Assembly (NCBI GenBank): GCA_030873995.1
Contig: GCA_030873995.1_4701.1
Source of the DNA: a phage
DNA: 45,609 bases
Reading direction: 5' to 3' (one strand)
In this document: positions 1-45,609 of the stretch, piece after piece
Position numbering within the stretch: position 1 is the stretch's first letter
Layout: the number at the start of each line of letters is the position of its first letter
Position numbers and translations under genes: made by a program
Notes under the pieces: model-generated
The model's database searches: none
What the model was told of the DNA's origin: nothing
Seen by the model: only the letters and a program-made list of their open reading frames with translations

Positions 1-270
1 AAAAAATTCAAACTTGCATCTGATAAGTTAGACAACAATATGGTAACTAAGCCTAAGCACTACGAGTTCTTTGATGGCGTAGAGGCAATCACTATCATTG
101 CCCGCAGTATGACCGAGAAGCAATTCGCTGGCTATTGCATGGGTAATGCTTTGAAGTACCGTCTACGTGCAGGTAAGAAATTCAACACTGAAGAAGATCT
201 GAAGAAAGCAGACTACTACAAAGAGTTATTCCAGAAGCATCGTCACGAATGTATTGATGAGGATATTTGA
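1..270 (+). CDS. nucleotide (dNMP) kinase, T7 gp1.7-like, C-terminal part; open to window start and in frame with 45376..45609
   Basis: Block HYEFFDGVEAITIIARSMTEKQFAGYCMGNALKYRLRAGKK matches the T7 gp1.7 C-terminus as recalled; no stop between position 1 and 270 in this frame. Confidence 0.55.
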   Translation, partial: KKFKLASDKLDNNMVTKPKHYEFFDGVEAITIIARSMTEKQFAGYCMGNALKYRLRAGKKFNTEEDLKKADYYKELFQKHRHECIDEDI

Positions 271-271
271 G

Positions 272-460
272 ATGGAAGATAAACTTTATCAAGGCTATTA
301 CGGTATCTTATATAAGATAAGCCAGAATGGTTCTGTATTGGCTTCTTATGATAAAGGTGAAAGATGGCAGGTAAGTGCTTTTGGCTCTAACTTATCACGC
401 TTTAAAGAGGAAATAGCTAAAGGCGCTATGCTGGAGGTGAAGGTAGATGAATATCTTTGA
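272..460 (+). CDS. hypothetical protein (62 aa)
   Basis: ATG at 272 preceded by GAGGA; ORF track 254..460 trimmed to the RBS-supported start. Confidence 0.4.
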   Translation: MEDKLYQGYYGILYKISQNGSVLASYDKGERWQVSAFGSNLSRFKEEIAKGAMLEVKVDEYL

Positions 461-1394
461 GTTCCTAGGTCTTCCAGAAGACCACCGCAATCACCCATTC
501 ATGCTGGTGAAGCATCGCGGTGAAGTTCCTGAGAAGAAATTAACTTTTCCATGTTATGCACAGGTGAAACGAGATGGTATCTTTTCTGCTGTTGTTGTTC
601 GCGCTGATGGTGTCGTTGGCATTTTTGGTCGCACTGGTAAGAAACTGGCAAACACTGAAGGCCTCGAACAAACCTTTGCTACCTTTCCGGTTGGCGTTTA
701 TCTTGGTGAGCTTCAGTCTATGGCCGTTGATATCTACCTTGAGGCGATCTCTGGGGTTGTGAACCCTAACCGCACCGAGCCTCTTGATTTCATAGGTCAG
801 CAGATTAAAGATAACCTGTATATCGACTTCTTCGATATGTTAACTATTAAGGCATTCCACGATGGATTCACTGATGTTTCTTATCTCAAACGTTACGATG
901 CTTTACATCGCCGCATCGGCGCTCATCTTAGCGGGTACAACGCTATCCTTCCTATTACTCCTTGCCATAATGAGCGAGAAGTTGAAGCGTTTGCGCAAGA
1001 GCAGATAGACGCAGGCCGAGAGGGCGCTGTGTTTAAACTGGACTGTGATTATGAAGCAGGCCATAAAGGTTATCGTCAGACTAAAGAAGTCCGTAAGGTA
1101 ACTTATGACCTTACTTGCATTGGCTTTGAAGAAGGTAAAGGCAAGTACAAAGGTAAGGTAGCTAACCTCATTTTCAAATGGAAAGAGGGCAAGACAATCA
1201 AAGCTATGTTAGGTAAAGGGTGGACTCATGCAGATGCAGAACAGATGTTCCACGACATTAAACATGGTGGACGATTGAATGTCATTGGTAAAATCTTTGA
1301 AGTCAAAGGTCTTCAGGATTCAAGCAAGGGCAACATTCGTCTGCCCAAAGCGGGAGAATTAAGACATGACAAAGATGAACCAGATTTCTTTTGA
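447..1394 (+). CDS. ATP-dependent DNA ligase
   Basis: 315 aa; KxDG adenylation motif (VKRDG), EGAVFK and basic KGK-rich C-terminal motifs; RBS GGAGGTGA. Confidence 0.7.
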   Translation: MNIFEFLGLPEDHRNHPFMLVKHRGEVPEKKLTFPCYAQVKRDGIFSAVVVRADGVVGIFGRTGKKLANTEGLEQTFATFPVGVYLGELQSMAVDIYLEAISGVVNPNRTEPLDFIGQQIKDNLYIDFFDMLTIKAFHDGFTDVSYLKRYDALHRRIGAHLSGYNAILPITPCHNEREVEAFAQEQIDAGREGAVFKLDCDYEAGHKGYRQTKEVRKVTYDLTCIGFEEGKGKYKGKVANLIFKWKEGKTIKAMLGKGWTHADAEQMFHDIKHGGRLNVIGKIFEVKGLQDSSKGNIRLPKAGELRHDKDEPDFF

Positions 1395-1581
1395 TAGTAT
1401 GAAGGCAACTCGTGCCGTTGAGGTAGCAGAAGCTATCTTTGAAACTTTATCTTGCGGCATGGAAGTGCCGTATACTTTATTGGCTGATGCAGAAGAACTT
1501 GGTCTTTCTGTAGAAGCTATCCAAGAGAAGGTTGAAGAACTCTATGGTACAGACGAAGAAGAAACCGACGATTTCATTTGA
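1366..1581 (+). CDS. hypothetical acidic protein (71 aa), C-terminus EEETDDFI
   Basis: ORF with GGGAG upstream; acidic tail ending in an aromatic residue. Confidence 0.4.
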   Translation: MTKMNQISFDSMKATRAVEVAEAIFETLSCGMEVPYTLLADAEELGLSVEAIQEKVEELYGTDEEETDDFI

Positions 1582-1585
1582 AGGG

Positions 1586-1714
1586 ATGGAGATGCTTGAG
1601 GTGATCCTCAGGCCTTCCTCACCAAAAGTAACTAAGACTCATGAAGAGTTATTAGTGGACGAAGTTAAACGTTACATTATGGATTGTGTCAAGGCACAAC
1701 TGGTAGTTCAATGA
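1586..1714 (+). CDS. small ORF (about 42 aa) whose stop overlaps the GNAT start (ATGA)
   Basis: ATG 1586 or 1592; stop TGA 1712-1714 overlaps ATG 1711; start uncertain. Confidence 0.25.
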   Translation: MEMLEVILRPSSPKVTKTHEELLVDEVKRYIMDCVKAQLVVQ

Positions 1715-2172
1715 TACGTCAAGCATCTTTCTTAGATATACCTGAGATTATTAATCTTGGTGACAAATATGTAGAAGAGGAAGTTAATGTTGTAGCACAC
1801 CACTCCCCTTCATGGAATGCAGAACAAAGCGCAGCAAACCTGTGTGCATCTCTTGTTCGAGATGATTTATTCTTATGGGTTGCTGTAGATGAGGGTAGTA
1901 TTGTAGGGTTCCTGTGGGCTGGATATCATGACTTAGCCCCTTGGACACAAGTGCGTGTTGCATCTGATATTCTTTTCTACATCGTACCAGAGAAGCGTGG
2001 CACTCTCTTAGGAATGAGGCTTATCAAAGCCTATAAGCAATGGGCTTTTGAGAAGGAATGTGCTGAAGTGAGGCTGTCTATTGCCTCTGGTATCAATGAA
2101 GAGCGTGTCGGGCGTATGTATGAGTTGTTAGGCTTCAAGACGTTCGGCACTGTGTATAACCTAAAACTTTAA
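1711..2172 (+). CDS. GNAT-family N-acetyltransferase (putative)
   Basis: 153 aa; acetyl-CoA motif-A-like PEKRGTLLGMRLI followed by conserved aromatic/acidic residues. Confidence 0.55.
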   Translation: MIRQASFLDIPEIINLGDKYVEEEVNVVAHHSPSWNAEQSAANLCASLVRDDLFLWVAVDEGSIVGFLWAGYHDLAPWTQVRVASDILFYIVPEKRGTLLGMRLIKAYKQWAFEKECAEVRLSIASGINEERVGRMYELLGFKTFGTVYNLKL

Positions 2173-2181
2173 GGAGGCAAT

Positions 2182-2391
2182 ATGGGTGTCGTGAAGAAGG
2201 CATTTAAAGCAATCGGTCTTGCATCTGAGACGCCGAAAATTGAGGCAGCTAAGGCTCCGGCGCAACAGCTAGAGCGTCAGCCTGAGACGGAAGCAGAAGA
2301 TGTAACGCTGGGTCAAGACGATGACACCACAACCACTTCTCGTGGTAAGCGTGGGCTTGTTCGTCCGGTTGCATCTAGTTTAGGAGTATAA
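2182..2391 (+). CDS. small virion protein, T7 gp6.7-like (putative)
   Basis: 69 aa, acidic with basic C-terminal SRGKRGLVRP; AAGGAGG RBS; directly upstream of portal. Confidence 0.45.
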   Translation: MGVVKKAFKAIGLASETPKIEAAKAPAQQLERQPETEAEDVTLGQDDDTTTTSRGKRGLVRPVASSLGV

Positions 2392-2392
2392 T

Positions 2393-3943
2393 ATGAGGCA
2401 AGACACCGACCTTGAATATGGTGGCAAGCGGTCTAAGATACCTAAGCTGTGGGAGAAGTTATCAACTAAGCGTAACCCATTTATGGATAGGGCTAAACAT
2501 TATGCCAGACTCACCTTGCCTTACCTTATGAATGAGGAGGGTGATAACAATACATCTCAAAACGGATGGCAAGGTGTCGGTGCTCAAGCCACTAACCACT
2601 TAGCTAACAAGTTAGCGCAAGTTCTCTTCCCTGCTCAACGCTCTTTCTTCCGAGTTGACTTGACAGCAAAAGGAGAGAAGATATTAAACAACAGAGGTCT
2701 TAAGAAGACCAAATTAGCTACGCTATTTGCTCAAGTAGAGACTGCTGCTATGAAGCAGTTAGAGCAGCGGCAGTTCCGCCCAGCGGTGGTGGAGTGCTTC
2801 AAGCATTTGATTGTTGCTGGCAACTGTATGTTGTACAAGCCAAGCAAGGGTGCAATCAGTGCGATACCGATGCATCACTATGTAGTTAATAGAGATGCCA
2901 ATGGTGAACTGCTGGATATTATCTTACTGCAAGAGAAGGCTCTCAAGACATTCGACCCTGCAACTCGCATGGCTATTGAAGTAGGCATGAAGGGTAAGAA
3001 GTGCAAAGACAGTGATAATGTAAAACTCTACACACACGCCAAGTATGAGGGTGAAGGTTTTTGGGAATTAAAGCAATCAGCAGATGATATTCCTATTGGT
3101 GAATCTAGCAGAATCAAGGCTGATAAACTCCCATTCATCCCTCTTACTTGGAAGAGGTCGTATGGGGAAGACTGGGGTCGCCCTCTTGCAGAGGATTATT
3201 CTGGGGATTTATTCGTAATCCAATTTCTGTCCGAAGCAGTTGCACGTGGCGCTGCTTTGATGTCCGACATTAAATACCTGATTCGTCCAGGTGCTCAGAC
3301 AGATGTAGACCATTTTGTTAACTCGGGAACGGGTGAAGTAATCACTGGCGTGGAAGAGGACATCCATATTGTACAATTAGGGAAGTATGCAGATCTAACA
3401 CCAATAAGTGCGGTGCTAGAAGTTTATACCCGCCGTATCGGCGTAGTCTTTATGATGGAGACTATGACGCGACGAGATGCAGAACGTGTAACTGCTGTAG
3501 AGATACAGCGAGATGCTCTTGAGATTGAGCAGAACATGGGTGGCGTGTATTCCCTCTTTGCTACGACCATGCAGACTCCCGTGGCTATGTGGGGTTTGCT
3601 TGATGCAGGTGACTCTTTCACTAGTGACCTAGTAGACCCTGTTATCATCACAGGCATTGAAGCGTTAGGTCGCATGGCAGAGTTGGATAAGCTGGCTAAC
3701 TTTGCTCAGTATATGGCATTACCTATGAGTTGGCCTGAGCCGGTACAGGCAGCAGTAAACTGGCCGGATTATATGGATTGGGTTCGTGGTCAGATCTCTG
3801 CTGAACTTCCATTCTTAAAGTCAGAAGAGCAGATGAAGCAAGAACAAGCACAGATGGCACAAGCACAGCAAGAGCAGATGCTTAATGAAGGAGTAGCTAA
3901 AGCTGTGCCGGGTGTCATTCAACAAGAACTTAAGGAGGCGTAA
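2393..3943 (+). CDS. portal (head-to-tail connector) protein
   Basis: 516 aa, T7 gp8-like size and position before scaffold and capsid; AGGAG RBS. Confidence 0.85.
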   Translation: MRQDTDLEYGGKRSKIPKLWEKLSTKRNPFMDRAKHYARLTLPYLMNEEGDNNTSQNGWQGVGAQATNHLANKLAQVLFPAQRSFFRVDLTAKGEKILNNRGLKKTKLATLFAQVETAAMKQLEQRQFRPAVVECFKHLIVAGNCMLYKPSKGAISAIPMHHYVVNRDANGELLDIILLQEKALKTFDPATRMAIEVGMKGKKCKDSDNVKLYTHAKYEGEGFWELKQSADDIPIGESSRIKADKLPFIPLTWKRSYGEDWGRPLAEDYSGDLFVIQFLSEAVARGAALMSDIKYLIRPGAQTDVDHFVNSGTGEVITGVEEDIHIVQLGKYADLTPISAVLEVYTRRIGVVFMMETMTRRDAERVTAVEIQRDALEIEQNMGGVYSLFATTMQTPVAMWGLLDAGDSFTSDLVDPVIITGIEALGRMAELDKLANFAQYMALPMSWPEPVQAAVNWPDYMDWVRGQISAELPFLKSEEQMKQEQAQMAQAQQEQMLNEGVAKAVPGVIQQELKEA

Positions 3944-4842
3944 TGTCTTTTGAAATTATTAATGAACCTGTAAGTCAGTCTGACGTTACTGAATCTAAGG
4001 AGGCTGCTGATGTTACTACTACCGACAACGATTCTACTGTTGATTCTTCTGGCAGCGATGTACAAGCTGACACAGGCAGTACAGATGTACAAGACACCAG
4101 AGGAGAAGATGCTGGAGAAGATGGAGCAGGAGCAGAGGCTGGTGGACAGGATGATAAATCTGAGCCAAATGACACCACAGATGCGCGGTTCTTCTTCGGT
4201 GAACAAGAAGTAGAGATTGAGATTCCTGATGACGTGTCAACTGCCTTGAAAGAGAAAGGTATTGATGCTATGCAGGTTGCCAAGGAGTTGTATGGCGAAG
4301 GTGGTAAATTTGAACTCAAGGAAGAGACAAAGCAGAAGTTGTATGATGCTTTTGGTAAGTTTGCTGTAGACGCCTACCTGAATGGCCTTAAGGCCTCCAA
4401 CGAAGCATTCATGCTCAAAGCTGAGACTCAAGCAAAAGAGGCGGAGGCTGCTGATGCTCAGCGCTTCACTGATATTGCATCTGAGGTTGGAGGGGAAGAA
4501 GGCTGGTCACGCCTTGAAGAGTGGGCGCTTGAAACCCTCTCGGATGAGGAGCTAACCGCGTTTAATGCTGTTATGGCCTCTGGCAACCAGTACCTGCAAC
4601 AATATGCTGTTCGTGAACTGGAAGGTCGCCGTAAGCAAGCGCAAGGGGACGATAAGCCGTCTCTGATTGAGCCATCAGCACCTGCTAAGGCTAATGAGGA
4701 TAACGGGCCATTAACTCGCGATCAGTATGTACATGCCATTGCAACTCTGAGCCAGAAGTATGGTAATGACCGTAAGGCTATGGCAGAAGCTCAGGCGAAA
4801 CTGGATGCCCGTCGCCGTGCTGGCATGGCTCGCGGTATCTAA
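3943..4842 (+). CDS. capsid assembly scaffolding protein
   Basis: 299 aa, very acidic, low-complexity N-terminus; start overlaps portal stop (TAATG); between portal and capsid. Confidence 0.75.
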   Translation: MSFEIINEPVSQSDVTESKEAADVTTTDNDSTVDSSGSDVQADTGSTDVQDTRGEDAGEDGAGAEAGGQDDKSEPNDTTDARFFFGEQEVEIEIPDDVSTALKEKGIDAMQVAKELYGEGGKFELKEETKQKLYDAFGKFAVDAYLNGLKASNEAFMLKAETQAKEAEAADAQRFTDIASEVGGEEGWSRLEEWALETLSDEELTAFNAVMASGNQYLQQYAVRELEGRRKQAQGDDKPSLIEPSAPAKANEDNGPLTRDQYVHAIATLSQKYGNDRKAMAEAQAKLDARRRAGMARGI

Positions 4843-4848
4843 TTCAGT

Positions 4849-4871
4849 ATTTACTGGACACTATAGAAGGG
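4849..4871 (+). promoter_or_regulatory. phage-RNAP promoter ATTTACTGGACACTATAGAAGGG (capsid promoter)
   Basis: Exact consensus; +1 G at 4866; followed by 5' hairpin GGGAGAAAAGTTCTCCC (4869..4885). Confidence 0.85.
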
Positions 4872-4921
4872 AGAAAAGTTCTCCCTAGTTATCAATTTGA
4901 TTTATAAGGAGATTATAACAC

Positions 4922-6130
4922 ATGTCTACACCGAATACTCTGACTAACGTTGCTGTATCTGCATCCGGTGAGGTTGACAGTCTTCTCATTGAGAAGTTTA
5001 ATGGTAAGGTGAATGAGCAGTACCTGAAAGGTGAGAACATTCTGTCTTACTTTGATGTACAAACTGTTACTGGCACTAACACAGTGAGCAACAAATATTT
5101 GGGCGAAACTGAGTTGCAGGTGCTAGCACCGGGTCAGTCTCCTAATGCCACCCCTACTCAGGCGGATAAAAACCAGTTGGTAATTGATACCACTGTCATT
5201 GCTCGTAACACTGTGGCTCACATCCACGATGTACAAGGTGACATCGATAGCCTGAAACCAAAACTGGCTATGAACCAAGCCAAGCAACTGAAACGTCTGG
5301 AAGACCAGATGGCAATTCAGCAGATGCTGTTAGGCGGTATTGCTAACACCAAGGCCAAACGTGACAAGCCGCGTGTTAAAGGGCATGGCTTCTCTATCAA
5401 CGTTAACGTAACTGAGAGTGAAGCACTGGCTAACCCTCAGTATGTTATGGCTGCGGTAGAGTATGCTCTGGAGCAACAGCTTGAGCAGGAAGTGGACATC
5501 TCTGATGTAGCTATCATGATGCCGTGGAAGTTCTTCAATGCTCTGCGTGATGCAGACCGAATTGTAGATAAGACTTACACTATCAGCCAGTCTGGTGCAA
5601 CCATTAATGGCTTCGTTCTCTCTTCTTATAACTGCCCTGTGATCCCGTCTAACCGGTTCCCTACCTTCGCTCAGAATCAGGCTCACCACCTGTTGTCTAA
5701 TGAAGATAACGGCTATCGTTATGACCCTATCGCAGAGATGAATGGTGCAGTTGCTGTTCTGTTCACTGCCGACGCACTGCTGGTGGGTCGTACCATTGAA
5801 GTGACTGGTGACATCTTCTATGAGAAGAAAGAGAAGACTTATTACATTGACACCTTCATGGCTGAGGGTGCAATCCCTGACCGTTGGGAAGCAGTGTCTG
5901 TAGTCACTACTAAGCGTAATGGTACTACTGGTGTCGCAGATGGAGAAGGCACAGACCACGCCACTGTTCTGTCCCGTGCGCAGCGTAAGGCTGTATATGT
6001 CAAGACCGCAGGTGCTGCGGCTGCATTCTCTGCTGCACCAGCAGGTATCCAAGCGGAAGACCTTGTAGCGGCGGTACGTGCTGTAATGGCAAATGACATC
6101 AAGCCGACTGCACTGAAACCTACTGAGTAA
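4922..6130 (+). CDS. major capsid protein
   Basis: 402 aa; own phage promoter with 5' hairpin upstream, strong hairpin terminator downstream; T7 gp10 position. Confidence 0.85.
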   Translation: MSTPNTLTNVAVSASGEVDSLLIEKFNGKVNEQYLKGENILSYFDVQTVTGTNTVSNKYLGETELQVLAPGQSPNATPTQADKNQLVIDTTVIARNTVAHIHDVQGDIDSLKPKLAMNQAKQLKRLEDQMAIQQMLLGGIANTKAKRDKPRVKGHGFSINVNVTESEALANPQYVMAAVEYALEQQLEQEVDISDVAIMMPWKFFNALRDADRIVDKTYTISQSGATINGFVLSSYNCPVIPSNRFPTFAQNQAHHLLSNEDNGYRYDPIAEMNGAVAVLFTADALLVGRTIEVTGDIFYEKKEKTYYIDTFMAEGAIPDRWEAVSVVTTKRNGTTGVADGEGTDHATVLSRAQRKAVYVKTAGAAAAFSAAPAGIQAEDLVAAVRAVMANDIKPTALKPTE

Positions 6131-6139
6131 TAACCTATG

Positions 6140-6175
6140 CCCTATCTACCTTGCGTAGGTAGGGTTCTTTTGTTT
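6140..6175 (+). terminator. late hairpin terminator after the capsid gene
   Basis: 10-bp stem CCCTATCTAC/GTAGGTAGGG, 5-nt loop, then TTCTTTTGTTT. Confidence 0.75.
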
Positions 6176-6185
6176 AGGAGGATTC

Positions 6186-6926
6186 ATGCCTTTAATTCAA
6201 AATACAAGTGATGTTGGACGTATCATGGCTGAGGCTTCCTTCAATATCATTGATAGCAAGCTGGAAGCAGTTAACCTGTGTATGCGAGCTATTGGTCGTG
6301 AGGGTGTGGATTCCCTTGACTCTGGCGACTTAGATGCTGAAGATGCTAACAAGATTATTGATATTGTCTCACAACGTTTCCAATACAATAAGGGCGGTGG
6401 TTGGTGGTTTAACAGAGAACCTAACTGGTTACTTAAACCTGACACAAATGGTGAAGTGAACATGCCAAACAATTGCCTTGCTGTTCTCCAATGCTATGCT
6501 CTGGGTGAACGTAAAGTCCCTATGACTATGCGCGCAGGTAAACTGTACTCTGTTTGGAATCACACTTTCGACATGTCAAAGTATGTGAATCAGGATGGGC
6601 GTATTAGGTTGACTTTGGTAACATTGCTGCCTTTTGAGCATCTACCTGCAAGCGTAATGCAAGCCATTGCCTATCAGGCTGCCGTAGAGTTTATTGTGTC
6701 TAAAGATGCAGATAAGACTAAACTACAAGCACACCAGCAGATTGCAGCACAATTGATGATTGATGTTCAGTCAGAGCAGTCTTCTCAGAAGAGACTTAAT
6801 ATACTTGTACATAACCCCACTCAGCGCAACTTTGGCATTATGGCAGGTGGCTCTCAGAATGTACCAGCGTTCTCCTATTCACCTTATGACACTTACCCTG
6901 TAAGGCCGTGGGAGGTTGATAGATAA
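6186..6926 (+). CDS. tail tubular protein A (gp11-like)
   Basis: N-terminal block IGREGVDSLDSGDLDAEDANKII...GGGWWFN resembles the T7 gp11 N-terminus as recalled. Confidence 0.75.
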   Translation: MPLIQNTSDVGRIMAEASFNIIDSKLEAVNLCMRAIGREGVDSLDSGDLDAEDANKIIDIVSQRFQYNKGGGWWFNREPNWLLKPDTNGEVNMPNNCLAVLQCYALGERKVPMTMRAGKLYSVWNHTFDMSKYVNQDGRIRLTLVTLLPFEHLPASVMQAIAYQAAVEFIVSKDADKTKLQAHQQIAAQLMIDVQSEQSSQKRLNILVHNPTQRNFGIMAGGSQNVPAFSYSPYDTYPVRPWEVDR

Positions 6927-9331
6927 TGGAAGTACAAGGCTCTTTAGGTCGTCAGATTCAAGGTATTAGCCAACAACCAGCAGCAGTGCGGTTAGATGGT
7001 CAATGTACTGATATGGTTAATATGGTTCCAGATGTAGTCAACGGTACACAATCTCGCATGGGAAGCACACACATTGCTAGGCTTCTTGATTCTGGTGACG
7101 AAAACATGGCAACACATCATTACCGCAGAGGTGATGGTGTAGAGGAATATTTCTTCATTATGAAGAAAGGTAGCGTGCCAGAAATATTTGACAAAGAAGG
7201 TCGTAAATGCACTGTGACCTCTCAGGATGAACCTATGGCCTATCTTGCTGAGGTTGTGAACCCGAGAGAAGACGTGCAGTTCATGACTATTGCTGATGTA
7301 ACATTTATGCTTAACAGGCGTAAAGTAGTGAAAGCTCGTAGTGATAAGTCTCCAAAGGTGGGAAACAAGGCTATTGTGTTTTCTGCCTACGGGCAGTATG
7401 GCACTTCGTACACTATCTCTATTAACGGCGAGCAAGCGGCGACCTTCAAAACTCCAGATGGAAGCGACCCTAGTCATGTAGAACAGATTCGCACTGAGTA
7501 CCTAGCAACTAAGCTATATGAGAGTTTACAGACATGGAGTAAAGCGTCACAGTACACCTTGCAAAGAGAAGGCACTAGTATCTACATTGAAACTAAAGAT
7601 GGTAGTGATTTCACTATTACTACTACAGATGGGGCCAAGGGTAAGGACTTGGTTGCCATAAAGAACCGAGTGTCATCTACAGACTTACTTCCCTCAAGAG
7701 CACCAGAAGGGTACAAGGTACAGGTGTGGCCTACAGGGAGTAAACCAGAATCTCGGTATTGGCTAGAGGCTGTACCTAAAGAGGGAGGTAACTTAGTTGC
7801 TTGGCAAGAAACTATTGCAGCAGATGTGTTACTTGGCTTTGATAAAGACACTATGCCTTATATTATAGAGCGTACAGGGATTGTCGGAGGTGTGGCACAG
7901 TTTAAGATACGACATGGCGATTGGGAAGACCGTAAGGTAGGCGATGACCTGACTAACCCTATGCCTTCCTTTATTGATGAAGATGTACCACAGGCGATTG
8001 GTGGTATGTTCATGGTGCAGAACCGTCTTTGTGTCACAGCAGGAGAAGCTGTCATAGCAACTAGGACTTCTCACTTCTTTGACTTCTTCCGCTTCTCCGC
8101 AGTGTCTGAGGTTGCAACAGATCCTTTTGATATTTTCTCAGATGCAAGTGAGGTCTACCAGCTCAAACATGCAGTAACCCTAGATGGGGCAACGATATTA
8201 TTCTCAGACACATCTCAGTTCATACTTCCTGGGGATAAAGTATTAGAGAAATCTAATGTCATACTCAAGCCTGCTACAACTTTCGAAGTGGATAATAGGG
8301 TGTCACCTGTGGCAACTGGTGAATCCGTGATGTTTGCTACAAGTGAAGGTGCTTACTCTGGTGTGCGTGAGTTTTATACCGACTCTTACAGCGACACTAA
8401 GAAAGCACAGGCTGTTACTAGTCATGTTAACAAGTTGATAGAAGGTAATATAACTCATATGGTTGCTAGCACTAATATCAACAGGTTACTTGTGGTAACA
8501 GACAGGGACCCTAATATTGTCTATTGCTATGACTGGTTGTGGCAAGGGACAGATCGTGTACAATCTGCATGGCATAAGTGGGTGTGGCCTAAAGATACTT
8601 TGATTCGCTCTATGTTCTATTCCTCAGAGGTATTGTATCTCCTTGTAGAACGAGGTAATACTGGTTTGTATCTAGAGGTGATGGATATGGGTGATGCTCT
8701 TACTTATGGTTTAGTTGACAGAATTAGACTGGATAGGCAAGCAGAGTTGATCTTCACCTATGATGCTAATACAGACCAGTGGGTTTCTAATGAGTTGCCT
8801 TGGAAGCCTACTGACCCAGCCTTACTTGAGTGTGTGATAATTCAAGGGTGGCCTGCTTATATTGGTGGTTCTTTTCATTTTGAATATGATGAAGCCAGTA
8901 ATAAGCTAATTACAACTTTTGATTTATCAGAAGAAGGCACTAATGCTATAGCTGTCGTAGGGCAGTTGTATCAGCAGGAGTTTGAGCCAACACAGGTCGT
9001 TATTCGAGATAACCAAGATAGAGTGTCCTACATAGATGTGCCAGTGGTAGGCCTAGTTCACCTTAACTTGGATAAATACCCTGACTTTGAAGTTCATATC
9101 AAGAACTTAAAGAGTGGCAAATTAAGAAAGGCTTTGGCATCTAACAGGAAAGGCGGGGCACTTAATAATGTTGTTGGTTATGTCAAGCCAGAAGAGGGGT
9201 CATTCAAATTTCCACTAAGATCCCTTAGTACAGATACTGTTTATCGTATCATTGTTAACTCCCCTCATACATTCCAACTCAGGGATATTGAGTGGGAAGG
9301 TTCGTATAACCCAACTAAGAGGAGGGTATAA
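6926..9331 (+). CDS. tail tubular protein B (gp12-like)
   Basis: 801 aa, size and position as T7 gp12. Confidence 0.8.
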   Translation: MEVQGSLGRQIQGISQQPAAVRLDGQCTDMVNMVPDVVNGTQSRMGSTHIARLLDSGDENMATHHYRRGDGVEEYFFIMKKGSVPEIFDKEGRKCTVTSQDEPMAYLAEVVNPREDVQFMTIADVTFMLNRRKVVKARSDKSPKVGNKAIVFSAYGQYGTSYTISINGEQAATFKTPDGSDPSHVEQIRTEYLATKLYESLQTWSKASQYTLQREGTSIYIETKDGSDFTITTTDGAKGKDLVAIKNRVSSTDLLPSRAPEGYKVQVWPTGSKPESRYWLEAVPKEGGNLVAWQETIAADVLLGFDKDTMPYIIERTGIVGGVAQFKIRHGDWEDRKVGDDLTNPMPSFIDEDVPQAIGGMFMVQNRLCVTAGEAVIATRTSHFFDFFRFSAVSEVATDPFDIFSDASEVYQLKHAVTLDGATILFSDTSQFILPGDKVLEKSNVILKPATTFEVDNRVSPVATGESVMFATSEGAYSGVREFYTDSYSDTKKAQAVTSHVNKLIEGNITHMVASTNINRLLVVTDRDPNIVYCYDWLWQGTDRVQSAWHKWVWPKDTLIRSMFYSSEVLYLLVERGNTGLYLEVMDMGDALTYGLVDRIRLDRQAELIFTYDANTDQWVSNELPWKPTDPALLECVIIQGWPAYIGGSFHFEYDEASNKLITTFDLSEEGTNAIAVVGQLYQQEFEPTQVVIRDNQDRVSYIDVPVVGLVHLNLDKYPDFEVHIKNLKSGKLRKALASNRKGGALNNVVGYVKPEEGSFKFPLRSLSTDTVYRIIVNSPHTFQLRDIEWEGSYNPTKRRV

Positions 9332-10056
9332 TGGCAGTAATGGCAACAGTAGGATCAAGCCTAGCCAGTATGTTCTCCAGTAGTGCAGGTGCTGCGGCTG
9401 CTAGTAGTGCTGCTGGTAGTGCCGCCGCTGGGAGTGGTGGTGTGCTTGGCTCTGTCGGAAGTTTCTTAGGTGGAAGCTCTGCTGGCTTTTCTAATGCAGG
9501 TTTGTTGTCTGCTGGACTACAAGGCTTAAACTTACTAGGCGGCCTATTCGGTGGACGAGATACCGCTAAGGCTATGCAGAAAGCACAAGAAGAAGAGTGG
9601 AGACAAAGGCTAGAAGCCACACGTGAAGCCTATTCTTCTGTGGCAAATGCAGAACGGTCTGCTGCAAAGCAATATCATTCTGACTTCCTTAATAATCAAA
9701 TTTCACTGATGCAGCAACGAGCGCAAGTTGCAGTAATGGCAGGTGCTACTGGAACAGGTGGTAGCTCCATCACATCCATGCTCAATGATTTGACGGCAGA
9801 AGGCGGTCGTAATCAGTCAACCATTATAGATAATTATGAGAATCAGCAAATCAGCTTTGCCAACCAGTTGAAGTCTATTCAACGCAGTGGACAGATGCAG
9901 ATGCGAACGTTTGACAAACCTTCCGCTTTGGGTACTTTGGTGAAAGGTATACCAAGCCTTGCATCTTCTTATGTCACCGGAAGTAAAGCAGGTATGGCGC
10001 TTGGCAAGGCTATCACTGAGTCTCGTACTTATTCATCAGGAACTAGAGGAGTTTAA
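9331..10056 (+). CDS. internal virion protein (gp14-like)
   Basis: 241 aa, Gly/Ala/Ser-rich N-terminus; first of three ejection-protein genes after tail tube B. Confidence 0.55.
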   Translation: MAVMATVGSSLASMFSSSAGAAAASSAAGSAAAGSGGVLGSVGSFLGGSSAGFSNAGLLSAGLQGLNLLGGLFGGRDTAKAMQKAQEEEWRQRLEATREAYSSVANAERSAAKQYHSDFLNNQISLMQQRAQVAVMAGATGTGGSSITSMLNDLTAEGGRNQSTIIDNYENQQISFANQLKSIQRSGQMQMRTFDKPSALGTLVKGIPSLASSYVTGSKAGMALGKAITESRTYSSGTRGV

Positions 10057-12999
10057 ATGGCAATTGAACGTCAAGCTGTACAAGGTTTAGAAAGAGTACA
10101 GTCAAGGGGTGCGCCAATGCCTATGTCTTTCACACCACGACAAGTGAGTATCTCAGGGGGCGCTGATGCCTCCGGTAGTAGATTTTTGGAAGACTTAGTA
10201 AACGCCGCAAGTAGTGTGGCTGATGTCACTACTGCTATCCTTAATCAGCAAGTAGAAGACGATAAGGTTCGCCAGATGGATAGGGCTTTGTCTGGCATGA
10301 TGCCTTCTGAGGATGCCACGGTAGGCGGTGCTCGTGCTCATATGCTGGTTAGTTTACAAAATGATGTAATCGCACAGACAACTGCGCTACAAGCAGAAGC
10401 ACAGCGATTTCAAGGTAGTGACGAGGATTGGGAAAACTATGTAGTTCAATCTCGTAATGAGGTACAAAATAGGTTATGGCAAAGTTATCCAGAGCTTCGT
10501 GGTGACAAAGATTCTATGAGGCTTGTCACTAACGCGTTCATGGAGCAGCAACCTAGAATTACTGCAACTAGAGCAGAGGCTAAACTTCGTCAAGAAGAAG
10601 AAGCACGAATGCAATCTATGCAGTCTCGTATTATCATGGCTACAAGGGACGTAGCGCCAGATGCCACTGGTGCAGCTCTTATCCAGCTACAAAAAGAAGC
10701 ACTGGCGATGGGTCTTAGTAAACCTGAGTTTGATCAAATGGTTGCTAAGATTGCATCTGAAAGAGCGGCAGTAGGAGATGATAGTCTTATTCAGGGAACC
10801 AAGGCATTGGTGGATGATAAGGGTGTCTCTTTGTATGACCGTGTTGGTGCTTTGCAAACTGGAGAAATTCAAGCTAACAGAACTTGGGCTGCTCAGAATC
10901 AGGTTGCCCTCTTCGAGAAGAAAGATGCAGCTATAAAGGCATTCGATGCAGGGCAACTTACTCGCGAAGAGTTACTTCAGGTGATGCAGAATCACAATGA
11001 ATTGACTGGTGGCACTGCTTGGTCTGATAGCGAGATCAAGGCTATCTTCGATAGGCAAGCTAAGGTTAATGCAGAGAAAGCAAAGCTAGAAGATCTTATT
11101 GCACGAGGTGAATCTGGGTCGCCTTTAGGCTTACAGGACATTAGTAAGGATGACAGAAAGACATATGCTGAAGCCTTAGTTAGTACCTACACTAAGCTGG
11201 CAGAAGATGAAATTGCCCGTACTGGTGCAACGGGAGAACAGGCTGAAGCTATTCGCGGTAGGTATGAGCAGATGCGTTATCTTAAATTGGGTCAACAGCT
11301 TATTGAAGACCCGATCATTAAGGAAAGGTATTCGTCGCTTATGCAGCTATCCTCTGCCAACCTCAAGGATATGAATGTTGAACCTGAAGCACTGCAAACT
11401 ATCATGCGAGCACGTGATTCTATTCCAGAGGATGCACGTCGTGCTGTTATGGGAGACAAAGAATATGCCTTTGTTGAGAACTATGACTTAGCAACTCGCA
11501 TGGGGTATAACACAGGTCAAGCTATTGAGTTTGCACAGAATGCCTCTCGCGGCGAGAAATTACAAGGTTCTGTGCTCAAAGAACTTAATGATGATGTAGA
11601 TGGAGTAGTTAGTGACATTGCAGGAGGCAGCTGGCTCACTTTTGGTGATAACATGAGTGAAATGGGACGTGACATTATGATGGAGGAGGCAAGTACAATT
11701 GCTAGAGCAATGAAGGTTGCAGGCCATAATAATGACACTATTAAGCGTCACCTTAAATCCTACCTTACAAGCCAGTATACACAATTATCAGAAGGTTTCT
11801 TTACTCAAGGTGTTCTTGTAAAAGGAGACATTCGTACGTTAGGAGATACTATAGGAGTAAACCAAGGAGACGTCCCAATTACTCTCCGTCAGTACCTAGA
11901 TAATAACAAACAAGCCCTGCTAGATGCATCAGGTGGGTTAGAGGAAGGCGACCTATATTTTGATGTAGATGCGAAGCGCGGCCTCTTTACTATACGTGCA
12001 GGCTCTGGTCGTGTGCCTGTTACACAGGCAATGCCTTTGTCTGAAATCAAAGGGCAATCCTTGCTTAAGCAACGGTATGATGCAGAGGTTAAAGCACGTG
12101 ATGAAGGGCGTAAGAACTTTGAAGCACAACAAATGCGAATGTGGGGCGCAGGTGGCTACCAAGCACAACCACCTGCAAAGACTACAGCCAAAACTGTAGG
12201 CTCACGTGGGATTGCTGACTTCTTAATGTCACCTGCCTTTGCATCAGGCGAGAATCTACCAGCAAACTTTGAGTTCGGATATAAGAGAAATAATATGGAC
12301 TTCTACAATTATGTAGCCAAGATGGAGAATAATGCCAATGTAGGTTTTGACCGAGTAGCTGGTGTTTATACACCATACAAAGATGCACATGGTCAGTCTG
12401 TAGGGTACGGTCACTTCCTTACTACTGAAGAGAAGAAGAACGGATACATTATGATTGGTACAGAGAAAGTGCCATTCACTCCGGGACAATCTCAATTAAC
12501 ACCAGAACGAGCCATGCGCCTTCTACAGCAAGACTTGAAGAGTCATGTGCCAAGTACTTCAGGATGGGCTGTTCCCTTCGAAGAGATGCACCCAGGTGTT
12601 CAGCGTGGCCTTATGGACTTGTCCTATAATTTAGGAAAAGGCGGGATCCAGAATGCTCCTAAGGCATACGCTGCATTTAAGGCTGGCAAGTTTACTGATG
12701 GCTTCATCGAGATGCTATCTACTGCATCTACTGAAGGCAAGCGCAGCACTGGATTGTTAGTTCGTAGGGCGGAAGCTTATAACCTTGCACAGAGTGGTGG
12801 TGCTATCCCTAAGATTAGTGAAGTGGAGACACGAGCAGATGGATCTATGTATGTGAAGTTTGCAGGACAGATGTCAGAGGCTTTCGTAAATAAATCAATC
12901 TACAATCAGATTGGTAAGGATGGGTGGATGCAAGTGTATCCTCCAAAGCAAGGTGCACTTGCACCTAACACTCAGATTGGTAGAATCAAACTGAGCTAG
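10057..12999 (+). CDS. internal virion protein (gp15-like) with C-terminal T4-lysozyme-like (GH24) domain
   Basis: 980 aa; region GQSVGYGHFLTTEE...GVQRGLMDLSYNLGKGG aligns to the T4 lysozyme core as recalled. Confidence 0.7.
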   Translation: MAIERQAVQGLERVQSRGAPMPMSFTPRQVSISGGADASGSRFLEDLVNAASSVADVTTAILNQQVEDDKVRQMDRALSGMMPSEDATVGGARAHMLVSLQNDVIAQTTALQAEAQRFQGSDEDWENYVVQSRNEVQNRLWQSYPELRGDKDSMRLVTNAFMEQQPRITATRAEAKLRQEEEARMQSMQSRIIMATRDVAPDATGAALIQLQKEALAMGLSKPEFDQMVAKIASERAAVGDDSLIQGTKALVDDKGVSLYDRVGALQTGEIQANRTWAAQNQVALFEKKDAAIKAFDAGQLTREELLQVMQNHNELTGGTAWSDSEIKAIFDRQAKVNAEKAKLEDLIARGESGSPLGLQDISKDDRKTYAEALVSTYTKLAEDEIARTGATGEQAEAIRGRYEQMRYLKLGQQLIEDPIIKERYSSLMQLSSANLKDMNVEPEALQTIMRARDSIPEDARRAVMGDKEYAFVENYDLATRMGYNTGQAIEFAQNASRGEKLQGSVLKELNDDVDGVVSDIAGGSWLTFGDNMSEMGRDIMMEEASTIARAMKVAGHNNDTIKRHLKSYLTSQYTQLSEGFFTQGVLVKGDIRTLGDTIGVNQGDVPITLRQYLDNNKQALLDASGGLEEGDLYFDVDAKRGLFTIRAGSGRVPVTQAMPLSEIKGQSLLKQRYDAEVKARDEGRKNFEAQQMRMWGAGGYQAQPPAKTTAKTVGSRGIADFLMSPAFASGENLPANFEFGYKRNNMDFYNYVAKMENNANVGFDRVAGVYTPYKDAHGQSVGYGHFLTTEEKKNGYIMIGTEKVPFTPGQSQLTPERAMRLLQQDLKSHVPSTSGWAVPFEEMHPGVQRGLMDLSYNLGKGGIQNAPKAYAAFKAGKFTDGFIEMLSTASTEGKRSTGLLVRRAEAYNLAQSGGAIPKISEVETRADGSMYVKFAGQMSEAFVNKSIYNQIGKDGWMQVYPPKQGALAPNTQIGRIKLS

Positions 13000-13002
13000 T
13001 GT

Positions 13003-13048
13003 TATACTCAAGGTTTGTCTCACATGTGAGACATGCCTTTATGAATGA
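13003..13048 (+). promoter_or_regulatory. RNase III-type processing site candidate
   Basis: GTTATACTCAAGG - extended hairpin around palindrome 13019..13034 - CCTTTATGAAT; same flanks recur at 39984..40021. Confidence 0.45.
13019..13034 (+). repeat. 16-bp perfect palindrome GTCTCACATGTGAGAC (copy 1)
   Basis: Read directly; flanks extend the stem. Confidence 0.9.
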
Positions 13049-13066
13049 CATTAATTAGGAGGTAAC

Positions 13067-16000
13067 ATGGTTGATAGTATTAACCAAAATTGGGTGGCGG
13101 TGACTCAACGCAAGTTACCGCCTACCTTCTCTCAAGTTGCTGAAGCAGAGCGTAAGGCCGAAGCACAGAGAGCTAATGACAAAGTATTCCAAACAGCCAT
13201 AGAGAGTGAGTGGGCTTTGTATGGTGGACAACGTGCCTATGAACGCCACACTACAGAGTTTGCTGAACAAGAAGGTTATGAAGTACCTGAATCAACTAAG
13301 GATGAACTATCCAAGTTGTATGGGTATGAAATAGCGCAAGACATAGTCAAGAATGTGAAGTCTCCAGAAGAGTTGCAATTCCGTATGTCTAATGCTGCTG
13401 CGGATAAAGACAGAGCAGACATCTTAGCACGTAATGGTTTCACAGGTTTCAGCGCACAGATTGCTGCTGGTATTCTTGACCCTGTAGGTTGGGCGGCTTC
13501 TCTAGTAGCTGCACCTGTAGCTGGTGCTGTCAAAGTAGGTCGTCTAGGTAGGATTATCAAGACGGCTGCCTTATCTGGTGCTGAAAATGCTGCATTAGAA
13601 GCTGTGCTTGCACAAGGTGATTACCAGCGAGGTGTCGATGATGTACTGGCTGCTGCCGGGTTTGGTATGATTATGGGCGGTACTATTGGCGCTGCAACTA
13701 GGGAACGCATAGCCAGTGCTGGTTCTCGTACAGCGGCAGAGAGAGCAGAGGCTGTATTTGATGACTTGGACACCGTAGTAAAAGGTGCTGATGAGTTTGA
13801 CTCGTCTGCTGCTCGTGCTGTACGTGAGGCCATGGAGTATGACGCGTATATGGCAGCACGTAATTATGAACCACTTCGTGCAAGAGAGGTGGATGCAGAT
13901 ATGGCAATTCTATCTCACACAGACAACTTGAAAGCCAATGCGTCGGTAAGGATGAGTGCTAGTGAGAAAGGACTACTGAAGAAACAGATACGCCAACTGG
14001 AAGCAGAAGCAGCCACACTTAAGGGGAAGAAGATAGATGCTGTAGCAGAGGCTGCCGCCGCTAAGGGTGCACCTAAATCTGCTGCGGACAGATTGGATTT
14101 AGATGTTCAGAAGAAAGCACTGGCACGTAGATTCGATGAACCACTTGCTGATTTACAAGCGCGTCTTGATGAGTTGAATGCCAAGTTATCTCGTGCGAAC
14201 AATGTAGGTAAGGCTAAGGAGGAGCTTAAGAGATTCTCATCGCTGTCCCGTGAAGATCAAATAAAGGAACTAGGTTTAGACGCACCAATGCGTAAGGTGG
14301 AGATGACCCGTGCTGTACGAGATGCAGTAGCTGCAATCCGTGCCGAACGTAAGAAGACACCTACCGAGATACATGCTGAACAAGCTGCAGAAGAGGTAAT
14401 CAAGCAAAAGGCAGATGACTCTATTGGTGCTAAACGTGTTGAAGGTTCAGAGATTGCAGGCGAGCAGTTTGACTTATCTAAAAACATGGAAGAACTTATG
14501 GATGACTTGGCACGAGAAGCATATCAGTCAGAGGTGCGGCCTATTAATCTTAAGGGTCTAGGTTCAGTGTCTTCTGTGATTCTTAACTCAGAGAATCCTG
14601 TGTTCCGAGGTCTAGGTCTTCGTCTGCTTGAAAACGCTCAAGGTGGTGCATACCAAGGTAAGACAGCTTCTATCTTATCAGATGTGTATGGCAACCTTAT
14701 TCGTCATGCAGAACGTAACAGGTACAATGATGGTTTCTCTCAATTCATCAAAGATAACAACCTACGTGCGGTAGATTATCTTAACCCTGCAACGACACGG
14801 GATTTCAATAATCAGATTTATACAGCAATTGTTCGTGGCATACCAGAAGATACACCTCGTGGTGTTAAACTGGCAGCAGAAGGTATCGCTGATAAACTCA
14901 AGAAAGCACTTGAGATTCGTAAGCAAGCAGGAGAGCATGGATTCGAAGATATACAATCTGCTAAGGATTACATCCCTGTTATCTATGACGGTATCAAGGT
15001 TACTGAGGCAGTTAACAAATTGGGGAGTAGTGAGGCTGTTATTCACTTACTATCCAAAGGTTACCAGACAGGTAAGTACAAACTTGGCAAGAAAGCTGCG
15101 GATGCCCTAGCAAAAGTACAGTACATTCGTGCATCGGACTCCACCCTCTCTAGTCGTGTTGCATTCGATAGGGTGGTATCCCAGCAGCAGCAGGCTCAAT
15201 TGATTGAGGATCTGAAGAAAGCAGGGGTACCAGACCATATCATTGATAATTTCATTGAAGGTACTGAATTAGCAGAAATGGCTGAATCGGTATCCAATCG
15301 AGCTAAAGCTAGTATGGGTATTAATACGCAAGCCGAATATGGCGGTTTGAAGGTGCAGGATTTGCTTAATACAAACGTAGGGGAGCTAGCGGAGAACTAC
15401 GGCAAAGAGGCAGCGGGTGGTGCTGCATTGGCTGCTATGGGTTTCCCTACTCGCCAATCTGTGCTGAACGCAATAGATGCCGCAGAACGCGCAGGCCGCA
15501 ATATGGCGGGGTCAAATGCTAAGGCAATCAAACAGCTTAGGTCTGAGGCAGAAATGCTCAGAGATGCCGTTAAGTTAATTTACGGCAACACTATCGACGC
15601 CGACCCTAACTCTGGAATTGTCAGGGGTACTCGACGTGTCCGTGAGATTACAGGGTTGTTACGATTAGGCCAAATGGGCTTCGCTCAGATACCTGAACTG
15701 GCACGTGCAATCTCTAAGATGGGACTAGGGACTGTGCTGAAGTCTGTACCTGCCACTAAGTTCTTACGTTCGAGAGCGGCTCGTAAAGGTGGCACTGCTC
15801 AGGGTGAGTTGCTTGAACCTGAACTGCGAGAAATGGAGGAACTCTTAGGTTATATCGGGGAGGATAACTGGCTCACAGGGTGGAATGTCCGTCATGATGA
15901 GTTCGGAGAAACTGCGGATAACCTAGGTAAGCTGTCTGCTATTATTGATAACGGATTAGCTATGGGTAGTAGAATCAACACAATACTATCTGGTTTTAAA

Positions 16001-16870
16001 GCAGTACAAGGTGGCTCAGAGAAGATTATAGCTCGCTCTATCAATAAGCGACTAAAGCAACATTTGATGGGGGAGCGACAGTTACCCAAAGCAGATCTTG
16101 AAGAAGTTGGCCTAAGTGAAGATGTCATGAAGAGACTTAAGCGTCACTTTGATGATAACCCAATGTACGCTGATTACAAAGGTGAAAAAGTTCGTATGAT
16201 GAACTTTGATGCTATGGAGCCAGACCTGAGAGAGACAGTGGGTGTTGCTGTGCGAAGAATGTCAGGACGTCTTATTCAGCGTAACTTCATAGGAGATGAA
16301 GGTATCTGGATGAATAAATGGTGGGGCAAGGCATTGACCCAGTTTAAGTCATTCTCTATTGTCTCTATTGAGAAACAGCTAATCCATGATTTACGAGGAG
16401 ATAAGATTCAGGCTGCACAGATCCTTGCATGGTCTACCTTACTAGGCTATGCATCTTATGCACTACAGATGCAGATGCAAGCAATTGGTAGGGAGGACAG
16501 AGACAAGTTCTTGAGGGATAAGTTCGAGACACAGAATATCGCTATGGGTGTCTTTAATAAACTCCCACAAGTTGCAGGCTTCGGTCTTGCTGGTGATGCT
16601 TTGGCAACATTTGGCCTAATGCCAGACTCTATGATGCAAGCGCCTGGACGTATGGGGTTCCGTCAGCAAGGGTTTGGTGATTTGGTAGCAGGTGCTGGTG
16701 TAATCAGTGATACAGTTAATTTGTCACAAGCACTAGTTAAGTACGCCAACGGAGATGATGATGTCTCTACTCGGCAGTTGGTGGACAAGGTTCGTCGCCT
16801 TGTTCCTTTGGCAAATACTATTGGTGTAGGTCAGATGACTAAAGCCAGTGTAGACTTATTGGAGGATTGA
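13067..16870 (+). CDS. internal virion (core/ejection) protein, gp16-like
   Basis: 1267 aa, position and size as T7 gp16; AGGAGG RBS. Confidence 0.7.
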   Translation: MVDSINQNWVAVTQRKLPPTFSQVAEAERKAEAQRANDKVFQTAIESEWALYGGQRAYERHTTEFAEQEGYEVPESTKDELSKLYGYEIAQDIVKNVKSPEELQFRMSNAAADKDRADILARNGFTGFSAQIAAGILDPVGWAASLVAAPVAGAVKVGRLGRIIKTAALSGAENAALEAVLAQGDYQRGVDDVLAAAGFGMIMGGTIGAATRERIASAGSRTAAERAEAVFDDLDTVVKGADEFDSSAARAVREAMEYDAYMAARNYEPLRAREVDADMAILSHTDNLKANASVRMSASEKGLLKKQIRQLEAEAATLKGKKIDAVAEAAAAKGAPKSAADRLDLDVQKKALARRFDEPLADLQARLDELNAKLSRANNVGKAKEELKRFSSLSREDQIKELGLDAPMRKVEMTRAVRDAVAAIRAERKKTPTEIHAEQAAEEVIKQKADDSIGAKRVEGSEIAGEQFDLSKNMEELMDDLAREAYQSEVRPINLKGLGSVSSVILNSENPVFRGLGLRLLENAQGGAYQGKTASILSDVYGNLIRHAERNRYNDGFSQFIKDNNLRAVDYLNPATTRDFNNQIYTAIVRGIPEDTPRGVKLAAEGIADKLKKALEIRKQAGEHGFEDIQSAKDYIPVIYDGIKVTEAVNKLGSSEAVIHLLSKGYQTGKYKLGKKAADALAKVQYIRASDSTLSSRVAFDRVVSQQQQAQLIEDLKKAGVPDHIIDNFIEGTELAEMAESVSNRAKASMGINTQAEYGGLKVQDLLNTNVGELAENYGKEAAGGAALAAMGFPTRQSVLNAIDAAERAGRNMAGSNAKAIKQLRSEAEMLRDAVKLIYGNTIDADPNSGIVRGTRRVREITGLLRLGQMGFAQIPELARAISKMGLGTVLKSVPATKFLRSRAARKGGTAQGELLEPELREMEELLGYIGEDNWLTGWNVRHDEFGETADNLGKLSAIIDNGLAMGSRINTILSGFKAVQGGSEKIIARSINKRLKQHLMGERQLPKADLEEVGLSEDVMKRLKRHFDDNPMYADYKGEKVRMMNFDAMEPDLRETVGVAVRRMSGRLIQRNFIGDEGIWMNKWWGKALTQFKSFSIVSIEKQLIHDLRGDKIQAAQILAWSTLLGYASYALQMQMQAIGREDRDKFLRDKFETQNIAMGVFNKLPQVAGFGLAGDALATFGLMPDSMMQAPGRMGFRQQGFGDLVAGAGVISDTVNLSQALVKYANGDDDVSTRQLVDKVRRLVPLANTIGVGQMTKASVDLLED

Positions 16871-17829
16871 TGAGTTACACATTCACTGAACATACAGCGA
16901 ATGGCACTCAAACTACTTTCCCCTTCCGGTTCGCTGGGAGAGACAAGGGGTACTTGAGGGCTTCTGATATTTTAGTTGAAGTAAGAAATGATGGCGTGTG
17001 GAACACGGTAAGTGGTTGGACACTTACAGGTACTAACCAGATAACCTTTAATGTACCGCCAGCGGCAAATACAAAACTTCGTATCAGGCGCGTTGTAGAG
17101 AAAGAAGAACCTTACGCCGAGTTTGACCGTGGTGTAACCTTGGATATGAAATCTCTCAATAACTCCTTTATACATCTTTTGGAAGTATCTCAGGAGCTAC
17201 TGGATGGTTTCTATCCAGATGGTTACTTTGTAAAGCAAGATGTATCTTGGGGTGGACATAAGATTACTGATTTGGCTGATGGCACAAATCCGGGAGATGC
17301 AGTAAATAAAGGACAGCTTGATTCCATCGACAAGAAGCATACAGATTGGAACGCCAAACAGGACATTGAGATTGCTGGTCTTAAAGCTGGTATGACTTCT
17401 GGTATTGCGCACAGAACTGTTCCTTGGTACACGATAGCCCAAGGTGGTGAGATTTCCGTAAAGCCCCCTTATGAATTTCAAGATGCACTAGTTTTCCTTA
17501 ATGGGGTATTGCAGCACCAAATTGTAGGCGCATACTCTATAAGCAACAACACTATCACTTTCGCAGAGCCGCTTGTGGCTGGTACAGAGGTGTATGTGTT
17601 GGTAGGTAGTCGTGTTGCTACATCTGAACCTAATATTCAGTTAGAGTTGAATTTTGACTTAGTAGAAGGCCAACAAGTAGTAAAGATTGGCTCTGCATTT
17701 AAGTATATTGAGGTTTATCTTGATGGACTATTACAACCTAAACTTACTTATCGGGTAGATGGTGACACTGTTACTTTCTCAGAGGGAGTGCCAGAATGCC
17801 GGATGACTGCTAAGATTATCACAGAATAA
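16870..17829 (+). CDS. tail fiber adaptor (gp17 N-terminal-domain-like)
   Basis: 320 aa resembling only the N-terminal tail-attachment domain of T7 gp17; no receptor-binding part. Confidence 0.7.
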   Translation: MSYTFTEHTANGTQTTFPFRFAGRDKGYLRASDILVEVRNDGVWNTVSGWTLTGTNQITFNVPPAANTKLRIRRVVEKEEPYAEFDRGVTLDMKSLNNSFIHLLEVSQELLDGFYPDGYFVKQDVSWGGHKITDLADGTNPGDAVNKGQLDSIDKKHTDWNAKQDIEIAGLKAGMTSGIAHRTVPWYTIAQGGEISVKPPYEFQDALVFLNGVLQHQIVGAYSISNNTITFAEPLVAGTEVYVLVGSRVATSEPNIQLELNFDLVEGQQVVKIGSAFKYIEVYLDGLLQPKLTYRVDGDTVTFSEGVPECRMTAKIITE

Positions 17830-17838
17830 GGAGGTGGG

Positions 17839-17991
17839 ATGATTAACTCCGAACTGGTAGATAATGGTGTGAAGCTTGCGCCACCTGCACTCGTATCAGG
17901 TGGGTACTTCCTCGGTATCAGTTGGGATAACTGGCTCGTAATTATGACCCTTATTTACACAGTAATGCAAAATGGGTTGGTTTATTTATGA
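17839..17991 (+). CDS. holin, T7 gp17.5-like
   Basis: 50 aa, one TM segment; GGYFLGISWDNWLVIMTLIYTVMQNG resembles the T7 gp17.5 core as recalled; AAGGAGGTGGG RBS. Confidence 0.6.
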   Translation: MINSELVDNGVKLAPPALVSGGYFLGISWDNWLVIMTLIYTVMQNGLVYL

Positions 17992-18027
17992 GAAGGTCCA
18001 GACTATAAAGAAGAGGAGAAAAGCTAA

Positions 18028-18459
18028 ATGTACTCAGAAGTTGAAAGAGCAGGATACATCATAAGAGAAGATGGTGTTATCTTGAGCAAGAAGGGACAAC
18101 CGATGGTTGGTGCTATTCGTGAAAGAGGATACCGCACAGTAACATTAAGGATAGATAATAAATCCAAGACTTATAAAGTACATAGGTTGACTGCATGGAA
18201 GCATGTGCCGAACCCTCATAACTATAAGGTTGTTAACCATAAAGACCGCAACCCATCTAATTGCCATAAAGATAACCTAGAGTGGTGCACTCAACAGGAA
18301 AACACTATACATGCACACTATGGTTGTCTTGACATACAAGATAAAATAGATGAAGCCAAAGCATTAAGAAGCCAAGGCTGGTCTTATCCTAAAATCGGTA
18401 AATACTTTGGGTTAGACCATAAGACTGTTTGGTATTGGATTAATGGGAGAAGAACTTGA
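18028..18459 (+). CDS. HNH homing endonuclease
   Basis: 143 aa; motif HKDRNPSNCHKDNLEWCTQQEN; inserted between holin and terminase small subunit. Confidence 0.75.
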   Translation: MYSEVERAGYIIREDGVILSKKGQPMVGAIRERGYRTVTLRIDNKSKTYKVHRLTAWKHVPNPHNYKVVNHKDRNPSNCHKDNLEWCTQQENTIHAHYGCLDIQDKIDEAKALRSQGWSYPKIGKYFGLDHKTVWYWINGRRT

Positions 18460-18755
18460 GCGTACATAACAAACATGCAGCTACAGAAGACGAGGTTGGC
18501 ATTCTGCATGGTGCTATTACCAAAATCTTCAATAAGAAAGCACAGGCAATACTGGACACTATAGAAGAAGACCCTGATGCAGCACTACATTTAGTCTCTG
18601 GTAAAGACATTGGTGCTATGTGTAAGTGGGTACTGGATAACGGCATCACTGCTACACCTGCTGCACAGCAGGAAGAGTCCAAGTTATCTAAGCGCCTCAA
18701 GGCTATCCGAGAGGCATCCAGTGGTAAGATAATTCAATTCACTAAGGAGGATTGA
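18456..18755 (+). CDS. terminase small subunit (gp18-like), start codon uncertain (TTG)
   Basis: 99 aa ORF immediately upstream of and overlapping the terminase large subunit. Confidence 0.5.
   Translation: MSVHNKHAATEDEVGILHGAITKIFNKKAQAILDTIEEDPDAALHLVSGKDIGAMCKWVLDNGITATPAAQQEESKLSKRLKAIREASSGKIIQFTKED
18547..18569 (+). promoter_or_regulatory. phage-RNAP promoter inside the terminase small subunit gene
   Basis: CAATACTGGACACTATAGAAGAAG; matches consensus from -14 to +6, diverges at -17 to -15. Confidence 0.55.
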
Positions 18756-20653
18756 TGGCTAAGGCAAGAGAATCACAAGCGGAGGCTCTTGCCAGATGGG
18801 AGATGCTACAGGAGTTACAGCAGACCTTTCCTTACACAGCGGAAGGTTTGCTTCTCTTTGCAGACACAGTTATTCATAACTTGATTGCAGGCAACCCTCA
18901 TCTGATTCGTATGCAGGCTGATATCTTGAAGTTCCTATTCTACGGACACAAGTACCGCCTCATCGAAGCGCCTCGTGGTATCGCTAAGACAACACTATCA
19001 GCAATCTATACGGTATTCCGTATTATTCATGAACCGCATAAGCGTATCATGGTTGTGTCCCAAAACGCCAAGCGAGCAGAGGAAATCGCAGGTTGGGTAG
19101 TTAAAATCTTCCGTGGCTTAGACTTTCTTGAGTTTATGCTGCCGGATATCTACGCTGGGGACCGTGCATCCGTTAAGGCGTTTGAGATTCATTACACCCT
19201 ACGTGGTAGTGATAAGTCTCCTTCTGTATCCTGTTACTCAATCGAAGCAGGTATGCAGGGTGCTCGTGCTGATATTATTCTAGCGGATGACGTAGAGTCG
19301 ATGCAGAATGCTCGTACGGCAGCGGGCCGTGCCTTGCTTGAGGAACTGACTAAGGAGTTTGAATCTATCAACCAGTTTGGGGATATCATTTACCTTGGTA
19401 CACCTCAGAACGTAAACTCTATCTACAACAACCTACCTGCTCGTGGTTACTCTGTTCGTATCTGGACTGCGCGTTACCCTTCAGTAGAGCAAGAGCAATG
19501 TTATGGCGACTTCCTTGCACCTATGATTGTTCAAGATATGAAGGACAACCCAGCACTTCGCTCAGGGTACGGGTTGGATGGTAATAGTGGTGCACCTTGT
19601 GCCCCTGAAATGTATGATGATGAAGTCCTGATTGAGAAGGAAATCTCTCAGGGTGCTGCTAAGTTCCAGCTTCAGTTCATGCTTAACACTCGCATGATGG
19701 ATGCTGACAGATACCCATTACGCCTGAACAATCTAATCTTCACCTCGTTTGGTACAGAGGAAGTCCCTGTGATGCCTACGTGGAGTAATGATTCCATAAA
19801 CATCATTGGTGATGCACCTAAGTATGGTAACAAGCCTACGGATTTCATGTACAGACCTGTAGCTCGCCCATACGAATGGGGTGCTGTCTCCCGCAAGATT
19901 ATGTATATTGACCCTGCGGGTGGTGGTAAGAACGGAGATGAGACGGGTGTAGCCATCATATTCCTGCACGGCACATTCATTTATGTGTATCAGTGCTTTG
20001 GTGTACCTGGCGGATACCGAGAGTCGTCCCTGAATCGCATTGTGCAGGCCGCAAAGCAGGCGGGTGTTAAAGAGGTATTCATTGAGAAGAACTTTGGTCA
20101 TGGAGCGTTTGAGGCGGTAATTAAGCCGTACTTTGAACGAGAGTGGCCTGTAACTCTGGAAGAGGATTACGCCACCGGACAGAAAGAGTTGCGTATCATT
20201 GAGACGCTGGAGCCGCTCATGGCAGCCCATAGGCTTATCTTCAATGCAGAGATGGTGAAGTCAGACTTTGAGTCGGTACAGCACTATCCGCTTGAACTAC
20301 GCATGTCCTACAGTCTTTTCAATCAAATGTCGAACATAACGATTGAGAAGAACAGCCTCCGGCACGATGACCGCCTAGACGCCCTGTATGGCGCTATACG
20401 GCAATTAACTTCTCAGATAGACTATGACGAGGTTACACGGATTAATCGCCTCAGAGCGCAGGAGATGCGCGATTACATCCATGCTATGAATACACCTCAT
20501 CTACGCAGGGCAATGCTATATGGAGATTACGGTACTGAGCGAAGAGTGACCAACACTTCCGTAGCGATGCAGCAGCGAGTTTACGGGCAGAACTGCCGAA
20601 ATAAATCGGCAAGCAGAAATACACTTTCTGCAAGGATTTCAAGGACTTATTAA
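18755..20653 (+). CDS. terminase large subunit
   Basis: 632 aa, T7 gp19-like; AAGGAGG RBS; start overlaps upstream stop. Confidence 0.9.
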   Translation: MAKARESQAEALARWEMLQELQQTFPYTAEGLLLFADTVIHNLIAGNPHLIRMQADILKFLFYGHKYRLIEAPRGIAKTTLSAIYTVFRIIHEPHKRIMVVSQNAKRAEEIAGWVVKIFRGLDFLEFMLPDIYAGDRASVKAFEIHYTLRGSDKSPSVSCYSIEAGMQGARADIILADDVESMQNARTAAGRALLEELTKEFESINQFGDIIYLGTPQNVNSIYNNLPARGYSVRIWTARYPSVEQEQCYGDFLAPMIVQDMKDNPALRSGYGLDGNSGAPCAPEMYDDEVLIEKEISQGAAKFQLQFMLNTRMMDADRYPLRLNNLIFTSFGTEEVPVMPTWSNDSINIIGDAPKYGNKPTDFMYRPVARPYEWGAVSRKIMYIDPAGGGKNGDETGVAIIFLHGTFIYVYQCFGVPGGYRESSLNRIVQAAKQAGVKEVFIEKNFGHGAFEAVIKPYFEREWPVTLEEDYATGQKELRIIETLEPLMAAHRLIFNAEMVKSDFESVQHYPLELRMSYSLFNQMSNITIEKNSLRHDDRLDALYGAIRQLTSQIDYDEVTRINRLRAQEMRDYIHAMNTPHLRRAMLYGDYGTERRVTNTSVAMQQRVYGQNCRNKSASRNTLSARISRTY

Positions 20654-20674
20654 TTACTGGACACTATAGAAGGA
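20652..20674 (+). promoter_or_regulatory. phage-RNAP promoter after terminase
   Basis: AATTACTGGACACTATAGAAGGA; +1 G at 20669. Confidence 0.8.
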
Positions 20675-20805
20675 AGGCCCAGATAATAAGAGAAATAACA
20701 AGGATAATATAGTTAACCTAGGTTATATAGGTTACTATAGTATGGGTGTACTCCTGTACACCCTATTCCTACTTACTATTTACTTATATGTATAAGGAGT
20801 ATTAG

Positions 20806-21087
20806 ATGGCTAATGATTATAGTGATCAACCTTTAACTGGTCGATATGACCGTAAGCAGATTACACCGACCAGTGAGGCATTAATGCTCCCTGTTGTTAC
20901 AGAGGAGTCTATTACGAAGAAAGCCAATGTTATCAATGATGCAACCAAATCTGGTAAACAGAAAGCAGCAATGGTATGTCGTCCTGTAGGTGGCACTCTT
21001 GAGGTTGCCATTGCTACTGGTAGCAAAGAGGATGCAGATTGGTTGTCTGTTAAAATGGACAGCGTTGGTCTTATTACACCGGCTTAA
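20806..21087 (+). CDS. hypothetical protein, tandem paralog A
   Basis: 93 aa; shares SGKQK(A/G)AMV...(V/I)AIA(T/R)GS...D.W with 21105..21392; AAGGAG RBS. Confidence 0.5.
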   Translation: MANDYSDQPLTGRYDRKQITPTSEALMLPVVTEESITKKANVINDATKSGKQKAAMVCRPVGGTLEVAIATGSKEDADWLSVKMDSVGLITPA

Positions 21088-21104
21088 TAAAAGGAGAAGA
21101 TAAT

Positions 21105-21392
21105 ATGTCTAAGTATGGCGATGCAGGTACGACTACTGGTCAGGTTTTTCGTGTAAAAGCAGTACAAACTATTGCAACTGCAATTCCTATGCCTATCGTG
21201 GCAGAAGCTGACCTTAAAAAGAAAGATCATCCAATTAATATTGAACACCTATCTGGTAAGCAGAAAGGTGCTATGGTGGTTGTAGATAAAGGAGATAGCC
21301 TTTATATTGCTATTGCGCGTGGCTCTGCACCAACTGACAAGTGGGATGCAACTACTATGGAGGTGACACCTGTCACTCCAGAAGGGGATTAA
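21105..21392 (+). CDS. hypothetical protein, tandem paralog B
   Basis: 95 aa, paralog of 20806..21087; AAAGGAG RBS. Confidence 0.5.
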   Translation: MSKYGDAGTTTGQVFRVKAVQTIATAIPMPIVAEADLKKKDHPINIEHLSGKQKGAMVVVDKGDSLYIAIARGSAPTDKWDATTMEVTPVTPEGD

Positions 21393-21394
21393 TA

Positions 21395-21739
21395 ATGCTT
21401 AACAAATACTTCAAGCGTAAAGAGTTCGCTTGCCGTTGTGGGTGCGGTACATCCACTGTTGATGCTGAATTACTACAGGTAGTCACAGATGTGCGTGAGC
21501 ACTTTGGTTCTCCTGTAGTTATCACTTCGGGGCATCGCTGTGCTAAGCACAATGCTAATGTAGGAGGAGCTAAGAACTCCATGCATCTTACTGGTAAGGC
21601 TGCTGACATTAAGGTACGAGGCATCTTACCTTCTGATGTACATAAGTATCTTACTGATAAGTACCAAGGCAAGTATGGTATTGGTAAGTATACCTCCTTT
21701 ACTCATATTGATGTACGTAACGGGTGTGCACGATGGTAG
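21395..21739 (+). CDS. endolysin, peptidase M15 family
   Basis: 114 aa; zinc-peptidase signature SGHRCAKHN...SMHLTGKAADI; start trimmed from ORF 21341 to the RBS-supported ATG. Confidence 0.8.
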   Translation: MLNKYFKRKEFACRCGCGTSTVDAELLQVVTDVREHFGSPVVITSGHRCAKHNANVGGAKNSMHLTGKAADIKVRGILPSDVHKYLTDKYQGKYGIGKYTSFTHIDVRNGCARW

Positions 21740-21847
21740 GTTGTGTTGCATGGTGTGAACGCATGGTTGCTAAGGCTTCAGAGGAAGGCAACTATGAAGA
21801 TTGGCAGAACTACTCAACTTTATTAGCTCAATGGAAAGGGAGATGCA

Positions 21848-21997
21848 ATGAAAAAGCTGTTCAAATCTAAGAAGGTTGTAGGTGCACTAGTTGCATTGGC
21901 AATTGCTCTTGTTTCTGTAGGTCTTGGTGTAGACCTTGGCTCTGGCACGGAATCCTCTGTGACAGACGTGGTCTGCCAAGTGATCACCTGTGAATAA
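21848..21997 (+). CDS. small membrane protein (49 aa), lysis-associated candidate
   Basis: Not in the 60-aa track; N-terminal TM helix; AAAGGGAG RBS; lies between endolysin and spanin candidates. Confidence 0.45.
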   Translation: MKKLFKSKKVVGALVALAIALVSVGLGVDLGSGTESSVTDVVCQVITCE

Positions 21998-22211
21998 GTT
22001 TCTAGAAGTGCTGGCAGGTCTTATTGGCCTGCTTGTCTCTGCTAAGAAGAAACAAGAAGAGAAGGAGGCACAAAGTGAAGCGAATCATGTTAGTGACAAT
22101 CCTGCTGATTGGTTCGCTGACCACTTCCGGGTGTCAGCAGGCGTTACCAGAGAAAGCAATGGTGAAACCTCTGAGGCCGACGCTGACGGAAGTTTACGAG
22201 GTAGACGATAA
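21990..22211 (+). CDS. i-spanin candidate (GTG start)
   Basis: 73 aa, N-terminal TM followed by charged region; overlaps the o-spanin gene; weak start signal. Confidence 0.35.
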   Translation: MNKFLEVLAGLIGLLVSAKKKQEEKEAQSEANHVSDNPADWFADHFRVSAGVTRESNGETSEADADGSLRGRR

Positions 22212-22284
22212 GGTCTGCTTTAGTAAGCCTGACGCTACAAAATTAGGTTTGTATATTCTTTCGCTAGAACGCGGATATAATTAA
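22075..22284 (+). CDS. o-spanin lipoprotein
   Basis: Lipoprotein signal VKRIMLVTILLIGSLTTSGC with lipobox Cys; GGAGG 7 nt upstream of GTG 22075 (alternative ATG 22087). Confidence 0.6.
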   Translation: MKRIMLVTILLIGSLTTSGCQQALPEKAMVKPLRPTLTEVYEVDDKVCFSKPDATKLGLYILSLERGYN

Positions 22285-22313
22285 TACATAGCTTTATGTA
22301 TCAGTGTCTTACG

Positions 22314-22336
22314 ATTTACTGGACACTATAGAAGAG
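22314..22336 (+). promoter_or_regulatory. phage-RNAP promoter for the tailspike genes
   Basis: ATTTACTGGACACTATAGAAGAG exact consensus; +1 G at 22331. Confidence 0.85.
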
Positions 22337-22415
22337 GTAAGATAGCGCCGTTCTTTTGAGCGGCCTATTACTAGCCAATCTTCATAGGGAGGGTTGGAAA
22401 GTAATAGGAGATAGC

Positions 22416-24314
22416 ATGGCTAAATTAACCAAACCTAATACTGAAGGAATCTTGCATAAAGGACAATCTTTGTATGAGTACCTTGATGCGAGAGTTTTAA
22501 CATCAAAGCCGTTTGGTGCTGTAGGTGACGCCACTACTGATGATACGGAGGTTATAGCTGCTTCATTAAACTCTCAGAAAGCTGTCACAATCTCAGACGG
22601 TGTATTCTCTAGCTCTGGTATTAATAGTAATTACTGTAACTTAGACGGTAGAGGTAGTGGGGTGCTAAGTCACCGTTCCAGTGCAGGTAACTACTTAGTA
22701 TTTAACAATCCACGTACAGGTCGCTTAAGTAATATTACGGTAGAAAGTAATAAGGCGACTGATACAACTCAGGGACAGCAGGTATCTCTTGCTGGTGGAA
22801 GTGATGTTACTGTAAGTGACGTTAACTTCTCAAACGTTAAAGGTACTGGTTTCAGTTTAATCGCATACCCTAATGATGCGCCACCTGATGGACTTATGAT
22901 TAAAGGCATTCGAGGTAGCTATTCAGGCTATGCTACTAATAAGGCAGCCGGATGCGTACTTGCTGACTCCTCAGTTAACTCCCTCATAGATAACGTCATT
23001 GCTAAGAGCTACCCTCAGTTCGGAGCAGTAGAGTTGAAAGGTACAGCCAGTTACAACATAGTCAGTAATGTTATAGGGGCAGATTGCCAGCATGTAACTT
23101 ACAACGGCACTGTAGGGCCAATAGCCCCTTCTAATAACCTTATCAAGGGGGTGGTGGCTAATAACCCTAAGTATGCAGCGGTTGTTGCAGGCAAAGGAAG
23201 TACGAACTTAATCTCAGACGTGCTCGTAGATTACTCAACTTCTGATGCTAGGCAGGCTCATGGTGTTACAGTAGAGGGTTCTGATAACGTCATAAATAAT
23301 GTGCTTATGTCAGGATGTGATGGTACTAACTCTTTAGGACAAGGGCAGACTGCTACAATTGCACGCTTTAGAGGTACAGCTAATAACAACTATGCGTCTG
23401 TATTTCCTAGCTACAGTGCTACAGGTGTTATTACTTTCGAATCCGGCTCTACCCGTAACTTCGTAGAGGTAAAGCACCCTGGCAGGAGAAACGACCTTCT
23501 CAGTTCTGCTAGTACTATTGACGGTGCAGCTACTATTGACGGCACTAGTAATAGTAACGTAGTGCACGCACCTGCCTTAGGGCAGTACATAGGTAGTATG
23601 TCAGGTAGGTTCGAATGGCGGATTAAGTCCATGTCACTCCCTTCAGGTGTTCTTACTTCTGCTGATAAGTACAGAATGCTTGGAGATGGTGCTGTGTCAT
23701 TAGCTGTAGGTGGTGGCACTTCTTCTCAAGTTCGCCTATTTACTTCTGATGGTACTTCTCGGACAGTGTCCCTCACCAACGGTAACGTGCGTCTTTCTAC
23801 CAGTAGCACAGGCTTTTTGCAGTTAGGTGCTGATGCAATGACCCCAGACAGTACTGGTACATACGCATTAGGTTCCGCCAGTCGAGCATGGTCTGGCGGT
23901 TTTACTCAAGCAGCATTCACTGTTACCTCAGATGCTCGGTGTAAAACAGAACCTCTTACTATCTCAGATGCCTTACTAGATGCTTGGTCTGAAGTTGACT
24001 TTGTGCAGTTTCAGTATTTGGATCGTGTTGAGGAGAAGGGTGCAGACTCAGCTAGATGGCACTTTGGCATCATCGCTCAGCGAGCTAAGGAGGCCTTCGA
24101 ACGTCACGGTATAGATGCACATCGCTATGGCTTCTTGTGCTTCGACAGTTGGGATGATGTATACGAGGAAGATGCCAATGGCTCTCGTAAACTGATTACA
24201 CCAGCAGGTTCCCGCTACGGTATTCGTTACGAGGAAGTACTGATATTAGAGGCTGCGTTGATGCGGAGGACTATTAAGCGTATGCAGGAAGCACTAGCTT
24301 CCCTGCCTAAGTAA
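22416..24314 (+). CDS. tailspike 1 with C-terminal intramolecular chaperone (peptidase S74-like) domain
   Basis: 632 aa; N-terminal FGAVGDATTDDT beta-helix signature; C-terminal SDARCK...WHFGIIAQ autoproteolytic motif; promoter 22314 upstream. Confidence 0.75.
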   Translation: MAKLTKPNTEGILHKGQSLYEYLDARVLTSKPFGAVGDATTDDTEVIAASLNSQKAVTISDGVFSSSGINSNYCNLDGRGSGVLSHRSSAGNYLVFNNPRTGRLSNITVESNKATDTTQGQQVSLAGGSDVTVSDVNFSNVKGTGFSLIAYPNDAPPDGLMIKGIRGSYSGYATNKAAGCVLADSSVNSLIDNVIAKSYPQFGAVELKGTASYNIVSNVIGADCQHVTYNGTVGPIAPSNNLIKGVVANNPKYAAVVAGKGSTNLISDVLVDYSTSDARQAHGVTVEGSDNVINNVLMSGCDGTNSLGQGQTATIARFRGTANNNYASVFPSYSATGVITFESGSTRNFVEVKHPGRRNDLLSSASTIDGAATIDGTSNSNVVHAPALGQYIGSMSGRFEWRIKSMSLPSGVLTSADKYRMLGDGAVSLAVGGGTSSQVRLFTSDGTSRTVSLTNGNVRLSTSSTGFLQLGADAMTPDSTGTYALGSASRAWSGGFTQAAFTVTSDARCKTEPLTISDALLDAWSEVDFVQFQYLDRVEEKGADSARWHFGIIAQRAKEAFERHGIDAHRYGFLCFDSWDDVYEEDANGSRKLITPAGSRYGIRYEEVLILEAALMRRTIKRMQEALASLPK

Positions 24315-24398
24315 GCAACAGGCAGTGCGTAAGCACTGCTTTCACGCAACTTTTCTTAAAGGTTATCATGGTGGTAGCCTTTCAGAAAAGGAGGTTAC

Positions 24399-26582
24399 AT
24401 GCTTCAAAGATTAGGGGCAATGTTTGTTCGGTACAAAAATAAAGTAGGTAATGCTATCGAGCGTACACTACAAAGTAAATTACAGGATGTAGTAAGTGTA
24501 AAGGATTATGGCGCTATTGGTGATGGAGTATATCGTTCACTTGGTGCTAAATTTACCACGTTAAGTATGGCACAAGTAGTATACCCGCATGCGGAAAGTT
24601 TAACTCAATCGCAAGATTGGGCGGCTATTCAGGCTGCACTTAATTCTCACTCAAAAGTGTACATTCCAGCAGGTAAGTACATGCTATCTGATACCATTGA
24701 GATGCGCGGCGGTCAAACTCTGCAAGGTGACGGTATTGATTCTTGGGTTGCAGGTTATGCTGGGTTTGTAAAAGATAATCAAGGCACTCACCTCATAATG
24801 GTGGGAGATGGAAATAAGAAGTATACATTAGATCATGTATCTAACTTCGATGTAGAAGGTGGTGTCATAGACAACCCAGCGAAGAGTGATGCTTATACTG
24901 CCACTGCACCTTCCCCTAATTACTCATTTACTAACTTCACTAACGCTAACGCCTCTGGTGCACAACGTGCTACATTGAAACCTTTCAGCGTAGCATTACG
25001 TTGCACAGGTCACGGTGGTGTTTATCTTCGTGACTTCCGTATTGTGCCTAATCACAGAGGGCAAGAAGGTTATAAGGATGAGTTGTCAACTGCATTAGGG
25101 GACGCATGGGATGTAGGTATTTGGCTGGAGAATACATCTGACTCAGTGTTATCTTCTGTGCAAGCAGTTGGTTACTGGCGTATTGCAGGTGTTATGAAGA
25201 CTTGTATTCCACAAGAGGGTTCCTTTGTTGGTGGAGAGCGTGATAGGATATACAATTGCACATTACAAGGTTATCGTGGTTTCTTAGCACGTTCGCATGA
25301 TACTTACCAAGTAGAAGAAGTATCAGGTAACACTGTATCGATTAAGTGGTCTGCATCTCACACTTTCGAACCTTCTGGTAAAGTTCGTATCCAAGGGAAA
25401 GACCGTAGTTATACTAGCCTGTCTGTATCTGGTGACAAATTAGTCTTCAATGGTATTGACGATGTATCAGGTATTAATACCAATAGCTATGTGAGAGTTT
25501 CAGGGTCTTCATTCGGAATGTCTGCTACTCAACTAAATAACACATACATCGCTGCATTAAACCATCATGCTCGCTTGCCAGCAACCTCTAATCTTTTAGA
25601 TAATAGGTTTTCTACTTCGGCAGCTTGCTATGAAGTTGCAGGTGAACCAATTCGTGCCATAAAATTATCTAACTGTACTGTCATTACTTGGGATGACATC
25701 TTAGGTATGACTGGTGGTATTCGGGATTTCCAGACGACAGATACTTACTTCGAGTCTCAGCCTTTCCGTACTTCTGTGCAAGGCTTGGCAAGCACCACAC
25801 AACCTGCTGGTTCTCGCATGATTGCACTTCGTGGACGTCAAGGTTCTAAAACTACAGGATATCAAGCTATCGGTTGTACTTATGGGCCAGGTGTAGACTT
25901 AAGTCCTCGTTATGAAAGCGATGTATCTCGTTACACAACTTCAGGTGGTATGTTCAATCCAAGAGAAGATTTGAACACAACTAAGCAGTTACCAATGAGG
26001 CAAGACGCTACTGAGCTATCTTCTACTTCTGACTTATTCCTTACACATGCTGTAGGGCGGAAGGCCTATGTTGGCGCTACCTCTGGTGATGCAACGCTTC
26101 AATCTAGAACTGGATCATTGAATATCCAATCAGGACTTCGTGTACGGATTGGTGGCACTGATGGTAGTGGTTGGTATATTGCTGACAGTGCTAAGTTGAC
26201 ACCTACTGCTGACAATGCAAGGGCTTGTGGACAGCCTAATGGACGATGGACTGTTGTCTATGCTGTTAATGGTACAATCCAGACTTCTGATGGTAGATTC
26301 AAGGAAATCCTTGAGATTGAACAGGCAGAACTTGATGCTGGTCTTGAATTATCAGCAAACCTAATTAAGTATCGGTGGAATGGGGAAGATAAAATTCACT
26401 TTGGTTGCATAGCACAAGAAGTGATGTTAATACTGGAGAAACATGGCCTAGACCCATTACAATATGATATGGTTCAGTATGATGAGGAGGCAGACATCTT
26501 TGGGGTAAACTATGCTGAACTCAACAGCTTCTGTATTGCAGCATTATCGAGGAAGTTAAATGCCATTAATAAAATCAGTTAA
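24399..26582 (+). CDS. tailspike 2 with C-terminal intramolecular chaperone (peptidase S74-like) domain
   Basis: 727 aa; VKDYGAIGDG signature; C-terminal SDGRFKE...HFGCIAQE; AAGGAGG RBS. Confidence 0.75.
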   Translation: MLQRLGAMFVRYKNKVGNAIERTLQSKLQDVVSVKDYGAIGDGVYRSLGAKFTTLSMAQVVYPHAESLTQSQDWAAIQAALNSHSKVYIPAGKYMLSDTIEMRGGQTLQGDGIDSWVAGYAGFVKDNQGTHLIMVGDGNKKYTLDHVSNFDVEGGVIDNPAKSDAYTATAPSPNYSFTNFTNANASGAQRATLKPFSVALRCTGHGGVYLRDFRIVPNHRGQEGYKDELSTALGDAWDVGIWLENTSDSVLSSVQAVGYWRIAGVMKTCIPQEGSFVGGERDRIYNCTLQGYRGFLARSHDTYQVEEVSGNTVSIKWSASHTFEPSGKVRIQGKDRSYTSLSVSGDKLVFNGIDDVSGINTNSYVRVSGSSFGMSATQLNNTYIAALNHHARLPATSNLLDNRFSTSAACYEVAGEPIRAIKLSNCTVITWDDILGMTGGIRDFQTTDTYFESQPFRTSVQGLASTTQPAGSRMIALRGRQGSKTTGYQAIGCTYGPGVDLSPRYESDVSRYTTSGGMFNPREDLNTTKQLPMRQDATELSSTSDLFLTHAVGRKAYVGATSGDATLQSRTGSLNIQSGLRVRIGGTDGSGWYIADSAKLTPTADNARACGQPNGRWTVVYAVNGTIQTSDGRFKEILEIEQAELDAGLELSANLIKYRWNGEDKIHFGCIAQEVMLILEKHGLDPLQYDMVQYDEEADIFGVNYAELNSFCIAALSRKLNAINKIS

Positions 26583-26709
26583 GCAAAGTGCTGTACGCCA
26601 GAACACAGAAGAACTTATTCAATCAGGACGTAACCCTAAGCAGGCTTATGCCATTGCCAAGGATGTACAACGTCGTGCCTTGAAGAAACCTTCTGCATCT
26701 TCTGCGTAA
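26560..26709 (+). CDS. small basic ORF (49 aa) overlapping the tailspike 2 stop
   Basis: ATG 26560 with AGGAAG 4 nt upstream; not in the 60-aa track. Confidence 0.3.
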   Translation: MPLIKSVKQSAVRQNTEELIQSGRNPKQAYAIAKDVQRRALKKPSASSA

Positions 26710-26843
26710 GCAGGTTAATATCTTAGTGTACACAAGGGTAGACTTATGATAGCTCACAGCACACCTCTGAGTGCCGCTCTGGATTCTATGAATTGTTCCC
26801 TGACTATCTAGGTCTGCTCTTAGTGTATTCCAAAGGAGGTGAC

Positions 26844-26999
26844 ATGATTTGGATTCATACGTATGGTGTAGGGCCATTCAAGCAGAATGTACTCAGGAAG
26901 ATTCATGAGTCCGAGGAATCAGCCTTAGCCAGCCAGAAGGTACTTGGTGGAACTATCCAGTGCTACATGAAGAAGCCACAAGGCTTTGATTTAGGGTAA
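26844..26999 (+). CDS. hypothetical protein (51 aa) at the right end of the gene map
   Basis: ATG 26844 with AAAGGAGGTGA RBS; track ORF 26793 trimmed. Confidence 0.5.
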   Translation: MIWIHTYGVGPFKQNVLRKIHESEESALASQKVLGGTIQCYMKKPQGFDLG

Positions 27000-27686
27000 C
27001 CAAAGGTGGTCACAAAGTAACCAAAGTCAAAATTTTGATGTAGGCGTGTGTGAGGTGTCTCGCCCTCGCCCTCGCCGGGTTGTCCCCATAGGGTGGCCTG
27101 AGGGAATCCGTCTTCGACGGGCAGGGCTGATGTACTCCTTGCCTAGTACAAGGGAGGCGGAGTGAACGCCTGGGACGGCCTAGGGAATGGCTTAGTGGTG
27201 GACAAGGTGATTACCTTAGTGAAGCCTCTTAGTGCATTCCTTAGGCCATTCAGGGCGTTTATGAGGTATTGACAGGGTGGATGGGTGTGGGCTATCTGTT
27301 CGTTTCGCTACGCTTCACTCACTGCTCCTCACTTCGTTCGTCGCTGCGGTAGCCTGATGTGTACCTTAGGTTATTACTTGATGGATAGCTTAGGTTAGCC
27401 TTAGTGGATTACCTTAGTTAAAGCCTTAGTGCTTCACTTAGTATCAGCTTAGTAGTGTACCTTAGTCAGACTTAGTGTCTTCTCTTAGTGATTGCATAGC
27501 TAAAGCTATAAGATGCAAATAGGTCGCGGTCGGTAGACCGCTAAAGAAAGAGAATGGTAATAAGATGCAGTAGGAGGAACACCAGAAACCTAGCCAACCT
27601 AAGCTATCCTAGCTCTATATCTATTGCTTTTCCTTAGTCTAACACGTTAGACAACCTATCTTATTCTTAGTGATGGTAACTTAGTG

Positions 27687-27715
27687 TTGACAAGATAATC
27701 TTAGTGTAATACTAT
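27687..27715 (+). promoter_or_regulatory. sigma70-type early promoter candidate
   Basis: TTGACA, 17-bp spacer, TACTAT; first strong host-type promoter after the repeat-rich terminal region. Confidence 0.55.
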
Positions 27716-27787
27716 GCATCACGTAGGCGGTGCTGAGGCACCTAGTAGCCAGCTAGTAAGGCATACGAAGAGACTAGCGCTTACATT

Positions 27788-27800
27788 GCTCTTTAACAAT
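27788..27800 (+). promoter_or_regulatory. rrn-type boxA element (copy 1)
   Basis: GCTCTTTAACAAT identical to the rrn boxA core; about 65 nt after the predicted start of promoter 27687. Confidence 0.6.
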
Positions 27801-27858
27801 TTGCTTAGTGTAACCTATGTATGCCGTGGTTAATTACTTATTGAATGAGGTATTAACT

Positions 27859-28038
27859 ATGACATTAAACAACCGTGAACTATCCGTTCTCTTCACTCTG
27901 TTGTGCTACATGATTCGTAACAACGAATTGCTTACAGACGATGAGTTAGCCTTGTATCACCGCTTTCTTAACGAAGGTTGGACCGATACAGTTAATCAAT
28001 ACCGTAACATGATAGATGAGTTGAGGGAGGGTAAATAA
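27859..28038 (+). CDS. early hypothetical protein (59 aa)
   Basis: First ORF after a sigma70-like promoter and boxA; TGAGGT RBS. Confidence 0.5.
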   Translation: MTLNNRELSVLFTLLCYMIRNNELLTDDELALYHRFLNEGWTDTVNQYRNMIDELREGK

Positions 28039-28262
28039 TGTATCAACATGAGGTATTCTTTGAATCAGCTAGCGAAGCTATTCGCTTCCGTGATGATATG
28101 ATGCAAGCTGGTGTAGGCGTTGATGTGTATCACTATTTGATAGATTACGACACTGAATATCACCGAGTTACCTTAGTATCTGAGTATGACAACCAAGTCA
28201 TTACTGAGTATCTAGGCAGTGAAGATTACGATTACGATGAAGTAATCACGACAAATCTCTAA
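28038..28262 (+). CDS. early, highly acidic hypothetical protein (74 aa)
   Basis: TAATG coupling to the upstream ORF; GGAGGG RBS; 17 Asp/Glu against 3 Arg. Confidence 0.55.
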   Translation: MYQHEVFFESASEAIRFRDDMMQAGVGVDVYHYLIDYDTEYHRVTLVSEYDNQVITEYLGSEDYDYDEVITTNL

Positions 28263-28270
28263 ATTAACTG

Positions 28271-28299
28271 TTGACAGCCACGGCATACAAGGTTACATT
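28271..28299 (+). promoter_or_regulatory. sigma70-type early promoter candidate 2
   Basis: TTGACA, 17-bp spacer, TACATT. Confidence 0.4.
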
Positions 28300-28332
28300 A
28301 AGCATCAAGACGGCGACGTCTTTAAACATCCC

Positions 28333-28345
28333 GCTCTTTAACAAT
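28333..28345 (+). promoter_or_regulatory. rrn-type boxA element (copy 2)
   Basis: GCTCTTTAACAAT; preceded by hairpin AGACGGCGACGTCT (28308..28321). Confidence 0.6.
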
Positions 28346-28391
28346 ACGGTTTGTGTCTTGATAGGCTAACTAACTAACTAAGGTAATTATC

Positions 28392-28502
28392 ATGAAAGGT
28401 TTAATTTGTGTAGAACGTATGATCAATGGTAAACTTGAAATATTACCACTGGAAAACCAATCTAGCTTCAAAGAGTGGTATGGCTGTTTCTCACTGATTT
28501 AA
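28392..28502 (+). CDS. possible tiny ORF (36 aa) between the second and third boxA
   Basis: ATG with AAGGT upstream; no other support. Confidence 0.2.
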   Translation: MKGLICVERMINGKLEILPLENQSSFKEWYGCFSLI

Positions 28503-28544
28503 AGTAAAGGCTGGCACTAGTCAGCCTATCAAGGCGCAAACCAA

Positions 28545-28557
28545 GCTCTTTAACAAT
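28545..28557 (+). promoter_or_regulatory. rrn-type boxA element (copy 3)
   Basis: GCTCTTTAACAAT; preceded by hairpin AGGCTG-8nt-CAGCCT (28509..28528); upstream of ocr. Confidence 0.6.
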
Positions 28558-28653
28558 TTAGATGGTAGCTTCTTAGTCTGGATAGGTTAAACCTAGGGTA
28601 TTCTTTTGAGTACCCTATAATGTAACCTAACTAACTAAATGAGGATTAATAAC

Positions 28654-29013
28654 ATGGCTATGTCTAATATGACTTACTCTCAGGTTTACAACAACGCTCA
28701 TGCTGCATTAGTTGAACGTATCTGGAATGATGCTATTGATTGTATTGATAACGCACATGATGCAATCCATGATGTGGCGGATAGTGCTGTACCAATCTAT
28801 TATGCTGACATCTTCTCCGTGATGGCGAGTGAAGGAATTGATCATTTCTTCGAAGACTCCGGCCTGATGCCAGACACTAAGGATGTAACGGTAGTATTGC
28901 AAGCCCGTATCTATGAGCAACTCACAATTGATCTATGGGAACGTGTTCAGTATATGATTGTTGAATACATCAACTCCGCCGAATATTTAGAAGAAGAAGA
29001 AGAGGAAGAATAA
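28654..29013 (+). CDS. ocr: Ocr (T7 gp0.3) DNA-mimic anti-restriction protein
   Basis: MAMSNMTY...[49 protein letters not shown] closely matches T7 Ocr as recalled; poly-Glu tail; GAGGA RBS. Confidence 0.9.
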
Positions 29014-29014
29014 G

Positions 29015-29128
29015 ATGGAAAAGCTATACAACTTTATCTTTTCAGACGGTGTAACCCTGAAGTGTTCCCTACGATTCGCACAAATTCGTGAGGAAGTACT
29101 AGGCACTACATACAAACTATTTAGCTGA
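29015..29128 (+). CDS. small ORF (37 aa) directly after ocr
   Basis: ATG 2 nt after the ocr stop; no homology recognised. Confidence 0.35.
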   Translation: MEKLYNFIFSDGVTLKCSLRFAQIREEVLGTTYKLFS

Positions 29129-29141
29129 CACTATAAGAGAA
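29119..29141 (+). promoter_or_regulatory. variant phage-RNAP promoter candidate with A at +1
   Basis: ATTTAGCTGACACTATAAGAGAA; three mismatches at -12 to -10; lies in the early region upstream of the RNAP gene. Confidence 0.4.
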
Positions 29142-29204
29142 GGCTTAACAAGGCGTTGCTACGGTAGCGCCTGATTAAACTTTCACTTACTAGGAGTTAA
29201 GACT

Positions 29205-29432
29205 ATGGATTTAGATAGCATCATTATGGCATTTGCTCTTATTGGCTTAAGCTGGTGCTCCTATCACCTTTACCGTGAGTTCTTATTTGATAAAGCTAAA
29301 CGCAAACTAAGAAAGGAAGGCGGTAATTACCTTTGTGTAAGAGGTGGGCTTGTAGAATACATTGCACCTAACGGCACGGAATGCGCCATTAGCAAAGATG
29401 CATTTATAGAAACGTGGCATTACATCAAGTAA
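29205..29432 (+). CDS. early small membrane protein (75 aa)
   Basis: AGGAG RBS; N-terminal TM helix IIMAFALIGLSWCSY. Confidence 0.55.
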   Translation: MDLDSIIMAFALIGLSWCSYHLYREFLFDKAKRKLRKEGGNYLCVRGGLVEYIAPNGTECAISKDAFIETWHYIK

Positions 29433-29495
29433 CTAGCCTATAGCCTACCTGAGTGGGCTATGTGATATTTACTTACACTATATAAGGTGACTATT

Positions 29496-30419
29496 ATGAC
29501 TACTGAAAACACCCTCCTGTCTGTTCGTGAAGCTGCAACCGCTGAAATCAAGCAGCACTTAGACAATATCGGCACTTCTTACATCAAAGTTGGCGCTTGT
29601 CTGAATGAATTACGCGGTGATTTCGAAGGTCAAAAAGACTTTTTAGCTTATGTAGAATCAGAGTTTGGCATCAAGAAAGCACAATGCTACAAGCTGATGA
29701 GTGTAGCCCGTGTCTTTGAAGGAGACGAACGCTTTAAAGGTGTGGCTATGCGTGTAATGCTGGCGCTTGTTCCTTTCGCTGATGAAAATATAATCATGGA
29801 GAAGGCCGCAGAACTCGCCGCAGCTGGCAAGCTGGACACTAATGCCGTAAATGCCCTGATTGATCCTAAGAAAGAGACAAAGGCCGAGACGGTACAATCT
29901 AAGGCTGAGACAGTAAAACCGCAGGAGAACGCGACTGAGGCCGCAGAAACTATGCAAGGACATGCAACCTTTGAGGATTTCATCTTAGAGAAGGCGAAGG
30001 AGGAGTTACAAAGTGTGCCGCCAGTAAGTGAGTCGGGTAACGACGAATCCGCACCGTGGGAAGATGAAAGCAAGCCGGAAGGCACAAAGGCAGCACCGCT
30101 GGATAACACGGTTAATACCGAAAACGCCGCTATTGCTGGTCTGCTGGCACAAATTAAAGCACTGACCGAGCAATTACAGGCAGCTAATGACCGCATTGCC
30201 TCCTTAAGCAGCGCACGCGAAAGCAAGAAAGCAGCCGCGCCTATGCTGCCGCAATTCAAATCTTCCTGCTTCTATGCTCGCTTAGGTTTAAGCGCTGAGG
30301 AGGCAACGAAGAAAACAGCAGTTAACAAGGCACGCCGCGAACTGGTTAAGCTAGGCTACGGCGAAGGCCATGAAGCATGGCCCTTAATCTCTGAGGCAGT
30401 AGAAGAATTAACTAAGTAA
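29496..30419 (+). CDS. early protein of unknown function (307 aa) immediately upstream of the RNAP gene
   Basis: AAGGTG RBS; Ala/Glu-rich low-complexity middle; occupies the T7 gene 0.7 position but has no kinase motifs. Confidence 0.6.
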   Translation: MTTENTLLSVREAATAEIKQHLDNIGTSYIKVGACLNELRGDFEGQKDFLAYVESEFGIKKAQCYKLMSVARVFEGDERFKGVAMRVMLALVPFADENIIMEKAAELAAAGKLDTNAVNALIDPKKETKAETVQSKAETVKPQENATEAAETMQGHATFEDFILEKAKEELQSVPPVSESGNDESAPWEDESKPEGTKAAPLDNTVNTENAAIAGLLAQIKALTEQLQAANDRIASLSSARESKKAAAPMLPQFKSSCFYARLGLSAEEATKKTAVNKARRELVKLGYGEGHEAWPLISEAVEELTK

Positions 30420-30482
30420 CCTTATCGGTGGCATCTTCTTAGGTGTCACCTATTAAGGTTTCTTTCACTAGGAGTAAACAAG

Positions 30483-33110
30483 ATGCAAGACCTACACGCT
30501 ATTCAACTTCAACTTGAAGAAGAAATGTTTAACGGAGGTATCCGTCGCTTTGAAGCGGACCAACAACGCCAGATTGCATCCGGTAATGAATCCGACACGG
30601 CATGGAATCGCCGCTTATTGTCTGAGTTAATCGCGCCAATGGCTGAAGGCATTCAGGCATACAAGGAAGAGTATGAAGGTAAAAGAGGCCGTGCACCGCG
30701 TGCATTAGCTTTCATTAACTGCGTAGAAAACGAAGTGGCAGCATATATCACGATGAAAATCGTTATGGATATGCTGAACACGGATGTAACCTTGCAGGCT
30801 ATAGCCATGAATGTAGCTGACCGCATTGAGGACCAAGTACGTTTTAGCAAGCTGGAAGGTCACGCCGCCAAATACTTTGAGAAAGTTAAGAAGTCACTTA
30901 AGGCAAGTAAGACTAAATCATATCGCCATGCGCACAACGTAGCGGTCGTGGCTGAGAAGTCAGTAGCTGACCGTGACGCTGATTTCTCTCGCTGGGAGGC
31001 GTGGCCTAAAGATACCTTGCTACAAATCGGTATGACCTTGCTAGAAATACTGGAAAATAGTGTATTCTTCAATGGTCAGCCTGTCTTTCTTCGCACCTTG
31101 CGCACTAATGGTGGCAAGCATGGCGTTTACTACTTACAGACTAGCGAACACGTGGGTGAATGGATAACTGCATTTAAAGAGCACGTAGCTCAGCTGAGTC
31201 CAGCCTATGCGCCTTGCGTTATTCCTCCTCGTCCGTGGGTTTCTCCGTTTAATGGTGGCTTCCATACCGAGAAAGTGGCGAGTCGTATTCGTCTGGTTAA
31301 AGGAAACCGCGAGCACGTCCGCAAGCTGACCAAAAAGCAAATGCCAGCGGTTTACAAGGCTGTTAACGCTTTGCAGGCGACTAAGTGGCAGGTTAATAAA
31401 GAGGTTTTGCAGGTAGTAGAGGACGTTATCCGTCTCGACCTTGGTTATGGTGTGCCTTCCTTTAAACCGCTCATCGACCGTGAGAACAAGCCAGCTAATC
31501 CAGTGCCGTTAGAGTTCCAGCACCTGCGAGGCCGTGAACTTAAAGAGATGCTAACGCCGGAACAATGGCAAGCCTTCATCAACTGGAAAGGCGAATGTAC
31601 CAAGCTGTATACCGCTGAAACTAAGCGCGGCAGCAAGTCGGCGGCAACCGTTCGTATGGTCGGGCAGGCCCGTAAATACAGCCAGTTTGACGCAATATAC
31701 TTCGTGTATGCACTGGATAGCCGTTCACGCGTTTATGCGCAATCTAGCACGCTCTCGCCGCAATCAAACGACTTAGGCAAGGCATTGCTCCGTTTTACCG
31801 AAGGGCAGCGTCTTGATAGCGCTGAGGCGCTTAAGTGGTTTTTGGTGAACGGGGCGAATAACTGGGGTTGGGATAAGAAAACTTTTGACGTGCGCACCTC
31901 TAACGTGCTGGATGGCGAATTTCAAGACATGTGCCGCGACATTGCAGCCGATCCGCTGACCTTCACTCAATGGGTAAATGCTGATTCCCCTTACGGCTTC
32001 CTTGCATGGTGCTTTGAATATGCGCGTTATCTGGATGCACTGGATGAAGGCACGCAAGACCAATTCATGACGCACCTACCCGTCCATCAAGACGGTAGTT
32101 GCTCTGGTATCCAGCACTATAGCGCGATGTTACGCGATGAAGTAGGTGCGAAAGCAGTAAACCTTAAGCCTTCTGACTTCCCTCAAGATATTTATGGCGC
32201 GGTTGCGCAGGTTGTTATCCAGAAGAATTACGCCTACATGAATGCAGACGATGCAGAGACTTTCACATCTGGAAGCGTCACACTTACAGGTGCAGAACTG
32301 CGTAGCATGGCTAGTGCGTGGGATATGATAGGAATAACTCGCGGATTGACCAAAAAGCCCGTAATGACACTACCTTATGGCAGCACACGTCTAACCTGCC
32401 GTGAATCAGTGATTGATTATATCGTTGATTTGGAAGAAAAAGAGGCCCAACGAGCTATTGCGGAAGGGCGTACCGCCAATCCTGTACACCCTTTTGATAA
32501 TGACCGTAAGGACAGCCTGACACCTAGCGCAGCTTATAACTATATGACAGCTTTAATCTGGCCTTCTATTTCGGAAGTGGTTAAAGCTCCTATAGTGGCA
32601 ATGAAAATGATTCGTCAGCTTGCCCGTTTCGCAGCTAAAAGGAATGAAGGCTTAGAGTATACCTTGCCTACTGGCTTCATCTTGCAACAAAAGATTATGG
32701 CTACTGATATGCTCCGCGTATCCACTTGCCTGATGGGAGAAATCAAGATGAGTCTACAGATTGAAACGGACGTAGTGGATGAAACGGCTATGATGGGCGC
32801 TGCTGCTCCTAACTTTGTGCATGGTCATGATGCCAGTCACCTTATCTTAACAGTCTGCGACCTTGTTGATAAAGGGATTACATCTATCGCAGTCATTCAT
32901 GATTCTTTCGGTACTCACGCAGGCCGTACAGCCGATCTTCGTGATAGCTTAAGGGCAGAAATGGTGAAGATGTATCAAGGCCGTAATGCCCTGCAAAGCC
33001 TGTTAGATGAGCATGAAGAACGCTGGTTAGTAGACACCGGAATCCAAGTGCCAGAGCAAGGAGAGTTTGACCTTAACGAAATCTTAGTATCTGACTATTG
33101 CTTCGCATAA
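30483..33110 (+). CDS. single-subunit DNA-dependent RNA polymerase (T7/SP6 type)
   Basis: 875 aa; [17 protein letters not shown] and HDSFGT catalytic motifs; C-terminus ends CFA. Confidence 0.95.
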
Positions 33111-33118
33111 TATTAATA

Positions 33119-33149
33119 GGCCATTCCTTCGGGAGTGGCCTTTTCTTTT
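33119..33149 (+). terminator. intrinsic terminator after the RNAP gene (early terminator analog)
   Basis: 9-bp stem GGCCATTCC/GGAGTGGCC with UUCG tetraloop, then TTTTCTTTT. Confidence 0.8.
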
Positions 33150-33183
33150 ACCTACTACCGGTAACATTTCATTAACATAAAGT

Positions 33184-33199
33184 GTCTCACATGTGAGAC
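33184..33199 (+). repeat. 16-bp perfect palindrome (copy 2), abuts promoter 33202
   Basis: Read directly. Confidence 0.9.
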
Positions 33200-33201
33200 T
33201 T

Positions 33202-33224
33202 ATTTACCGGACACTATAGGATAG
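33202..33224 (+). promoter_or_regulatory. phage-RNAP promoter (origin-flanking, upstream copy)
   Basis: ATTTACCGGACACTATAGGATAG; C at -11; palindrome 33184..33199 abuts it. Confidence 0.75.
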
Positions 33225-33364
33225 CCGTCGGAGACGGGAAAGAAAGGGAAGATAAAGGATATAAAGGAAGTAATAGGTATTAAAGGTTATATAGGTTATC
33301 TAGGAATACCTATTACCTTCTTCTTTCCTCTTATTACCACTTAGAGGAAGGGCAGATCTAGGTT
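33225..33364 (+). other. candidate primary origin of replication: AT/purine-rich repeat region between twin phage promoters
   Basis: GAAAGAAAGGGAAGATAAAGGATATAAAGGAAG and AGGTTATATAGGTTA repeats with a long imperfect inverted repeat; same arrangement as the T7 primary origin. Confidence 0.45.
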
Positions 33365-33380
33365 GTCTCACATGTGAGAC
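33365..33380 (+). repeat. 16-bp perfect palindrome (copy 3), abuts promoter 33386
   Basis: Read directly. Confidence 0.9.
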
Positions 33381-33385
33381 TTCGT

Positions 33386-33408
33386 ATTTACCGGACAGTA
33401 TAGATAAG
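33386..33408 (+). promoter_or_regulatory. phage-RNAP promoter (origin-flanking, downstream copy)
   Basis: ATTTACCGGACAGTATAGATAAG; G at -5; palindrome 33365..33380 abuts it. Confidence 0.6.
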
Positions 33409-33433
33409 ACTAACTTACTTTGGAGATTTAACC

Positions 33434-33562
33434 ATGCGTAACTTTGAGAAGATGACCCGTAAAGCTAACCGTTTTGACATGGAAGAAGGGCAGAAGAAAG
33501 GCAAGAAGCTGAATAAACCTGTCCGTGACCGTGCATCTAAACGCGCTGCGTGGGAGTTCTAA
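33434..33562 (+). CDS. T7 gp1.1-like small basic protein
   Basis: 42 aa MRNFEKMTRKANR... matches the T7 gp1.1 N-terminus as recalled; same position after RNAP and twin promoters. Confidence 0.6.
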   Translation: MRNFEKMTRKANRFDMEEGQKKGKKLNKPVRDRASKRAAWEF

Positions 33563-33565
33563 GTT

Positions 33566-35554
33566 ATGGCTATTATTCAGAATGTACCGTGTCCTGCTTG
33601 CCAAAAGAACGGACATGATATTACTGGCAATCATTTAATGATCTTTGACGACGGGGCAGGGTACTGTAACCGTGGTCACTTCCATGATAACGGTAAACCT
33701 TATTACCACAAGCCGGAAGGTGGCATCGAGATAACCGAGTTACCTATTACTGGCAATATCAAATATACACCTTCTCAATTCAAAGAAATGGAGAAGGAAG
33801 GGAAGATAAGCGACCCTAAGCTACGCGCCATCGCACTTGGTGGTATGCGTATGAAAGACCGTTGGGAGGTTATGAATGAGCAAGAAAGGGCAGACCAAGA
33901 AGCAGAGTGGAAACTTGATGTTGAATGGTTCCTCACGCTTAAGCGTAAGAACCTTGTATCCCGTCACATTCGAGGTGACATCGCAGCAATGTACGATGTG
34001 CGCGTTGGACACGATGAAGAGGGAAGAGTCAACCGTCACTATTATCCACGATATGAAAAGGGTGTGTTTGTTGGAGCAAAATGCCGGACGTTGCCGAAGG
34101 ATTTTAAGTTCGGACACCTAGGTAAACTCTTTGGTATGCAAGACCTTTTCGGTATGAACACTTTGTCTCACGTGTTAGACAAGGGGAGACGAAAGGATTG
34201 CTTGCTTATTGTAGGCGGTGAACTTGATGCACTAGCAGCGCAGCAGATGCTCCTTGATTCTGCCAAAGGTACTAAGTGGGAAGGTCAGCCATACCATGTA
34301 TGGTCTGTCAATAAAGGTGAGTCTTGCCTTGAAGAGATAGTGCAAAACCGTGAGCACATAGCCCAATTCAAGAAGATTATATGGGGCTTTGATGGCGACG
34401 AGGTGGGGCAGAAGCAGAACCAACAAGCTGCTCGCCTGTTTCCTGGCAAATCCTACATCCTCGAATATCCATCTGGTTGCAAAGATGCTAACAAGGCATT
34501 GATGGCTGGCAAGGCTAAAGAGTTTGTAGATGCATGGTTTAATGCCAAGTCATCTGATGAAGTCTTTGGTAGCCAGATTAAATCTATCGCATCTCAAAGG
34601 GATAAGCTCAAGGCTGCACGTCCAGAGCAAGGACTATCATGGCCTTGGCCTAAGCTGAACAAGGTAACGCTAGGTATTCGTAAGAACCAACTTATCATTG
34701 TAGGCGCAGGCTCTGGTGTAGGTAAGACTGAGTTCCTTCGTGAAGTAGTTAAGCACCTCATTGAAGAACACGGTGAATCTGTAGGCATCATTTCTACAGA
34801 AGACCCGATGGTCAAGGTGTCCCGTGCTTTTATCGGCAAGTGGATTGATAAGCGTATTGAGTTACCGCCAACCAACGACCCGAAAGAAGATGGATACCGT
34901 GAGGTGTTCGACTACACCGAGGAAGAGGCTAACGCCGCCATTGATTATGTAGCTGATACAGGTAAGCTGTTTGTAGCTGACCTAGAGGGTGACTATTCGA
35001 TGGAAAAGGTAGAGCAAACTTGCCTAGAGTTTGAGGCTATGGGCATTTCTAATATCATCATTGATAACTTAACGGGGATTAAATTAGATGAGCGTGCTTT
35101 TGGTGGGAAGGTTGGTGCACTTGATGAATGCGTCAAGCGGATTGGTACTATCAAAGACCGACACCCGGTTACTATATTCCTTGTATCACACCTTACACGT
35201 CCTCCGGCAAACCGTACCCAACACGAAGAAGGTGGCGAGGTTATCCTTTCTGACTTCCGAGGTTCAGGCGCTATCGGATTCTGGGCATCTTACGCCTTGG
35301 GGATTGAGCGTAATACAAGAGCTGAAACGCTTGATGAACGGACTACCACGTACATCTCATGTGTCAAAGACCGCGACCAAGGTATCTACACTGGAACCAA
35401 GGTCATGCTTAAGGGTGACATTCAAACCGGACGTTTAATGGAACCACAAGCCCGTACTAAGTCATTTGATACAGGTGAAGCAAGGCAACAAGAAGTGCCG
35501 GATTTACCGGACACTATAGAAGAGACAACTTTTGACGATGAACAGGAGTTTTAA
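33566..35554 (+). CDS. DNA primase/helicase (gp4-like)
   Basis: 662 aa; N-terminal Cys4 zinc ribbon, Walker A GAGSGVGKT; acidic C-terminus ending DDEQEF. Confidence 0.9.
   Translation: MAIIQNVPCPACQKNGHDITGNHLMIFDDGAGYCNRGHFHDNGKPYYHKPEGGIEITELPITGNIKYTPSQFKEMEKEGKISDPKLRAIALGGMRMKDRWEVMNEQERADQEAEWKLDVEWFLTLKRKNLVSRHIRGDIAAMYDVRVGHDEEGRVNRHYYPRYEKGVFVGAKCRTLPKDFKFGHLGKLFGMQDLFGMNTLSHVLDKGRRKDCLLIVGGELDALAAQQMLLDSAKGTKWEGQPYHVWSVNKGESCLEEIVQNREHIAQFKKIIWGFDGDEVGQKQNQQAARLFPGKSYILEYPSGCKDANKALMAGKAKEFVDAWFNAKSSDEVFGSQIKSIASQRDKLKAARPEQGLSWPWPKLNKVTLGIRKNQLIIVGAGSGVGKTEFLREVVKHLIEEHGESVGIISTEDPMVKVSRAFIGKWIDKRIELPPTNDPKEDGYREVFDYTEEEANAAIDYVADTGKLFVADLEGDYSMEKVEQTCLEFEAMGISNIIIDNLTGIKLDERAFGGKVGALDECVKRIGTIKDRHPVTIFLVSHLTRPPANRTQHEEGGEVILSDFRGSGAIGFWASYALGIERNTRAETLDERTTTYISCVKDRDQGIYTGTKVMLKGDIQTGRLMEPQARTKSFDTGEARQQEVPDLPDTIEETTFDDEQEF
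35502..35524 (+). promoter_or_regulatory. phage-RNAP promoter embedded in the primase/helicase C-terminal coding tail
   Basis: ATTTACCGGACACTATAGAAGAG, encodes DLPDTIEE. Confidence 0.75.
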
Positions 35555-35715
35555 TGGAAATTATTAAACCAGTATTGAATATCGGTATTGAGATCCTATT
35601 CATGCTTGTGATCGCAGATTATGCTGCACGATATGGCTTCAAGAAAGCAGTGAAACTTATCGTTGCATCTGGTTTTATGATGTCAATGTTCTTTATTGTA
35701 ACACGCCTTATCTAG
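35554..35715 (+). CDS. small membrane protein (53 aa)
   Basis: TAATG coupling to the primase/helicase stop; two hydrophobic segments. Confidence 0.45.
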   Translation: MEIIKPVLNIGIEILFMLVIADYAARYGFKKAVKLIVASGFMMSMFFIVTRLI

Positions 35716-35732
35716 TGTATTTATCAGGGCTT

Positions 35733-35748
35733 GTCTCACATGTGAGAC
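35733..35748 (+). repeat. 16-bp perfect palindrome (copy 4), extended stem
   Basis: Read directly. Confidence 0.9.
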
Positions 35749-35787
35749 AGGCTCTTATTAAGTACATTAAATAACTGGAGATTGATT

Positions 35788-36471
35788 ATGTATAAATTAG
35801 TATTGAATGTAGGTGATTATGTTCGTAACATCAATGAAGCCTCACGTCGTTATCGTTGCCGTGGTGTAGTGGCTCGTGTAAGTGAGAACATGTATCATGT
35901 AGAATATGATGATGGTATTAAGGCTTCTTATCACAAGAAAACCGCACATAAATATCTTGAAAAGGTTGTAGAGGTAAACAATCAATGTAAGTGCATACAT
36001 GATGAGGTTTGCGATAAATGTGCTCGCCAGATGCTTAAGAATTTCCTAGCCCCTCTTTATTATGGTGCTGGTCCTCAAACACTAGCAGAGTACATGGCAG
36101 AAAAGAAAACCACACTCAAGAAAGAGCGTCGCAATGTAATCACTGGTAAGACTCAAAGTGGGATGATTAAGCAATGTGGCACTGCATTAGGTGTTACACA
36201 GTTCAATACTCGTGCATTGGGTAAATCCACAGGGCAAGCTATGGTGAAAATTGGTGAAGCTATGATGCACCCAAATGTGCCTGTGCGAATCTTGGATGTT
36301 GACCATGCAATCACAGAGCATGGCACACCACGGCGTGTAGCTAATAATCATTTCGCCGACACTATAGAAGGTATTATTCGTAAGCAAGGGTTGAAGGGTC
36401 TTCACATCTTAAATGGTGAAGAATTACTGTACCTACCTATCGTTACTGAAGAAACATACGTGAATATCTAA
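35788..36471 (+). CDS. hypothetical protein (227 aa)
   Basis: GGAG RBS before ATG 35788; Cys cluster CKCIHDEVCDKC; contains a degenerate promoter-like site. Confidence 0.55.
   Translation: MYKLVLNVGDYVRNINEASRRYRCRGVVARVSENMYHVEYDDGIKASYHKKTAHKYLEKVVEVNNQCKCIHDEVCDKCARQMLKNFLAPLYYGAGPQTLAEYMAEKKTTLKKERRNVITGKTQSGMIKQCGTALGVTQFNTRALGKSTGQAMVKIGEAMMHPNVPVRILDVDHAITEHGTPRRVANNHFADTIEGIIRKQGLKGLHILNGEELLYLPIVTEETYVNI
36350..36372 (+). promoter_or_regulatory. degenerate promoter-like site inside CDS 35788..36471
   Basis: ATTTCGCCGACACTATAGAAGGT; four mismatches at -13 to -10. Confidence 0.25.
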
Positions 36472-36481
36472 GGAGTTAATC

Positions 36482-36700
36482 ATGACTAAGGTATTAATTT
36501 ATATGCGTGGACCTCATAAATGCTATGCAGTTGTAGCACCAAATGGCGTTAAGCCTTATCGTACTTCAAAAAGATTGGCATTAATAGGTGCTAGTAGTAG
36601 TGCAAGTTTCCAAATGGAACTTTTTGGTCATTGGACTGAAAGGCAATTCCGTGAGGATTTTAAAGTCATTGGCAGTTTCATGGTGAAATATGCAGAATAA
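36482..36700 (+). CDS. hypothetical protein (72 aa)
   Basis: AAGGAG RBS. Confidence 0.5.
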   Translation: MTKVLIYMRGPHKCYAVVAPNGVKPYRTSKRLALIGASSSASFQMELFGHWTERQFREDFKVIGSFMVKYAE

Positions 36701-36866
36701 ACATAGTCTTAGAATGTTCGATGGTCATGAAGACCTGCAAGCCAAGATTACTAACCAAGCCTTCCTGTTCGCACAGTTAACTATGGCTGAGGCCAAGAAG
36801 AATAGTCTCACTCGTGAACAGGTTATCAAGGAAAGTGAAGTGAAACGTAAGATTCGCAGTCGATAA
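36690..36866 (+). CDS. small ORF (58 aa)
   Basis: Overlaps the upstream stop; followed by an extended hairpin; below track threshold. Confidence 0.3.
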   Translation: MQNKHSLRMFDGHEDLQAKITNQAFLFAQLTMAEAKKNSLTREQVIKESEVKRKIRSR

Positions 36867-36876
36867 GTCAAGGGTT

Positions 36877-36892
36877 GTCTCACGTGTGAGAC
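36877..36892 (+). repeat. 16-bp near-palindrome GTCTCACGTGTGAGAC (copy 5), extended stem
   Basis: Read directly. Confidence 0.9.
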
Positions 36893-36923
36893 AGCCTTTT
36901 ATCATGTTGATTGGAGGTGCATT

Positions 36924-37031
36924 ATGCCACGTGATTATGATTCTGATTGGGACTACTATGACTCAATGAATCCAAAACCAGAACGTTCAGATGATTACTA
37001 CGAAACAGAGGCAATGTATGAAAACTATTAA
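36924..37031 (+). CDS. small acidic Tyr/Asp-rich peptide (35 aa)
   Basis: GGAGGTG RBS; MPRDYDSDWDYYDS... Confidence 0.35.
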   Translation: MPRDYDSDWDYYDSMNPKPERSDDYYETEAMYENY

Positions 37032-37236
37032 AGTCAGTAAGGTTTGCTCTTGCGGTAAAGGTTATCGCAGTCGTATTGATGGTAAGTGTGGACATTGTAG
37101 GTCTAAGAAAGAGGCTGCTTTGTTTGACAAGTACCACAATGAATTAGCCTATAACTACCCACATCTAACACCTAATTCTTTATTAGGGCTTGGTTATAGG
37201 GCTAAATACTTTGGAGCAATCTATGAAATCAATTGA
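37018..37236 (+). CDS. small zinc-ribbon-like protein (72 aa)
   Basis: CSCG...CGHC motif; AGAGG RBS; overlaps the DNAP start. Confidence 0.45.
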   Translation: MKTIKVSKVCSCGKGYRSRIDGKCGHCRSKKEAALFDKYHNELAYNYPHLTPNSLLGLGYRAKYFGAIYEIN

Positions 37237-39769
37237 TTGGAAGAAGGAGGCAGAAGGTCGTATCCTCGTGATGGATGCGGAAGCTAAAGGACTCCTTGAC
37301 GCTATCCGATATGGACACCGTGAAGATGTGCATATCATTTGCTGCATGGATTTGCTTACTACCGAGGAGTTTCTCTTCTTTGACCCGTATGAGATGCGTG
37401 ACCCTGAAGCAAGAGAACGCCTGAAGGAATGGGAAGGTCATCAAGATGGAACCTTGGTTGACGGTGTTAACTTCCTGAAGCACTGTGAGGCTATTGTGTC
37501 GCAGAACTTCCTAGGGTATGACGGTCTTCTCTTTGAGAAAGCATTCCCTGATATTTGGAAAGGCTTTAACTATACCGAGAAGCGCGGTAAGGGCAGACTC
37601 CGTGCTGACCTGTGTCCGGTGCGAGTCATGGATACGCTGGTGATGAGTCGCCTGTTAAACCCCGATAGACGCCTTCCTCCGCAAGCATATGCCAAAGGTA
37701 TGGGTAACGTCGCCCCTCACTCAATTGAGGCGCACGGCATCCGTATAGGTCGCTATAAACCGGAGAACGAGGACTGGTCTAAACTAACTGACCACATGGT
37801 TCACCGTGTACGTGAGGACGTGGCGATTGGTCGTGACTTGTTCCTCTGGCTCTTTAACGGGGAATGGATGGAGCACAAACGCCGTGGCGTGAATAAACGC
37901 ACGGGCCTAGGCATTGAGACAGCCTTCCACATGGAGTCCATTGTGGCGCTGGAGATGAGCCGTCAGGCCGAGCGCGGGTTCCGTCTGGACATCGACAAGG
38001 CTTTGGCCCGATGCGAAGAATTGGACGCTAAGATTGATGAGACAGTCGCAGCGTTCCGCCCTCACATGCCTATGCGTATCAAGTCTAAACCTTTTAAACC
38101 GGAAGAAAAGAATGAAGTATGCCAACGCGCAAATGAGTATGGAGCTAGCAACAATATACCTACTGTCCTTGACCCCTCACACTTTCTTCATGCCGAGAGA
38201 CGAGGAGATCGCAAGACAGTATGGAGTGTCACTACTAAGTCTGGTGATTGGTCGGCTAGTGTCAAGAAAGACTTTCCTCACCTTAGAGGAAACCGTAATG
38301 ACACGCCAAGTATCAAGTGGATTGGTGCTTACTCGCCTGTTACTTTCGAAGAGATTCCCTTGGGTAACAGGGATACAGTTAAGCAAGTGCTCTATGATTA
38401 TGGATGGAAAGGTGTTGAATTTAACGATACCGAGCAAGCGCATCTCGATGAGTATGGCGTATTACCAAAACCTTGGAGTGGAAAGATAAATGAAAAGTCT
38501 CTTACTTTATGGCAAGAGAGAGCCGCACGTGAAGGTAAAACAGTACCCGATTGGTGCTTGGGTATCGCTGCATGGTACATACTCGTATCCCGTCGTGGTC
38601 AGATACTCAACCGTGGTGACGTTGAAGCCTTCAACGAGAAGGGAACGTGGCCCTCGCAGGCTGGTGTACGAAAGTGTCGCGGCCTTGTACCTGTAGCATT
38701 CAACAAGGAGCTAGGAATCAATGCGCAGCAATACTACGAAAGGTACGGATGCTGGCCTACGTCAGACAAGGATGACGGGGAGTGGCGTGTTCCAGCTGTT
38801 GCTATTAGCATTGGCACTTCTACGTTCCGTATGCGTCATCGTAACGTGGTTAATATTCCTGCCCGTGGCTTGTATCCTTTACGTGATTTATTCATAGCAG
38901 GTAAAGGCAAGCTAATCCTTGGTTGTGACGGTGCAGGTCTTGAACTGCGCGTCCTGTCTCACTTCATGAATGACCCTGAGTACCAAGAGATTGTATTGCA
39001 TGGTGACATCCATACACATAACCAGATGAAGGCTGGTCTTCCTAAGCGTGACATGGCGAAGACGTTTATATACGCTTTCCTCTATGGCTCTGGTATAGCC
39101 AACCTTGCAGCAGTATGTGGTGTTACCGAGGAAGAAATGAAGGAAGTTGTGGCAAGATTCGAGATTGAACTGCCGTCTCTTGCACGTCTTCGTGAGAATG
39201 TTATCGCACAAGGTAACAAGTTTGGCTACCTGCAAGCACCTGATGGGCATTGGGGTCGCATCCGCATGTCTGGTGGTGAACTTAAAGAGCACACGATGCT
39301 TAACGTATTACTCCAGATGACTGGCTCTTTGTGTATGAAATATGCATTAGTCAAGGCATTTGCAGTAATGCGCAAGGAAGGTGTAGCCTTGGATGCTATG
39401 GGAAATCCTTGTGGTGTGGCTAACGTGCATGATGAAATCCAGATGGAAGTTCCTGAAGAGGAGGTCTTGTATCTTAACTACGACCTACCTTTCACCTTAG
39501 ATGGGTTCGAAACAGAGAAGGCTGCCGTGCAAGCAGTGTTCGATGCAGAGGAGAAACGTGTTCATGTGGATTCTGAAGGACGTATGTGGTCTGCTGCAAA
39601 CCTCGTTAGTGTTGATGCTGATGCTGGTGTATTGCATTGCCAGCGCCGTTATCACCGTGCAGGTCATATCATTGCCGACGCCATGACTTGGGCAGGGCAG
39701 TATCTGAAGATGCGTTGCCCGATGGCAGGCGAATATAAGATTGGCGCAAGTTGGAAGGAAACACACTGA
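37223..39769 (+). CDS. DNA polymerase (family A, gp5-like) with 3'-5' exonuclease domain
   Basis: Exo motif VMDAEAKGL; pol motifs DGAGLELR, RDMAKTFIYAFLYGSG, VHDEIQ; start placed at RBS-supported ATG 37223. Confidence 0.9.
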   Translation: MKSIDWKKEAEGRILVMDAEAKGLLDAIRYGHREDVHIICCMDLLTTEEFLFFDPYEMRDPEARERLKEWEGHQDGTLVDGVNFLKHCEAIVSQNFLGYDGLLFEKAFPDIWKGFNYTEKRGKGRLRADLCPVRVMDTLVMSRLLNPDRRLPPQAYAKGMGNVAPHSIEAHGIRIGRYKPENEDWSKLTDHMVHRVREDVAIGRDLFLWLFNGEWMEHKRRGVNKRTGLGIETAFHMESIVALEMSRQAERGFRLDIDKALARCEELDAKIDETVAAFRPHMPMRIKSKPFKPEEKNEVCQRANEYGASNNIPTVLDPSHFLHAERRGDRKTVWSVTTKSGDWSASVKKDFPHLRGNRNDTPSIKWIGAYSPVTFEEIPLGNRDTVKQVLYDYGWKGVEFNDTEQAHLDEYGVLPKPWSGKINEKSLTLWQERAAREGKTVPDWCLGIAAWYILVSRRGQILNRGDVEAFNEKGTWPSQAGVRKCRGLVPVAFNKELGINAQQYYERYGCWPTSDKDDGEWRVPAVAISIGTSTFRMRHRNVVNIPARGLYPLRDLFIAGKGKLILGCDGAGLELRVLSHFMNDPEYQEIVLHGDIHTHNQMKAGLPKRDMAKTFIYAFLYGSGIANLAAVCGVTEEEMKEVVARFEIELPSLARLRENVIAQGNKFGYLQAPDGHWGRIRMSGGELKEHTMLNVLLQMTGSLCMKYALVKAFAVMRKEGVALDAMGNPCGVANVHDEIQMEVPEEEVLYLNYDLPFTLDGFETEKAAVQAVFDAEEKRVHVDSEGRMWSAANLVSVDADAGVLHCQRRYHRAGHIIADAMTWAGQYLKMRCPMAGEYKIGASWKETH

Positions 39770-39885
39770 TGGATAGGCTTGACATTGTTTACCTATTCTT
39801 CACTTTCTTTCTTACACTCCTTATGCTTGCTTGTTATGGGAGTATGAGACTAGATATACCTGATGAAGAAGAGGGTTACGACTAA
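39769..39885 (+). CDS. tiny membrane peptide (38 aa), paralog 1
   Basis: ATG overlaps the DNAP stop (TGATG); hydrophobic core then acidic DIPDEEEGYD tail. Confidence 0.4.
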   Translation: MDRLDIVYLFFTFFLTLLMLACYGSMRLDIPDEEEGYD

Positions 39886-39983
39886 TGCAAACTGCTTTTA
39901 TTATTCTTGGTATCATATTATTTATGGTAGTATTCTGGGCTTTCTCTGGCATTGACCCAGATTGTGATGGTAACTACGACTGA
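39885..39983 (+). CDS. tiny membrane peptide (32 aa), paralog 2
   Basis: TAATG coupling; hydrophobic core then GIDPDCDGNYD tail similar to 39769..39885. Confidence 0.4.
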   Translation: MQTAFIILGIILFMVVFWAFSGIDPDCDGNYD

Positions 39984-40021
39984 GTTATACTCAAGGTCAC
40001 TTACGAGTGGCCTTTATGAAT
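39984..40021 (+). promoter_or_regulatory. RNase III-type processing site candidate
   Basis: GTTATACTCAAGG - hairpin GGTCACT-TACG-AGTGGCC - CCTTTATGAAT. Confidence 0.45.
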
Positions 40022-40051
40022 AACTTACTCCCACACATTTTGTCTAACATG

Positions 40052-40074
40052 ATTTACTGGACACTATAGAAGGA
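40052..40074 (+). promoter_or_regulatory. phage-RNAP promoter
   Basis: ATTTACTGGACACTATAGAAGGA exact consensus; +1 G at 40069. Confidence 0.85.
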
Positions 40075-40138
40075 AAGCCTAGGTAATCTAGGTTTATAAG
40101 GTAGTATGGGTAATTAAGTAAATATAGGAGATATAAAT

Positions 40139-40516
40139 ATGTCAATGGTAACTACTCTGGTATTCGTAGCTCAATACTTTCGTGGTTTGGCTAACAAGTT
40201 CAAAGCTAAGGCTATCAAAGCTATTGAGTCTCGCATTGAAGCAGTACATGCAGAGCAGTTTGAAGTTGAAGAACATCGTAGTTCTCAAATGATTGACTGC
40301 CACAATCGCTACTATGCATCTCGTGATGACCTTAATGCACGCCAAGTCAAAGAGGTTGAAGAGATGCTGGCACGTCACCAGCAAGAGCGAGACAGCCTGA
40401 AAGCTGAATTTGAAGAGAACAAGGCATCCATCGCCCTTGTACATCAAGCCGCATCTGACAGCCTGAAGAAAGAGATTGTTATGCTGGAAATTGAGTTAGA
40501 CAACCTGACCAAATAA
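40139..40516 (+). CDS. hypothetical coiled-coil protein (125 aa)
   Basis: Own promoter at 40052 and AT-rich leader with GGAG RBS. Confidence 0.55.
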   Translation: MSMVTTLVFVAQYFRGLANKFKAKAIKAIESRIEAVHAEQFEVEEHRSSQMIDCHNRYYASRDDLNARQVKEVEEMLARHQQERDSLKAEFEENKASIALVHQAASDSLKKEIVMLEIELDNLTK

Positions 40517-40537
40517 TTACTGGACACTATAGAACAA
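40515..40537 (+). promoter_or_regulatory. phage-RNAP promoter
   Basis: AATTACTGGACACTATAGAACAA; +1 G at 40532. Confidence 0.8.
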
Positions 40538-40593
40538 TAGGTCGACTTAGTTCGGCCTATGATTGTGTAGTGTAACAATAGGAGACTAAATAA

Positions 40594-41400
40594 ATGGCAC
40601 GTGGTGATTTTGATTTTGGTGCTCAGGTTACTAAAGCTGAAGGTAAGGTTTTTAAGAACCCTGAAGTTGGTGATCATGAAGCAGTAATCTCTGGCATCAT
40701 TCATGTGGGTTCCTTCCAAGATATCTTTAAGAAAGGTAATACCACTGAAGTTAAGAAGCCAGCAAACTTTGTTCTTGTTAAGATTGTACTGATGGGTGAC
40801 GATGACAAGAACGAAGATGATTCTCGCATGGAACAATGGATGGCTGTTCCTCTGAAGTCTGGTGATAAGGCAACACTGACTAAGTTCCTGAATGCAGTTG
40901 ACCCCAAAGAATTGCTTGGTGGCTTCGATGATTTTATCGGGGAATGCCTGACTGCAACTATGGTTGGCTCTGGTGACAAGAATGACGATGGTTCATTCAA
41001 GTATGTTAACTGGAAAGGATTCGGTGGTATGCCTGACAAGCTTAAGAAACTTGTCATTGCTCAGGTTGAAGAAGAGGGTCTGTCTATGACAGGTCACATC
41101 ACCTTCGACAAGCTGACCAAAGAAATCCTTGATGACATTCCTGCTAACTTGGTACGCCAATACTTCCTTAATGAAACACCTCGTGGTAAGAACCTGTCTG
41201 TTGCTGGTTCTCACGTAGAAGCAATCATTAAAGCTGCTCGTGAAGAAGACCCAGAGTGGAAGAAGGCTAAGAAGAAAGACGAGGAAGATGCTACCCCAGC
41301 TAATCGTAAATCTCTGGATACTGGTGAGTCTGTTCCGCAGGAAGTACCTGAAGCAGAAGATACTCCTGCACCGGAGATGGATGAGGACGCGGAATACTAA
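40594..41400 (+). CDS. hypothetical protein with acidic C-terminal tail (possible ssDNA-binding protein)
   Basis: 268 aa; own promoter 40515; AGGAG RBS; C-terminus EMDEDAEY resembles gp2.5-type acidic tails. Confidence 0.55.
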   Translation: MARGDFDFGAQVTKAEGKVFKNPEVGDHEAVISGIIHVGSFQDIFKKGNTTEVKKPANFVLVKIVLMGDDDKNEDDSRMEQWMAVPLKSGDKATLTKFLNAVDPKELLGGFDDFIGECLTATMVGSGDKNDDGSFKYVNWKGFGGMPDKLKKLVIAQVEEEGLSMTGHITFDKLTKEILDDIPANLVRQYFLNETPRGKNLSVAGSHVEAIIKAAREEDPEWKKAKKKDEEDATPANRKSLDTGESVPQEVPEAEDTPAPEMDEDAEY

Positions 41401-41409
41401 GGAGGGAGA

Positions 41410-41628
41410 ATGAAAGTACAAATCGTAACCCTGCACTGCAAGAAGGGTATCACAACGCTTGGAGGTGGCACTTTCCACTCTTTCTCCGAAGGGGAGATTT
41501 ATGCTGACCTGCACTACATCTGGCGCGACGGACAGCACGTGGTGAACTACAGCGACCCAGCTACGGGGAAACGCCACGGCGTATCGCTTCCGGCGCATGA
41601 CATTGCTCAGGTGAACACAGTTTTATAA
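41410..41628 (+). CDS. hypothetical protein (72 aa)
   Basis: AAGGAGGGAG RBS. Confidence 0.55.
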   Translation: MKVQIVTLHCKKGITTLGGGTFHSFSEGEIYADLHYIWRDGQHVVNYSDPATGKRHGVSLPAHDIAQVNTVL

Positions 41629-41629
41629 A

Positions 41630-41645
41630 GTCTCACGTGTGAGAC
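41630..41645 (+). repeat. 16-bp near-palindrome GTCTCACGTGTGAGAC (copy 6), 15 bp upstream of promoter 41661
   Basis: Read directly. Confidence 0.9.
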
Positions 41646-41660
41646 AAATTGGTGTCCGGT

Positions 41661-41683
41661 ATTTACTGGACACTATAGAAGAG
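41661..41683 (+). promoter_or_regulatory. phage-RNAP promoter
   Basis: ATTTACTGGACACTATAGAAGAG exact consensus; palindrome 41630..41645 upstream. Confidence 0.85.
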
Positions 41684-41733
41684 AAGAATTTTAATCGGCG
41701 ATAATGCCATAACCAACAAAAGGAGAATTTAAT

Positions 41734-42105
41734 ATGTTCAAGATTGAAACTATCGTAAACCGTGTTGTTAAAGGTGCTGCTCTGGTATCCGTTGAGTCTT
41801 TCATTATCGTCGATGAAGCTGATCAACTGGTAGCTGGTACTAAGGCTTACGATACCCGTGAAGAAGCTCAGGCTAAGATTGACAGCATGGGTAACTTCGC
41901 TGCTGGTCTGGAGTTCGCTCGTGCTTGCTTCCCTGAGCAGGCTGACAAAGCTCAGATTGGTAAGGCTAATATCGTAGCTGAATATCTGGATTGGGTTGCT
42001 GCTGGTAAACCAGTGAAAGAAGTTAAGGCTGCTGAAGAAGCTGAAGCTCCAGCAGAAGAAGTAGCTGCACCGGAAACTCCGGTAAGCGAAGAGGAAGAAT
42101 TTTGA
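41734..42105 (+). CDS. hypothetical protein with acidic C-terminal tail ending EEEEF
   Basis: 123 aa; own promoter 41661; AAAGGAG RBS. Confidence 0.6.
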   Translation: MFKIETIVNRVVKGAALVSVESFIIVDEADQLVAGTKAYDTREEAQAKIDSMGNFAAGLEFARACFPEQADKAQIGKANIVAEYLDWVAAGKPVKEVKAAEEAEAPAEEVAAPETPVSEEEEF

Positions 42106-42169
42106 TAATAGCAGGTGTTGCCTCTGTTAGTCCTGGTTGACTATCACGCTCATCTCATCTAATGCCCTG

Positions 42170-42196
42170 TCTGCCTTAGTGTAGGCAGGGTCTTTT
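42170..42196 (+). terminator. hairpin plus T-run, terminator candidate
   Basis: 7-bp stem with 6-nt loop followed by TCTTTTG. Confidence 0.35.
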
Positions 42197-42222
42197 GCGT
42201 AATAGTTATTGGAGAATGAATT

Positions 42223-42513
42223 ATGCCGACTATTGAAGAACGTTTCCTGATTCACGTGAGCTTCTCATCCATACATCTTGGTTATCTTATCACTATTCTC
42301 TTAGGTGAAGAGATTTATCTGCATAACCACTTAATACCAGAGTATGTATGTCACCGAGATAAGATACACCCTACTAATTGGGCGAAAGAGTGGCTGCGTG
42401 AACATGTGCTGAAGGAGTGGCCTACATGCGACCAAACTTCGACTTCGGAGCTACAGTATCGGAAGACAATAACCTGTTGCTGTGGCCGACTGAAGGTAAT
42501 CGAATCGCTTTAA
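42223..42513 (+). CDS. hypothetical protein (96 aa), 3' end overlaps the exonuclease start
   Basis: GGAGAA RBS; preceded by a hairpin terminator candidate. Confidence 0.4.
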   Translation: MPTIEERFLIHVSFSSIHLGYLITILLGEEIYLHNHLIPEYVCHRDKIHPTNWAKEWLREHVLKEWPTCDQTSTSELQYRKTITCCCGRLKVIESL

Positions 42514-43451
42514 TAGATGCTGATATGTTACCCTATATTGTAGGATATACTATCAGTGACATGACTTATGTACGAGCCACAACTCGTGTTAAGTCAGGAC
42601 AAGTCCCATCAATCAAGGATACACCTGAATGTAAGCAAGCATGTGACCGTGTGAACTCCTTGCTTAACTCTTGGGTGTATGCAGCAGAGTGCGATGCAGC
42701 TAAGTTATTCATGACGAAATCAGAAGCTAACTTCCGTGTTCGCCTAGCATTCACCAAGCCTTACAAGGGTCAACGTAAGACCGAGAAGCCTCCATTCTTC
42801 TATGAATTGCGAGAGCATCTCTTAGAGGTTCATGGTGCAATCTTGGCTGATGGTGAGGAAGCAGATGACCTAATGAGCATCGCACAATGGGACAGCCATC
42901 GCCGCTTCCAGCAAGATACAGGTAACGAGTTCCCTATCGGTAGTCCAGAGCATAAAGCATTCTCTGATACTTGCATCGTTTCCTTAGATAAGGATTTGAT
43001 GATTGTTCCCGGTTGGCATCTACAGCCGGGAGGTGAGAAGAAATGGGTAGAGCCTATGGGTTGGCTTGAGCTACGCCGCAAGGCTAATGGTCAAGTGAAA
43101 GACCTTAAAGGTGCTGGCCTCATGTTCCACTATGCACAGATGATTATTGGTGATGACATAGATAATTATGCTGGCATACCGGGACGTGGTGCTAAATATG
43201 CCTATGCTCTTCTCAAAGACTGTAAGACAGAGAAAGAATTGTACATGGCAGTGCTTGGTGCATACAAGGCTAAGTTCGGTCATGGACAAGTTAAGATTAA
43301 GAATTACCGAGGTGGTTATCGTATCGGCAAAGCCTTTGACCTGATGCTTGAATGTGGTCGCCTAGCTCACATGGCAAGATTCAAAGGGGACATATGGCGG
43401 GCCGATAAGAACCCAATCTTGTGGGGAGATGACGATGGATGGATGCATTGA
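42426..43451 (+). CDS. 5'-3' exonuclease (gp6-like, FEN family)
   Basis: Motifs RIALIDADML, GEEADDLMSIA, SLDKDLMIVPG, GDDIDNYAGIPG; GAAGGAG RBS before ATG 42426. Confidence 0.8.
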   Translation: MRPNFDFGATVSEDNNLLLWPTEGNRIALIDADMLPYIVGYTISDMTYVRATTRVKSGQVPSIKDTPECKQACDRVNSLLNSWVYAAECDAAKLFMTKSEANFRVRLAFTKPYKGQRKTEKPPFFYELREHLLEVHGAILADGEEADDLMSIAQWDSHRRFQQDTGNEFPIGSPEHKAFSDTCIVSLDKDLMIVPGWHLQPGGEKKWVEPMGWLELRRKANGQVKDLKGAGLMFHYAQMIIGDDIDNYAGIPGRGAKYAYALLKDCKTEKELYMAVLGAYKAKFGHGQVKIKNYRGGYRIGKAFDLMLECGRLAHMARFKGDIWRADKNPILWGDDDGWMH

Positions 43452-43872
43452 CCATGGGTGTAAAGGTTATGGCATGGGCTACGCTACTGCCTTCTATAAA
43501 GGTAGATGTGGTAAGAAGAAATATACCACTAAGCACAGGCTAGTTTACTGTAAGCACCATAACATTCACCCTGAAGATTTGCCTAAAGATATTGTTATTA
43601 GGCACAAATGTGATAATGCACGTTGTATCAATCCTTTACATTTAGAGTCTGGTACACATCAAGATAACATGAAGGACATGGCTGTCCGTGGCAGAGCCTA
43701 CAAAGGAGGGATGCCAGGAGAAAAGAATGGCAGATGTGTGCTTTCTGATTTACAAGTAGCAGAATTACGCGCCTTACGTGCTAAAGGGTTTACTTGTAAA
43801 GCTCTAGCTGAACGGTATGGCATAGGTACTACTCAAGTATCTAGACTAGCAAGAGGAGAACAACGTGCGTAA
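43435..43872 (+). CDS. HNH endonuclease with C-terminal helix-turn-helix
   Basis: HKCDNARCINPLHLESGTHQDN motif; GGGGAG RBS before ATG 43435. Confidence 0.7.
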   Translation: MDGCIDHGCKGYGMGYATAFYKGRCGKKKYTTKHRLVYCKHHNIHPEDLPKDIVIRHKCDNARCINPLHLESGTHQDNMKDMAVRGRAYKGGMPGEKNGRCVLSDLQVAELRALRAKGFTCKALAERYGIGTTQVSRLARGEQRA

Positions 43873-44275
43873 GATGAAGCAATCTGAACTTGGTGAAGTT
43901 CGTGATATACTGTGTGAAAGACAAGGTTGGCGTTGCCCTATTTGTGGAGGTCATTTAAAACTTATCTCTAAAGCAAATAGGGTCGTTGACCATTCACACG
44001 ATAATGTAGGTGCAGTCCGTGGTGTATTATGCCGTGGGTGCAATGGAGGTATCGGCAAGATAGAAGCGTATGCACAGTCGTATTGTAAGGCTGGCAATAA
44101 TACGCTTGAGGTTATCAAAGTTCTACGTAATCTTGCGGACTACTTAGAACTCCATCGCACACCGCAGACAGAGTGGATTTATTACAAACATCAAACGGAG
44201 GCAGAGAAACGAGAGGCTAAGAATCGTAAGGCTCGCCTTGCTTATGCAAGAAAGAAGGAGGCTAAGAGTGGCTAA
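43865..44275 (+). CDS. recombination endonuclease VII-like (Holliday junction resolvase)
   Basis: CPICGG...VVDHSHDN...RGVLCRGCNGG signature. Confidence 0.75.
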   Translation: MRKMKQSELGEVRDILCERQGWRCPICGGHLKLISKANRVVDHSHDNVGAVRGVLCRGCNGGIGKIEAYAQSYCKAGNNTLEVIKVLRNLADYLELHRTPQTEWIYYKHQTEAEKREAKNRKARLAYARKKEAKSG

Positions 44276-45275
44276 ACTTCGTAGCCTTTATAAAGACTCC
44301 GAGGTGCTTGATGCAATCGAGCAAGCTACCGACGAGAAAGGTAATGTTAACTATAATGAGATGGCGAAGATCCTATCTAGCCACCCTGTGGGTAAGAAGA
44401 TCACCCGTCAACTTGCTCGGTATTGGCATGGTCAATTTAAGAAGACCAAGAAGAATGGCGATTACTACCAGACTCTTCTGCAAGAGGATAAGCGTATCAA
44501 AGAAGAGCGTAAGCTCAGGACTCCTGACCGCTACGAGGATTTGGCTATTGTACCATTGCCTGACTCGCCTCATCGAAGTGTACTGGTAATCCCTGATACT
44601 CATGCACCTTATGAGCACCCAGATACCCTAGAGTTCCTTGCAGCCGTGGCGGCACGTTACCGTCCAGACACAGTGGTACACCTAGGAGATGAGGCAGACA
44701 AACATGCCCTGTCATTCCACGATTCGGACCCAAATCTGGATAGTGCTGGCATGGAGCTAGAGAAGGCTCGTGTCTTCATGCACAAGTTGCACAAGATGTT
44801 CCCTGTGATGCGCCTGTGTCATTCTAATCACGGCTCTATGCACTTCCGTAAGGCAAGCGCCAAGGGTATTCCAGTGCAATATCTTCGCACCTACCGTGAA
44901 GTCTTTTTCCCAAATGGAGGTGGCGACCAGTGGGATTGGCAGCATACACATGTTCTTGAGTTGCCGAATGGTGAACAAGTGGCATTCAAGCATCAACCTG
45001 CTGGCTCTGTCCTAGCAGATGCAGCGCATGAGCGTATGAACCTTGTGTGTGGTCACTTGCACGGTAAGATGTCTGTGGAGTACGCACGTAATACACATGA
45101 ACAGTATTGGGCTGTGCAAGGTGGCTGCTTAATTGATGAGTCATCCCGTGCATTTGCCTATGGGCGTGAGTCTAAATACAAGCCAGCATTAGGTTGTGTG
45201 GTTATTCTGGAGGGTGTACCTCATATTGTCCCGATGCAAACCAATAGCGACAACCGTTGGATTGGCAAGATTTAG
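44268..45275 (+). CDS. calcineurin-like metallophosphoesterase with about 100-aa N-terminal extension
   Basis: Motifs IPDTH, GDEAD, SNHG, GHLHG; AAGGAGG RBS 7 nt before GTG 44268. Confidence 0.65.
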   Translation: MAKLRSLYKDSEVLDAIEQATDEKGNVNYNEMAKILSSHPVGKKITRQLARYWHGQFKKTKKNGDYYQTLLQEDKRIKEERKLRTPDRYEDLAIVPLPDSPHRSVLVIPDTHAPYEHPDTLEFLAAVAARYRPDTVVHLGDEADKHALSFHDSDPNLDSAGMELEKARVFMHKLHKMFPVMRLCHSNHGSMHFRKASAKGIPVQYLRTYREVFFPNGGGDQWDWQHTHVLELPNGEQVAFKHQPAGSVLADAAHERMNLVCGHLHGKMSVEYARNTHEQYWAVQGGCLIDESSRAFAYGRESKYKPALGCVVILEGVPHIVPMQTNSDNRWIGKI

Positions 45276-45292
45276 TTGACACTATAGAACAA
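45270..45292 (+). promoter_or_regulatory. phage-RNAP promoter, SP6-like variant
   Basis: ATTTAGTTGACACTATAGAACAA; differs from the local consensus at -12 and -10. Confidence 0.6.
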
Positions 45293-45375
45293 AGGGCTAG
45301 GTAAGACTTTATCGGCTGGCGTATCCAAATGATATTGCACTAGCCCTTGATTGTATAGTGAATGGAGGATTCAAT

Positions 45376-45609
45376 ATGTCACACTATGAATGTAAGAAGT
45401 GTCATAAGCGTTATGATTACTGTACTTGTGGTCAAGAGAAAACATCTTTTAAAGTTGGAGACAAGGTATTTCGTAATGAAAAAGATTCGATTCCTTGGAA
45501 TCAATACTGCAAAGAAGCTGGTATTGACCCTGATAGCCCTGTAACCATAGATGATATTGATGGCATTAACTTGTGCTTTCGTGAGGTGAGGGGTACAGGT
45601 TGGGATTCC
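45376..45609 (+). CDS. nucleotide kinase gp1.7-like, N-terminal Cys-rich part; runs off the window end in frame with 1..270
   Basis: GGAGG RBS; Cys-rich N-terminus (CKKCH...CTCG); no stop before the window end; promoter 45270 upstream. Confidence 0.5.
   Translation, partial: MSHYECKKCHKRYDYCTCGQEKTSFKVGDKVFRNEKDSIPWNQYCKEAGIDPDSPVTIDDIDGINLCFREVRGTGWDS

Follow-up and report, generated by a model that had tools for sequence, protein, structure and literature searches.

Rac, the gp28 protein of the phiKMV-like phages LUZ19 and phiKMV, is a phage GNAT that causes cleavage of the alpha subunit of the host RNA polymerase (PMC7552054). Rac raises host protein acetylation and, when expressed alone, acts on host proteins and is toxic in P. 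aeruginosa (PMC7552054). The alpha-subunit cleavage is genus-specific even within the Krylovirinae, and the homologue at the same position in LKA1 does not cause it (PMC7552054). In LUZ19, the gene order is small gp27, the GNAT gp28 (Rac), a small virion protein (gp29), portal and scaffold, which is the slot occupied by the gene pair described here. A second set of described systems, the TacAT, AtaRT, KacAT and ItaRT toxin-antitoxin loci, likewise consists of a small gene overlapping upstream of a GNAT gene, in these cases for a protein of ~150–175 aa.

We analyzed a DNA stretch of 45,609 nt (in the following called the window), the genome of an SP6/K1E-like phage (Vectrevirus) in circularly permuted form. 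A reading frame is unbroken across the window ends, the SP6 promoter consensus is matched eight times where no match is expected, and the nearest deposited genome is about 92% identical in DNA over the GNAT region. The features of the locus are the following:

447..1394, + strand: ATP-dependent DNA ligase gene (Pfam DNA_ligase_A_M, DNA_ligase_OB_2)
1366..1581, + strand: ORF for a very acidic 71-aa protein, orthologue of SP6 gene 26 (PHROG 5860, E 1.5e-41)
1527..1538, + strand: purine-rich Shine-Dalgarno-like stretch GAAGGTTGAAGA upstream of ATG 1544
1544..1714, + strand: small conserved gene, orthologue of SP6 gene 27 and K1-5 gene 26 (PHROG 6507, E 2.9e-25)
1702..1706, + strand: GGTAG within the 3′ end of the small gene, a weak Shine-Dalgarno-like element of the GNAT gene
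1711..1714, + strand: ATGA stop/start overlap of the small gene and the GNAT gene
1711..2172, + strand: GNAT N-acetyltransferase gene, 153 aa, orthologue of SP6 gene 28 and K1-5 gene 27
2182..2391, + strand: gene for a 69-aa T7 gp7.3-like protein (PHROG 9033, E 4.9e-16; PHROG 1320, E 3.7e-9)
2393..3943, + strand: portal (head-to-tail connector) gene (Pfam Head-tail_con, E 4.8e-91)
4849..4869, + strand: next downstream SP6-type promoter, in front of the major capsid gene
45270..45290, + strand: nearest upstream SP6-type promoter match, preceding position 1 because the window is circularly permuted

As the sequence-only reading had described, a gene for a 153-aa GNAT-like protein lies between the ligase and portal genes, both confirmed by Pfam, and its start overlaps the stop of a small ORF by ATGA. 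The protein passed the Pfam gathering thresholds of Acetyltransf_1 (35.4 bits, cut-off 20.7, E 1.5e-8) and Acetyltransf_7 (29.7, cut-off 27) and matched PHROG 1249, annotated as ‘acetyltransferase’, over its full length (residues 1–151, E 1.8e-51). Further upstream, the ORF at 1366–1581, whose product has a pI of 4.05 and a net charge of −14.5, overlaps both the 3′ end of the ligase gene and the start of the small gene. Directly 3′ of the GNAT gene follows the gp7.3-like gene, for a small virion protein with a role in host range and adsorption; T7 gp7.3 itself is a member of PHROG 1320.

The small ORF had been proposed to encode roughly 40 aa from one of the internal ATGs at 1586 and 1592. It was confirmed as a gene, but its start most likely lies at ATG 1544, giving a predicted product of 56 aa (MVQTKKKPTISFEGMEMLEVILRPSSPKVTKTHEELLVDEVKRYIMDCVKAQLVVQ) with the diagnostic N-terminal peptide MVQTKKKPTISFEGM and a 38-nt overlap with ORF 1366–1581. 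This start is favored because the Shine-Dalgarno sequence is conserved across genera and because Proteus phages lack a Met at the equivalents of 1586 and 1592. The Shine-Dalgarno stretch at 1527–1538 is degenerate in the window, whereas SP6, Proteus phages and some of the Klebsiella and Escherichia relatives carry GGAGGA there; a GGAGGA-type element lies 5–8 nt before the small-gene start in SP6, Proteus, Klebsiella and Erwinia phages. Gene callers applied to public assemblies give the small gene 56–58 aa. Starts in deposited records disagree, with 42 aa in K1E and a Raoultella phage and 56–57 aa in LL11 and SP6. Purifying selection acts on the ORF, whose pN/pS is 0.10 in its own frame versus 2.3–2.6 in the two other frames. 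It is a real gene showing every sign of translation; lack of translation was an outcome that the sequence-only reading had named as refuting its interpretation.

The small protein is 58% identical to its SP6 counterpart. An AF2 model, predicted from an alignment of closer homologues, has a pLDDT of 90.4 and shows a helical hairpin with short terminal strands. The predicted order is a short strand, a helix, a long Pro-rich loop of 11 residues, a long helix and a short strand, in loose agreement with the strand-helix-helix pattern noted earlier. Neither in sequence nor in fold does the protein resemble DUF1778/RHH antitoxins: none was found in a Pfam scan of 14 family members at E-values up to 10, nor in a profile search of PDB sequences. 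Its length of 56 aa and the Pro-rich loop between its helices set it apart from RHH proteins, and it differs from the upstream proteins of TacAT, AtaRT, KacAT and ItaRT, which have ~90 aa.

The GNAT is a minimal single-domain protein without a protein-recognition extension, and it has the alpha/beta fold with a mixed sheet and the beta4-alpha3 acetyl-CoA site. Motif A lies around R96-G97...G101, with R96-G97 invariant and G/A101 conserved in the family; compared with the canonical motif (R/Q-x-x-G-x-G/A), the central Gly is a Leu. Motif B reads GRMY137ELLGF, with Y137 conserved in at least 90% of the sequences, and D86 and E119 are further invariant residues of the family. Judged from sequence, the motif A residues and Y137 probably have catalytic roles, and the enzyme looks catalytically competent. 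With a pI of 5.2 (family median 6.4) and a net charge of −5, the protein is acidic, in keeping with a cationic substrate. It thereby differs from tRNA-binding toxins, which need a basic surface.

The GNAT is 71.9% identical to the product of SP6 gene 28 and 85–97% identical to Vectrevirus proteins; a literature search for functional work on SP6 gene 28 and its orthologues found none. Grouping with housekeeping acetyltransferases would have spoken against the earlier interpretation, but the GNAT does not group with them: in an NCBIfam scan all hits were far below the cut-offs, the near-misses being AAC(6′), ArsN1 and MshD. Profile searches of solved structures gave as best matches the polyamine acetyltransferase DpA (E 3.2e-5), the thialysine/diamine acetyltransferase SSAT2, AAC(6′) and phosphinothricin acetyltransferases, whereas structure searches ranked the protein N-terminal acetyltransferases Naa60, Ard1 and Naa30 as well as Hpa2 equally high. 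None of the 42 solved chains matched by the GNAT profile at E-values up to 10 is named TacT, AtaT, KacT or ItaT, and these toxins are likewise absent from the best 50–60 matches of the structure searches. Longer relatives in the wider GNAT family contain only additional GNAT domains, and domain fusions were therefore dropped as a clue to function.

Most of about 45 related loci have ATGA at the junction of the two genes. In Proteus phages the genes overlap by a single base, and in a few loci as annotated (phiEa100, CB5A, Nufs112) the overlap is longer or there is a one-base gap. At the position of GGTAG, relatives carry GGTGG or AGGTG. Overlaps of this kind are generic for this genome. Among ORFs of at least 40 codons, the window contains at least seven one-base stop/start overlaps, one ATGA and one GTGA, and the annotated relative LL11 has overlaps at about 20 of its 54 gene junctions.

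A consensus scan of the window found no SP6-type promoter match between 45270 and 4849, and the promoters at these two positions bound a stretch with the ligase, small, GNAT, portal and scaffold genes. The pair is probably co-transcribed with these neighbors, since no promoter or strong terminator match separates it from them, and the phage RNA polymerase would probably transcribe it in the middle to late phase of infection. Translation of the small protein would begin at ATG 1544, and ribosomes ending at the TGA at 1712–1714 would be positioned to start the GNAT at ATG 1711. Because this stop overlaps the start, the two proteins are probably made together by translational coupling.

The two ORFs are very likely orthologues of SP6 genes 27 and 28 and form a conserved two-gene cassette rather than a toxin-antitoxin module. 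The cassette ends the DNA-metabolism block of SP6/K1E-like podoviruses. Ligase, small ORFs, GNAT, a gene for ~60–70 aa (gp7.3-like) and portal follow each other in this order in Vectrevirus, Zindervirus, Acadevirus and Eracentumvirus, and also in Colwellvirinae phages of Vibrio, Pseudomonas syringae, Aeromonas and Marinomonas. The pair is conserved through the Molineuxvirinae and Colwellvirinae, and counted by genus, nearly as many records carry the one gene as the other (18/18 in Vectrevirus, 15/15 in Salmonella, 13/13 in Proteus and 58/61 in Escherichia). The small-ORF profile finds an ORF directly upstream of the GNAT gene also in loci whose GNATs share only about 35% identity. The E-values of 1e-22 to 1e-24 in Erwinia, Vibrio and P. 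syringae phages are self-matches, as these sequences helped to build the profile, but the hit in an Aeromonas phage (E 3e-19) is independent. Matches in Pantoea (0.009) and Marinomonas (0.03) phages are weak, yet each is the sole hit reported at its locus. In the phages Nerthus and HJG the pair is present but unannotated.

Outside the Autographiviridae, the podoviruses SIO1 and YeP4 carry a PHROG 1249 GNAT within the tail-gene block, and a loosely comparable, weakly annotated acetyltransferase ORF lies in the tail-gene block of Alteromonas phage ZP6. The GNAT genes of SIO1 and YeP4 have no small gene. Close GNAT homologues on long contigs are on phage-size contigs of ~44–46 kb, and the remainder are short fragments. 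No match was found in 5,426 complete E. coli genomes, a plasmid search gave only hits of 24–30% identity, and representative genomes of 185,579 species gave only three weak, partial hits.

Compared with the type II GNAT/RHH systems, the locus shares the small overlapping gene upstream (ATGA 1711–1714), a feature that is not specific. It carries no DUF1778/RHH domain protein, its GNAT falls outside the aminoacyl-tRNA-acetylating toxin clade and is related to the toxins of TacAT, AtaRT, KacAT and ItaRT only at the superfamily level, and the pair does not reside on chromosomes, plasmids or prophages. It is instead phage-borne, in strictly lytic podovirus genomes of ~45 kb, and no cellular homologues of it were found.

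The comparison with LUZ19 concerns the slot more than the sequences. Both GNATs have about 150 aa, and Rac, too, is expressed from a block preceding the structural genes; the gp27/gp28 junction is a one-base stop/start overlap, whereas that of the window is ATGA. By sequence, Rac falls into another family (PHROG 3986), its C-terminal half is divergent from the window GNAT, and the host in the present case is an enterobacterium. The window GNAT gave no match to PHROG 3986, and BLASTP against Rac found nothing. Outside its own family, Rac matches only PHROG 1249 (E 4.9e-4), and it matches the generic Pfam Acetyltransf_1 about as well; hhalign of the two GNAT families gave a probability of 84% and an E-value of 7e-6 over 82 columns of the GNAT core only. 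A specific kinship between the window GNAT and Rac was rejected, the similarity being at the superfamily level only.

Homology of the small protein to LUZ19 gp27 was also rejected as unproven, with an hhalign probability of 1.6%. A MAFFT alignment of the two suggests a shared register of strand, helix, loop and helix, and the small-protein profile matched no gp27-type ORF at a significant level. In the Rhizobium phage Paso, a small ORF after the RNA polymerase gene weakly matches the family of LUZ19 gp27 (PHROG 6575, E 3.9e-4) and overlaps by ATGA a GNAT gene of the window's family (PHROG 1249, E 1.2e-24), and Paso bridges the SP6-like and LUZ19-like arrangements. Rac-family GNATs also lie directly before a gp7.3-like gene in the T7-like Ghunavirus phages. 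T7 gene 7, which is in the GNAT slot of T7, was considered as a degenerate GNAT and rejected, as it matches only its own PHROG 2746.

The best overall explanation, to which we give a probability of roughly 0.4, is that the conserved SP6 27/28 cassette encodes an acetyltransferase acting on a host target together with a small partner protein. On this likeliest reading, the GNAT would be an active enzyme of mid-to-late infection that modifies a host target, which agrees with the class of protein-modifying or anti-defense phage acetyltransferases that the sequence-only reading had offered as its fallback and that remains the most plausible. Somewhat more tentatively, the enzyme may take acetyl groups from host acetyl-CoA and N-acetylate a host target that is positively charged, with lysines or N-termini of host proteins as the likeliest sites. 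Such acetylation would then be, like that by Rac, a step in taking over the host. In favor of this reading, none of ten early or middle accessory proteins of this phage matched a PHROG annotated as host RNA polymerase inhibitor or protein kinase. For the helical-hairpin protein we infer, purely from the conserved linkage, a role as a co-produced partner that might target, regulate or stabilize the GNAT.

Synteny is conserved by default in the Autographiviridae, which makes the linkage of small gene and GNAT weak evidence for a partnership, and the solitary PHROG 1249 GNATs of SIO1 and YeP4 also speak against it. The profile searches speak against a host-protein target, since they place acetyltransferases of small-molecule amines nearest among solved structures.

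Since these relatives acetylate small-molecule amines, a small-molecule substrate is a serious alternative, although an unlikely one. The GNAT could act on a polyamine, another cationic metabolite or an antibiotic, adjusting free polyamines during DNA replication or packaging or neutralizing an inhibitory amine. Its best profile matches among solved structures and its NCBIfam near-misses point in this direction, as do its acidity with conserved Trp, Asp and Glu residues and its minimal architecture. However, the similarities are weak: the NCBIfam scores are far under the cut-offs, and the small-molecule GNATs 8a9o (DpA), 2bei (SSAT2), 1s3z (AAC(6′)-Iy) and 5jtf (PAT/ArsN) have 13–25% identity and offer no substrate-binding residues transferable to the window GNAT. 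By structure, Naa60, Ard1, Naa30 and Hpa2 rank as high, no metabolic genes adjoin the pair, and the sole studied phage GNAT of this slot, Rac, acts via protein acetylation (PMC7552054).

It is improbable that the GNAT instead modifies virion or assembly proteins, such as the gp7.3-like, portal, scaffold or internal proteins, or is itself packaged. In four Autographiviridae lineages it always lies directly upstream of the gp7.3-like and portal genes, with whose head-gene block it appears to be co-transcribed, and the tail-block location in SIO1 and YeP4, and loosely in ZP6, would fit as well. The position of genes in T7-like phages, however, reflects the timing of expression more than function, one targeted literature search found no virion-proteome report naming the GNAT, and Rac expressed alone acts on host proteins (PMC7552054).

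Inactivation of a host immune protein by acetylation has a precedent in the GNAT-fold anti-CRISPR AcrVA5, which acetylates and inactivates Cas12a, and the phage restriction and fast divergence of the family (25–35% identity between phage subfamilies) would suit such an anti-defense enzyme. We regard this possibility as more improbable still. The GNAT gene is core-like and keeps its position in several subfamilies and in phages of many host genera, whereas anti-defense genes are found more often in variable early accessory regions, where an Ocr-like gene is present in this genome (28639–29013). Expression with the mid-to-late genes would be late for this role, and PADLOC gave no related hits with its defense and toxin-antitoxin models.

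The toxin-antitoxin analogy drawn in the sequence-only reading, with the GNAT as a growth-arresting toxin that might acetylate aminoacyl-tRNA and the small protein as its antitoxin, in an addiction module or a timer delaying toxin activity, is very improbable: the order with the small gene first, the ATGA overlap, the conserved pairing and the toxicity of the positional analogue Rac alone in P. aeruginosa (PMC7552054) recall such loci, but besides the missing RHH/DUF1778 similarity, toxin-clade match and basic surface, the overlap is generic, related GNATs occur without the small gene, no chromosomal or plasmid homologues lie in toxin-antitoxin-like settings, and addiction has no obvious role because the phage is strictly lytic.

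The finding itself is ordinary. Both genes are already known, and in many deposited phage genomes the GNAT gene carries an acetyltransferase annotation. Its value is modest and lies in three points. The start of the small gene is inconsistent in public records, and the cross-genus evidence favors the 56-aa form; the pair is conserved far deeper than its annotation implies; and the equivalence to the Rac slot turns into an easily testable hypothesis for a widespread enzyme present in the tractable phages K1-5, K1E and SP6. Many SP6/K1E-type phages of E. coli and Salmonella are under development for therapy.

A bolder version of the host-target reading appears quite unlikely. In it, the small protein and the GNAT are the two subunits of one host-takeover enzyme, conserved in Molineuxvirinae and Colwellvirinae and evolutionarily continuous with gp27/Rac. 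If this version were true, the small protein and the GNAT before the portal gene would be an ancient Autographiviridae module that reprograms the host via protein acetylation. It could, for instance, shut down transcription by the host in phages without T7 gp2- or gp0.7-type functions, and the target or the timing would be determined by the small subunit.

The region around the small ORF and the GNAT gene matched 80 phage records, 75 of which align over most of the query, with a best identity of 92%. All 80 come from SP6/K1E-like podoviruses (Vectrevirus and relatives; Autographiviridae, Molineuxvirinae). The nucleotide-kinase reading frame runs unbroken across the window ends (45300-45609 joined to 1-270), and we therefore consider the window a circularly permuted complete phage genome of ~45.6 kb. 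No terminal repeat shared by these two end segments was found.

The sequence-only reading had placed a 153-aa GNAT protein between the ligase and portal genes. ORF 1711-2172 indeed encodes 153 aa, and both flanking genes were confirmed by Pfam:

447-1394: ligase (Pfam)
1366-1581, + strand: very acidic ORF of 71 aa (pI 4.05, net charge -14.5; PHROG 5860), orthologue of SP6 gene 26
2393-3943: portal (Pfam)

The GNAT passes the Pfam threshold for Acetyltransf_1 (35.4 bits; gathering score 20.7) as well as for Acetyltransf_7, and matches PHROG 1249 ‘acetyltransferase’ over its full length (E 1.8e-51); every NCBIfam match lay far under its cut-off. ATG 1711 was taken as the start because the family is invariant at M1, R3, A5 and D9. 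The protein is intact, the acetyl-CoA loop and the motif-B tyrosine are conserved in its family, and it is acidic (pI 5.2; family median 6.4).

The small ORF directly upstream is a real gene. Across 11 distinct Vectrevirus sequences, pN/pS in the part outside the overlap with the preceding gene is 0.10 in its frame, compared with 2.3 and 2.6 in the other two. Its end at 1714 stands; the start at 1586/1592 and the length of ~40 aa probably do not. The peptide preceding ATG 1586, M-x-x-T-K-K-K-P-T-I-S-F-E-G, is kept in frame in Salmonella, Klebsiella, Proteus and Lelliottia phages, and in Proteus phages the equivalents of 1586/1592 are not Met, the sequence there being GYDLLEK. A Shine-Dalgarno sequence (GGAGGA or GAGG) lies 5-8 nt before the equivalent of ATG 1544 in SP6, Proteus, Klebsiella and Erwinia phages, and the start position is the same where the codon is GTG or TTG instead of ATG. 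In public assemblies, gene callers give a small protein of 56-58 aa; annotated lengths are 56-57 aa in the LL11 and SP6 records, with a 42-aa form in the K1E and Raoultella records. From in-frame conservation, the Proteus sequences, the Shine-Dalgarno sites and the gene calls we assign the gene to 1544-1714 (56 aa). Since the window's own Shine-Dalgarno before 1544 is degenerate and ATG 1592 has GAAGGG 6 nt ahead of it, a shorter isoform may also be made.

The predicted model of the small protein is confident (pLDDT 90.4), with a two-residue strand, a helix at 12-21, an 11-residue Pro-rich loop, a helix at 33-52 and a short C-terminal strand, which in the model appears placed to pair with the N-terminal strand. 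With its start at 1544, the gene overlaps the acidic ORF 1366-1581 by 38 nt; in this overlap Vectrevirus genomes hardly vary in either frame. The acidic ORF in turn overlaps the ligase 3′ end by 29 nt. Its product has an acidic C-terminus ending in ...DEEETDDFI, a tail that might by analogy be likened to the acidic aromatic C-tails of T7 gp2.5 and gp4, or to a DNA mimic.

The ATGA overlap between the small gene and the GNAT is present at 1711-1714. Between ORFs of at least 40 codons the window holds at least seven one-base overlaps, one ATGA and one GTGA, and LL11, a fully annotated relative, has overlaps at about 20 of its 54 junctions (three ATGA, seven one-base). The overlap is thus not special, tight packing being usual in these genomes, and translational coupling is probable at such junctions.

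By tblastn, the GNAT was found in 248 phage records and the small ORF in 142, with equal or nearly equal numbers (small ORF/GNAT) in Vectrevirus (18/18), Salmonella (15/15), Proteus (13/13) and Escherichia (58/61) phages. SP6 gene 28, annotated ‘acetyltransferase’, is 71.9% identical to the GNAT, and further tblastn matches came from Klebsiella, Proteus, Erwinia, Vibrio, Pseudomonas syringae, Aeromonas, Marinomonas and Rhizobium phages. An exhaustive profile search yielded 1,262 cluster representatives at an E-value of 1e-10 or better, the best 150 of them mostly ~150 aa long. In Erwinia, Vibrio and P. syringae phages, the frame ending at the GNAT start shares the motif E-x-[YF]-[DE]-x-L ... 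P-S/T ... L-x-W/A-[DN] ... K-R-x-[IL]; the small-ORF profile recovers it at 1e-22 to 1e-24, these being self-matches to sequences that helped build the profile. An independent match is the unannotated small gene of Aeromonas phage HJG (1268-1501 of its locus; E 3e-19), and that of Pseudomonas phage Nerthus (locus 1301-1495), likewise unannotated, scored 4.5e-23 with its own sequence in the profile. Pantoea phage Nufs112 (0.009) and Marinomonas phage CB5A (0.03) gave weak matches, each the sole one reported in its locus. Most loci examined have either ATGA or a one-base overlap at the junction. Given these profile matches and junctions, we consider the pair conserved through Molineuxvirinae and Colwellvirinae, down to ~35% GNAT identity. 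It is already known and annotated; the window adds one member, an ordinary finding.

The likening of this pair to GNAT toxin/antitoxin pairs found no support. The small protein matched no RHH/DUF1778 antitoxin, either in Pfam scans of the 42-aa form, the 56-aa form and 14 diverse homologues (the latter at E up to 10) or in a profile search of all PDB sequences. No tRNA-acetylating toxin was among the 42 PDB sequences reached by the GNAT profile (E up to 10) or among its top structural matches, and PADLOC gave no match. Among 41 close GNAT homologues the long contigs are all phage-size (~44-46 kb), the remainder being short fragments. Searched against 5,426 complete E. coli genomes, the GNAT gave no match; plasmid matches were only 24-30% identical, and representative genomes of 185,579 species gave three weak, partial matches. 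In roseophage SIO1 and Yersinia phage YeP4, a PHROG 1249 GNAT directly follows a tail gene without such a small ORF. Taken together, the antitoxin, toxin and locus searches leave only gene order and a generic overlap behind the analogy.

SP6-type promoters matched eight times in the window (0 expected), with no match between 45270 and 4849, and no strong terminator match precedes the one at 6139-6165, behind the capsid gene. Transcription by the phage polymerase thus probably covers the cassette together with the ligase, portal and scaffold genes. Terminator-like hairpins are over-represented in 1-6500 (14 versus 4.6 ± 1.9 expected). The strongest, at 6139-6165, lies directly after the major capsid gene like the main terminator of T7-like phages; two weaker ones lie within ORF 1366-1581 (1453-1472) and the GNAT gene (1847-1864). 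Elsewhere in the genome we observed:

20806-21087 and 21105-21392, + strand: two adjacent ORFs of ~93-95 aa, relatives of LL11 gp47/gp48 and UAB_Phi78 gp42
28639-29013, + strand: Ocr-like anti-restriction protein (PHROG 2568, E 1.1e-46)

The former are annotated in these relatives as ‘acetyl-CoA acetyltransferase’ and as a probable duplication; the product name looks unfounded, since a Pfam scan at E up to 1 gave no match for either ORF. The Ocr-like gene belongs to the early region and is followed closely by a weaker SP6-type promoter match at 29119.

A parallel from the literature is Rac, gp28 of the phiKMV-like phage LUZ19, a predicted GNAT that harms growth when expressed alone and causes cleavage of the host RNA-polymerase alpha subunit (PMC7552054). 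Alanine substitution of its predicted acetyl-CoA pocket residues abolishes the cleavage, and the LKA1 homologue causes none (PMC7552054). The LUZ19 order is that of the window: small gp27, GNAT gp28 (one-base overlap), small virion protein gp29, portal, scaffold. Rac relatives directly precede a gp7.3-like gene in T7-like Ghunavirus phages (6.5, 6.7, GNAT, 7.3, 8) and in Achromobacter and Pantoea phages. In T7 itself, gene 7 (‘host range’, 133 aa; locus 1631-2032) fills this slot; its product matches its own PHROG 2746 only and carries no GNAT signal. Rhizobium phage Paso (locus 1256-1941) stands between the SP6-like and the phiKMV-like forms of this slot: in a phiKMV-like order, the RNA polymerase gene is directly followed by a small ORF weakly matching the gp27 family (PHROG 6575, E 3.9e-4) and, with an ATGA overlap, a GNAT that belongs to the same family as the window's (PHROG 1249, E 1.2e-24).

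At the sequence level the link between the window GNAT and Rac is a superfamily one only. BLASTP gave no match, Rac matches 1249 as the sole PHROG beyond its own (E 4.9e-4), and hhalign of the two families reached 84% probability over 82 core columns; Rac matches the generic Acetyltransf_1 equally well. Homology between the two small-protein families is undetectable (hhalign probability 1.6%), though their alignment is suggestive. The GNAT is thus a positional equivalent of Rac outside the Rac family, and possibly its distant orthologue.

Within the searches made, the GNAT, encoded with its conserved small partner gene, is phage-restricted, and it is set in the mid-to-late transcription block. 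By analogy with Rac, the GNAT would acetylate a cationic host target during takeover, with the small protein as a co-produced partner, a tentative reading to which we give a probability of roughly 0.35-0.4. Ten early/middle accessory proteins of the phage matched no PHROG annotated as a host-polymerase inhibitor or kinase, so that a shut-off function may have gone unrecognised, although this is weak evidence. The chief alternative is that the substrate is a small-molecule amine: by sequence profile, the solved structures closest to the GNAT are the DpA polyamine acetyltransferase, SSAT2, AAC(6′) and phosphinothricin acetyltransferases, but by structure protein N-terminal acetyltransferases score just as well. 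The GNAT constantly adjoins structural genes, also in non-Autographiviridae podoviruses, which suggests that it may modify virion proteins. An anti-defence role, for which AcrVA5 is a precedent, fits poorly with the fixed, core-like position. We found no functional study of the SP6 gene 28 family in the literature. For this family, the corrected start of the small gene is modestly useful, and the analogy to Rac offers a testable hypothesis for the function of the GNAT.

Follow-up and report, generated by a model that had tools for sequence, protein, structure and literature searches.

The window, as we call the whole 45,609-nucleotide stretch of phage DNA analyzed here, is almost certainly (with a probability of roughly 0.95) a complete, circularly permuted coliphage genome of the genus Vectrevirus, K1-5/K1E/LL11 group (Molineuxvirinae, Autographiviridae), equipped with a K1-5/K1E-type promoter set and the standard transcription program of the T7 supergroup. 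It is a one-strand genome with a single-subunit T7-type RNA polymerase: all of its tiling open reading frames lie on the + strand, as do thirteen predicted phage-polymerase promoters distributed between 4849 and 45290. The span 4849-45292 reaches from the first through the last promoter of the permuted genome.

A search with the consensus ATTTACTGGACACTATAGAAG returned 10 matches at up to 3 mismatches, all on the + strand (0.00 expected, from 100 shuffles), and a relaxed search with the core GACACTATA added the sites at 29119, 33386, and 36350, giving a total of 13. The consensus is repeated through the genome, as is characteristic of the K1-5/K1E class, with four exact copies (4849, 22314, 40052, and 41661). 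The individual sites are as follows:

4849-4869, + strand: promoter, exact consensus, 5' of the major capsid gene (4922-6130)
18547-18567, + strand: promoter CAATACTGGACACTATAGAAG, within the gene for the small terminase and 5' of that for the large terminase
20652-20672, + strand: promoter AATTACTGGACACTATAGAAG, where the large-terminase gene ends
22314-22334, + strand: promoter, exact consensus, ahead of tailspike 1
29119-29139, + strand: promoter-like early-region site ATTTAGCTGACACTATAAGAG, with A at +1, kept in all relatives
33202-33222, + strand: promoter ATTTACCGGACACTATAGGAT, the first past the early terminator, 2 nt after a 16-nt palindrome
33386-33406, + strand: promoter variant ATTTACCGGACAGTATAGATA, ahead of the gp1.1-like gene
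35502-35522, + strand: promoter ATTTACCGGACACTATAGAAG, within the 3'-terminal part of the primase/helicase gene
36350-36370, + strand: promoter ATTTCGCCGACACTATAGAAG
40052-40072, + strand: promoter, exact consensus, upstream of gene 15
40515-40535, + strand: promoter AATTACTGGACACTATAGAAC, upstream of gene 16
41661-41681, + strand: promoter, exact consensus, ahead of gene 18; a palindrome (41630-41645) lies before it
45270-45290, + strand: promoter ATTTAGTTGACACTATAGAAC, ahead of the gp1.7-like nucleotide kinase gene, a gene that wraps over the window ends

The exact 21-mer also occurs four times, at homologous positions, in each of K1-5, K1E, LL11, and EEc4, and is absent from SP6 and T7. The copy at 4849, for example, has its homologues at K1-5 22852, K1E 24431, LL11 23074, and EEc4 23178; CAATACTGGACACTATAGAAG is found identically at K1-5 35488, K1E 37182, and LL11 36324, and the variant site ATTTACCGGACAGTATAGATA is conserved at K1-5 6204, K1E 7008, and LL11 6145. 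A further promoter-like variant lies at 29466, outside the set of 13. A conserved 16-nt palindrome accompanies the promoters, with copies at 33184 and 33365 among others.

With +1 set at the G of GAAG, the bases that differ from the SP6 promoter fall at -12, -11, and -10, where the initial annotation had placed them: CTG or CCG here, GGT or GGG in SP6. The window triplets are CTG (seven sites), CCG (three), GCT, GCC, and GTT (one each), a tally that is nearly identical over the five Vectrevirus genomes; those of SP6 are GGT (five), GGG (two), AGG, and AGT, and no CTG-type site is present in the SP6 genome. The polymerase that would read these sites, and the loop that would recognize them, map as follows:

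30483-33110, + strand: single-subunit RNA polymerase, 875 aa
32685-32786, + strand: specificity loop, residues 735-768

This polymerase is 100% identical to that of EEc4, differs from those of LL11, K1-5, and K1E by 4, 7, and 13 residues (99-100% identity), and shares 86% identity with SP6 and 35% with T7. Its specificity loop is identical in the window, K1-5, K1E, LL11, and EEc4. Following the published scheme of key residues at T7 positions 748, 756, and 758, by which the K1E and SP6 polymerases form separate clusters (PMC11880802), the equivalents in the window are Ser747, Lys755, and Ser757, the K1-5/K1E-type combination, and Arg/Lys/Ser in SP6. The sole key-residue difference from SP6 is Ser747 (32721-32723), the equivalent of T7 N748, in place of SP6 Arg746, and the promoter difference at -12 to -10 goes with this change in the specificity loop. 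The assignment of the residue to these bases, like the order of transcription described below, we infer from T7 and SP6 biology.

The transcription program would begin with host RNA polymerase, which would start at sigma-70 promoters close to the left end (about 27.7 kb), read the early genes, ocr among them, as far as the phage RNA polymerase gene, and halt at the terminator-like hairpin of 33118-33141. From the 13 same-strand K1-5/K1E-type promoters, the phage polymerase would then read the middle and late genes; promoters with CTG at -12 to -10 may be the strong late ones, and promoters with CCG, GCT, GCC, or GTT the early/middle ones. Three elements are relevant here:

27687-27715, + strand: candidate sigma-70-type early promoter (TTGACA-17-TACTAT), a pattern match only, near the left end of the genome
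33118-33141, + strand: terminator-like hairpin and T-run just after the RNA polymerase gene, analogue of the early terminator
6139-6165, + strand: terminator-like hairpin after the capsid gene, analogue of T-phi

T7 (NC_001604) likewise has early genes read by the host polymerase, a single-subunit polymerase, same-strand promoters, and terminators after the polymerase and capsid genes, whereas its promoter is unrelated to that of the window upstream of -7.

At the level of the whole genome, the intergenomic similarity is 85.5% to LL11, 73.7% to EEc4, 70.8% to K1-5, 64.0% to K1E, 61.8% to SP6, and 1.7% to T7. Taking the ICTV genus level as about 70% nucleotide similarity, LL11, EEc4, and K1-5 place the window in Vectrevirus, with K1E at 64.0%. 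Gene-by-gene synteny is collinear with SP6, K1-5, K1E, LL11, and EEc4, in agreement with the SP6/K1-5-like gene order first described for this DNA. The right end carries the adaptor and two tailspike genes typical of the genus; these genes and the region homologous to the terminal repeat map as follows:

16867-17829: adaptor, 99% identical to LL11
22356-24314: tailspike 1, 98% identical to the K1-5 K5 lyase
24399-26582: tailspike 2
27060-27294, no strand assigned: region homologous to the 234-bp direct terminal repeat of K1-5, single copy

The physical genome end lies at about 27059/27060; only one copy of the repeat is seen, in a circularized assembly that hides any duplication at the ends. 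In megablast comparisons, the first half of the window is 95.7% identical to LL11 across 95% of its length, and in the second half the matches are EEc4, 6948, and other Vectrevirus records, at 95-97% identity. LL11 (NC_048064) and EEc4 (ON210145) share the same promoters with the window, the former being 95.7% identical in the structural half and the latter about 97% in the early/replication half, but neither matches it end to end: the window joins a late module resembling LL11 to an early one resembling EEc4/6948. The isolate itself is new: the phage collection contains no full-genome match, and the best similarity among the genomes compared, that of LL11, is 85.5%. K1-5 (AY370674 / NC_008152) and K1E (AM084415), both of the genus Vectrevirus, share its gene order, whereas the window differs from them in its Ocr allele and its second tailspike, has gp35/gp36 of the SP6 type, and carries two HNH genes more.

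There is next to no chance that the promoter set represents a specificity unseen in any known phage. The departure from SP6 at -12 to -10 would fit such novelty, but the same consensus, positions, and polymerase recur in K1-5, K1E, LL11, and EEc4, known phages that also share the gene content, and IMG/VR holds 45 more promoter copies in a Vectrevirus context. Judged from sequence, the promoter observation is real, but the promoter/polymerase pair is one already known, from matching phages published since 2004. The K1-5 and K1E genome papers of that period (Scholl et al. in 2004 and Stummeyer et al. in 2006) reportedly carry promoter tables. Promoter sequences are not given in PMC4640515 or PMC4837284. 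The K1E polymerase is used with a "K1E promoter" in the C3P3 expression system (PMC6412113), and TATTTACTGGACACTATAGGAGGA, a K1-5-type promoter, has served in vitro (PMC13029058). A separate question is whether the specificity is distinct from that of SP6, as the initial annotation proposed. The loop does differ at the T7-N748 equivalent, and SP6 (NC_004831, genus Zindervirus) shares with the window its genome architecture and the promoter core GACACTATAG. The functional distinctness of the window polymerase from SP6 is, however, doubtful, because the SP6-related polymerase No. 2049, with TATTTACTGGACACTATAGG... as its own promoter and TATTTACTGGACACTATAG... as its own consensus, reads the SP6 promoter as well, being at least as active there as on its own (PMC13029058). 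It is possible, although less likely than not, that CTG/GGT marks a consensus shift without strict orthogonality, in which K1-5-type polymerases also read SP6 promoters and "distinct specificity" is an overstatement. With polymerase No. 2049, the SP6 promoter yielded 3.5% of the reference signal, compared with about 2% from the enzyme's own consensus (PMC13029058), and the window promoters with GCT, GCC, and GTT point to tolerance at these positions. Against this, the identity of No. 2049 to the window polymerase is not stated in that paper, the assay ran in one direction only with low signals, and Ser or Arg at the N748 equivalent covaries with promoter class (PMC11880802).

The proposal of a genome mosaic between SP6-like and T7-like phages is not supported; similarity to T7 is 1.7%, as given above. 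The genes cited in its favor, ocr, gp1.1, gp1.7, and the holin, do have T7 homologues, as do the portal, terminase, and others, but all four are also present at the same positions in SP6, K1-5, K1E, LL11, and EEc4. Three of them are located here:

28639-29013, + strand: Ocr-like anti-restriction gene, LL11/EEc4 allele (PHROG 2568, E=1e-46; 65-70% identical to T7 Ocr)
33434-33562, + strand: gp1.1-like small gene, 100% identical to K1E, 74% to SP6, and 56% to T7
17839-17991, + strand: class II holin gene, cut to 50 aa by the adjacent HNH insertion

A recent mosaic, in which T7-like (Studiervirinae) donors supplied these four genes to an SP6-like backbone, could draw on the window Ocr being nearer to T7 Ocr (65%) than to that of K1-5/K1E (48-49%), and on the C-terminal part of gp1.7, 66% identical to T7. 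It nevertheless seems very improbable: the same Ocr shares 91-92% identity with LL11/EEc4 and 60% with SP6, gp1.1 is nearer to SP6 than to T7, and the holin is 74% identical to SP6, while the intact LL11 copy has 30% identity to T7 (E=4e-9). Across the four genes, the best relative in the SP6 group reaches 85-100% identity, compared with 30-70% for T7, and a mosaic between subfamilies would call for genes missing from the SP6 group or clearly nearer to T7, which were not found. The exchanges that are seen took place between Vectrevirus and Zindervirus lineages; gp35/gp36, for instance, are 99-100% identical to LL11 and 81-88% to SP6 but only 37-43% to K1-5. True mosaicism lies within the subfamily.

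The K1-5-type promoter is not restricted to Vectrevirus genomes. Among complete E. coli genomes, about 10% carry an exact copy, with an upstream hairpin, in lambdoid (HK97-like) prophages; strain M217 (NZ_AP019189.1, around 2,772,999-2,773,019) is an example. This module, located between the HNH/terminase genes and iss/bor, has three parts: the hairpin, the exact 21-nt promoter, and a leader bearing a strong ribosome-binding site. In SP6-like phages, its homologue is the palindrome-plus-promoter unit that precedes gene 18. For the 40-aa ORF 3' of the prophage promoter, PHROG yielded no match, and the ORF is probably not a conserved protein, because over its first 20 codons the E. coli and SfIV copies differ at about 14 residues (judged by eye on an alignment). 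The exact SP6 consensus gave 22 matches in IMG/VR, all on SP6-like phage contigs and none in prophages, and the exact T7 promoter was found there essentially in T7-like genomes and short fragments; the sole triple T7-promoter array inspected (L176) looks like a T7-like genome end rather than a prophage. Among GTDB species representatives, the exact K1-5-type promoter had no matches, and a degenerate scan yielded 21 scattered matches in unrelated taxa, about the chance expectation. The prophage variant ATTTAATGGACACTATAG was considered as the consensus of another SP6-like phage, but its "tracking" of such a phage finds no support because only single matches were obtained, mostly in the same prophages. 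A full-text literature search for the 21-mer, the palindromes, and prophage-borne phage-polymerase promoters returned only PMC13029058. The module might be a working target of an infecting phage's polymerase, a switch firing only on infection by K1-5/SP6-like phages and acting as a sensor for exclusion/abortive infection or as a decoy, although we consider this unlikely.

The finding itself matters little: the K1-5/K1E promoter and polymerase, met again here, are a pair already sequenced, placed in a specificity cluster of their own, and put to use in biotechnology, and the genome is one more intra-subfamily recombinant in a well-sampled genus. The promoter-associated 16-nt palindrome is one of two useful by-product leads. 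The prophage module is the other; if functional, it would be a natural case of a resident element that answers to the polymerase of an invading phage, and on the switch reading the prophage variants at -12 to -10 (CTG, GGT, and ATG), together with compensatory hairpin variants, would represent an arms race with the polymerase specificity classes.

Megablast of both halves of the window against 50,697 phage records places it in the genus Vectrevirus (Molineuxvirinae, Autographiviridae). LL11 matches nucleotides 20-24413 with 95.7% identity and 95% of the query covered, and EEc4, 6948, and several "Vectrevirus" records match 24000-45609 with 95-97% identity over 80-90%. Two features bear on how the sequence was assembled:

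27060-27294, homologue of the 234-bp terminal repeat of K1-5, single copy, mid-window
45358-45609 joined to 1-270, nucleotide kinase (gp1.7-like) gene, spanning the window ends

Because position 1 of EEc4 aligns with window position 27058, the terminal repeat lies mid-window, and the kinase gene runs across the ends, the window represents a single phage genome assembled in circular permutation, and the single repeat therefore puts the true left end near 27059/27060. Once the window is circularized, the kinase product is intact (173 amino acids, 99% identical to that of K1-5). The span 4849-45292, to which the initial annotation had attached its claims, is set by the outermost promoters of the present permutation and nothing more. 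Of the genomes compared, LL11 shows the highest whole-genome (intergenomic) similarity, at 85.5%, and the isolate may therefore be a separate species, which in Vectrevirus would be nothing unusual.

The promoter set itself is correctly observed and far from chance. The consensus ATTTACTGGACACTATAGAAG has 10 matches with at most three mismatches, every one on the + strand, where shuffled sequences yield an expected 0.00; a core scan with GACACTATA adds 29119, 33386, and 36350, for a total of 13 sites, and exact copies lie at 4849, 22314, 40052, and 41661. All 13 are situated at gene starts or just upstream, namely those of the capsid, large terminase, tailspike 1, and nucleotide kinase genes, genes 5, 9.5, 10.5, 15, 16, 18, and 41, and a gp1.1-like gene (two sites). 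With the G of GAAG as +1, the triplets at -12 to -10 are CTG (seven sites), CCG (three), GCT, GCC, and GTT (one each), versus GGT (five), GGG (two), AGG, and AGT in SP6. These tallies confirm the reported divergence from SP6 at -12, -11, and -10, including its numbering. Another promoter-like site, TATTTACTTACACTATATAAG (29466-29486), which K1E and EEc4 also have, lies upstream of gene 6; with T at +1 and one nucleotide fewer than the K1-5 site ATTTACTTAACACTATATAAG, this site is probably weak or inactive.

The same observation does not, however, amount to a new promoter specificity, as had been proposed. Among six genomes compared (K1-5, LL11, K1E, SP6, EEc4, and T7), the 21-mer occurs exactly four times each in K1-5, K1E, LL11, and EEc4, at the four homologous positions, and a genome scan finds no exact copy in SP6 or T7. 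The weaker sites also correspond one-to-one with those of the relatives. The matching enzyme is encoded as follows:

30483-33110, RNA polymerase, 875 amino acids
32685-32786, specificity loop (residues 735-768), identical in all five Vectrevirus enzymes (window, K1-5, K1E, LL11, and EEc4)

This polymerase is 100% identical to that of EEc4, differs at 4, 7, and 13 residues from those of LL11, K1-5, and K1E, and shares 86% identity with SP6 and 35% with T7. The system is thus the known K1-5/K1E promoter and polymerase pair, carried on an ordinary Vectrevirus genome, and its occurrence in known phages is the very result by which the initial annotation would have judged its own proposal refuted.

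In the polymerase alignment, R746 of T7 is conserved, and the equivalents of residues 756 and 758 are Lys and Ser in both the K1-5 group and SP6, whereas the equivalent of N748 is Ser747 in the window, K1-5, and K1E but Arg746 in SP6. Because N748 of T7 reads -10 and -11, this Ser/Arg change would be the obvious candidate for the source of the CTG/GGT difference. In the T7 promoter complex, the specificity loop contacts bases through R746, N748, R756, and Q758 (restated in PMC11880802); family-wide, specificity groups are set by the residues at 748, 756, and 758, with K1E and SP6 in separate clusters (PMC11880802). The K1E polymerase and "K1E promoter" drive the C3P3 expression system (PMC6412113). 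An SP6-related polymerase of unspecified similarity to the window's, for which the chosen promoter is TATTTACTGGACACTATAGGAGGA, gave a slightly higher signal with the SP6 promoter (3.5%) than with its own consensus (about 2%) (PMC13029058), and the distinction between window-type and SP6 specificity may not be strict.

The proposal of an SP6-like/T7-like mosaic, in which ocr, gp1.1, gp1.7, and the holin would be T7-like, found no support. When all tiling ORFs were searched by tblastn against six reference genomes, these genes invariably had their best match at the syntenic position of an SP6-group genome. For Ocr, identity is 91-92% with LL11/EEc4, 65% with T7, 60% with SP6, and 48-49% with K1-5/K1E; for gp1.1, it is 100% with K1E, 74% with SP6, and 56% with T7. 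Only the C-terminal 42% of the kinase matches T7, at 66% identity; the holin shares 74% identity with that of SP6, and the intact LL11 holin copy shares 30% with T7 gp17.5. The SP6 record itself has annotations for all four (an ocr-like gene, gp1.1, a nucleotide kinase, and a holin), and intergenomic similarity to T7 is 1.7%. All four genes represent shared family inheritance, with no evidence for a T7 donor.

True mosaicism is present here within the subfamily. The late module resembles LL11 and the early module EEc4. Genes of note, of which gp35 and gp36 belong to this mosaicism, are:

10057-12999 and 13067-16870, internal virion proteins gp35 and gp36, identity 99-100% with LL11 and 81-88% with SP6
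18028-18459, HNH endonuclease gene 1 (homing type; PHROG 59, E=6e-35), between the holin and small-terminase genes
22356-24314, tailspike 1, 98% identical to the K5 lyase of K1-5
24399-26582, tailspike 2, 727 amino acids
43429-43872, HNH endonuclease gene 2, 31% identical to T7 gp7.7

With only 37-43% identity to K1-5, K1E, and EEc4, gp35 and gp36 represent a module swapped between Vectrevirus and the SP6 lineage. Both HNH genes are absent from K1-5, K1E, LL11, EEc4, and SP6. Beside HNH gene 1 (region 17930-18460), a diverged tract replaces the 3' end of the holin gene, changing its product from 64 to 50 amino acids, and the small-terminase start codon is TTG, not GTG. An endonuclease VII gene only 56-64% identical to the relatives' copies adjoins HNH gene 2 (region 43429-44275). 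Tailspike 2 is unlike those of LL11, K1-5, K1E, and EEc4 (17-23% coverage), and its region is covered by sequence from phages 6948 and LI10P3 that matches at the DNA level; together with the K5 lyase-like tailspike 1, this suggests a host range of K5 plus another capsule.

Transcription signals follow the classical T7-group plan, and the order of events, by analogy with T7 and SP6, would be theirs:

27687-27715 and 28271-28299, sigma-70-type sites shortly after the left end (pattern matches only)
33118-33141, strong hairpin and T-run after the polymerase gene
6139-6165 and 42164-42191, similar hairpins after the capsid gene and gene 18

Separately, a palindrome lies at eight positions:

13017-13032, 27637-27652, 33184-33199, and 33365-33380, palindrome copies 1-4
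34165-34180, 35733-35748, 36877-36892, and 41630-41645, palindrome copies 5-8

The palindrome, a perfect 16-nt GTCTCAC-NN-GTGAGAC, occurs eight times versus 0.14 expected. Its copies are mostly intergenic, three of them 2-15 nt upstream of phage promoters, and their positions are kept in K1-5, K1E, LL11, and EEc4, whereas SP6 carries the compensated form GTCCAAC-NN-GTTGGAC. Because it folds only weakly as RNA (z about -1), it may equally well be a protein-binding site as a hairpin. A literature search found no paper mentioning it.

The exact 21-mer has 111 matches in 102 stretches of IMG/VR, and 66 of the matches lie outside Vectrevirus genomes, all in one conserved context. This module, carried by lambdoid, HK97-like prophages, consists of a 13-bp hairpin CTTGTCCAACACGTTGGACAAG, 13 nt, the promoter, and a 48-nt leader with a strong ribosome-binding site, ending in AAGGAGG before an ATG; a 40-amino acid ORF follows. 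HNH/terminase genes on the opposite strand lie on one side and an iss/bor lipoprotein gene on the same strand on the other, as in these prophage-bearing loci:

5029-5440 in L131 (E. coli M217, NZ_AP019189.1), promoter 5066-5086, iss 5438-5731
3925-4160 in L009
532-582 in L132 (SfIV)
1520-1581 in L134

Of 5426 complete E. coli genomes, 535 were hit by a 71-nt hairpin-plus-promoter query (identity ≥99% in 424), and the region is unannotated there; GTDB species representatives lack the module. No paper describing it was found in a literature search. Prophages were sampled by the downstream flank, not by the promoter, to tabulate variants.

Promoter variants in the prophage module
ATTTACTGGACACTATAGAAG, n=60, exact K1-5 consensus
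ATTTAATGGACACTATAGAGG, n=9
ATTTACTGGACAGTATAGGAG, n=8
ATTTAGGTGACACTTTAGAAG, n=7, Shigella phage SfIV, SP6-type triplet (GGT) and a -3 change
ATTTACTGGACACTACAGAAG, n=5
AATTAATGGACACTATAGAGG, n=2

Among 23 distinct haplotypes aligned (exact, ATG, and GGT promoter variants only), variation clusters in paired compensatory hairpin changes, at promoter positions -12 to -10, and at -3 and +3; the leader, here 51 nt long, is nearly invariant. A functional element responding to a phage polymerase is an improbable explanation: core positions are altered in some variants, the ATG variant matches the consensus of no sampled phage, the 40-amino acid ORF is unconserved and without a family match, and the promoter is directed away from the prophage late genes, all of which argue against a working sensor. 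In SP6-like phages, a homologous unit of palindrome and promoter precedes gene 18 (window 41630-41681; Klebsiella phage KpnP_VR702), and the presence of the module in these prophages is most likely a recombination scar.

Follow-up and report, generated by a model that had tools for sequence, protein, structure and literature searches.

A gp15-like ejection protein with a C-terminal GH24 lysozyme domain in an SP6/K1-5-type podophage

A gp15-like protein carrying a lysozyme at its C-terminus has already been documented in phages of the SP6, K1-5 and phiKMV types. SP6 Gp36 (NP_853596.1, 107 kDa) and its K1-5 counterpart (YP_654136.1) appear in a list of virion-associated lysozymes, with Moak & Molineux 2004 as the source, and zymograms of SP6 and K1-5 virions are the reported basis of the muralytic activity (PMC5380687). 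SP6 gp36 was reported to be an internal head protein, and the C-terminal lysozyme domain of phiKMV gp36 was reported to be active (PMC5380687). The literature also describes K1E/K1-5 gp35 as gp15-like and as having lysozyme activity (PMC8954989). CryoEM of the phiKMV-like phage Ar-KM and of PhiM1 also places a lysozyme domain on the gp15-like protein. The rule for the Autographivirales, that the peptidoglycan-cutting module resides either at the N-terminus of gp16 or at the C-terminus of gp15, is found in reviews and was quantified in a 2026 preprint: of 127 Autographivirales genomes, 31 were counted as having a lysozyme at the C-terminal end of the gp15-like tunnel protein. Phage T7 shares with the locus described here the order of the three-protein module, the helical gp15 fold and the encoding of the peptidoglycan-cleaving domain at the gene 15/16 junction. 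The enzymes differ: T7 has a GH23-type SLT transglycosylase at the N-terminus of gp16, whereas here a GH24 muramidase is found at the C-terminus of the gp15-like protein. Because this arrangement is documented for the SP6, K1-5 and phiKMV-type phages, the feature described here is an ordinary one.

The stretch of DNA that was analysed (the window, 45,609 nucleotides) comes from an SP6/K1-5-type podophage. Its ejection genes follow the order nozzle, gp14-like, 980-aa ORF, gp16-like, as assigned by Pfam and PHROG matches, and an endolysin gene lies outside this module:

6926-9331: nozzle gene (Pfam PF25675)
9331..10056, + strand: gp14-like internal virion (outer-membrane) ejection protein, 241 aa (PF24072 T7_gp14, E=3.9e-26; phrog_805 internal virion protein, E=3e-48)
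10057..12999, + strand: gp15-like ejection protein with a C-terminal lysozyme, a single ORF of 980 aa, 107.7 kDa
13067..16870, + strand: gp16-like inner-membrane ejection protein, 1267 aa (phrog_342, E=5.7e-249)
21395..21739, + strand: endolysin for lysis from within, Peptidase_M15_3, 114 aa (Pfam PF08291, E=7.4e-33), outside the ejection module

The 980-aa ORF begins with an ATG that is directly abutted by the stop codon of the gp14-like gene and preceded, about 6 nt upstream, by a GAGGAG ribosome-binding site; it ends with a TAG stop at 12997-12999. Its product matches phrog_4290 along the full length with 1457 bits. The three ejection proteins together amount to 2488 aa, which is inside the range of combined lengths reported elsewhere (2378 +/- 162). 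A separate lysozyme-only product was also sought: no SP6-type promoter was matched between 4869 and 22314, and the sigma-70 promoter and terminator scans gave results at or below the chance level. At the DNA level, the gene is 99.7% identical to that of Escherichia phage LL11 gp41, and the two proteins differ by 6 aa. The annotation of LL11 gp41 reads 'lysozyme domain-containing protein'; in the same phage, gp49 is annotated as endolysin.

The protein can be divided into a helical body, a linker, a lysozyme domain and a tail:

10228..12126, + strand: all-helical gp15-like body, residues ~58-690 (AlphaFold full-length model)
12121..12279, + strand: flexible linker, residues ~689-741, from the helical body to the lysozyme domain (low-confidence model)
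12280..12789, + strand: GH24 (T4-lysozyme-type) muramidase domain, residues 742-911 (PF00959, family profile, model, Foldseek)
12814..12990, + strand: beta-rich module, residues 920-978 (model strands)

In the full-length AlphaFold model (pLDDT 81.2), residues 1-57 are predicted to be disordered, helices extend from H58 to H690, and the pLDDT is 41-67 across residues ~680-740. When this model was compared with the PDB using Foldseek, the top five matches were all T7 gp15 chains at E=2e-9 to 1e-4; the matches include 7k5c_A (2e-9), 9jyy_G (6e-9), 6yt5_A (5e-8), 7eyb_A, 9vvp_K and 6ysz_A, the last with a TM on target of 0.62. The global TM of the predicted structure is low, 0.2-0.3, as expected of a flexible multi-segment helical protein. 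BLASTP of the 980-aa protein against T7 gp15 gave no significant similarity (best E=2.4), and a Pfam scan of T7 gp15 itself gave zero matches, gp15 having no Pfam model. Extreme sequence divergence has been noted for the IVP-C proteins (PMC4819975). Since the pairwise similarity to T7 gp15 is undetectable, the case for homology of the N-terminal body is made by the predicted structure, with its low global TM, and by synteny. The model nevertheless supports the view that the 980-aa protein probably corresponds structurally to the periplasmic tunnel protein T7 gp15. Thus, the description of the product as a gp15-like protein in the first-pass annotation is borne out by the T7_gp14 and phrog_342 matches of its neighbours, by the helical body, and by the T7 gp15 chains as top Foldseek matches.

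Detection of the lysozyme domain depends on how the protein is searched. Pfam and NCBIfam scans of the full-length 980-aa protein returned no family and missed the GH24 domain, and Pfam likewise missed the lysozyme domain in full-length phiKMV gp36. A scan of the isolated residues 738-980, however, matched PF00959 Phage_lysozyme at E=1.9e-8 over profile positions 8-124 of 125, scoring 35.1 bits where the gathering cut-off is 22.3 bits. Full-length HMM scans, though standard, can therefore overlook such a domain. A single-sequence phmmer search of the PDB gave only a marginal match (8b2s, E=0.34), so a family profile was needed to reach the GH24 entries. The homologues for this profile were collected by an exhaustive representative search, the word-indexed search having given just 5 close fragments. 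With this profile, PDB entries for GH24 lysozymes were found at E values from 2e-31 to 1e-21, and T4 lysozyme scored 90 bits. For residues 725-980, the AlphaFold model has a pLDDT of 91.4, and its Foldseek matches in the PDB are GH24 lysozymes only (4zpu, 3hde, 8hp8, 8b2s, 9kbq and T4L; probability 1.00, TM on target 0.57-0.75). The BFVD matches of the same model are lysozymes and endolysins. These results confirm that the T4-lysozyme-type domain at the C-terminus, with its two-lobed, helical fold, is real; the whole window contains no other GH24 domain. A GH24 lysozyme fused to the C-terminal third of the protein had been proposed: the fusion stands by PF00959, profile and model, but the domain takes up the last quarter (the fold, 742-911, plus the tail).

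Three catalytic positions were located by alignment:

12325..12327, + strand: codon of Glu757, the predicted catalytic acid, equivalent of T4L Glu11 (alignment; codon checked)
12382..12384, + strand: codon of Asp776, equivalent of T4L Asp20, in a beta-hairpin (direct alignment to T4L D20 and phiKMV D762)
12397..12399, + strand: codon of Ser781, at the T4L Thr26 position (alignment to T4L T26 and phiKMV S767)

In the model, helix 742-758 carries Glu757 at its C-terminal end. The position is Glu in 28/28 full-length homologues and in 83 of the 86 wider homologues, and its counterparts in the alignment are the Glu of FEG in 6et6 and that of FEA in phiKMV gp36. Directly after Glu757 there is an insertion of ~10 residues (NANVGFDRVA) that T4L lacks, and T4L Glu11 falls beyond the ends of the local HMM alignment; the equivalence of Glu757 and Glu11 is therefore transitive, via 6et6 and phiKMV gp36. 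Asp776 is kept in the SP6 and K1-5 orthologues, whereas in the wider family Ser occupies the same column in 69 sequences and Asp in 62. Since half of the wider family has Ser where T4L has Asp20, this subfamily does not keep the classical triad without exception. At the Ser781 column, Thr is found in 77 and Ser in 33 of 137 homologues. Ser also takes the Thr26 place in phiKMV gp36, SP6 gp36 and K1-5 gp38, all three of which are reported to be active; judged from the alignment, Ser for Thr26 is a conservative change. The first-pass annotation had named absence of the Glu/Asp/Thr triad as the finding that would speak against it. Glu and Asp were recovered and Thr was not, its place being taken by Ser; since this Ser is conservative and shared with the phiKMV, SP6 and K1-5 proteins, the lysozyme assignment is not refuted.

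The orthologues of the protein, LL11 gp41, SP6 gp36 and K1-5 gp38/K1E gp35, are 978-982 aa long and are likewise encoded between gp14-like and gp16-like genes. Their C-terminal GH24 domains have Glu/Asn/Asp/Ser/Gly/His at the aligned positions, as here, and in kind there is essentially no difference between the LL11, SP6 and K1-5 proteins and the product of 10057-12999. SP6 gp36 is ~81% identical in amino acids overall (79.3% over residues 1-740 and 86.2% over 741-980), but K1-5 gp38 is just 38% identical in the N-terminal part and 59% in the C-terminal part. Because K1-5 gp38 is so divergent even though LL11 is classified in the K1-5 genus, the gene here is assigned to the SP6 type, an indication that the genome is mosaic. 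In phiKMV gp36 (gp36C), Ar-KM gp42 and the PhiM1 OEP, a T4-lysozyme-like domain is also found at the C-terminus of an internal virion protein in the gp15 position. The hairpin motif of phiKMV gp36, YKDxxGxSVGxGH, is identical to that here, but the two proteins are only ~18-21% identical, and BLASTP aligned the lysozyme hairpin region only (E=0.001). The phiKMV protein lacks the insertion after the Glu, the extra hairpin (797-806) and the ~60-residue beta-rich tail. In the SP6-type version the insertion is conserved, with an EN...G motif, and the extra beta-hairpin is in the N-lobe. T4 lysozyme (gene e) and the lysozyme domain of T4 gp5 share the fold, the GH24 family and the Glu and Asp at the catalytic positions, at ~15-20% identity. 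They differ from the domain here by Thr26 in place of Ser and by having no insertion after the catalytic Glu, and the N-lobe helix region of T4L is partly replaced here by a beta-hairpin. Unlike T4 lysozyme, the GH24 domain here is fused to a 740-residue ejection protein.

The gp16-like protein was examined for the T7-type enzyme. Pfam detected no SLT domain (PF01464) in the full 1267 aa or in the first 278 residues, whereas in T7 gp16, the positive control, SLT was found at E=1.7e-31 (residues 15-127). This agrees with the earlier statement that T7 has its transglycosylase at the N-terminus of gp16. The gp16-like protein matches positions 205-1227 only of the phrog_342 profile, and its BLASTP alignments with T7 gp16 are offset by ~197 residues and start near T7 residue 200. 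The N-terminal ~200 residues of T7 gp16 thus have no counterpart here.

The reading that we prefer, with a probability of about 0.9, is that the product of 10057-12999 is the middle one of three internal-core ejection proteins, a gp15-like protein whose C-terminal GH24 muramidase replaces the SLT function of T7 gp16. The protein would be packaged within the capsid and, at infection, would be expelled via the tail after the gp14-like protein. It would then refold in the periplasm and become part of a trans-envelope DNA conduit. The GH24 domain, held on the flexible linker, would cut the MurNAc-beta-1,4-GlcNAc bonds of peptidoglycan locally, by which the conduit and the gp16-like protein could reach the inner membrane. 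The job of the T7 gp16 SLT domain would be done in cis by the upstream gp15-like protein, and lysis at the end of infection would be carried out by a different enzyme, the Peptidase_M15 endolysin. We infer the packaging in the virion, the muralytic activity and the order of events from the orthologues and the literature. The activity had at first been called needed for DNA ejection. This is stronger than the T7 precedent, in which the gp16 transglycosylase is required under some conditions only (PMC8954989), and any need here is probably conditional too.

The conditional requirement in T7, the Ser in place of Thr26 and the frequent Ser at the Asp20 position in the wider family would also suit a mainly structural domain, one that binds peptidoglycan or shapes a DNA-spooling groove in the capsid with little or no catalysis in infection. 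The near-invariance of the Glu757 position makes this very unlikely, as do the identical Glu/Asp/Ser set in SP6 gp36 and K1-5 gp38, both listed with virion muralytic activity, and the shared hairpin motif of phiKMV gp36C, a reported active lysozyme (PMC5380687). That the protein is instead the phage endolysin, acting from within late in infection, is extremely unlikely, although GH24 is the classic endolysin fold and the LL11 GenBank record (MH729818) labels the near-identical gene 'putative soluble endolysin'. An endolysin of 980 aa would have to carry a gp15-like helical body of ~690 aa, and the gene is located in an internal-virion operon between gp14-like and gp16-like neighbours, far from the lysis genes. 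Furthermore, the dedicated Peptidase_M15_3 endolysin gene adjoins spanin-type genes elsewhere in the genome, and the literature places the orthologues among the internal head proteins (PMC5380687).

Several database records say 'baseplate hub subunit / lysozyme', and the T4 gp5 lysozyme-domain structures 1pdl and 1k28 are among the PDB matches of the profile (E ~3e-23). To read the protein as a baseplate hub or tail lysozyme like T4 gp5 is hardly credible, however: the similarity is limited to the GH24 domain, the other ~700 residues match T7 gp15 and not the OB-fold/beta-helix of gp5, and the phage is an Autographiviridae podovirus, which has no baseplate. A near-identical copy of the gene is already annotated in RefSeq, and the practical value of the analysis is in annotation. 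The names 'endolysin' and 'baseplate hub' should give way to 'internal virion/ejection protein with C-terminal GH24 lysozyme'.

The lysozyme fold is followed by a tail of 69 residues, in which the model places strands at E920-925, 931-935, 957-961 and 975-978 with pLDDT above 90. The scan of residues 738-980 assigned no Pfam family to it. The part of T7 gp16 that is missing here consists of the lytic transglycosylase domain and the 'molecular tape'. The tail might be a functional adaptor that anchors the protein to peptidoglycan, or one that replaces this missing part in cis by docking the enzyme or clamping the tunnel, but we consider such a role doubtful. The homologues align through the beta-rich tail, and the module is found in the SP6-type orthologues.

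The gp15-like lysozyme-fusion gene lies in an SP6/K1-5-type podophage genome (Autographiviridae, Molineuxvirinae), where it is preceded by a GAGGAG ribosome-binding site and its ATG abuts the stop codon of the gp14-like gene. The product has a predicted mass of 107.7 kDa.

Features of the window, in order
6926-9331, nozzle protein, upstream of the gp15-like gene (Pfam Phage_nozzle, E=8e-176)
directly upstream of the gp15-like gene, gp14-like protein, 241 aa (Pfam T7_gp14, E=3.9e-26)
10057-12999, + strand, gp15-like lysozyme-fusion gene, a single ORF of 980 codons with a TAG stop
12814-12990, beta-rich tail of the gp15-like protein (residues 920-978), confidently modeled
downstream of the gp15-like gene, gp16-like protein, 1267 aa (PHROG 342, T7 gp16 type, E=5.7e-249)
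17839-17991, T7-type holin, 50 aa
18028-18459, + strand, HNH_3 homing-endonuclease ORF inserted between the holin and small terminase genes (Pfam E=5.8e-8)
21395-21739, Peptidase_M15_3 protein, 114 aa (E=7.4e-33), counterpart of the LL11 endolysin beside spanin-type genes

With a gp14-like gene upstream and a gp16-like gene downstream, the ORF occupies the gene-15 position of a three-gene ejection module. The three proteins total 2488 aa, within the range of 2378 +/- 162 aa given for Autographivirales (Ar-KM preprint, bioRxiv 10.64898/2026.05.18.726046). Eight SP6-type promoter matches are spread across the window but the promoter scan found none between 4869 and 22314, placing the module inside a long late transcription unit. 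Between the gp15-like stop and the gp16-like start, a gap of 67 nt contains a perfect 16-nt palindrome, GTCTCACATGTGAGAC (13017-13032), which could be an RNA hairpin or a processing site.

No similarity to T7 gp15 was detected by BLASTP (best E=2.4). Pfam has no gp15 model; T7 gp15 itself, scanned as a control, matches no family. A full-length AlphaFold2 model was built from A2, an alignment of 28 full-length homologues (mean pLDDT 81.2). Residues 1-57 are disordered, residues 58-690 are nearly all helical, and a linker at about 689-741 is of low confidence. The top Foldseek PDB matches are T7 gp15 chains, all with probability 1.00: 7k5c_A, the periplasmic tunnel of the T7 ejectosome, is the best (E=2e-9), followed by 9jyy_G (E=6e-9), 6yt5_A (E=5e-8), 7eyb_A and 9vvp_K; 6ysz_A reaches a TM of 0.62 across some 300 columns, and the scores of unrelated helical repeat proteins are much worse. 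Global TM-scores against the T7 gp15 chains are low (0.2-0.3), as expected for a type of protein known for drastic conformational change. The N-terminal 690 residues are thus predicted to be gp15-like in structure without detectable sequence likeness, homology resting on the modeled fold and synteny; both bear out the name given in the first-pass annotation.

Four concordant lines identify the C-terminal domain as a GH24 lysozyme, as had been proposed: Pfam, family profile, confident model and structural matches. Isolated residues 738-980 match PF00959 Phage_lysozyme (E=1.9e-8; 35.1 bits against a gathering threshold of 22.3). Searching 1.84 billion representative proteins exhaustively gave 210 relatives, of which many are 860-990 aa long and carry the domain C-terminally while others are short and stand-alone; the resulting profile matches T4 lysozyme (T4L) at 90 bits. 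When the profile of A1, an 85-sequence alignment, was run against the PDB, it matched the GH24 entries 6et6 (2e-31) and 8b2s ("GH24 family muramidase", 2e-25), the T4 gp5 lysozyme domain (about 3e-23) and T4L (about 1e-22). Residues 725-980 were modeled by AlphaFold with a pLDDT of 91.4. Structural searches with this model give GH24 lysozymes as the significant matches in the PDB (probability 1.00, TM on target 0.57-0.75), and phage lysozymes and endolysins in BFVD, where the Erwinia phage S2 orthologue ranks first (TM 0.89). The domain is C-terminal as claimed but makes up the last quarter of the protein, not the last third. No second GH24 domain was found in the window. The full-length protein matches no family in Pfam or NCBIfam scans, and full-length phiKMV gp36 (L004, 3867-6563) likewise shows no PF00959 match in Pfam hmmscan; long fusion proteins are thus an annotation pitfall, since the isolated domain passes the threshold.

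Catalytic positions were assigned from HMM-based alignments with T4L, in which Asp776 corresponds to Asp20, Ser781 to Thr26, and Gly785-His786 to Gly30-His31. Glu757 closes helix 742-758 as Glu11 closes helix A in T4L. The residue is conserved as Glu in 83 of the 86 homologues covering the column, is invariant in all 28 full-length homologues and, allowing for an 8-10-residue insertion, lines up with the Glu in the catalytic motifs of 6et6 ("FEGT") and phiKMV gp36 ("FEAY"). Because of this insertion (NANVGFDRVA, with a conserved Gly763), T4L Glu11 falls just outside the local alignment and its equivalence to Glu757 is transitive. Of the Glu/Asp/Thr triad by which the assignment was to be judged, Glu757 and Asp776 are present and Thr is replaced by Ser781; the predicted triad is Glu/Asp/Ser, and the GH24 reading is not refuted. 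Ser occupies the Thr26 position in 33/137 relatives and in phiKMV gp36, SP6 gp36 and K1-5 gp38, all reported active (PMC5380687). Across the wider family the Asp20 column holds Ser in 69/137 and Asp in 62/137, defining a large subgroup that lacks the classical Asp and keeps the Glu-Asn motif.

Three well-predicted elements conserved in the SP6-type orthologues are missing from phiKMV gp36: the insertion after Glu757, an extra hairpin (797-806), and the beta-rich tail, which also occurs in some shorter proteins and matches no Pfam family in a scan of residues 738-980.

T7 gp16 carries an SLT domain (Pfam, residues 15-127, E=1.7e-31), in agreement with the N-terminal transglycosylase cited for T7, whereas Pfam scans of the entire gp16-like protein here and of its first 278 residues gave no SLT match. 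Its match to PHROG 342 begins only at profile position 205, and T7 gp16 residue 274 is paired with its residue 77. Both phages thus encode a peptidoglycan-cleaving module at the gene 15/16 junction, but the two modules lie on opposite sides of the stop codon and come from different glycosidase families. The gp15-like protein would be packaged in the virion core, ejected after the gp14-like protein, and refolded in the periplasm as a tunnel subunit; the tethered GH24 domain would hydrolyze peptidoglycan locally, opening the way to the inner membrane for the conduit and the gp16-like protein. The T7 precedent suggests that the activity may be dispensable unless the peptidoglycan is highly cross-linked (PMC8954989), so that "needed" for DNA ejection, as first put, is probably conditional.

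A gp15-like protein with a C-terminal GH24 lysozyme is an already known feature. Latka et al. 2017 (PMC5380687) list SP6 Gp36 (NP_853596.1, 107 kDa), described as an internal head protein that contributes to the extensible tail, and the K1-5 protein (YP_654136.1, 109 kDa) as virion-associated lysozymes, with Moak & Molineux 2004 as the source. The two listed proteins are the orthologues compared here. The C-terminal lysozyme of phiKMV gp36 is characterized and thermostable (PMC5380687). The gp15-like homologues of K1E and K1-5 bear the lysozyme activity that T7 has on gp16 (Swanson et al. 2022, PMC8954989), the SP6 Gp36 C-terminus resembles lysozymes (Bardina et al. 2016, PMC4837284, citing Dobbins 2004 and Scholl 2004), and tail lysozyme domains are variably hosted by internal virion proteins (Hardies et al. 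2016, PMC4819975). CryoEM places a lysozyme domain on the gp15-like protein of PhiM1 (PMC11440229) and of the phiKMV-like Ar-KM (bioRxiv 10.64898/2026.05.18.726046); the latter preprint counts a "lysozyme at the C-terminus of the tunnel protein" in 31/127 Autographivirales genomes.

Gene 41 of Escherichia phage LL11, annotated in RefSeq as "lysozyme domain-containing protein", shares 99.7% DNA identity with the ORF, and the proteins differ at 6 residues. Identity is 79% to SP6 gp36 (L005) in the N-terminal part and 86% in the C-terminal part, versus 38% and 59% to K1-5 gp38 (L006). LL11, the nearest phage, is assigned to Vectrevirus, the genus of K1-5; the SP6-like gp15-type protein nevertheless points to a mosaic ancestry of the ejection module. 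Over its whole length the window shares about 90-96% identity with LL11, and several segments are replaced. The ends of the linear LL11 genome map to about 27644-27784, which makes the window a circularly permuted version of the phage genome. The tailspike region (24413-26550) has no BLASTN match to LL11, and a swapped host-range module is suggested there.

Lysis from within uses separate genes, the Peptidase_M15_3 protein and the holin. The LL11 holin is 64 aa long and has a charged C-terminal tail that the holin here lacks, and the segment 17934-18445, which carries the HNH_3 ORF, is without a counterpart in LL11.

Follow-up and report, generated by a model that had tools for sequence, protein, structure and literature searches.

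The IncP plasmid RK2 encodes KorB, a ParB-family HTH protein that acts through OB operators, about a dozen identical short palindromes on a small replicon; some of these sites abut promoters and others are distant from them. ParB (Spo0J) recognizes parS, which comprises several 16-bp palindromes near the origin, some of them in ORFs, and the parS half-site is GTTTCAC. Cluster A mycobacteriophages carry stoperators, many copies of one short site, typically at gene boundaries, that serve the L5 gp71 repressor and may act on elongating polymerase. The RNase III sites of phage T7 (R0.3, R0.5, R1, R1.1, R1.3, R4.7, R6.5, and R18.5) are bipartite sense-strand hairpins with an asymmetric internal loop and CAAGG / CCUUUAU^GA flanks, positioned just upstream of gene starts. 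SP6, K1-5, and K1E are classic model phages and therapeutic candidates, SP6 being the source of SP6 RNA polymerase; to our knowledge, no sequence-specific DNA-binding regulator has been described for this group. Finally, the vibriophage VIB04 (Autographiviridae) is described as carrying highly similar dispersed palindromes, some of which are RNase III-like and some not (Robins et al. 2024, PMC11707656).

The window analyzed here, a stretch of 45,609 nt, is a circularly permuted genome of a K1-5-like Vectrevirus. The exact 16-mer GTCTCAC(A/G)TGTGAGAC, searched as the pattern GTCTCACRTGTGAGAC, occurs six times (at 13017, 33184, 33365, 35733, 36877, and 41630) and was not found in 100 dinucleotide-preserving shuffles, so the repeated palindrome noted in an earlier sequence-only reading is real. 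That reading located five of the copies correctly and placed the first at 13019, 2 nt from its true start. None of the six overlaps a + strand ORF of at least 40 amino acids; such ORFs occupy 92.6% of the window and leave ~7% as the remainder (P ~1.7e-7). The center is AT in four copies, which are indeed the perfect palindromes that had been claimed, but GT in two (36877 and 41630), which are one transition short. Six is likewise correct as a count of the exact pattern but not as the size of the family, which has at least eight members in the window, including diverged copies at 27637 and 34165 that had been overlooked. The second of these lies within an ORF, so that the description of the sites as entirely non-coding fits the exact copies only and not the family as a whole.

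None of the members is assigned a strand. The gp35-like and gp36-like virion genes have the perfect palindrome GTCTCACATGTGAGAC (13017–13032) between them. Near the physical left end, at a distance of 578 nt, is the diverged member GTCTAACACGTTAGAC (27637–27652); the -35 of an early sigma70-like promoter follows ~35 nt downstream of it. Promoter phiA and an AT-rich inverted repeat lie between two perfect copies, which agrees with the claim that a pair brackets the putative origin. The first (33184–33199) follows the early terminator hairpin by 43 nt and precedes phiA (33202–33224) by 2 nt; the second (33365–33380) is 5 nt upstream of promoter phiB (33386–33408). The family member GTCTCACGTGTTAGAC (34165–34180) is inside the primase/helicase ORF at codons S-H-V-L-D, a reading frame in which a perfect copy would give a TGA stop. 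The primase/helicase gene is followed by a short ORF, and in the gap behind that ORF lies another perfect palindrome (35733–35748). The two copies with center GT are found after gene 11 (GTCTCACGTGTGAGAC, 36877–36892) and 1 nt past the gene 17 stop codon (41630–41645), the latter ending 15 nt upstream of the promoter that precedes gene 18 (41661–41683). The measured gaps of 2, 5, and 15 nt bear out the claim that three copies sit 2 to 15 bp upstream of phage promoters; their centers are at -27.5, -30.5, and -40.5 relative to +1.

Homologous sites, which the sequence-only reading had suggested looking for, are present in related phages: each of seven Molineuxvirinae genomes contains 7–9 copies in syntenic slots, and the synteny extends from Erwinia phages to Aeromonas-type phages. 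SP6-like phages have arm variants of their own lineage (e.g., GTCCAAC, GTTTCAC, GTCTACA, and GTACTAG), and relatives in IMG/VR exhibit lineage-specific variants, some with a 3-nt center. Pairs in the core arms are 96% Watson-Crick and 1.5% G.U, compared with 27% G.U among the 7 flanking pairs of the extended hairpins described below. Centers are R-Y or R-N-Y without exception, a strand-symmetric arrangement. In left-end and ORF copies the half-sites remain of an allowed type, even when the two halves have lost their pairing. Within the ORF copies, synonymous sites are frozen or track the lineage, whereas adjacent synonymous sites vary freely. His/Asn switches track lineage type in the helicase and RNAP slots, and the RNAP slot is re-coded in other lineages as VSRCET with synonymous compensatory changes. 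Judged from these sequence comparisons, the ORF copies are under nucleotide-level selection, and the core behaves like a separable, two-fold-symmetric element that is read as sequence rather than as a plain RNA helix. REP elements with a RAYT were considered and rejected: there is no GTAG tag, no RAYT-type protein was found among the scanned proteins, and the slots show synteny, not mobility.

Homology, a fold model, and co-variation point to gp6 (29487–30419, + strand), an early phage protein, as the candidate binder of the palindromes. Its predicted layout comprises a KorB/ParB-like HTH N-domain, a disordered linker, a coiled coil (residues 209–248), and a J-like C-domain. The N-domain is modeled by AF2 with a pLDDT of 94–97; the model matches the DNA-binding domains of KorB, ParB, and SopB, with a predicted ParB/KorB HTH fold, and the predicted recognition helix spans amino acids ~64–77, including Q66, Y68, and K69. 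Homologues of gp6 match Pfam DUF3102, and the gene 6 family corresponds to PHROG 4571, annotated as unknown. Because a Pfam search of gp6 returned no ParBc domain and a PHROGs scan of 20 early and middle window proteins returned none that is ParA-like, gp6 should not be classed among the canonical ParB proteins. In the model, one long helix alone precedes the HTH, with no ParB N-terminal CTPase domain, and the HPD motif is absent from the J-like domain. Every palindrome-bearing lineage whose locus spans the region upstream of the RNAP gene has gp6. T7 is without gp6, and such palindromes number 3 in T7 versus 11 in shuffled sequence, i.e., fewer.

The type of palindrome in a genome co-varies with the recognition helix of its gp6. 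Helix Q-x-Y-K accompanies GTCTCAC; Q-x-Y/F-N, GTCCAAC; Q-x-Y-H, the mixed GTCTAAC/GTCCAAC sites of SP6; Q-x-S-K, GTTTCAC; W-x-Y-R, GTACTAG; Y-x-Y-R, GTCTACA; and H-x-Y-R, GTAACAC. This rule has no exceptions in 42 loci, the lineages of which are not fully independent of one another, so that a permutation p-value exaggerates its significance. A tree computed with the helix columns masked does not unite the Lys-bearing lineages in a single clade. Out of sample, the helix motif correctly predicted the palindrome for three of three distant gp6 homologues (46–48% identity), read on the homologues' own short, unrelated metagenomic contigs. That Lys should go with C:G, and Asn with A:T, would be consistent with usual recognition chemistry. 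Moreover, one palindrome type is common to phages of different hosts; type tracks gp6 rather than host. The earlier suggestion of a dimeric protein binding site gains support from this co-variation between a two-fold-symmetric core and a predicted HTH-like helix. The 16-mers are probably operator- or parS-like DNA sites for dimeric gp6, an early protein that the phage itself encodes, with both physical binding and dimeric stoichiometry suggested by co-variation and fold.

A gp6 dimer would read the 16-mer as two half-sites, GTC-Y-M-AC-R, with the HTH domain contacting DNA and the coiled coil acting as the dimerization segment, and each SP6-like lineage pairs a site version of its own with a matching gp6 recognition helix. 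L022, L029, L041, and L047 have 2-nt and 3-nt centers within one genome, which is unusual for a rigid dimer but could be permitted by the long disordered linker of gp6. The sites lie directly upstream of three phage promoters (centers -27 to -40) and upstream of the early host-type promoters; others mark gene boundaries near the replication-origin region or occupy conserved slots within ORFs, an arrangement reminiscent of the RK2 KorB operators and of parS sites close to the origin. Since all genes are transcribed from one strand, every intergenic copy would also form an RNA stem-loop, extended in slots 13017, 35733, and 36877 to a full T7-type RNase III processing hairpin. As to the outcome of binding, we can only guess at KorB-like modulation of adjacent promoters, read-through, and the origin in the course of the early-to-middle switch. 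A bolder and rather unlikely possibility is that gp6 and the palindromes constitute a chromosome-organizing or initiator system of the phage, in which gp6, as a site-specific binder with a J-like domain, marks the origin-proximal third of the genome and recruits or remodels complexes there; partners may include the primase/helicase, DnaK, or polymerases. Polyomavirus large T antigen, with a J domain and an origin-binding domain in one protein, follows the same logic. Such a system would replace functions that T7 performs by gp0.7, gp2, and lysozyme, and its sites could at the same time be signals for RNA processing, which would couple DNA- and RNA-level punctuation.

The sequence-only reading also raised a shared RNA hairpin, and three copies do form the apex of sense-strand hairpins of the T7 RNase III-site type. 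Covariance model R1, trained on 7 T7 RNase III sites only, recovers the held-out T7 R6.5 at 42.7 bits, and its top 8 window matches are all on the sense strand and all intergenic. It identifies bipartite + strand hairpins around palindromes 13017 (12995–13058; ACUCAAGG...CCUUUAU^GAAU; 38.2 bits, E 2e-7), 35733 (35711–35774; 19.6 bits, E 0.02), and 36877 (36855–36918; 18.3 bits, E 0.05). Their folding energies are -22.3 (-14.3 on the antisense strand), -29.5, and -26.6 kcal/mol, with z-scores of -4.6, -8.9, and -4.4, respectively, and the flanking stems contain compensatory changes. The second ends just before the Shine-Dalgarno of gene 10 and the third at that of gene 12. Recovery of these three copies by a T7-trained model indicates that the extended hairpins are predicted RNase III processing signals rather than terminators. 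Model R1 gave no match at the free-standing copies (33184, 33365, 41630, 27637, and 34165), which have a 6-bp stem and a 4-nt loop only (z -0.7 to +0.5); a z of -2.2 at 41630 is due to a neighboring hairpin. Fold energies thus set the three extended hairpins apart, but not the free-standing copies.

These hairpins raise the possibility that the palindrome is purely an RNA element, a lineage-specific transcript stem-loop for RNase III or another RNA-binding factor that governs processing, 3'-end protection, or pausing with no DNA-binding protein. Besides the three apical copies, a loop of variable size (2, 3, and 4 nt) would fit such an element, and two copies on one RNA are complementary, forming in the predicted minimum-energy fold of 33150–33420 a 16-bp duplex well suited to RNase III. 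Strand-specific features are also better accounted for if the element is read as RNA or as a single strand: in the 10 copies for which sequence is listed, the 4-nt center of GTACTAG lineages reads T-Y-R-G along the sense strand, and the T.G asymmetry of SP6, a U.G wobble in RNA, has one orientation at all transcribed sites. However, the free-standing copies fold no better than chance, other RNase III-type sites in the window are without the core, and in Aeromonas phage HJG the core is beside an RNase III-type site, not within it. The left-end copy precedes the early promoters, the arms of conserved hybrid copies are mismatched, and an RNA element leaves unexplained why a residue in the gp6 helix predicts arm sequence. 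We consider a purely RNA role unlikely.

It is much less likely still that the copies act as single-stranded DNA hairpins in replication, for instance by signaling priming or helicase loading on the lagging-strand template, or by forming structures that host systems sense. The copies do cluster around the origin-like region, and there is a precedent in the account of T7 RNase III-site palindromes and similar vibriophage palindromes as ssDNA hairpin signals for Lamassu DdmABC (PMC11707656). The asymmetry of the left-end copy in SP6 and UAB_Phi78 is opposite to that of copies right of the origin, as such hairpins might show; however, this flip is inconsistent, being absent from left-end copies of phD2B, L020, L021, L027, and the GTACTAG lineages. 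The recognition sequence of SP6 primase, GCA, is absent from the core, and copies with mismatched arms argue against ssDNA hairpins as they do against an RNA-only element.

There is only a slight chance that the sites are ordinary intrinsic terminators or attenuators that share a stem by coincidence. The sequence-only reading had placed three copies in longer hairpins followed by T-rich tracts. The hairpins stand (13017, 35733, and 36877), but the U-rich sequence after them, which might suggest termination, fits the RNase III consensus CCUUUAUGA on the 3' side of T7-type sites and lacks terminator U-runs. The tails read UUAUGAAU, UUAUUAAG, and UUUUAUCA, in place of the uninterrupted U-run that directly follows the GC-rich stem of an intrinsic terminator. 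A scan marks 33184 and 33365 as weakly terminator-like; the canonical terminator hairpins are separate elements (33118–33141 and 42164–42191), which upholds the view that the palindromes are not only generic terminators. Terminators, moreover, need no identical 16-mer, are not placed within ORFs, and show no co-variation with the helix of a protein. A site for a host protein (transcription factor or nucleoid protein), or a functionless selfish repeat homogenized by gene conversion, would account for the concerted evolution of copies within one genome but is highly improbable, as matches listed from a scan of 185,000 species genomes fall in unrelated, scattered taxa with no enterobacterial enrichment, the type is shared across hosts and tracks gp6, and the slots are syntenic between distant phages.

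If the palindromes are gp6 operators, the phage has a cis/trans pair of site and protein within the lytic T7 supergroup, with a simple recognition code in which K69 corresponds to C at half-site position 5 and Asn to A. This would explain nucleotide-level constraint within the RNA polymerase and helicase genes, and at least eight natural orthogonal protein-operator types could serve synthetic biology. The dispersed palindromes of Autographiviridae that are sensed by host Lamassu would then include protein sites that the phage cannot easily lose. Hairpins liable to be taken for terminators are re-labeled as RNase III-type processing sites. The repeat itself may already have been mentioned in the original SP6 and K1-5 genome papers.

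Compared with the T7 RNase III sites, hairpins 13017, 35733, and 36877 share the bipartite architecture, the flanks, and the location before gene starts. Their upper stem is 13 bp rather than 9–11 bp, cleavage is predicted from sequence, and they enclose an invariant 16-nt core that is also free-standing elsewhere in the genome. Stoperators are asymmetric, oriented, and serve a lysogenic repressor, whereas here a strictly lytic phage carries palindromic sites. The VIB04 palindromes, likened to ours by description, are similarly dispersed over a T7-like genome; they are presented as Lamassu DdmABC triggers, with no cognate phage protein or lineage-specific code put forward (PMC11707656). The resemblance to ParB (Spo0J)/parS extends to sequence, as the parS half-site equals the arms of L041 and L047 and is one base from GTCTCAC. 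The phage half-sites are spaced by 2–3 extra central bases, and there is neither a CTPase domain nor ParA in a lytic phage without obvious segregation need. KorB/OB is alike in pairing an HTH protein with repeated palindromes, some promoter-proximal and some not, although the phage site is 16–17 bp and unrelated in sequence to OB. In contrast to KorB, gp6 is without the ParB/Srx CTPase N-domain and a KorA or IncC (ParA) partner; it has instead a coiled coil and a J-like domain, and the replicon on which it would act is a lytic T7-supergroup phage with its own RNA polymerase.

The 16-bp palindrome GTCTCACRTGTGAGAC occurs six times in the window and zero times in 100 shuffles of it. The sequence-only reading had the count right, as well as the copies at 33184, 33365, 35733, 36877 and 41630; its first copy begins at 13017 rather than 13019. 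The same reading described all copies as non-coding. This is accurate for the exact copies, all six of which fall within the 7.4% of the window outside ORFs (P ~1.7e-7), but a relaxed pattern recovers two further members, GTCTAACACGTTAGAC at 27637 near the left end and GTCTCACGTGTTAGAC at 34165, the latter inside the primase/helicase ORF. We located 12 SP6-type promoters in the window, and the gaps of 2, 5 and 15 nt reported between palindromes and the phage promoters phiA (33202-33224), phiB (33386-33408) and phi18 (41661-41683) are correct. Directly 3' of the palindrome at 41630, a hairpin (GGUGUCCGGUAUUUACUGGACAC, 41650-41673) overlaps positions -17 to -5 of the promoter preceding gene 18. 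Half a palindrome with its centre (GTCTAACATG, 40042-40051) abuts the promoter at 40052, 8 nt 3' of a canonical RNase III-type hairpin; this half site is present in K1-5 and absent from SP6.

The window holds an entire Vectrevirus genome (Autographiviridae, Molineuxvirinae), K1-5-like and circularly permuted, with all genes on the + strand; Escherichia phage vB-Eco-KMB14 is 99.5% identical to it across 32900-33700. The two K1-5 genome ends fall at 27060 and 27294 in the window, which indicates that the terminal repeat (~235 bp) has collapsed to one copy there and that this whole genome was opened at a point other than its ends.

Sites of the form GTC[TC][CA]AC-NN-GT[GT][AG]GAC number 7-9 in each of K1-5, SP6, UAB_Phi78, Lelliottia phage phD2B, Klebsiella phage K13PH07C1L, and Erwinia phage phiEa1H. 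They occupy syntenic slots: the left end, 5' of both promoters that follow the RNAP gene, inside the helicase ORF, 3' of the helicase gene, 3' of gene 11, 3' of gene 17 (immediately preceding the next promoter), 3' of gp35 and, in some genomes, inside the RNAP ORF. Palindrome type is lineage-specific, with GTCTCAC arms in Vectrevirus and Erwinia phages, GTCCAAC arms in phD2B and the Klebsiella phage, and a mixture of GTCTAAC and GTCCAAC in SP6. Further lineages among 79 IMG/VR loci retrieved via the helicase carry other versions in similar places, including 3-nt-centre forms of GTCTCAC (Aeromonas type) and of GTCCAAC (locus L022), and the arms GTTTCAC, GTCTACA (11 copies), GTACTAG, GTAACAC, and GTTCGAG. 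Palindromes of the 7+7 type are two to three times more numerous in SP6-like genomes than in shuffled sequence; T7 has no such family (3 versus ~11 in shuffled sequence). The same 16-mer recurs in Patescibacteria MAG contigs (L105, L125, L138-L140, L143, L151, and L160), one of which (L125, 5020-5734) holds four copies within 700 bp. Rfam gave no match at gathering thresholds, and the GenBank records of the six phages annotate no regulatory features. In a literature search that did not cover the SP6 and K1-5 genome papers (Dobbins 2004, Scholl 2004), we found none of the 16-mers and no account, for SP6-like phages, of palindromes or RNase III sites. The one related report found describes a T7-like vibriophage in which dispersed palindromes are triggers of Lamassu (PMC11707656).

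The candidate trans factor is gp6 (29487-30419; PHROG 4571, annotated as of unknown function), which is encoded by an early gene just 5' of the RNAP gene. Every palindrome-bearing lineage whose locus spans this region has a homologue, and T7 has none. The basic, Cys-rich gp10 and gp12 were dropped as candidate binders because they are absent from distant palindrome-bearing lineages. The motif K-A-Q66-x-Y68-K69-L-M in the predicted recognition helix of gp6 tracks palindrome type in 42/42 loci. Q-x-Y-K accompanies GTCTCAC (Vectrevirus, Erwinia phages, L032, Aeromonas type), Q-x-Y/F-N accompanies GTCCAAC (phD2B, Klebsiella phages, UAB_Phi78, L020-L028), and Q-x-Y-H accompanies the GTCTAAC/GTCCAAC mixture of SP6. 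The remaining pairs are Q-x-S-K with GTTTCAC (L041, L047), W-x-Y-R with GTACTAG (L008, L038, L045), Y-x-Y-R with GTCTACA (L029), and H-x-Y-R with GTAACAC (L036). In a gp6 tree from which the helix columns were masked, the Lys lineages are not monophyletic: Vectrevirus falls among Asn/His lineages, and the Erwinia (Lys) phages are the outgroup. GTTTCAC lineages likewise fall among those GTCTCAC lineages whose centre is 3 nt long. Together, these placements imply correlated changes in which helix and site would have switched several times. Three distant gp6 homologues provided an out-of-sample test, in which helices were read first and contigs inspected afterwards. The predicted palindrome was correct in 3/3 cases: GTCCAACACGTTGGAC on the 2.5-kb contig of P0129 (F-N), two GTCTCAC palindromes on the 4.1-kb contig of P0144 (Y-K), and two flanking the RNAP gene of P0133 (F-K).

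Copies inside ORFs carry their own record of constraint. Synonymous positions within the helicase site are frozen or type-specific, whereas adjacent synonymous positions vary freely. The K1-5-type helicase copy is barred from becoming a perfect palindrome, since an in-frame GTGAGAC would read TGA; in L022, where the remaining sites have centres of 3 nt, this copy is lost and the amino acids are changed. The His/Asn choice in the RNAP slot again tracks lineage type. Lineages with a 3-nt centre encode V-S-R-C-E-T there instead, and synonymous compensatory changes in the slot separate GTCTCAC from GTTTCAC genomes. The RNAP ORF of the window holds a decayed copy (CTCTAACGTGCTGGAT, 31898-31913) that keeps the SNVLD motif, its synonymous positions having drifted; UAB_Phi78, phD2B, L027, and phiEa1H retain an intact copy.

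Three copies do sit in longer hairpins, as first read from the sequence. Those at 13017, 35733 and 36877 form the apex of bipartite hairpins in which an asymmetric internal loop joins an upper stem of 13 bp to a lower stem of 9-11 bp, and each hairpin runs as far as the Shine-Dalgarno sequence of the next gene. Folding is much stronger in the sense than in the antisense strand (-22.3 versus -14.3, -29.5 versus -15.9, and -26.6 versus -14.1 kcal/mol, respectively), with sense-strand z of -4.4 to -8.9. The flanks of 13017, ACUCAAGG...CCUUUAUGA, correspond to the T7 RNase III site consensus. The T7 motif CAAGG...CCTTTAT, present in variant form at R1 and R1.3, terminates precisely at the published T7 cleavage coordinates (890, 1468, 3138, 5887, 6448, 13892 and 36856). 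A covariance model trained on seven T7 RNase III sites recovered the held-out R6.5, and its best eight matches in the window are all sense-strand, intergenic, and just 5' of genes. They include the hairpins of 13017, 35733 and 36877 (38.2, 19.6 and 18.3 bits). The remaining five, whose apexes are ordinary and lack the palindrome, lie on the + strand at 24347-24400, 28579-28636, 29425-29479, 30412-30469 and 39978-40033, the last scoring 48.9 bits with a T7-like apex, GGUCACUUACGAGUGGCC. Palindrome-free hairpins that precede the ocr-like gene and the RNAP gene parallel T7 R0.3 and R1. Among orthologues of the three palindrome hairpins, both stems carry compensatory double changes. The model matches, sense-strand folds, and compensatory changes argue that these hairpins are putative processing signals of the known RNase III kind rather than terminators; real terminators lie elsewhere in the window, and the initial view that the sites are not only generic terminators was well founded.

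The main rival explanation is that the palindromes themselves are read as RNA. The core is an element distinct from the RNase III hairpins, as other RNase III-type sites lack it: the orthologous site 3' of gp35 in phiEa1H has no palindrome, and in Aeromonas phage HJG a palindrome immediately adjoins a canonical RNase III-type site. Watson-Crick pairs make up 96% of the 7-bp arms, and G.U pairs 1.5%, in a set of 184 unique sites. In extended hairpins (n=47), the seven pairs flanking the core are 27% G.U, against 1.5% in the core arms of those same 47, which indicates that RNA-like behaviour is confined to the flanks. The centre is invariably R-Y or R-N-Y, a strand-symmetric rule, and free-standing copies add no unusual RNA stability in fold computations. 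The left-end slot of Vectrevirus genomes reads GTCTAAC/GTTAGAC, GTCTCAC/GTTAGAC or GTCTAAC/GTGAGAC; the halves remain in the allowed set even where they no longer pair. The RNA-level reading is kept alive by 2-nt and 3-nt centres side by side in some genomes, by the sense-specific T-Y-R-G centre of GTACTAG lineages, and by a T.G asymmetry in SP6 that runs in the same direction at all transcribed sites. Other explanations fared worse. An RNA polymerase specificity element is rejected because palindrome type does not track the lineage's promoter sequence, a lagging-strand hairpin because the orientation flip left of the origin is inconsistent among lineages, and a host-factor site because a species-genome scan returned only scattered matches among those listed.

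The best-supported reading is that the palindromes are predicted operator or parS-like sites for dimeric gp6, and that the slots at 13017, 35733 and 36877 may additionally have evolved into RNase III hairpins. Both the dimeric protein site and the shared RNA hairpin originally offered as alternatives thus find computational support, the former in gp6 co-variation and the latter in the RNase III-type hairpins. Between phiA and phiB (33221-33364) lies an origin-like region with a long AT-rich inverted repeat (~33240-33345), one arm of which is purine-rich and the other pyrimidine-rich. Ahead of this repeat stands a small 5' hairpin, CCGUCGGAGACGG (33226-33238), which is conserved from K1-5 and SP6 through to Aeromonas phage HJG. 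Because every copy is self-complementary, any two are mutually complementary; in the predicted minimum-energy RNA fold of 33150-33420, copies 33184 and 33365 pair over 16 bp, and phiA and the origin-like hairpin lie within the loop closed by this duplex. Long-range pairing of their flanks (CCGGUAA with UUACCGG) was discounted, as by eye it is not conserved in K1-5 or SP6.

The sequence of gp6 suggests an HTH followed by a coiled coil, and distant homologues match Pfam DUF3102 and, weakly, DnaJ. A first AF2 model built from close relatives only was unusable (pLDDT 45); with a diverse alignment, the AlphaFold model reaches pLDDT 94-97 for the N-domain and C-domain and contains a long helix at 209-248. 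Foldseek against the PDB returned no significant match, PDB sequence searches with gp6, gp16 and gp18 found nothing, and a Pfam scan of the window proteins was uninformative. Like T7 gp2.5, gp16 (40594-41400) and gp18 (41734-42105) each have an acidic tail whose last residue is aromatic (..DEDAEY and ..EEEEF), and gp16 is probably a single-strand DNA-binding protein. An HNH endonuclease ORF (43429-43872) separates the exonuclease gene from that for endonuclease VII.

Sites occur at -27 to -40 relative to three of the phage promoters, 5' of early promoters, and around the origin-like region, an arrangement which suggests that gp6 could exert KorB-like control of transcription, read-through or replication. 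ParB is defined by a CTPase domain and a ParA partner, and gp6 fails on both counts. We propose that gp6 may work like KorB or ParB, yet it should not be filed as either.

Follow-up and report, generated by a model that had tools for sequence, protein, structure and literature searches.

Two hairpins with shared flanking boxes in an SP6-like phage are predicted RNase III processing sites of the T7 class

The stretch of phage DNA analysed here (the window, 45,609 nucleotides) comes from an SP6-like phage with 99.8% identity to Escherichia phage LL11 across 2 kb. All genes and all 10 phage promoters of the window are on the + strand (the promoter search gave 10 matches compared to 0.01 expected). 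A module consisting of GTTATACTCAAGG, a hairpin and GCCTTTATGAAT occurs at just two places in the window, 13001-13046 and 39984-40021; across the window, the pattern CTCAAGG-N6-30-CCTTTAT had 2 matches compared to 0.00 expected (100 shuffles). The hairpins between the boxes are unlike (TTTGTCTCACATGTGAGACATG vs TCACTTACGAGTGG), and identity extends slightly past the boxes, as the five loop-proximal pairs of the lower stem are near-identical (GUUAU/AUGAC vs GUUAU/AUAAC). With exact box matches at both loci, the first-pass annotation was correct in describing two loci that share flanking boxes around different hairpins; its coordinates for the second (39984..40021) were exact, but those for the first (13003..13048) were two bases too far to the right. 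No curated Rfam family reached its gathering threshold anywhere in the window, and at both loci there were only sub-threshold, chance-level matches to microRNA and snoRNA families; T7-type RNase III sites do not have an Rfam family.

Site 1 is an irregular hairpin at 12997..13053 on the + strand, recognised from its predicted fold and from its match to a model built from T7 sites alone, and it is located in the gap (13000-13066) that separates the internal virion protein genes at 10057-12999 and 13067-16870. It consists of a 9-bp lower stem (12997-13005 with 13045-13053), an internal loop in which ACUC (13006-13009) faces UUAUGA (13040-13044), and an upper stem of 13 pairs including one mismatch (13010-13022 with 13027-13039) closed by a CAUG loop (-27.1 kcal/mol, z = -2.4). 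The 5' box GTTATACTCAAGG (13001..13013, +, exact match) runs from the top of the lower stem through the ACUC loop strand into the base of the upper stem, and the 3' box GCCTTTATGAAT (13035..13046, +, exact match) aligns with CCUUUAU^G of T7. By homology, a single scissile bond is predicted between U13042 and G13043 (UAU^G); an AGGAGG ribosome-binding site follows 15 nt downstream, at 13058. The upper stem departs from that of T7 R1.1 after the fifth pair, and a repeat search identified its apex (13017..13032, +) as one copy of a 16-bp palindrome, GTCTCACATGTGAGAC.

Site 2 (39981..40027, +), another whole irregular hairpin recognised by its fold and the T7-only model, follows the DNA polymerase operon. 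Its lower stem has 8 bp (39981-39988 with 40020-40027) and 2 extra pairs (39978-39979 with 40029-40030), its internal loop again has ACUC (39989-39992) facing UUAUGA (40015-40019), and its upper stem of 9 pairs (39993-40001 with 40006-40014) carries a UACG tetraloop; the fold of -26.5 kcal/mol (z = -4.1) was equalled by 0 of 200 shuffles. The lower stem begins at the TGA (39981-39983) that stops the last small ORF past the DNA polymerase gene (37190-39769), and the site is in the non-coding stretch 39984-40138. The 5' box (39984..39996, +) and the 3' box (40010..40021, +) are both exact matches, the latter homologous to T7 R1.1, and the scissile bond is predicted to lie between U40017 and G40018. 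The first seven upper-stem pairs (AAGGUCA/UGGCCUU) are those of T7 R1.1, so that the proximal and distal boxes of site 2 are probably permissive, free of inhibitory base pairs. The promoter search placed a phage RNA polymerase promoter, TTACTGGACACTATAGAAG, at 40054..40072 (+), 33 nt downstream of site 2; T7 R1.1 and R4.7 likewise adjoin promoters. Intrinsic (rho-independent) and phage class I terminators were considered for both sites and rejected: a terminator scan flagged neither, and UUAUGAAU follows the upper stem.

The T7 class of RNase III signals includes R0.3, R0.5, R1.1, R4.7 and R18.5. When the box pattern was searched for in the T7 genome, the only matches were 863-890, 1438-1468 and 5858-5887, which are R0.3, R0.5 and R1.1, directly upstream of genes 0.3, 0.5 and 1.1. 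These matches end exactly at 890, 1468 and 5887, the cleavage coordinates reported by Dunn and Studier in 1983. In their minimum-energy folds, the two loci superimpose on these three T7 sites in the lower stem, the 4/5 internal loop and the AAGG:CCUU upper stem; the AAGG:CCUU pairs just above the loop are found in R4.7 as well. At each locus, the two stacked helices add up to about two helical turns (9 + 13 pairs in site 1, 8(+2) + 9 in site 2). Additionally, a covariance model (R1) trained on six T7 sites alone was searched against both strands of the 45.6-kb window. Site 2 ranked first (39979-40029, 50.8 bits, E = 7.7e-10), site 1 second (12996-13054, 40.1 bits, E = 3.3e-7) and a hairpin upstream of ocr third, and the seven top matches were all intergenic and all on the + strand. 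The same model recovered T7 R6.5, which was outside the training set, at 28-44 bits, and gave the minus strand at site 2 only 15 bits. The restriction of the box pattern to R0.3, R0.5 and R1.1 in T7, the superimposable folds and the first two model ranks bear out the resemblance to T7 RNase III sites that the first-pass annotation had noted.

The R1.1 RNA, 60 nt long and with a 4-nt/5-nt asymmetric internal loop, is cut by RNase III in vivo and in vitro (PMC6121014), and RNase III substrate helices have a two-turn requirement (PMC1540722). The T7 sites and both loci have in common the two-helix hairpin, the 4-nt/5-nt loop and the letters ACUC, AAGG:CCUU and UUAU^GA, and they are alike intergenic, on the transcribed strand and often beside a phage promoter. 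There are also differences. The window phage is a member of the Molineuxvirinae, a different subfamily than that of T7, with an RNA polymerase that is ~32% identical to that of T7, and the sites occupy other genomic positions than in T7, one behind the DNA polymerase operon and one in the gap separating two internal virion protein genes. Site 1 has a longer upper stem than the T7 sites and a lineage-specific palindrome cap, and the boxes are present in only 2 of ~8 candidate sites here compared to 5 of 10 sites in T7. Cleavage has been shown for the T7 sites and is predicted for those of the window phage.

Both sites are held at matching positions by SP6 and K1-5, and site 1 by PP1. The first-pass annotation had counted a lack of box conservation in related phages as an argument against RNase III sites. 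However, among SP6-like orthologs of site 1 picked through homology of the protein encoded downstream (55-100% amino-acid identity), the boxes were invariant in 18/18, with the ACTC, AAGG and TTATGA letters all fixed. Pairing was kept in 97.7% of cells, with 8 pairs changed on both sides; 0 of 500 shuffles reached the observed value, and slid controls paired at ~40%. In a family-wide set of 116 distinct sites taken from viral contigs, both partners have changed in 18 of 19 pairs. The ~50-nt core of site 2 is near-invariant (two single-base variants among ten sequences) while both flanks have diverged, and three of its upper-stem pairs are compensated in one lineage. The stems of the site 1 orthologs contain many G-U pairs, and these and the weak minus-strand score show that the structure exists only in + sense RNA. 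BLAST with the 58-nt site 2 matched 217 phage records from two subfamilies, among them, at 80-90% identity, T3 and Yersinia, Vibrio (ICP3 and VP3) and Klebsiella T7-like phages, which, unlike the window phage, are Studiervirinae. As with site 1, the module in ICP3 and VP3 is flanked by internal virion protein genes, and the stems covary across the whole set, including the sites of other T7-like phages. No annotation of the element was present in the feature tables of LL11, SP6, K1-5 and PP1 or in the records among the matches listed (of 217).

Some six weaker candidates with this design, lacking the exact boxes, occupy other intergenic gaps of the window. Site A (28582..28630, +; fold; 20.9 bits, E = 0.019) ends 24 nt upstream of the start codon (28654) of ocr, whose product has 72% amino-acid identity to that of T7 gene 0.3, and holds the position of R0.3 in T7. 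An arrangement related to the two loci had been proposed upstream of ocr, and this holds for the structure, which has two helices and a 4-nt/5-nt loop, but not for the sequence, which reads CCUAGGG...CCCUAUAAUG in place of the boxes. K1-5 and SP6 have site A at the same position, and compensation is seen at two pairs when the window is compared with K1-5. Site B (29426..29475, +; 13.7 bits, E = 1.1), the weakest candidate, lies between a small gene (29205-29432) and the gene at 29487-30419; K1-5 and SP6 carry it at the matching position, with an upper stem that differs in sequence and still pairs. Site C (30413..30465, +; fold; 19.3 bits, E = 0.045) is immediately upstream of the RNA polymerase gene (30483-33110), the position of R1 in T7, and K1-5, SP6 and PP1 have hairpins at the same position. 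Site D (35712..35770, +; 17.0 bits; -31.7 kcal/mol, z = -5.9) follows the primase/helicase gene and has the palindrome at its apex and a lower stem (UAGUGU...ACAUUA) resembling that of site 1; K1-5, SP6 and PP1 all carry it in the corresponding place, and compensatory changes are seen. Site E (36856..36914, +; 20.0 bits, E = 0.032; fold z = -3.8), upstream of the HNH/DNA polymerase genes, carries the palindrome as its apex and boxes in degenerate form (GUCAAGG ... CCUUUUAUCA), and its K1-5 ortholog scores 23.4 bits. Site H (24348..24396, +; fold; 18.7 bits), a near-perfect 18-bp hairpin with a 1x1 loop between two tailspike genes, overlaps the ribosome-binding site of the gene at 24399 and is conserved in K1-5, SP6 and PP1. 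It could be either an RNase III site or a translational hairpin.

The sequence, the fold, the match to the T7-only model, the shared positions in SP6-like phages, the compensatory changes and the strand specificity suggest that the two hairpins are most likely new, hitherto unannotated cases of a familiar class of RNA processing signal. It is highly probable that both are processing signals for host RNase III, of the T7 class, each predicted to be cut once at UAU^G. In the proposed mechanism, long polycistronic + strand transcripts would cross the sites, and each site would fold into two stacked helices of ~9 bp each, together ~two turns, split by the asymmetric ACUC/UUAUGA loop. RNase III, a double-strand-specific endoribonuclease, would bind this quasi-continuous helix, and the internal loop would limit it to one strand, the 3' loop strand, cut at UAU^G after U13042 and U40017. 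Internal loops are known to restrict RNase III to one cut and to leave protective 3' hairpins, though its reactivity cannot be surely predicted from sequence and some motifs permit binding while blocking cleavage (PMC1540722). The upstream mRNA would be left with a stable 3' hairpin that may shield it from 3' exonucleases, protecting the mRNA of the internal virion protein gene (10057-12999) at site 1 and that of the DNA polymerase operon at site 2. The downstream mRNA would acquire a new 5' end, which at site 1 would leave 15 nt ahead of the ribosome-binding site that serves the gene at 13067, and site 2 would also trim read-through transcripts just ahead of the promoter at 40054.

It is very improbable that these are structural hairpins that work without RNase III, either as barriers to 3' exonucleases or as signals at which phage or host RNA polymerase pauses or terminates, with the likeness to T7 reflecting a common hairpin design and not a common enzyme. 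Both are stable hairpins at gene ends, site 2 is directly before a promoter, and clear terminator-like hairpins exist elsewhere in the genome (33118-33141, ~6139 and ~42164). However, no U run follows either site and the terminator scan passed over both, the conserved lower stem and invariant internal loop would have no purpose in a simple barrier hairpin, and RNase III is already established as the enzyme that cuts the box-bearing T7 elements (PMC6121014).

The palindrome at the apex of site 1 is an observation in its own right, as it is present in 8 copies in the window and its sequence is specific to each genome. The 18-mer TGTCTCACATGTGAGACA (the palindrome and two flanking bases) had 7 matches in the window at <=3 mismatches compared to 0.02 expected, and an eighth copy at 27637 was found with a degenerate pattern. 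With the consensus GTCyMAC-RY-GTKrGAC, it caps sites 1, D and E, and further copies are beside promoters (three directly upstream) and inside the primase/helicase gene (one within the coding region). The arms have shifted in step at nearly all copies in each lineage: CTCAC/GTGAG in the window and K1-5, CTAAC/GTTGG in SP6 and CCAAC/GTTGG in PP1. In SP6, most copies pair only as + strand RNA, via U-G pairs. The remaining copies do not resemble RNase III sites, so the conservation of part of site 1 may have a different cause. It is possible, though rather unlikely, that sites 1, D and E are composite elements whose palindrome apex is served by a sequence-specific reader that co-evolves with its sites, much as phage promoters co-evolve with their polymerase. 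The arm pattern would fit a protein of phage or host origin that acts at the level of DNA or RNA. If such a reader exists, it could couple mRNA processing to another function. Calin-Jageman and Nicholson reportedly found in 2003 that loop identity is of little importance in vitro. The full invariance of the loop letters therefore exceeds the presumed need of RNase III, so that an additional sequence reader is possible, and the ACUC/UUAUGA loop might likewise be read by a factor besides RNase III.

A further reading, in which the loci are binding sites for a sequence-specific phage or host protein at the DNA or RNA level, with the palindromic apex of site 1 and the loop letters as recognition sequence and RNase III incidental, is very improbable. 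The copy number of the palindrome, its genome-specific arms, its copies near promoters and in coding sequence, and the 100% conservation of the loop letters would all fit. However, site 2 lacks a palindrome of the site 1 family and has an R1.1-like hairpin, the common boxes are not palindromic, most SP6 copies pair only as + strand RNA, and there is no candidate protein. Least probable of all is that the modules are DNA-level linkers, islands of identity at gene boundaries that aid recombination and module exchange between co-infecting T7-like and SP6-like phages: the near-identical site 2 core between differing flanks, its spread over two subfamilies and a real transfer between them (Ocr is 72% identical to T7 Ocr although the RNA polymerases are ~32% identical) are in keeping with this, but the compensatory changes in both stems, the frequent G-U pairs and the strand asymmetry indicate selection on an RNA fold and not on DNA identity, and a linker role could be a by-product compatible with RNA processing.

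Processing by RNase III, the preferred reading, would place these sites beside cellular and lambda substrates (rRNA precursor stems, the rnc and pnp leaders, the lambda N leader and sib), which also present a helix of ~two turns to the same enzyme (PMC1540722; PMC6212723). Those substrates are mostly cut on both strands, leaving 2-nt 3' overhangs, and do not share sequence boxes, whereas the internal loop of the phage sites is expected to enforce a single cut. The complete retention of the T7 loop letters in a subfamily with a ~32%-identical polymerase sharpens the old question of why the loop sequence, and not the shape alone, is kept. SP6-like phages are used in phage therapy and are the source of SP6 RNA polymerase. 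For these phages the data give a working map of about eight candidate mRNA processing sites, features that are new to the records examined. The predicted sites would set transcript ends and probably influence mRNA stability and translation for the genes next to them. Cassette swaps, for example of tailspike genes, should take the sites into account.

Exact copies of the 5' box GTTATACTCAAGG are present at 13001-13013 and 39984-39996 and of the 3' box GCCTTTATGAAT at 13035-13046 and 40010-40021, each pair enclosing a different hairpin. This is the arrangement described by the first-pass annotation, whose coordinates for the second locus stand, while the first locus begins two bases earlier than it had been placed. 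The joint pattern CTCAAGG-N6-30-CCTTTAT matched the window at these two loci only, compared to 0.00 matches expected. Site 1 (hairpin 12997..13053, + strand) occupies the 67 nt that separate the genes for two large internal virion proteins (10057-12999 and 13067-16870; gp41 and gp42 in Escherichia phage LL11). Site 2 (hairpin 39981..40027, + strand) begins with the stop codon of the second of the small ORFs that follow the DNA polymerase gene, and 33 nt separate its end from a phage promoter. In the T7-like Vibrio phages ICP3 and VP3 the module was found between the genes for internal virion proteins B and C (HQ641340 27765-27819; JQ780163 27591-27645), a position that recalls that of site 1 in SP6-like phages.

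Over the 2-kb stretch around the first locus, the window is 99.8% identical to LL11 (Autographiviridae, Molineuxvirinae, Vectrevirus) and approximately 77% identical to Salmonella phage SP6, and it is a circular permutation of an LL11-type genome. All of its long ORFs are on the + strand, as are all 10 of its SP6/K1-5-type promoters (TTACTGGACACTATAGAAG), of which 0.01 were expected by chance. Terminator-like hairpins with a T run were detected after the RNA polymerase gene (33118-33141), after the major capsid gene (~6139-6165) and within the gap 42106-42416 (~42164-42191), and these three probably mark where transcription units end.

The boxes had been proposed to resemble the flanks of T7 RNase III processing sites, and comparison with T7 bears this out. 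The box pattern has only three matches in the T7 genome (863-890, 1438-1468 and 5858-5887), located shortly before genes 0.3, 0.5 and 1.1. The matches end exactly at 890, 1468 and 5887, which we take to be the cleavage coordinates of R0.3, R0.5 and R1.1 after Dunn and Studier (1983); the T7 GenBank records as displayed list no RNase III sites. The predicted folds of the window loci and the T7 sites can be superimposed. Each consists of 8-9 lower-stem pairs, an internal loop with ACUC (4 nt) facing UUAUGA (5 nt), an upper stem whose first pairs are AAGG:CCUU, and a small loop. R1.1 itself, which is cleaved by RNase III both in vivo and in vitro, is a 60-nt RNA whose internal loop is asymmetric, 4 nt against 5 nt (PMC6121014). 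Internal loops are known to confine the enzyme to one phosphodiester, so that protective 3' hairpins are left (PMC1540722).

A covariance model was built from an alignment of six T7 sites (R0.3, R0.5, R1, R1.1, R4.7 and R18.5) with their common structure written in and no SP6-like sequence included, and was used to scan both strands of the whole window with filters off. The best match was site 2 (39979-40029, 50.8 bits, E 7.7e-10), followed by site 1 (12996-13054, 40.1 bits, E 3.3e-7) and a hairpin upstream of ocr (28582-28630, 20.9 bits, E 0.019). The minus strand of site 2 reached only 15 bits. The model also recovered T7 R6.5, which was outside the training set, at 28-44 bits, and T7 R1.3 weakly at 18 bits. 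Because a T7 site itself scores this low, weak matches can be real sites.

The boxes are conserved in related phages. SP6 and K1-5 carry both sites at the same positions, and PP1 (Pectobacterium, Axomammavirus) carries site 1. When 18 site 1 orthologs were picked through N-terminal homology of the protein encoded downstream (55-100% identity), and not by the boxes, and their upstream 77 nt were aligned with MAFFT, the loop letters ACTC and TTATGA were invariant in all 18 while both stems varied. In this alignment 97.7% of cells were paired and eight pairs had changed on both sides; none of 500 shuffles reached the observed values, and sliding the partners reduced pairing to approximately 40%. 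G-U pairs are frequent, so the helix forms in RNA of the + sense only. At site 2 the core (~50 nt) is nearly invariant, with two single-base variants among ten sequences and divergence on both flanks, and in one lineage three upper-stem pairs are compensated (GGUCACU/AGUGGCC to GGCAUCU/AGGUGCC).

An exact-pattern scan of viral contigs returned at least 120 loci, mostly on contigs of 38-45 kb, and among the matches listed were 105 distinct variants in which flanks and inserts covary. Across 116 distinct model matches, changes on both sides were seen in 18 of the 19 pairs. With the 58-nt site 2 as query, BLAST retrieved 217 phage records (~94 SP6-like at 90% identity or more and ~123 T7-like at 80-90%), and no annotation of the element was found among the records listed. 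One 16.4-kb low-G+C viral contig (L055, IMGVR_UViG_3300032274_000058) has an unusually dense array, with at least nine strong T7-model matches within approximately 2 kb (~450-2420).

The weaker model matches in the window are all intergenic, on the + strand, and of the same two-helix design without the boxes. Site A (28582-28630) lies upstream of ocr, as R0.3 does in T7, and site C (30413-30465) precedes the RNA polymerase gene, the position that R1 has there. The others are between genes 29205-29432 and 29487-30419 (site B, 29426-29475), after the primase/helicase gene (site D, 35712-35770), upstream of the HNH/DNA polymerase genes (site E, 36856-36914) and between two tailspike genes (site H, 24348-24396). 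All six have positional equivalents in K1-5, SP6 or PP1, and compensatory changes were seen; at site A two pairs differ from K1-5 and both are compensated. The earlier suggestion that the region upstream of ocr has a related arrangement holds for its design, but not for the boxes, which are absent there. The Ocr anti-restriction protein (28654-29013) is 72% identical to T7 Ocr, whereas RNA polymerase identity between the two phages is only ~32%. This difference points to a fairly recent transfer of ocr between T7-like and SP6-like phages, and since the hairpin upstream of ocr does not have the boxes of T7 R0.3, the processing site did not move with it.

A fold scan of all intergenic gaps found two additional hairpins. 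The first (29129-29198), which lies past the ocr region and ahead of the gene at 29205, has two helices and a 2x2 internal loop and was not detected by the T7-trained model; it could be another early processing site. In the second (40517-40577) the promoter sequence itself (ACACUAUAG...UGUAGUG) makes up the lower stem, and therefore only transcripts that read through from promoters upstream can form this hairpin. Its design is reminiscent of the promoter-overlapping T7 sites R3.8, R6.5 and R13.

The best-supported reading of sites 1 and 2 is that host RNase III makes a single cut in each at UAU^G, on the 3' side of U13042 and U40017. This would leave a 3' hairpin on the upstream mRNA and give the downstream mRNA a new 5' end, located at site 1 15 nt before the ribosome-binding site. 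That RNase III is the enzyme, which bond it cuts and what follows for the mRNA are inferred by homology.

Protein binding can be envisaged only at the palindromic apex of site 1 (13017-13032). This apex is a 16-bp palindrome of which the window has eight copies, all on the + strand (starts 13017, 27637, 33184, 33365, 34165, 35733, 36877 and 41630; consensus GTCyMAC-RY-GTKrGAC). With two flanking bases added, the 18-mer had 7 matches at up to 3 mismatches compared to 0.02 expected; the eighth copy (27637) came from a degenerate pattern. SP6-like genomes have 8-9 copies each, at positions common to the window, K1-5 (L126), SP6 (L003) and PP1 (L127), and a narrow-pattern scan of viral contigs found the multi-copy form confined to SP6-like contigs, with single matches at about chance level elsewhere. 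Three copies cap RNase III-type hairpins (site 1, D and E), and three lie 10, 13 and 23 nt upstream of phage promoter cores; the latter are not RNase III-like because they have no extended lower stem. The remaining copies are close to the left end of the genome and within the coding sequence for primase/helicase. The arms are genome-specific at nearly all copies (CTCAC/GTGAG in the window and K1-5, CTAAC/GTTGG in SP6, CCAAC/GTTGG in PP1), which implies concerted evolution or a co-evolving reader, and in the coding copy a His/Asn codon switches in step with genome type. Neither the covariation nor the strand asymmetry is accounted for by a recombination linker that acts purely at the DNA level. 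A DNA-level palindrome was rejected for site 2, where the hairpin has U-G pairs and the two strands score so differently. The two sites are not terminators, since neither has a U run and the terminator scan matched neither, and the promoter scan found no sigma-70 pattern at either.

Rfam gave nothing relevant for the whole window at gathering thresholds or for both loci at permissive E-values and has no such family, and none of the records examined annotates site 1 or site 2. The literature search found no accessible paper on the palindrome sequence or on RNase III sites in SP6-like phages, though the 2004 SP6/K1-5 genome papers (Dobbins et al.; Scholl et al.) possibly mention such sites. The T7-type RNase III site is an element of a long-known kind, and sites 1 and 2 are most likely further members of it. 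Taken with the weaker candidates, the genome probably has eight to ten processing sites, two of them with the T7 boxes.

Follow-up and report, generated by a model that had tools for sequence, protein, structure and literature searches.

Phages K1-5, K1E and SP6 (Vectrevirus, Zindervirus; Molineuxvirinae) share a gene order in which an adaptor gene is followed by a gp17.5-like holin gene, the terminase, a pair of paralogs, an M15_3 endolysin gene, an ORF of 45 aa, a 49-aa transmembrane (TM) protein, a GTG-start ORF of 73 aa, a 69-aa lipoprotein, a phage promoter and the tailspike gene. The window, that is, the whole stretch of 45,609 nucleotides analysed, is a complete, circularly permuted Vectrevirus genome of this K1-5/K1E/SP6 group and carries the same genes in the same order, with 77-99% identity. 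It differs from the group in an HNH gene between the holin gene and terS, common to some relatives only, and in an insertion that truncates the holin. The overlapped spanin pair catalogued for UAB_Phi78 has an architecture identical to that of the window, the difference being one of catalogue labelling only, and the o-spanins of both are members of the family that includes the o-spanins of K1-5, K1E and SP6.

T7, whose lysis proteins are the gp3.5 amidase, the gp17.5 holin and the gp18.5/gp18.7 spanins, resembles the window in its scattered lysis genes, in a homologous holin at the same position ahead of terS, and in a spanin of two components, one of them an outer-membrane lipoprotein. However, the window endolysin is an M15 peptidase whose gene lies late in the genome, whereas that of T7 is an amidase that binds the RNA polymerase; the window spanin genes lie after terL and are overlapped, whereas those of T7 lie between terS and terL and are embedded; and gp18.5 is twice as long as the i-spanin candidate. 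No sequence similarity was found between the window spanins and gp18.5/gp18.7. As in the lambda S-R-Rz/Rz1 system, the three functional steps in the window would fall to a holin, an endolysin located in the cytoplasm and a complex of i-spanin and o-spanin whose outer-membrane subunit is a lipoprotein, but its lysis genes are non-contiguous, its endolysin is a peptidase instead of a transglycosylase, its spanins have far smaller periplasmic domains (about 55 + 50 aa), and its i-spanin candidate has neither cysteines nor a predicted coiled coil.

Layout of the lysis genes

All the ORFs originally listed were found again at their coordinates. The features of the region, in which the window shows 98.8% identity to EC120, are the following:

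17839..17991, + strand: T7 gp17.5-type holin ORF, 50 aa (44 native plus 6 out-of-frame residues); PF10746, PHROG 920 'holin'
17969..17972, + strand: A4 run with a one-base insertion (A3 in relatives, by alignment)
17972..18064, + strand: displaced 3' part of the holin gene, in the +1 frame here; encodes the basic tail ...WFIYEKVQTIKKRRKAKCTQKLKEQDTS
18028..18459, + strand: HNH homing endonuclease, PF13392, between the holin gene and terS
18456..18755, + strand: terminase small subunit (terS), PF11123
18752..20653, + strand: terminase large subunit (terL)
20652..20674, + strand: phage RNA polymerase promoter of the K1-5/SP6 type, heading the cassette of paralog pair, endolysin and spanins
20806..21087 and 21105..21392, + strand: paralog pair, about 39% mutual identity
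21395..21739, + strand: endolysin, M15_3 zinc peptidase, 114 aa; PF08291 Peptidase_M15_3 (E 7e-33), PHROG 894
21733..21870, + strand: 45-aa Cys-rich soluble protein, CxxWC...C; PHROG 1312 (E 4e-18)
21848..21997, + strand: 49-aa single-pass inner-membrane protein, predicted N-in/C-out; PHROG 4712 'holin'
21990..22211, + strand: 73-aa GTG-start membrane protein, best i-spanin candidate; PHROG 9219
22075..22284, + strand: o-spanin, 69-aa precursor of an outer-membrane lipoprotein (MKRIMLVTILLIGSLTTSG|C; 50 aa when mature); PHROG 8971 'Rz-like spanin' (E 4.5e-39)
22314..22336, + strand: phage promoter, perfect consensus (0 mismatches), ending the lysis cassette and driving the tailspike gene

The gene set is seen again in about 140 phage records, which excludes a chance pattern, and the order matches that of K1-5, LL11, EC120, SP6, UAB_Phi78, BP12B and Proteus and Klebsiella relatives. 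The lysis genes are the ordinary, previously described host-lysis set of a K1-5/SP6-like E. coli phage. The original prediction spoke of a split lysis system, and the coordinates confirm that the holin gene is parted from the endolysin gene by the HNH gene, the terminase and the paralog pair. This separation is real but not special to the window, since it occurs in all SP6-like phages, for which it is the published norm, and T7 is split too; the layout is therefore not a new finding.

With respect to the intervening genes, the HNH gene is present in K1E KY435490 and ACG-C91 but not in K1-5, LL11 or SP6, and the terminase (18456..20653) shows 99% identity to that of EC120. The paralogs belong to PHROG 2725, labelled 'acetyl-CoA acetyltransferase', a label for which no support was found in Pfam, NCBIfam or the PDB. 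A search of the window for phage promoters gave 8 matches, where shuffled sequence led to an expectation of 0; those at 20652 and 22314, which flank the endolysin cassette, had not formed part of the original account.

The enzymatic and membrane activities of these proteins are predicted from sequence. Together, the homologies, the order of the genes, the lipobox, the promoters and the purifying selection seen in all the small ORFs make it likely that the window encodes the standard three-step lysis apparatus of SP6-like (Vectrevirus) podophages, arranged at two sites as in all relatives. The first site, flanked by the tailspike-adaptor gene and the terminase, would be that of the gp17.5-type holin gene, transcribed with the structural genes. 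The second would be a separate late transcription unit between promoters 20652 and 22314, comprising the paralog pair, the cytoplasmic M15 endolysin, the 45-aa Cys-rich protein, the 49-aa inner-membrane protein and the overlapped spanin pair. The holin would permeabilise the inner membrane at a set time; the endolysin would then exit through the holin lesion and cut peptide bonds of the peptidoglycan; and finally the 73-aa protein in the inner membrane and the mature lipoprotein of 50 aa in the outer membrane would span the periplasm and disrupt the outer membrane.

The holin gene and its frameshift

The holin ORF matches PF10746 with an E value of 1.4e-16 and 60 bits (cut-off, 25 bits) and its product shows 34% identity to T7 gp17.5, so that, together with its membership of PHROG 920, its description as a T7 gp17.5-like holin is borne out. 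However, alignment indicates that this 50-aa ORF is a frameshift truncation relative to close relatives. EC120, 6948, ULINTec4, K1E and ACG-C91 have A3 where the window has A4, and encode a 74-aa holin with a basic C-terminal tail; the insertion was not found in any of six relatives matching across the site. Residues 44-74 of the EC120 holin match the window in frame 2. Thus, while the homology and the coordinates originally proposed for the holin stand, the gene as written lacks the basic cytoplasmic tail, which places its normal working in doubt. If the insertion is real, the function or timing of the holin would probably be altered.

The frameshift could instead be an error of sequencing or consensus calling, in which case the phage itself would have an intact 74-aa holin, a possibility that we regard as appreciable but still doubtful. 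The change affects one base in a homopolymer, the gene is intact in all five closest relatives and is the sole one of about 55 frameshifted relative to EC120, and a single sequencing run lies behind all the evidence. On the other hand, two independently made assemblies of that run, DRR389944 (NCBI TPA E. coli, HDT3156453.1, and Logan), give an identical truncated 50-aa protein, a run of four bases is short for a systematic homopolymer error, and the clean state of the rest of the genome argues for good read quality.

The endolysin and the small ORFs downstream

The endolysin was correctly recognised as an M15 peptidase rather than a T7-type amidase: it matches PF08291, and no homologue of the T7 amidase was found in the window (best tblastn E 0.011 over 26 aa). 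It shares with the zinc D-Ala-D-Ala carboxypeptidase of Streptomyces albus G (PDB 1LBU, MEROPS M15) the SGxR plus H-x6-D zinc-binding segment, the match covering SGHR and the H64-x6-D71 motif, and both enzymes fall in the Pfam M15 group of families. However, this match is local (40 residues, E 2e-4) and the phage enzyme is a minimal single domain of 114 aa. The endolysin sequence shows no signal peptide and no SAR domain, its N-terminus being hydrophilic, which is why exit through the holin lesion is proposed.

The ATG of the 45-aa ORF, a fourth small ORF that had been overlooked, overlaps the endolysin stop codon. This ORF is kept in most relatives, and in-frame stops are present in LL11 and in one IMG contig. 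The 49-aa gene has an ATG start, a good Shine-Dalgarno (SD) site and a pN/pS of 0.27. Its product carries five K/R ahead of the TMD and zero behind, and ends, after about 21 periplasmic residues, in a conserved CxxxxC(E). At their junction, the 49-aa stop and the 73-aa start overlap (TGTGAATAA), and the o-spanin gene begins within the 73-aa ORF in the +1 frame.

As anticipated, the o-spanin begins inside the GTG-start ORF and extends beyond it (to 22284 versus 22211), its real start being GTG 22075, six bases 3' of an AAGGAGG SD site. The lipobox SGC is present and invariant in 24 unique o-spanin sequences, in which residue +2 is never Asp, and pN/pS is 0.14 in the non-overlapped part. In the census of Kongari 2018 (PMC6139136), the o-spanins of K1-5 and K1E lie at the same coordinates as that of the window.

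It is highly improbable that the small ORFs 3' of the endolysin are untranslated and that lysis depends on other genes. The 73-aa ORF does have a GTG start and no SD site, but purifying selection acts on each ORF in its own frame, where the bootstrap intervals stay well under 1, the alternative frames being at 1 or higher, and four phage genera have kept the start codons, the lipobox and the SD site. The small ORFs are thus clearly coding.

The partner of the o-spanin

Judged by its conservation and the selection acting on it, the 73-aa GTG-start ORF is a real, conserved gene, although inconsistently labelled in published catalogues. Its GTG start is kept in 25/25 relatives. Ahead of the overlap, pN/pS in its own frame is 0.36 (CI 0.23-0.51); under the o-spanin signal peptide it is 0.18, versus 0.72 for the o-spanin frame. 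The C-terminal 25 residues are neutral (0.97) and absent from some relatives. The topology of the protein is ambiguous: with one K/R ahead of the TMD and four behind, the positive-inside rule does not favour N-in/C-out. Little helix is predicted, the low-confidence AlphaFold2 model containing two short helices only and no coiled coil.

The GTG-start ORF had originally been proposed as the i-spanin gene, whereas published annotations conflict as to the partner of the o-spanin. We favour the 73-aa over the 49-aa protein as this partner with modest confidence; the data point to an overlapped pair without proving it. The census assigns to UAB_Phi78 an overlapped i-spanin of 69 aa (PMC6139136), a homologue of the 73-aa ORF product with 70% identity to it. 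In two distant viral contigs (L034 and L035), TMD proteins of 70-75 aa overlap lipoprotein ORFs right after related M15 endolysins. Pectobacterium phage PP1 has a 49-aa-like ORF after its endolysin gene and no spanin pair at that place, which suggests that the 49-aa protein can occur independently of the o-spanin.

According to the same census, K1-5, K1E and SP6 have 'separated' spanins with the 49-aa protein as i-spanin (PMC6139136), an assignment also given in the LL11 and SP6 AY288927.2 records. The lipoprotein partner would then lie 77 bases downstream, and the 73-aa ORF would have another membrane role. The strong N-in/C-out prediction, the SD site and the ATG start of the 49-aa gene agree with this, and its two invariant periplasmic Cys and one conserved Cys in the o-spanin would make disulfide links possible. 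Nevertheless, we consider this arrangement rather improbable. The periplasmic part of the 49-aa protein is very short, the census curators themselves queried the combined length of 71 ('Too small?', 'Too short'), and the UAB_Phi78 entry picks the homologue of the 73-aa protein (PMC6139136). Purifying selection on the 73-aa ORF, which dominates the constraint in the o-spanin signal-peptide region, calls for a function closely linked to this locus, and the related small TM ORF of PP1 has no o-spanin next to it.

Database labels for the 49-aa protein are split between 'i-spanin' and 'holin', the latter used by PHROG 4712 and RefSeq. The protein, perhaps in concert with the Cys-rich protein of 45 aa, might thus act in lysis timing, as an additional holin, an antiholin or otherwise, and not as a spanin, although this seems unlikely to us: no experimental basis was found for the 'holin' label, and the protein matches no Pfam holin family. 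Its gene does have the endolysin gene on one side and the spanin genes on the other, with translational links to its neighbours, and a genuine truncation of the T7-type holin would call for some other factor able to make a membrane lesion. Proteus phage Pm5460 fuses the Cys-rich ORF frame in frame to the N-terminus of the 49-aa protein, as fits a cytoplasmic partner domain, but PM 116 and PM 85 do not share this fusion, which an indel might explain. PP1 retains its related ORF without spanins, but the similarity is 36% only and mostly within the TMD. Such a timing role would be compatible with the three-step apparatus preferred here.

Genome identity and the order of the lysis genes

Over 17700-22400 the sequence shares 98.8% identity with Escherichia phage EC120, and dozens of further Vectrevirus genomes (K1-5, K1E, LL11, ACG-C91) match it at 86-96%; weaker matches extend to phages of Salmonella (SP6 group), Klebsiella, Proteus and Citrobacter. 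When aligned with the full EC120 genome, the window (45,609 bases) proved to be a complete genome in circularly permuted form; position 47 of EC120 falls at 27359 of the window, so the EC120 left end lies near there. The second tailspike gene (24399..26500) shares only about 30% identity with its EC120 counterpart, the flanking genes sharing 96-99%, a divergence that indicates a putative host-range module swap.

An ORF check recovered every ORF of the original prediction in its place, and Pfam upheld the family assignments of the holin, HNH endonuclease, small terminase subunit (terS) and endolysin, with PHROG in agreement. The features considered here are the following.

Genes and promoters of the lysis region
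17839..17991: T7-type holin gene, 50-aa ORF
18028..18459: HNH homing endonuclease gene (PF13392)
18456..18755: small terminase gene, terS (PF11123)
18752..20653: large terminase gene, terL
20652-20674: K1-5/SP6-type phage promoter at the terL stop (consensus search)
20806..21392: paralog pair of 93 and 95 aa (20806..21087 and 21105..21392) between terL and the endolysin gene, about 39% mutual identity
21395..21739: endolysin gene
21733..21870: gene of a Cys-rich soluble protein of 45 aa, CxxWC...C (PHROG 1312, E 4e-18)
21848..21997: gene of a 49-aa membrane protein
21990..22211: 73-aa ORF with a GTG start
22075..22284: o-spanin (lipoprotein) gene
22314-22336: K1-5/SP6-type phage promoter just 3' of the o-spanin gene (perfect match)
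4849, 33202, 35502, 40052, 40515 and 41661: the other six K1-5/SP6-type phage promoters (consensus search)

The search with the K1-5-type promoter consensus gave these eight sites in the window and none in shuffled sequences. Since the promoters at 20652 and 22314 bracket them, the paralog pair, the endolysin gene and the small genes would form a late transcription unit of their own. Scans of 17000-22500 for intrinsic terminators and sigma-70 promoters remained at or below shuffle expectation.

This gene set and its split layout have already been described for SP6-like phages, and T7 likewise scatters its lysis genes (3.5, 17.5 and 18.5/18.7, the last between the terminase genes). In the literature on SP6-like phages the M15_3 protein is the presumed endolysin, with no biochemical proof as of 2016, and only the holin has a T7-type lysis homologue. 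The original prediction thus correctly described a known arrangement, in a genome almost the same as those of deposited phages: what it observed is confirmed, and its interpretation is largely right but not novel. Because the arrangement was already described, it means little for biology at large. The new elements are the holin frameshift, the Cys-rich ORF, the promoters and quantitative support for a clade-wide annotation of the GTG-started ORF. Their practical value lies in annotation, as i-spanin, o-spanin and holin labels clash across RefSeq, GenBank and the published spanin catalogue, and the phage group is in therapeutic use (K1 and K5 capsule phages).

The paralog pair is commonly annotated as 'acetyl-CoA acetyltransferase' (PHROG 2725, RefSeq). 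Scans of Pfam, NCBIfam and PDB sequences gave no support for this label, which looks like a propagated error. In Pectobacterium phage PP1 the family is present in three copies. The small proteins and the paralogs matched nothing in Pfam, NCBIfam, PADLOC and PDB sequences besides their PHROG families.

The HNH gene is present in K1E (KY435490), ACG-C91, EC120, 6948 and ULINTec4, and absent from K1-5, LL11 and SP6, where the 3' end of the holin gene overlaps terS; it is a sporadic insertion. Its slot near the terminase genes varies, being located before terS in the window and between terS and terL in EC120 (2557..3000). Where the gene is inserted ahead of terS it is accompanied by a different holin C-terminus, and this difference in tail among the insertion-bearing phages suggests that the insertion remodelled the 3' end of the holin gene.

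The holin reading frame and the endolysin

The product of 17839..17991 matches PF10746 (Phage_holin_2_2, 'Phage holin T7 family') with 60.4 bits (E 1.4e-16; cut-off 25.4 bits) and PHROG 920 ('holin', E 9e-18), and shares 34-37% identity with T7 gp17.5. Its gene lies after the tail fibre/adaptor gene and before the small terminase gene, as those of T7-type holins do. The designation as a gp17.5-like holin thus stands by family and by position, but the 50-aa ORF falls short of the native protein, since a frameshift has removed its tail. The EC120 holin has 74 aa; it is the same as that of the window up to residue 44, except for residue 9 (N in the window, S in EC120), and then continues as ...MGWFIYEKVQTIKKRRKAKCTQKLKEQDTS. 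In the window this tail is encoded in the +1 frame (ORF 17972..18064), owing to one extra A (A4 at 17969-17972, A3 in the relatives) that is the sole indel in the alignment with EC120, 6948, ULINTec4, K1E (KY435490) and ACG-C91. When about 55 proteins of EC120 were matched to the window, only the holin proved to be split between frames.

Beyond the A4 run the basic tail (KKRRKAK...) is out of frame and the ORF stops at residue 50. The hydrophobic segment is kept and the seven basic residues that make up the charge of the cytoplasmic tail in the relatives are all lost, so that no basic residue follows the transmembrane domain (TMD) and the product cannot be regarded as an intact holin. In other holins, as studied in lambda S, topology and timing are determined by the cytoplasmic tail.

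Precisely this 50-aa protein occurs in two records, HDT3156453.1 from a third-party E. coli assembly at NCBI and a contig of 45,639 bases in the Logan assembly of DRR389944, a sequencing run; the insertion was therefore reproduced by two assemblers from one data set. The repaired 74-aa sequence is absent from the protein collection in which the 50-aa product occurs. We consider that the A4 insertion is probably real, a sequencing or consensus artefact being the less likely explanation. A programmed frameshift at the A4 run was ruled out, because the holin gene of the relatives occupies one reading frame throughout. The truncation matters only if it is real; the virulent phage, carried in a bacterial isolate, would then be a natural mutant in the holin tail. 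The occurrence of a virulent Vectrevirus genome as a contig of about 45.6 kb within DRR389944 data labelled Escherichia coli, source also of the third-party protein, suggests that the phage was carried along with the isolate.

The endolysin (21395..21739) covers the whole PF08291 Peptidase_M15_3 profile (positions 1-108 of 108; 113 bits, E 7e-33) and matches PHROG 894 ('endolysin'). A zinc-binding segment, SGHR plus H64-x6-D71, is common to this protein and to 1LBU, the zinc D-Ala-D-Ala carboxypeptidase of Streptomyces albus; the distal His, read from the sequence, is H104 in FTHID. A tblastn search of the window with the gp3.5 amidase sequence of the T7 record found nothing credible (best E 0.011 over 26 residues). 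The enzyme is thus an M15 peptidase and not the T7 amidase, as had been proposed. Its N-terminus (MLNKYFKRKEFACRCG) is hydrophilic, with no hydrophobic stretch, signal peptide or SAR domain, so the endolysin should be cytoplasmic and should need the holin to reach the wall.

Selection on the small genes downstream of the endolysin

Four small genes follow the endolysin gene. The first, encoding the Cys-rich protein, went unmentioned in the original prediction; it lies between the endolysin gene and the 49-aa gene, its own ATG overlaps the endolysin stop, and it is kept in most relatives. In-frame stops occur in LL11 and in one metagenomic (IMG) contig, so it may be dispensable. In Proteus phage Pm5460 the Cys-rich frame is fused to the homologue of the 49-aa protein; this fusion was rejected as a conserved feature, being found in Pm5460 and not in PM 116 or PM 85.

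The 49-aa gene has a GGAG five bases before its ATG. The GTG of the 73-aa ORF falls within the final codons of that gene (TGTGAATAA), which suggests translational coupling. The o-spanin gene starts with GTG at 22075, six bases past AAGGAGG and 77 bases past the 49-aa gene. As predicted, it begins within the GTG-started ORF and runs beyond it (22075..22284 and 21990..22211, respectively), with an overlap of 137 bases in the +1 frame. Its product is a lipoprotein precursor (MKRIMLVTILLIGSLTTSG/CQQ...) with a mature part of 50 aa. Signal peptide and lipobox were both recovered; among 24 unique homologues the SGC of the lipobox does not vary, and Cys is followed by Q, G, S or A but never by Asp, which indicates a predicted outer-membrane lipoprotein. 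It matches PHROG 8971 ('Rz-like spanin', E 4.5e-39) and belongs to the o-spanin family listed for K1-5, K1E, SP6 and UAB_Phi78 in the spanin catalogue.

Frame-specific pN/pS in this segment of 25 non-identical relatives from four genera (confidence intervals in brackets)
49-aa gene, own frame: 0.27 (95% CI 0.19-0.36)
73-aa ORF, non-overlapped part 21998-22074, own frame: 0.36 (0.23-0.51)
21998-22074, other two frames: 1.4 and 3.7
73-aa ORF, TMD half, own frame: 0.48
73-aa ORF, charged half, own frame: 0.21
Overlap with the o-spanin signal peptide, 22075-22134, 73-aa frame: 0.18 (CI 0.08-0.44)
Overlap 22075-22134, o-spanin frame: 0.72
Remaining overlap 22135-22211, o-spanin frame: 0.60
Remaining overlap 22135-22211, 73-aa frame: 0.97
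o-spanin past the overlap, own frame: 0.14

Polymorphic sites in 21998-22074 are distributed as 18/10/23 over codon positions 1/2/3 (p = 0.001). The conservation of 22075-22134 is driven by an invariant motif of the 73-aa protein, SDNPADWFADHFRV, and not by the signal peptide. The last 25 or so residues of the 73-aa protein are effectively without constraint, and some relatives stop at residue 61. All 25 relatives keep the GTG start. Purifying pN/pS values and this conserved start contradict, as far as comparative data go, the possibility that the small ORFs are untranslated, which had been named as the outcome that would overturn the proposed lysis system. Judged from its substitution pattern, the 73-aa ORF is a real, selected protein-coding gene. 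A census of stop codons across frames was confounded by indels and was kept out of the evidence. Annotation of the four small genes can clearly be based on these frame-specific data, which also help in designing an i-spanin complementation experiment.

Candidates for the i-spanin

Kongari et al. 2018, in their spanin census (PMC6139136), class K1-5, K1E and SP6 as 'separated', the i-spanin being the 49-aa protein, and the closely related UAB_Phi78 as 'overlapped', with a 69-aa i-spanin. The latter is a homologue of the 73-aa ORF of the window. Database labels are equally diverse. The 49-aa protein is a 'putative I-spanin' in LL11, a 'holin' in RefSeq and PHROG, and an 'i-spanin' in the updated SP6 record (AY288927.2). 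In this SP6 record (4608..4805 and 4672..4881) the 'o-spanin' label has been placed on gene 48, an N-terminally shortened ORF in the 73-aa frame in which no lipobox was found, and the true lipoprotein ORF (MKQIWLAMTLLIGSLTISGC...) is left unannotated.

Several features point to the 73-aa protein as the i-spanin. Its gene is under strong selection and shows the canonical overlapped architecture with the o-spanin gene. The protein has an N-terminal TMD (FLEVLAGLIGLLVSA, KD 2.2; AlphaFold2 helix 3-29) and next to it a strongly charged juxtamembrane segment (KKKQEEKEAQ, modelled as a helix), and its combined periplasmic length with the o-spanin, about 105 residues, is well within the census range of 62-300. 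Two distant viral contigs, whose M15 endolysins are 41-43% identical to that of the window, carry directly downstream (+12..+390 in L034, +258..+609 in L035) genes for 70-75-aa TMD proteins that overlap lipoprotein ORFs; these would be very short overlapped spanin pairs. PP1, in turn, has a 49-aa-like ORF past its endolysin gene (5819..5956, an unannotated 45-aa TM ORF), and the stretch from this ORF to the genome end yielded neither a lipoprotein nor a spanin pair. On the other side, the charges that flank the TMD are ambiguous (a single K/R precedes it and four follow, the latter offset by four acidic residues), the neutral tail is of variable length, the protein lacks cysteines and its gene an SD site, and the AlphaFold2 model is of low confidence (mean pLDDT 60), with helices 3-29 and 38-45 only and the rest disordered.

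The published assignment of the 49-aa protein would be favoured by its clean N-in/C-out prediction and its two invariant C-terminal cysteines. However, it provides only 21 periplasmic residues, which with the 50 of the o-spanin amount to 71 against the census range of 62-300, and the census curators themselves (PMC6139136) flagged the pair as 'Too short'. Homology cannot decide, because both families consist of short, unnamed proteins that occur in this phage clade only: no longer, characterised relatives of either protein were found in a collection of 5.8 billion proteins. Neither of the small membrane proteins showed significant similarity to T7 gp18.5/18.7 in pairwise BLAST. On balance, we favour the 73-aa protein as the i-spanin, an assignment that seems reasonably likely; the 49-aa protein is an unlikely candidate, and the remaining weight goes to both proteins or neither having this role.

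More tentatively, since the chances are somewhat less than even, the 73-aa protein, whose ORF is mostly left unannotated, could be the true i-spanin throughout the K1-5/K1E/SP6 clade, which would be classified as 'overlapped', and the 49-aa protein a separate membrane protein of the lysis cassette, maybe a second holin or a timing factor acting with the 45-aa protein. If so, the census i-spanin assignment for K1-5, K1E and SP6 would be wrong and the 49-aa protein would be an uncharacterised lysis factor, which could explain how a genome with a truncated T7-type holin still propagates.
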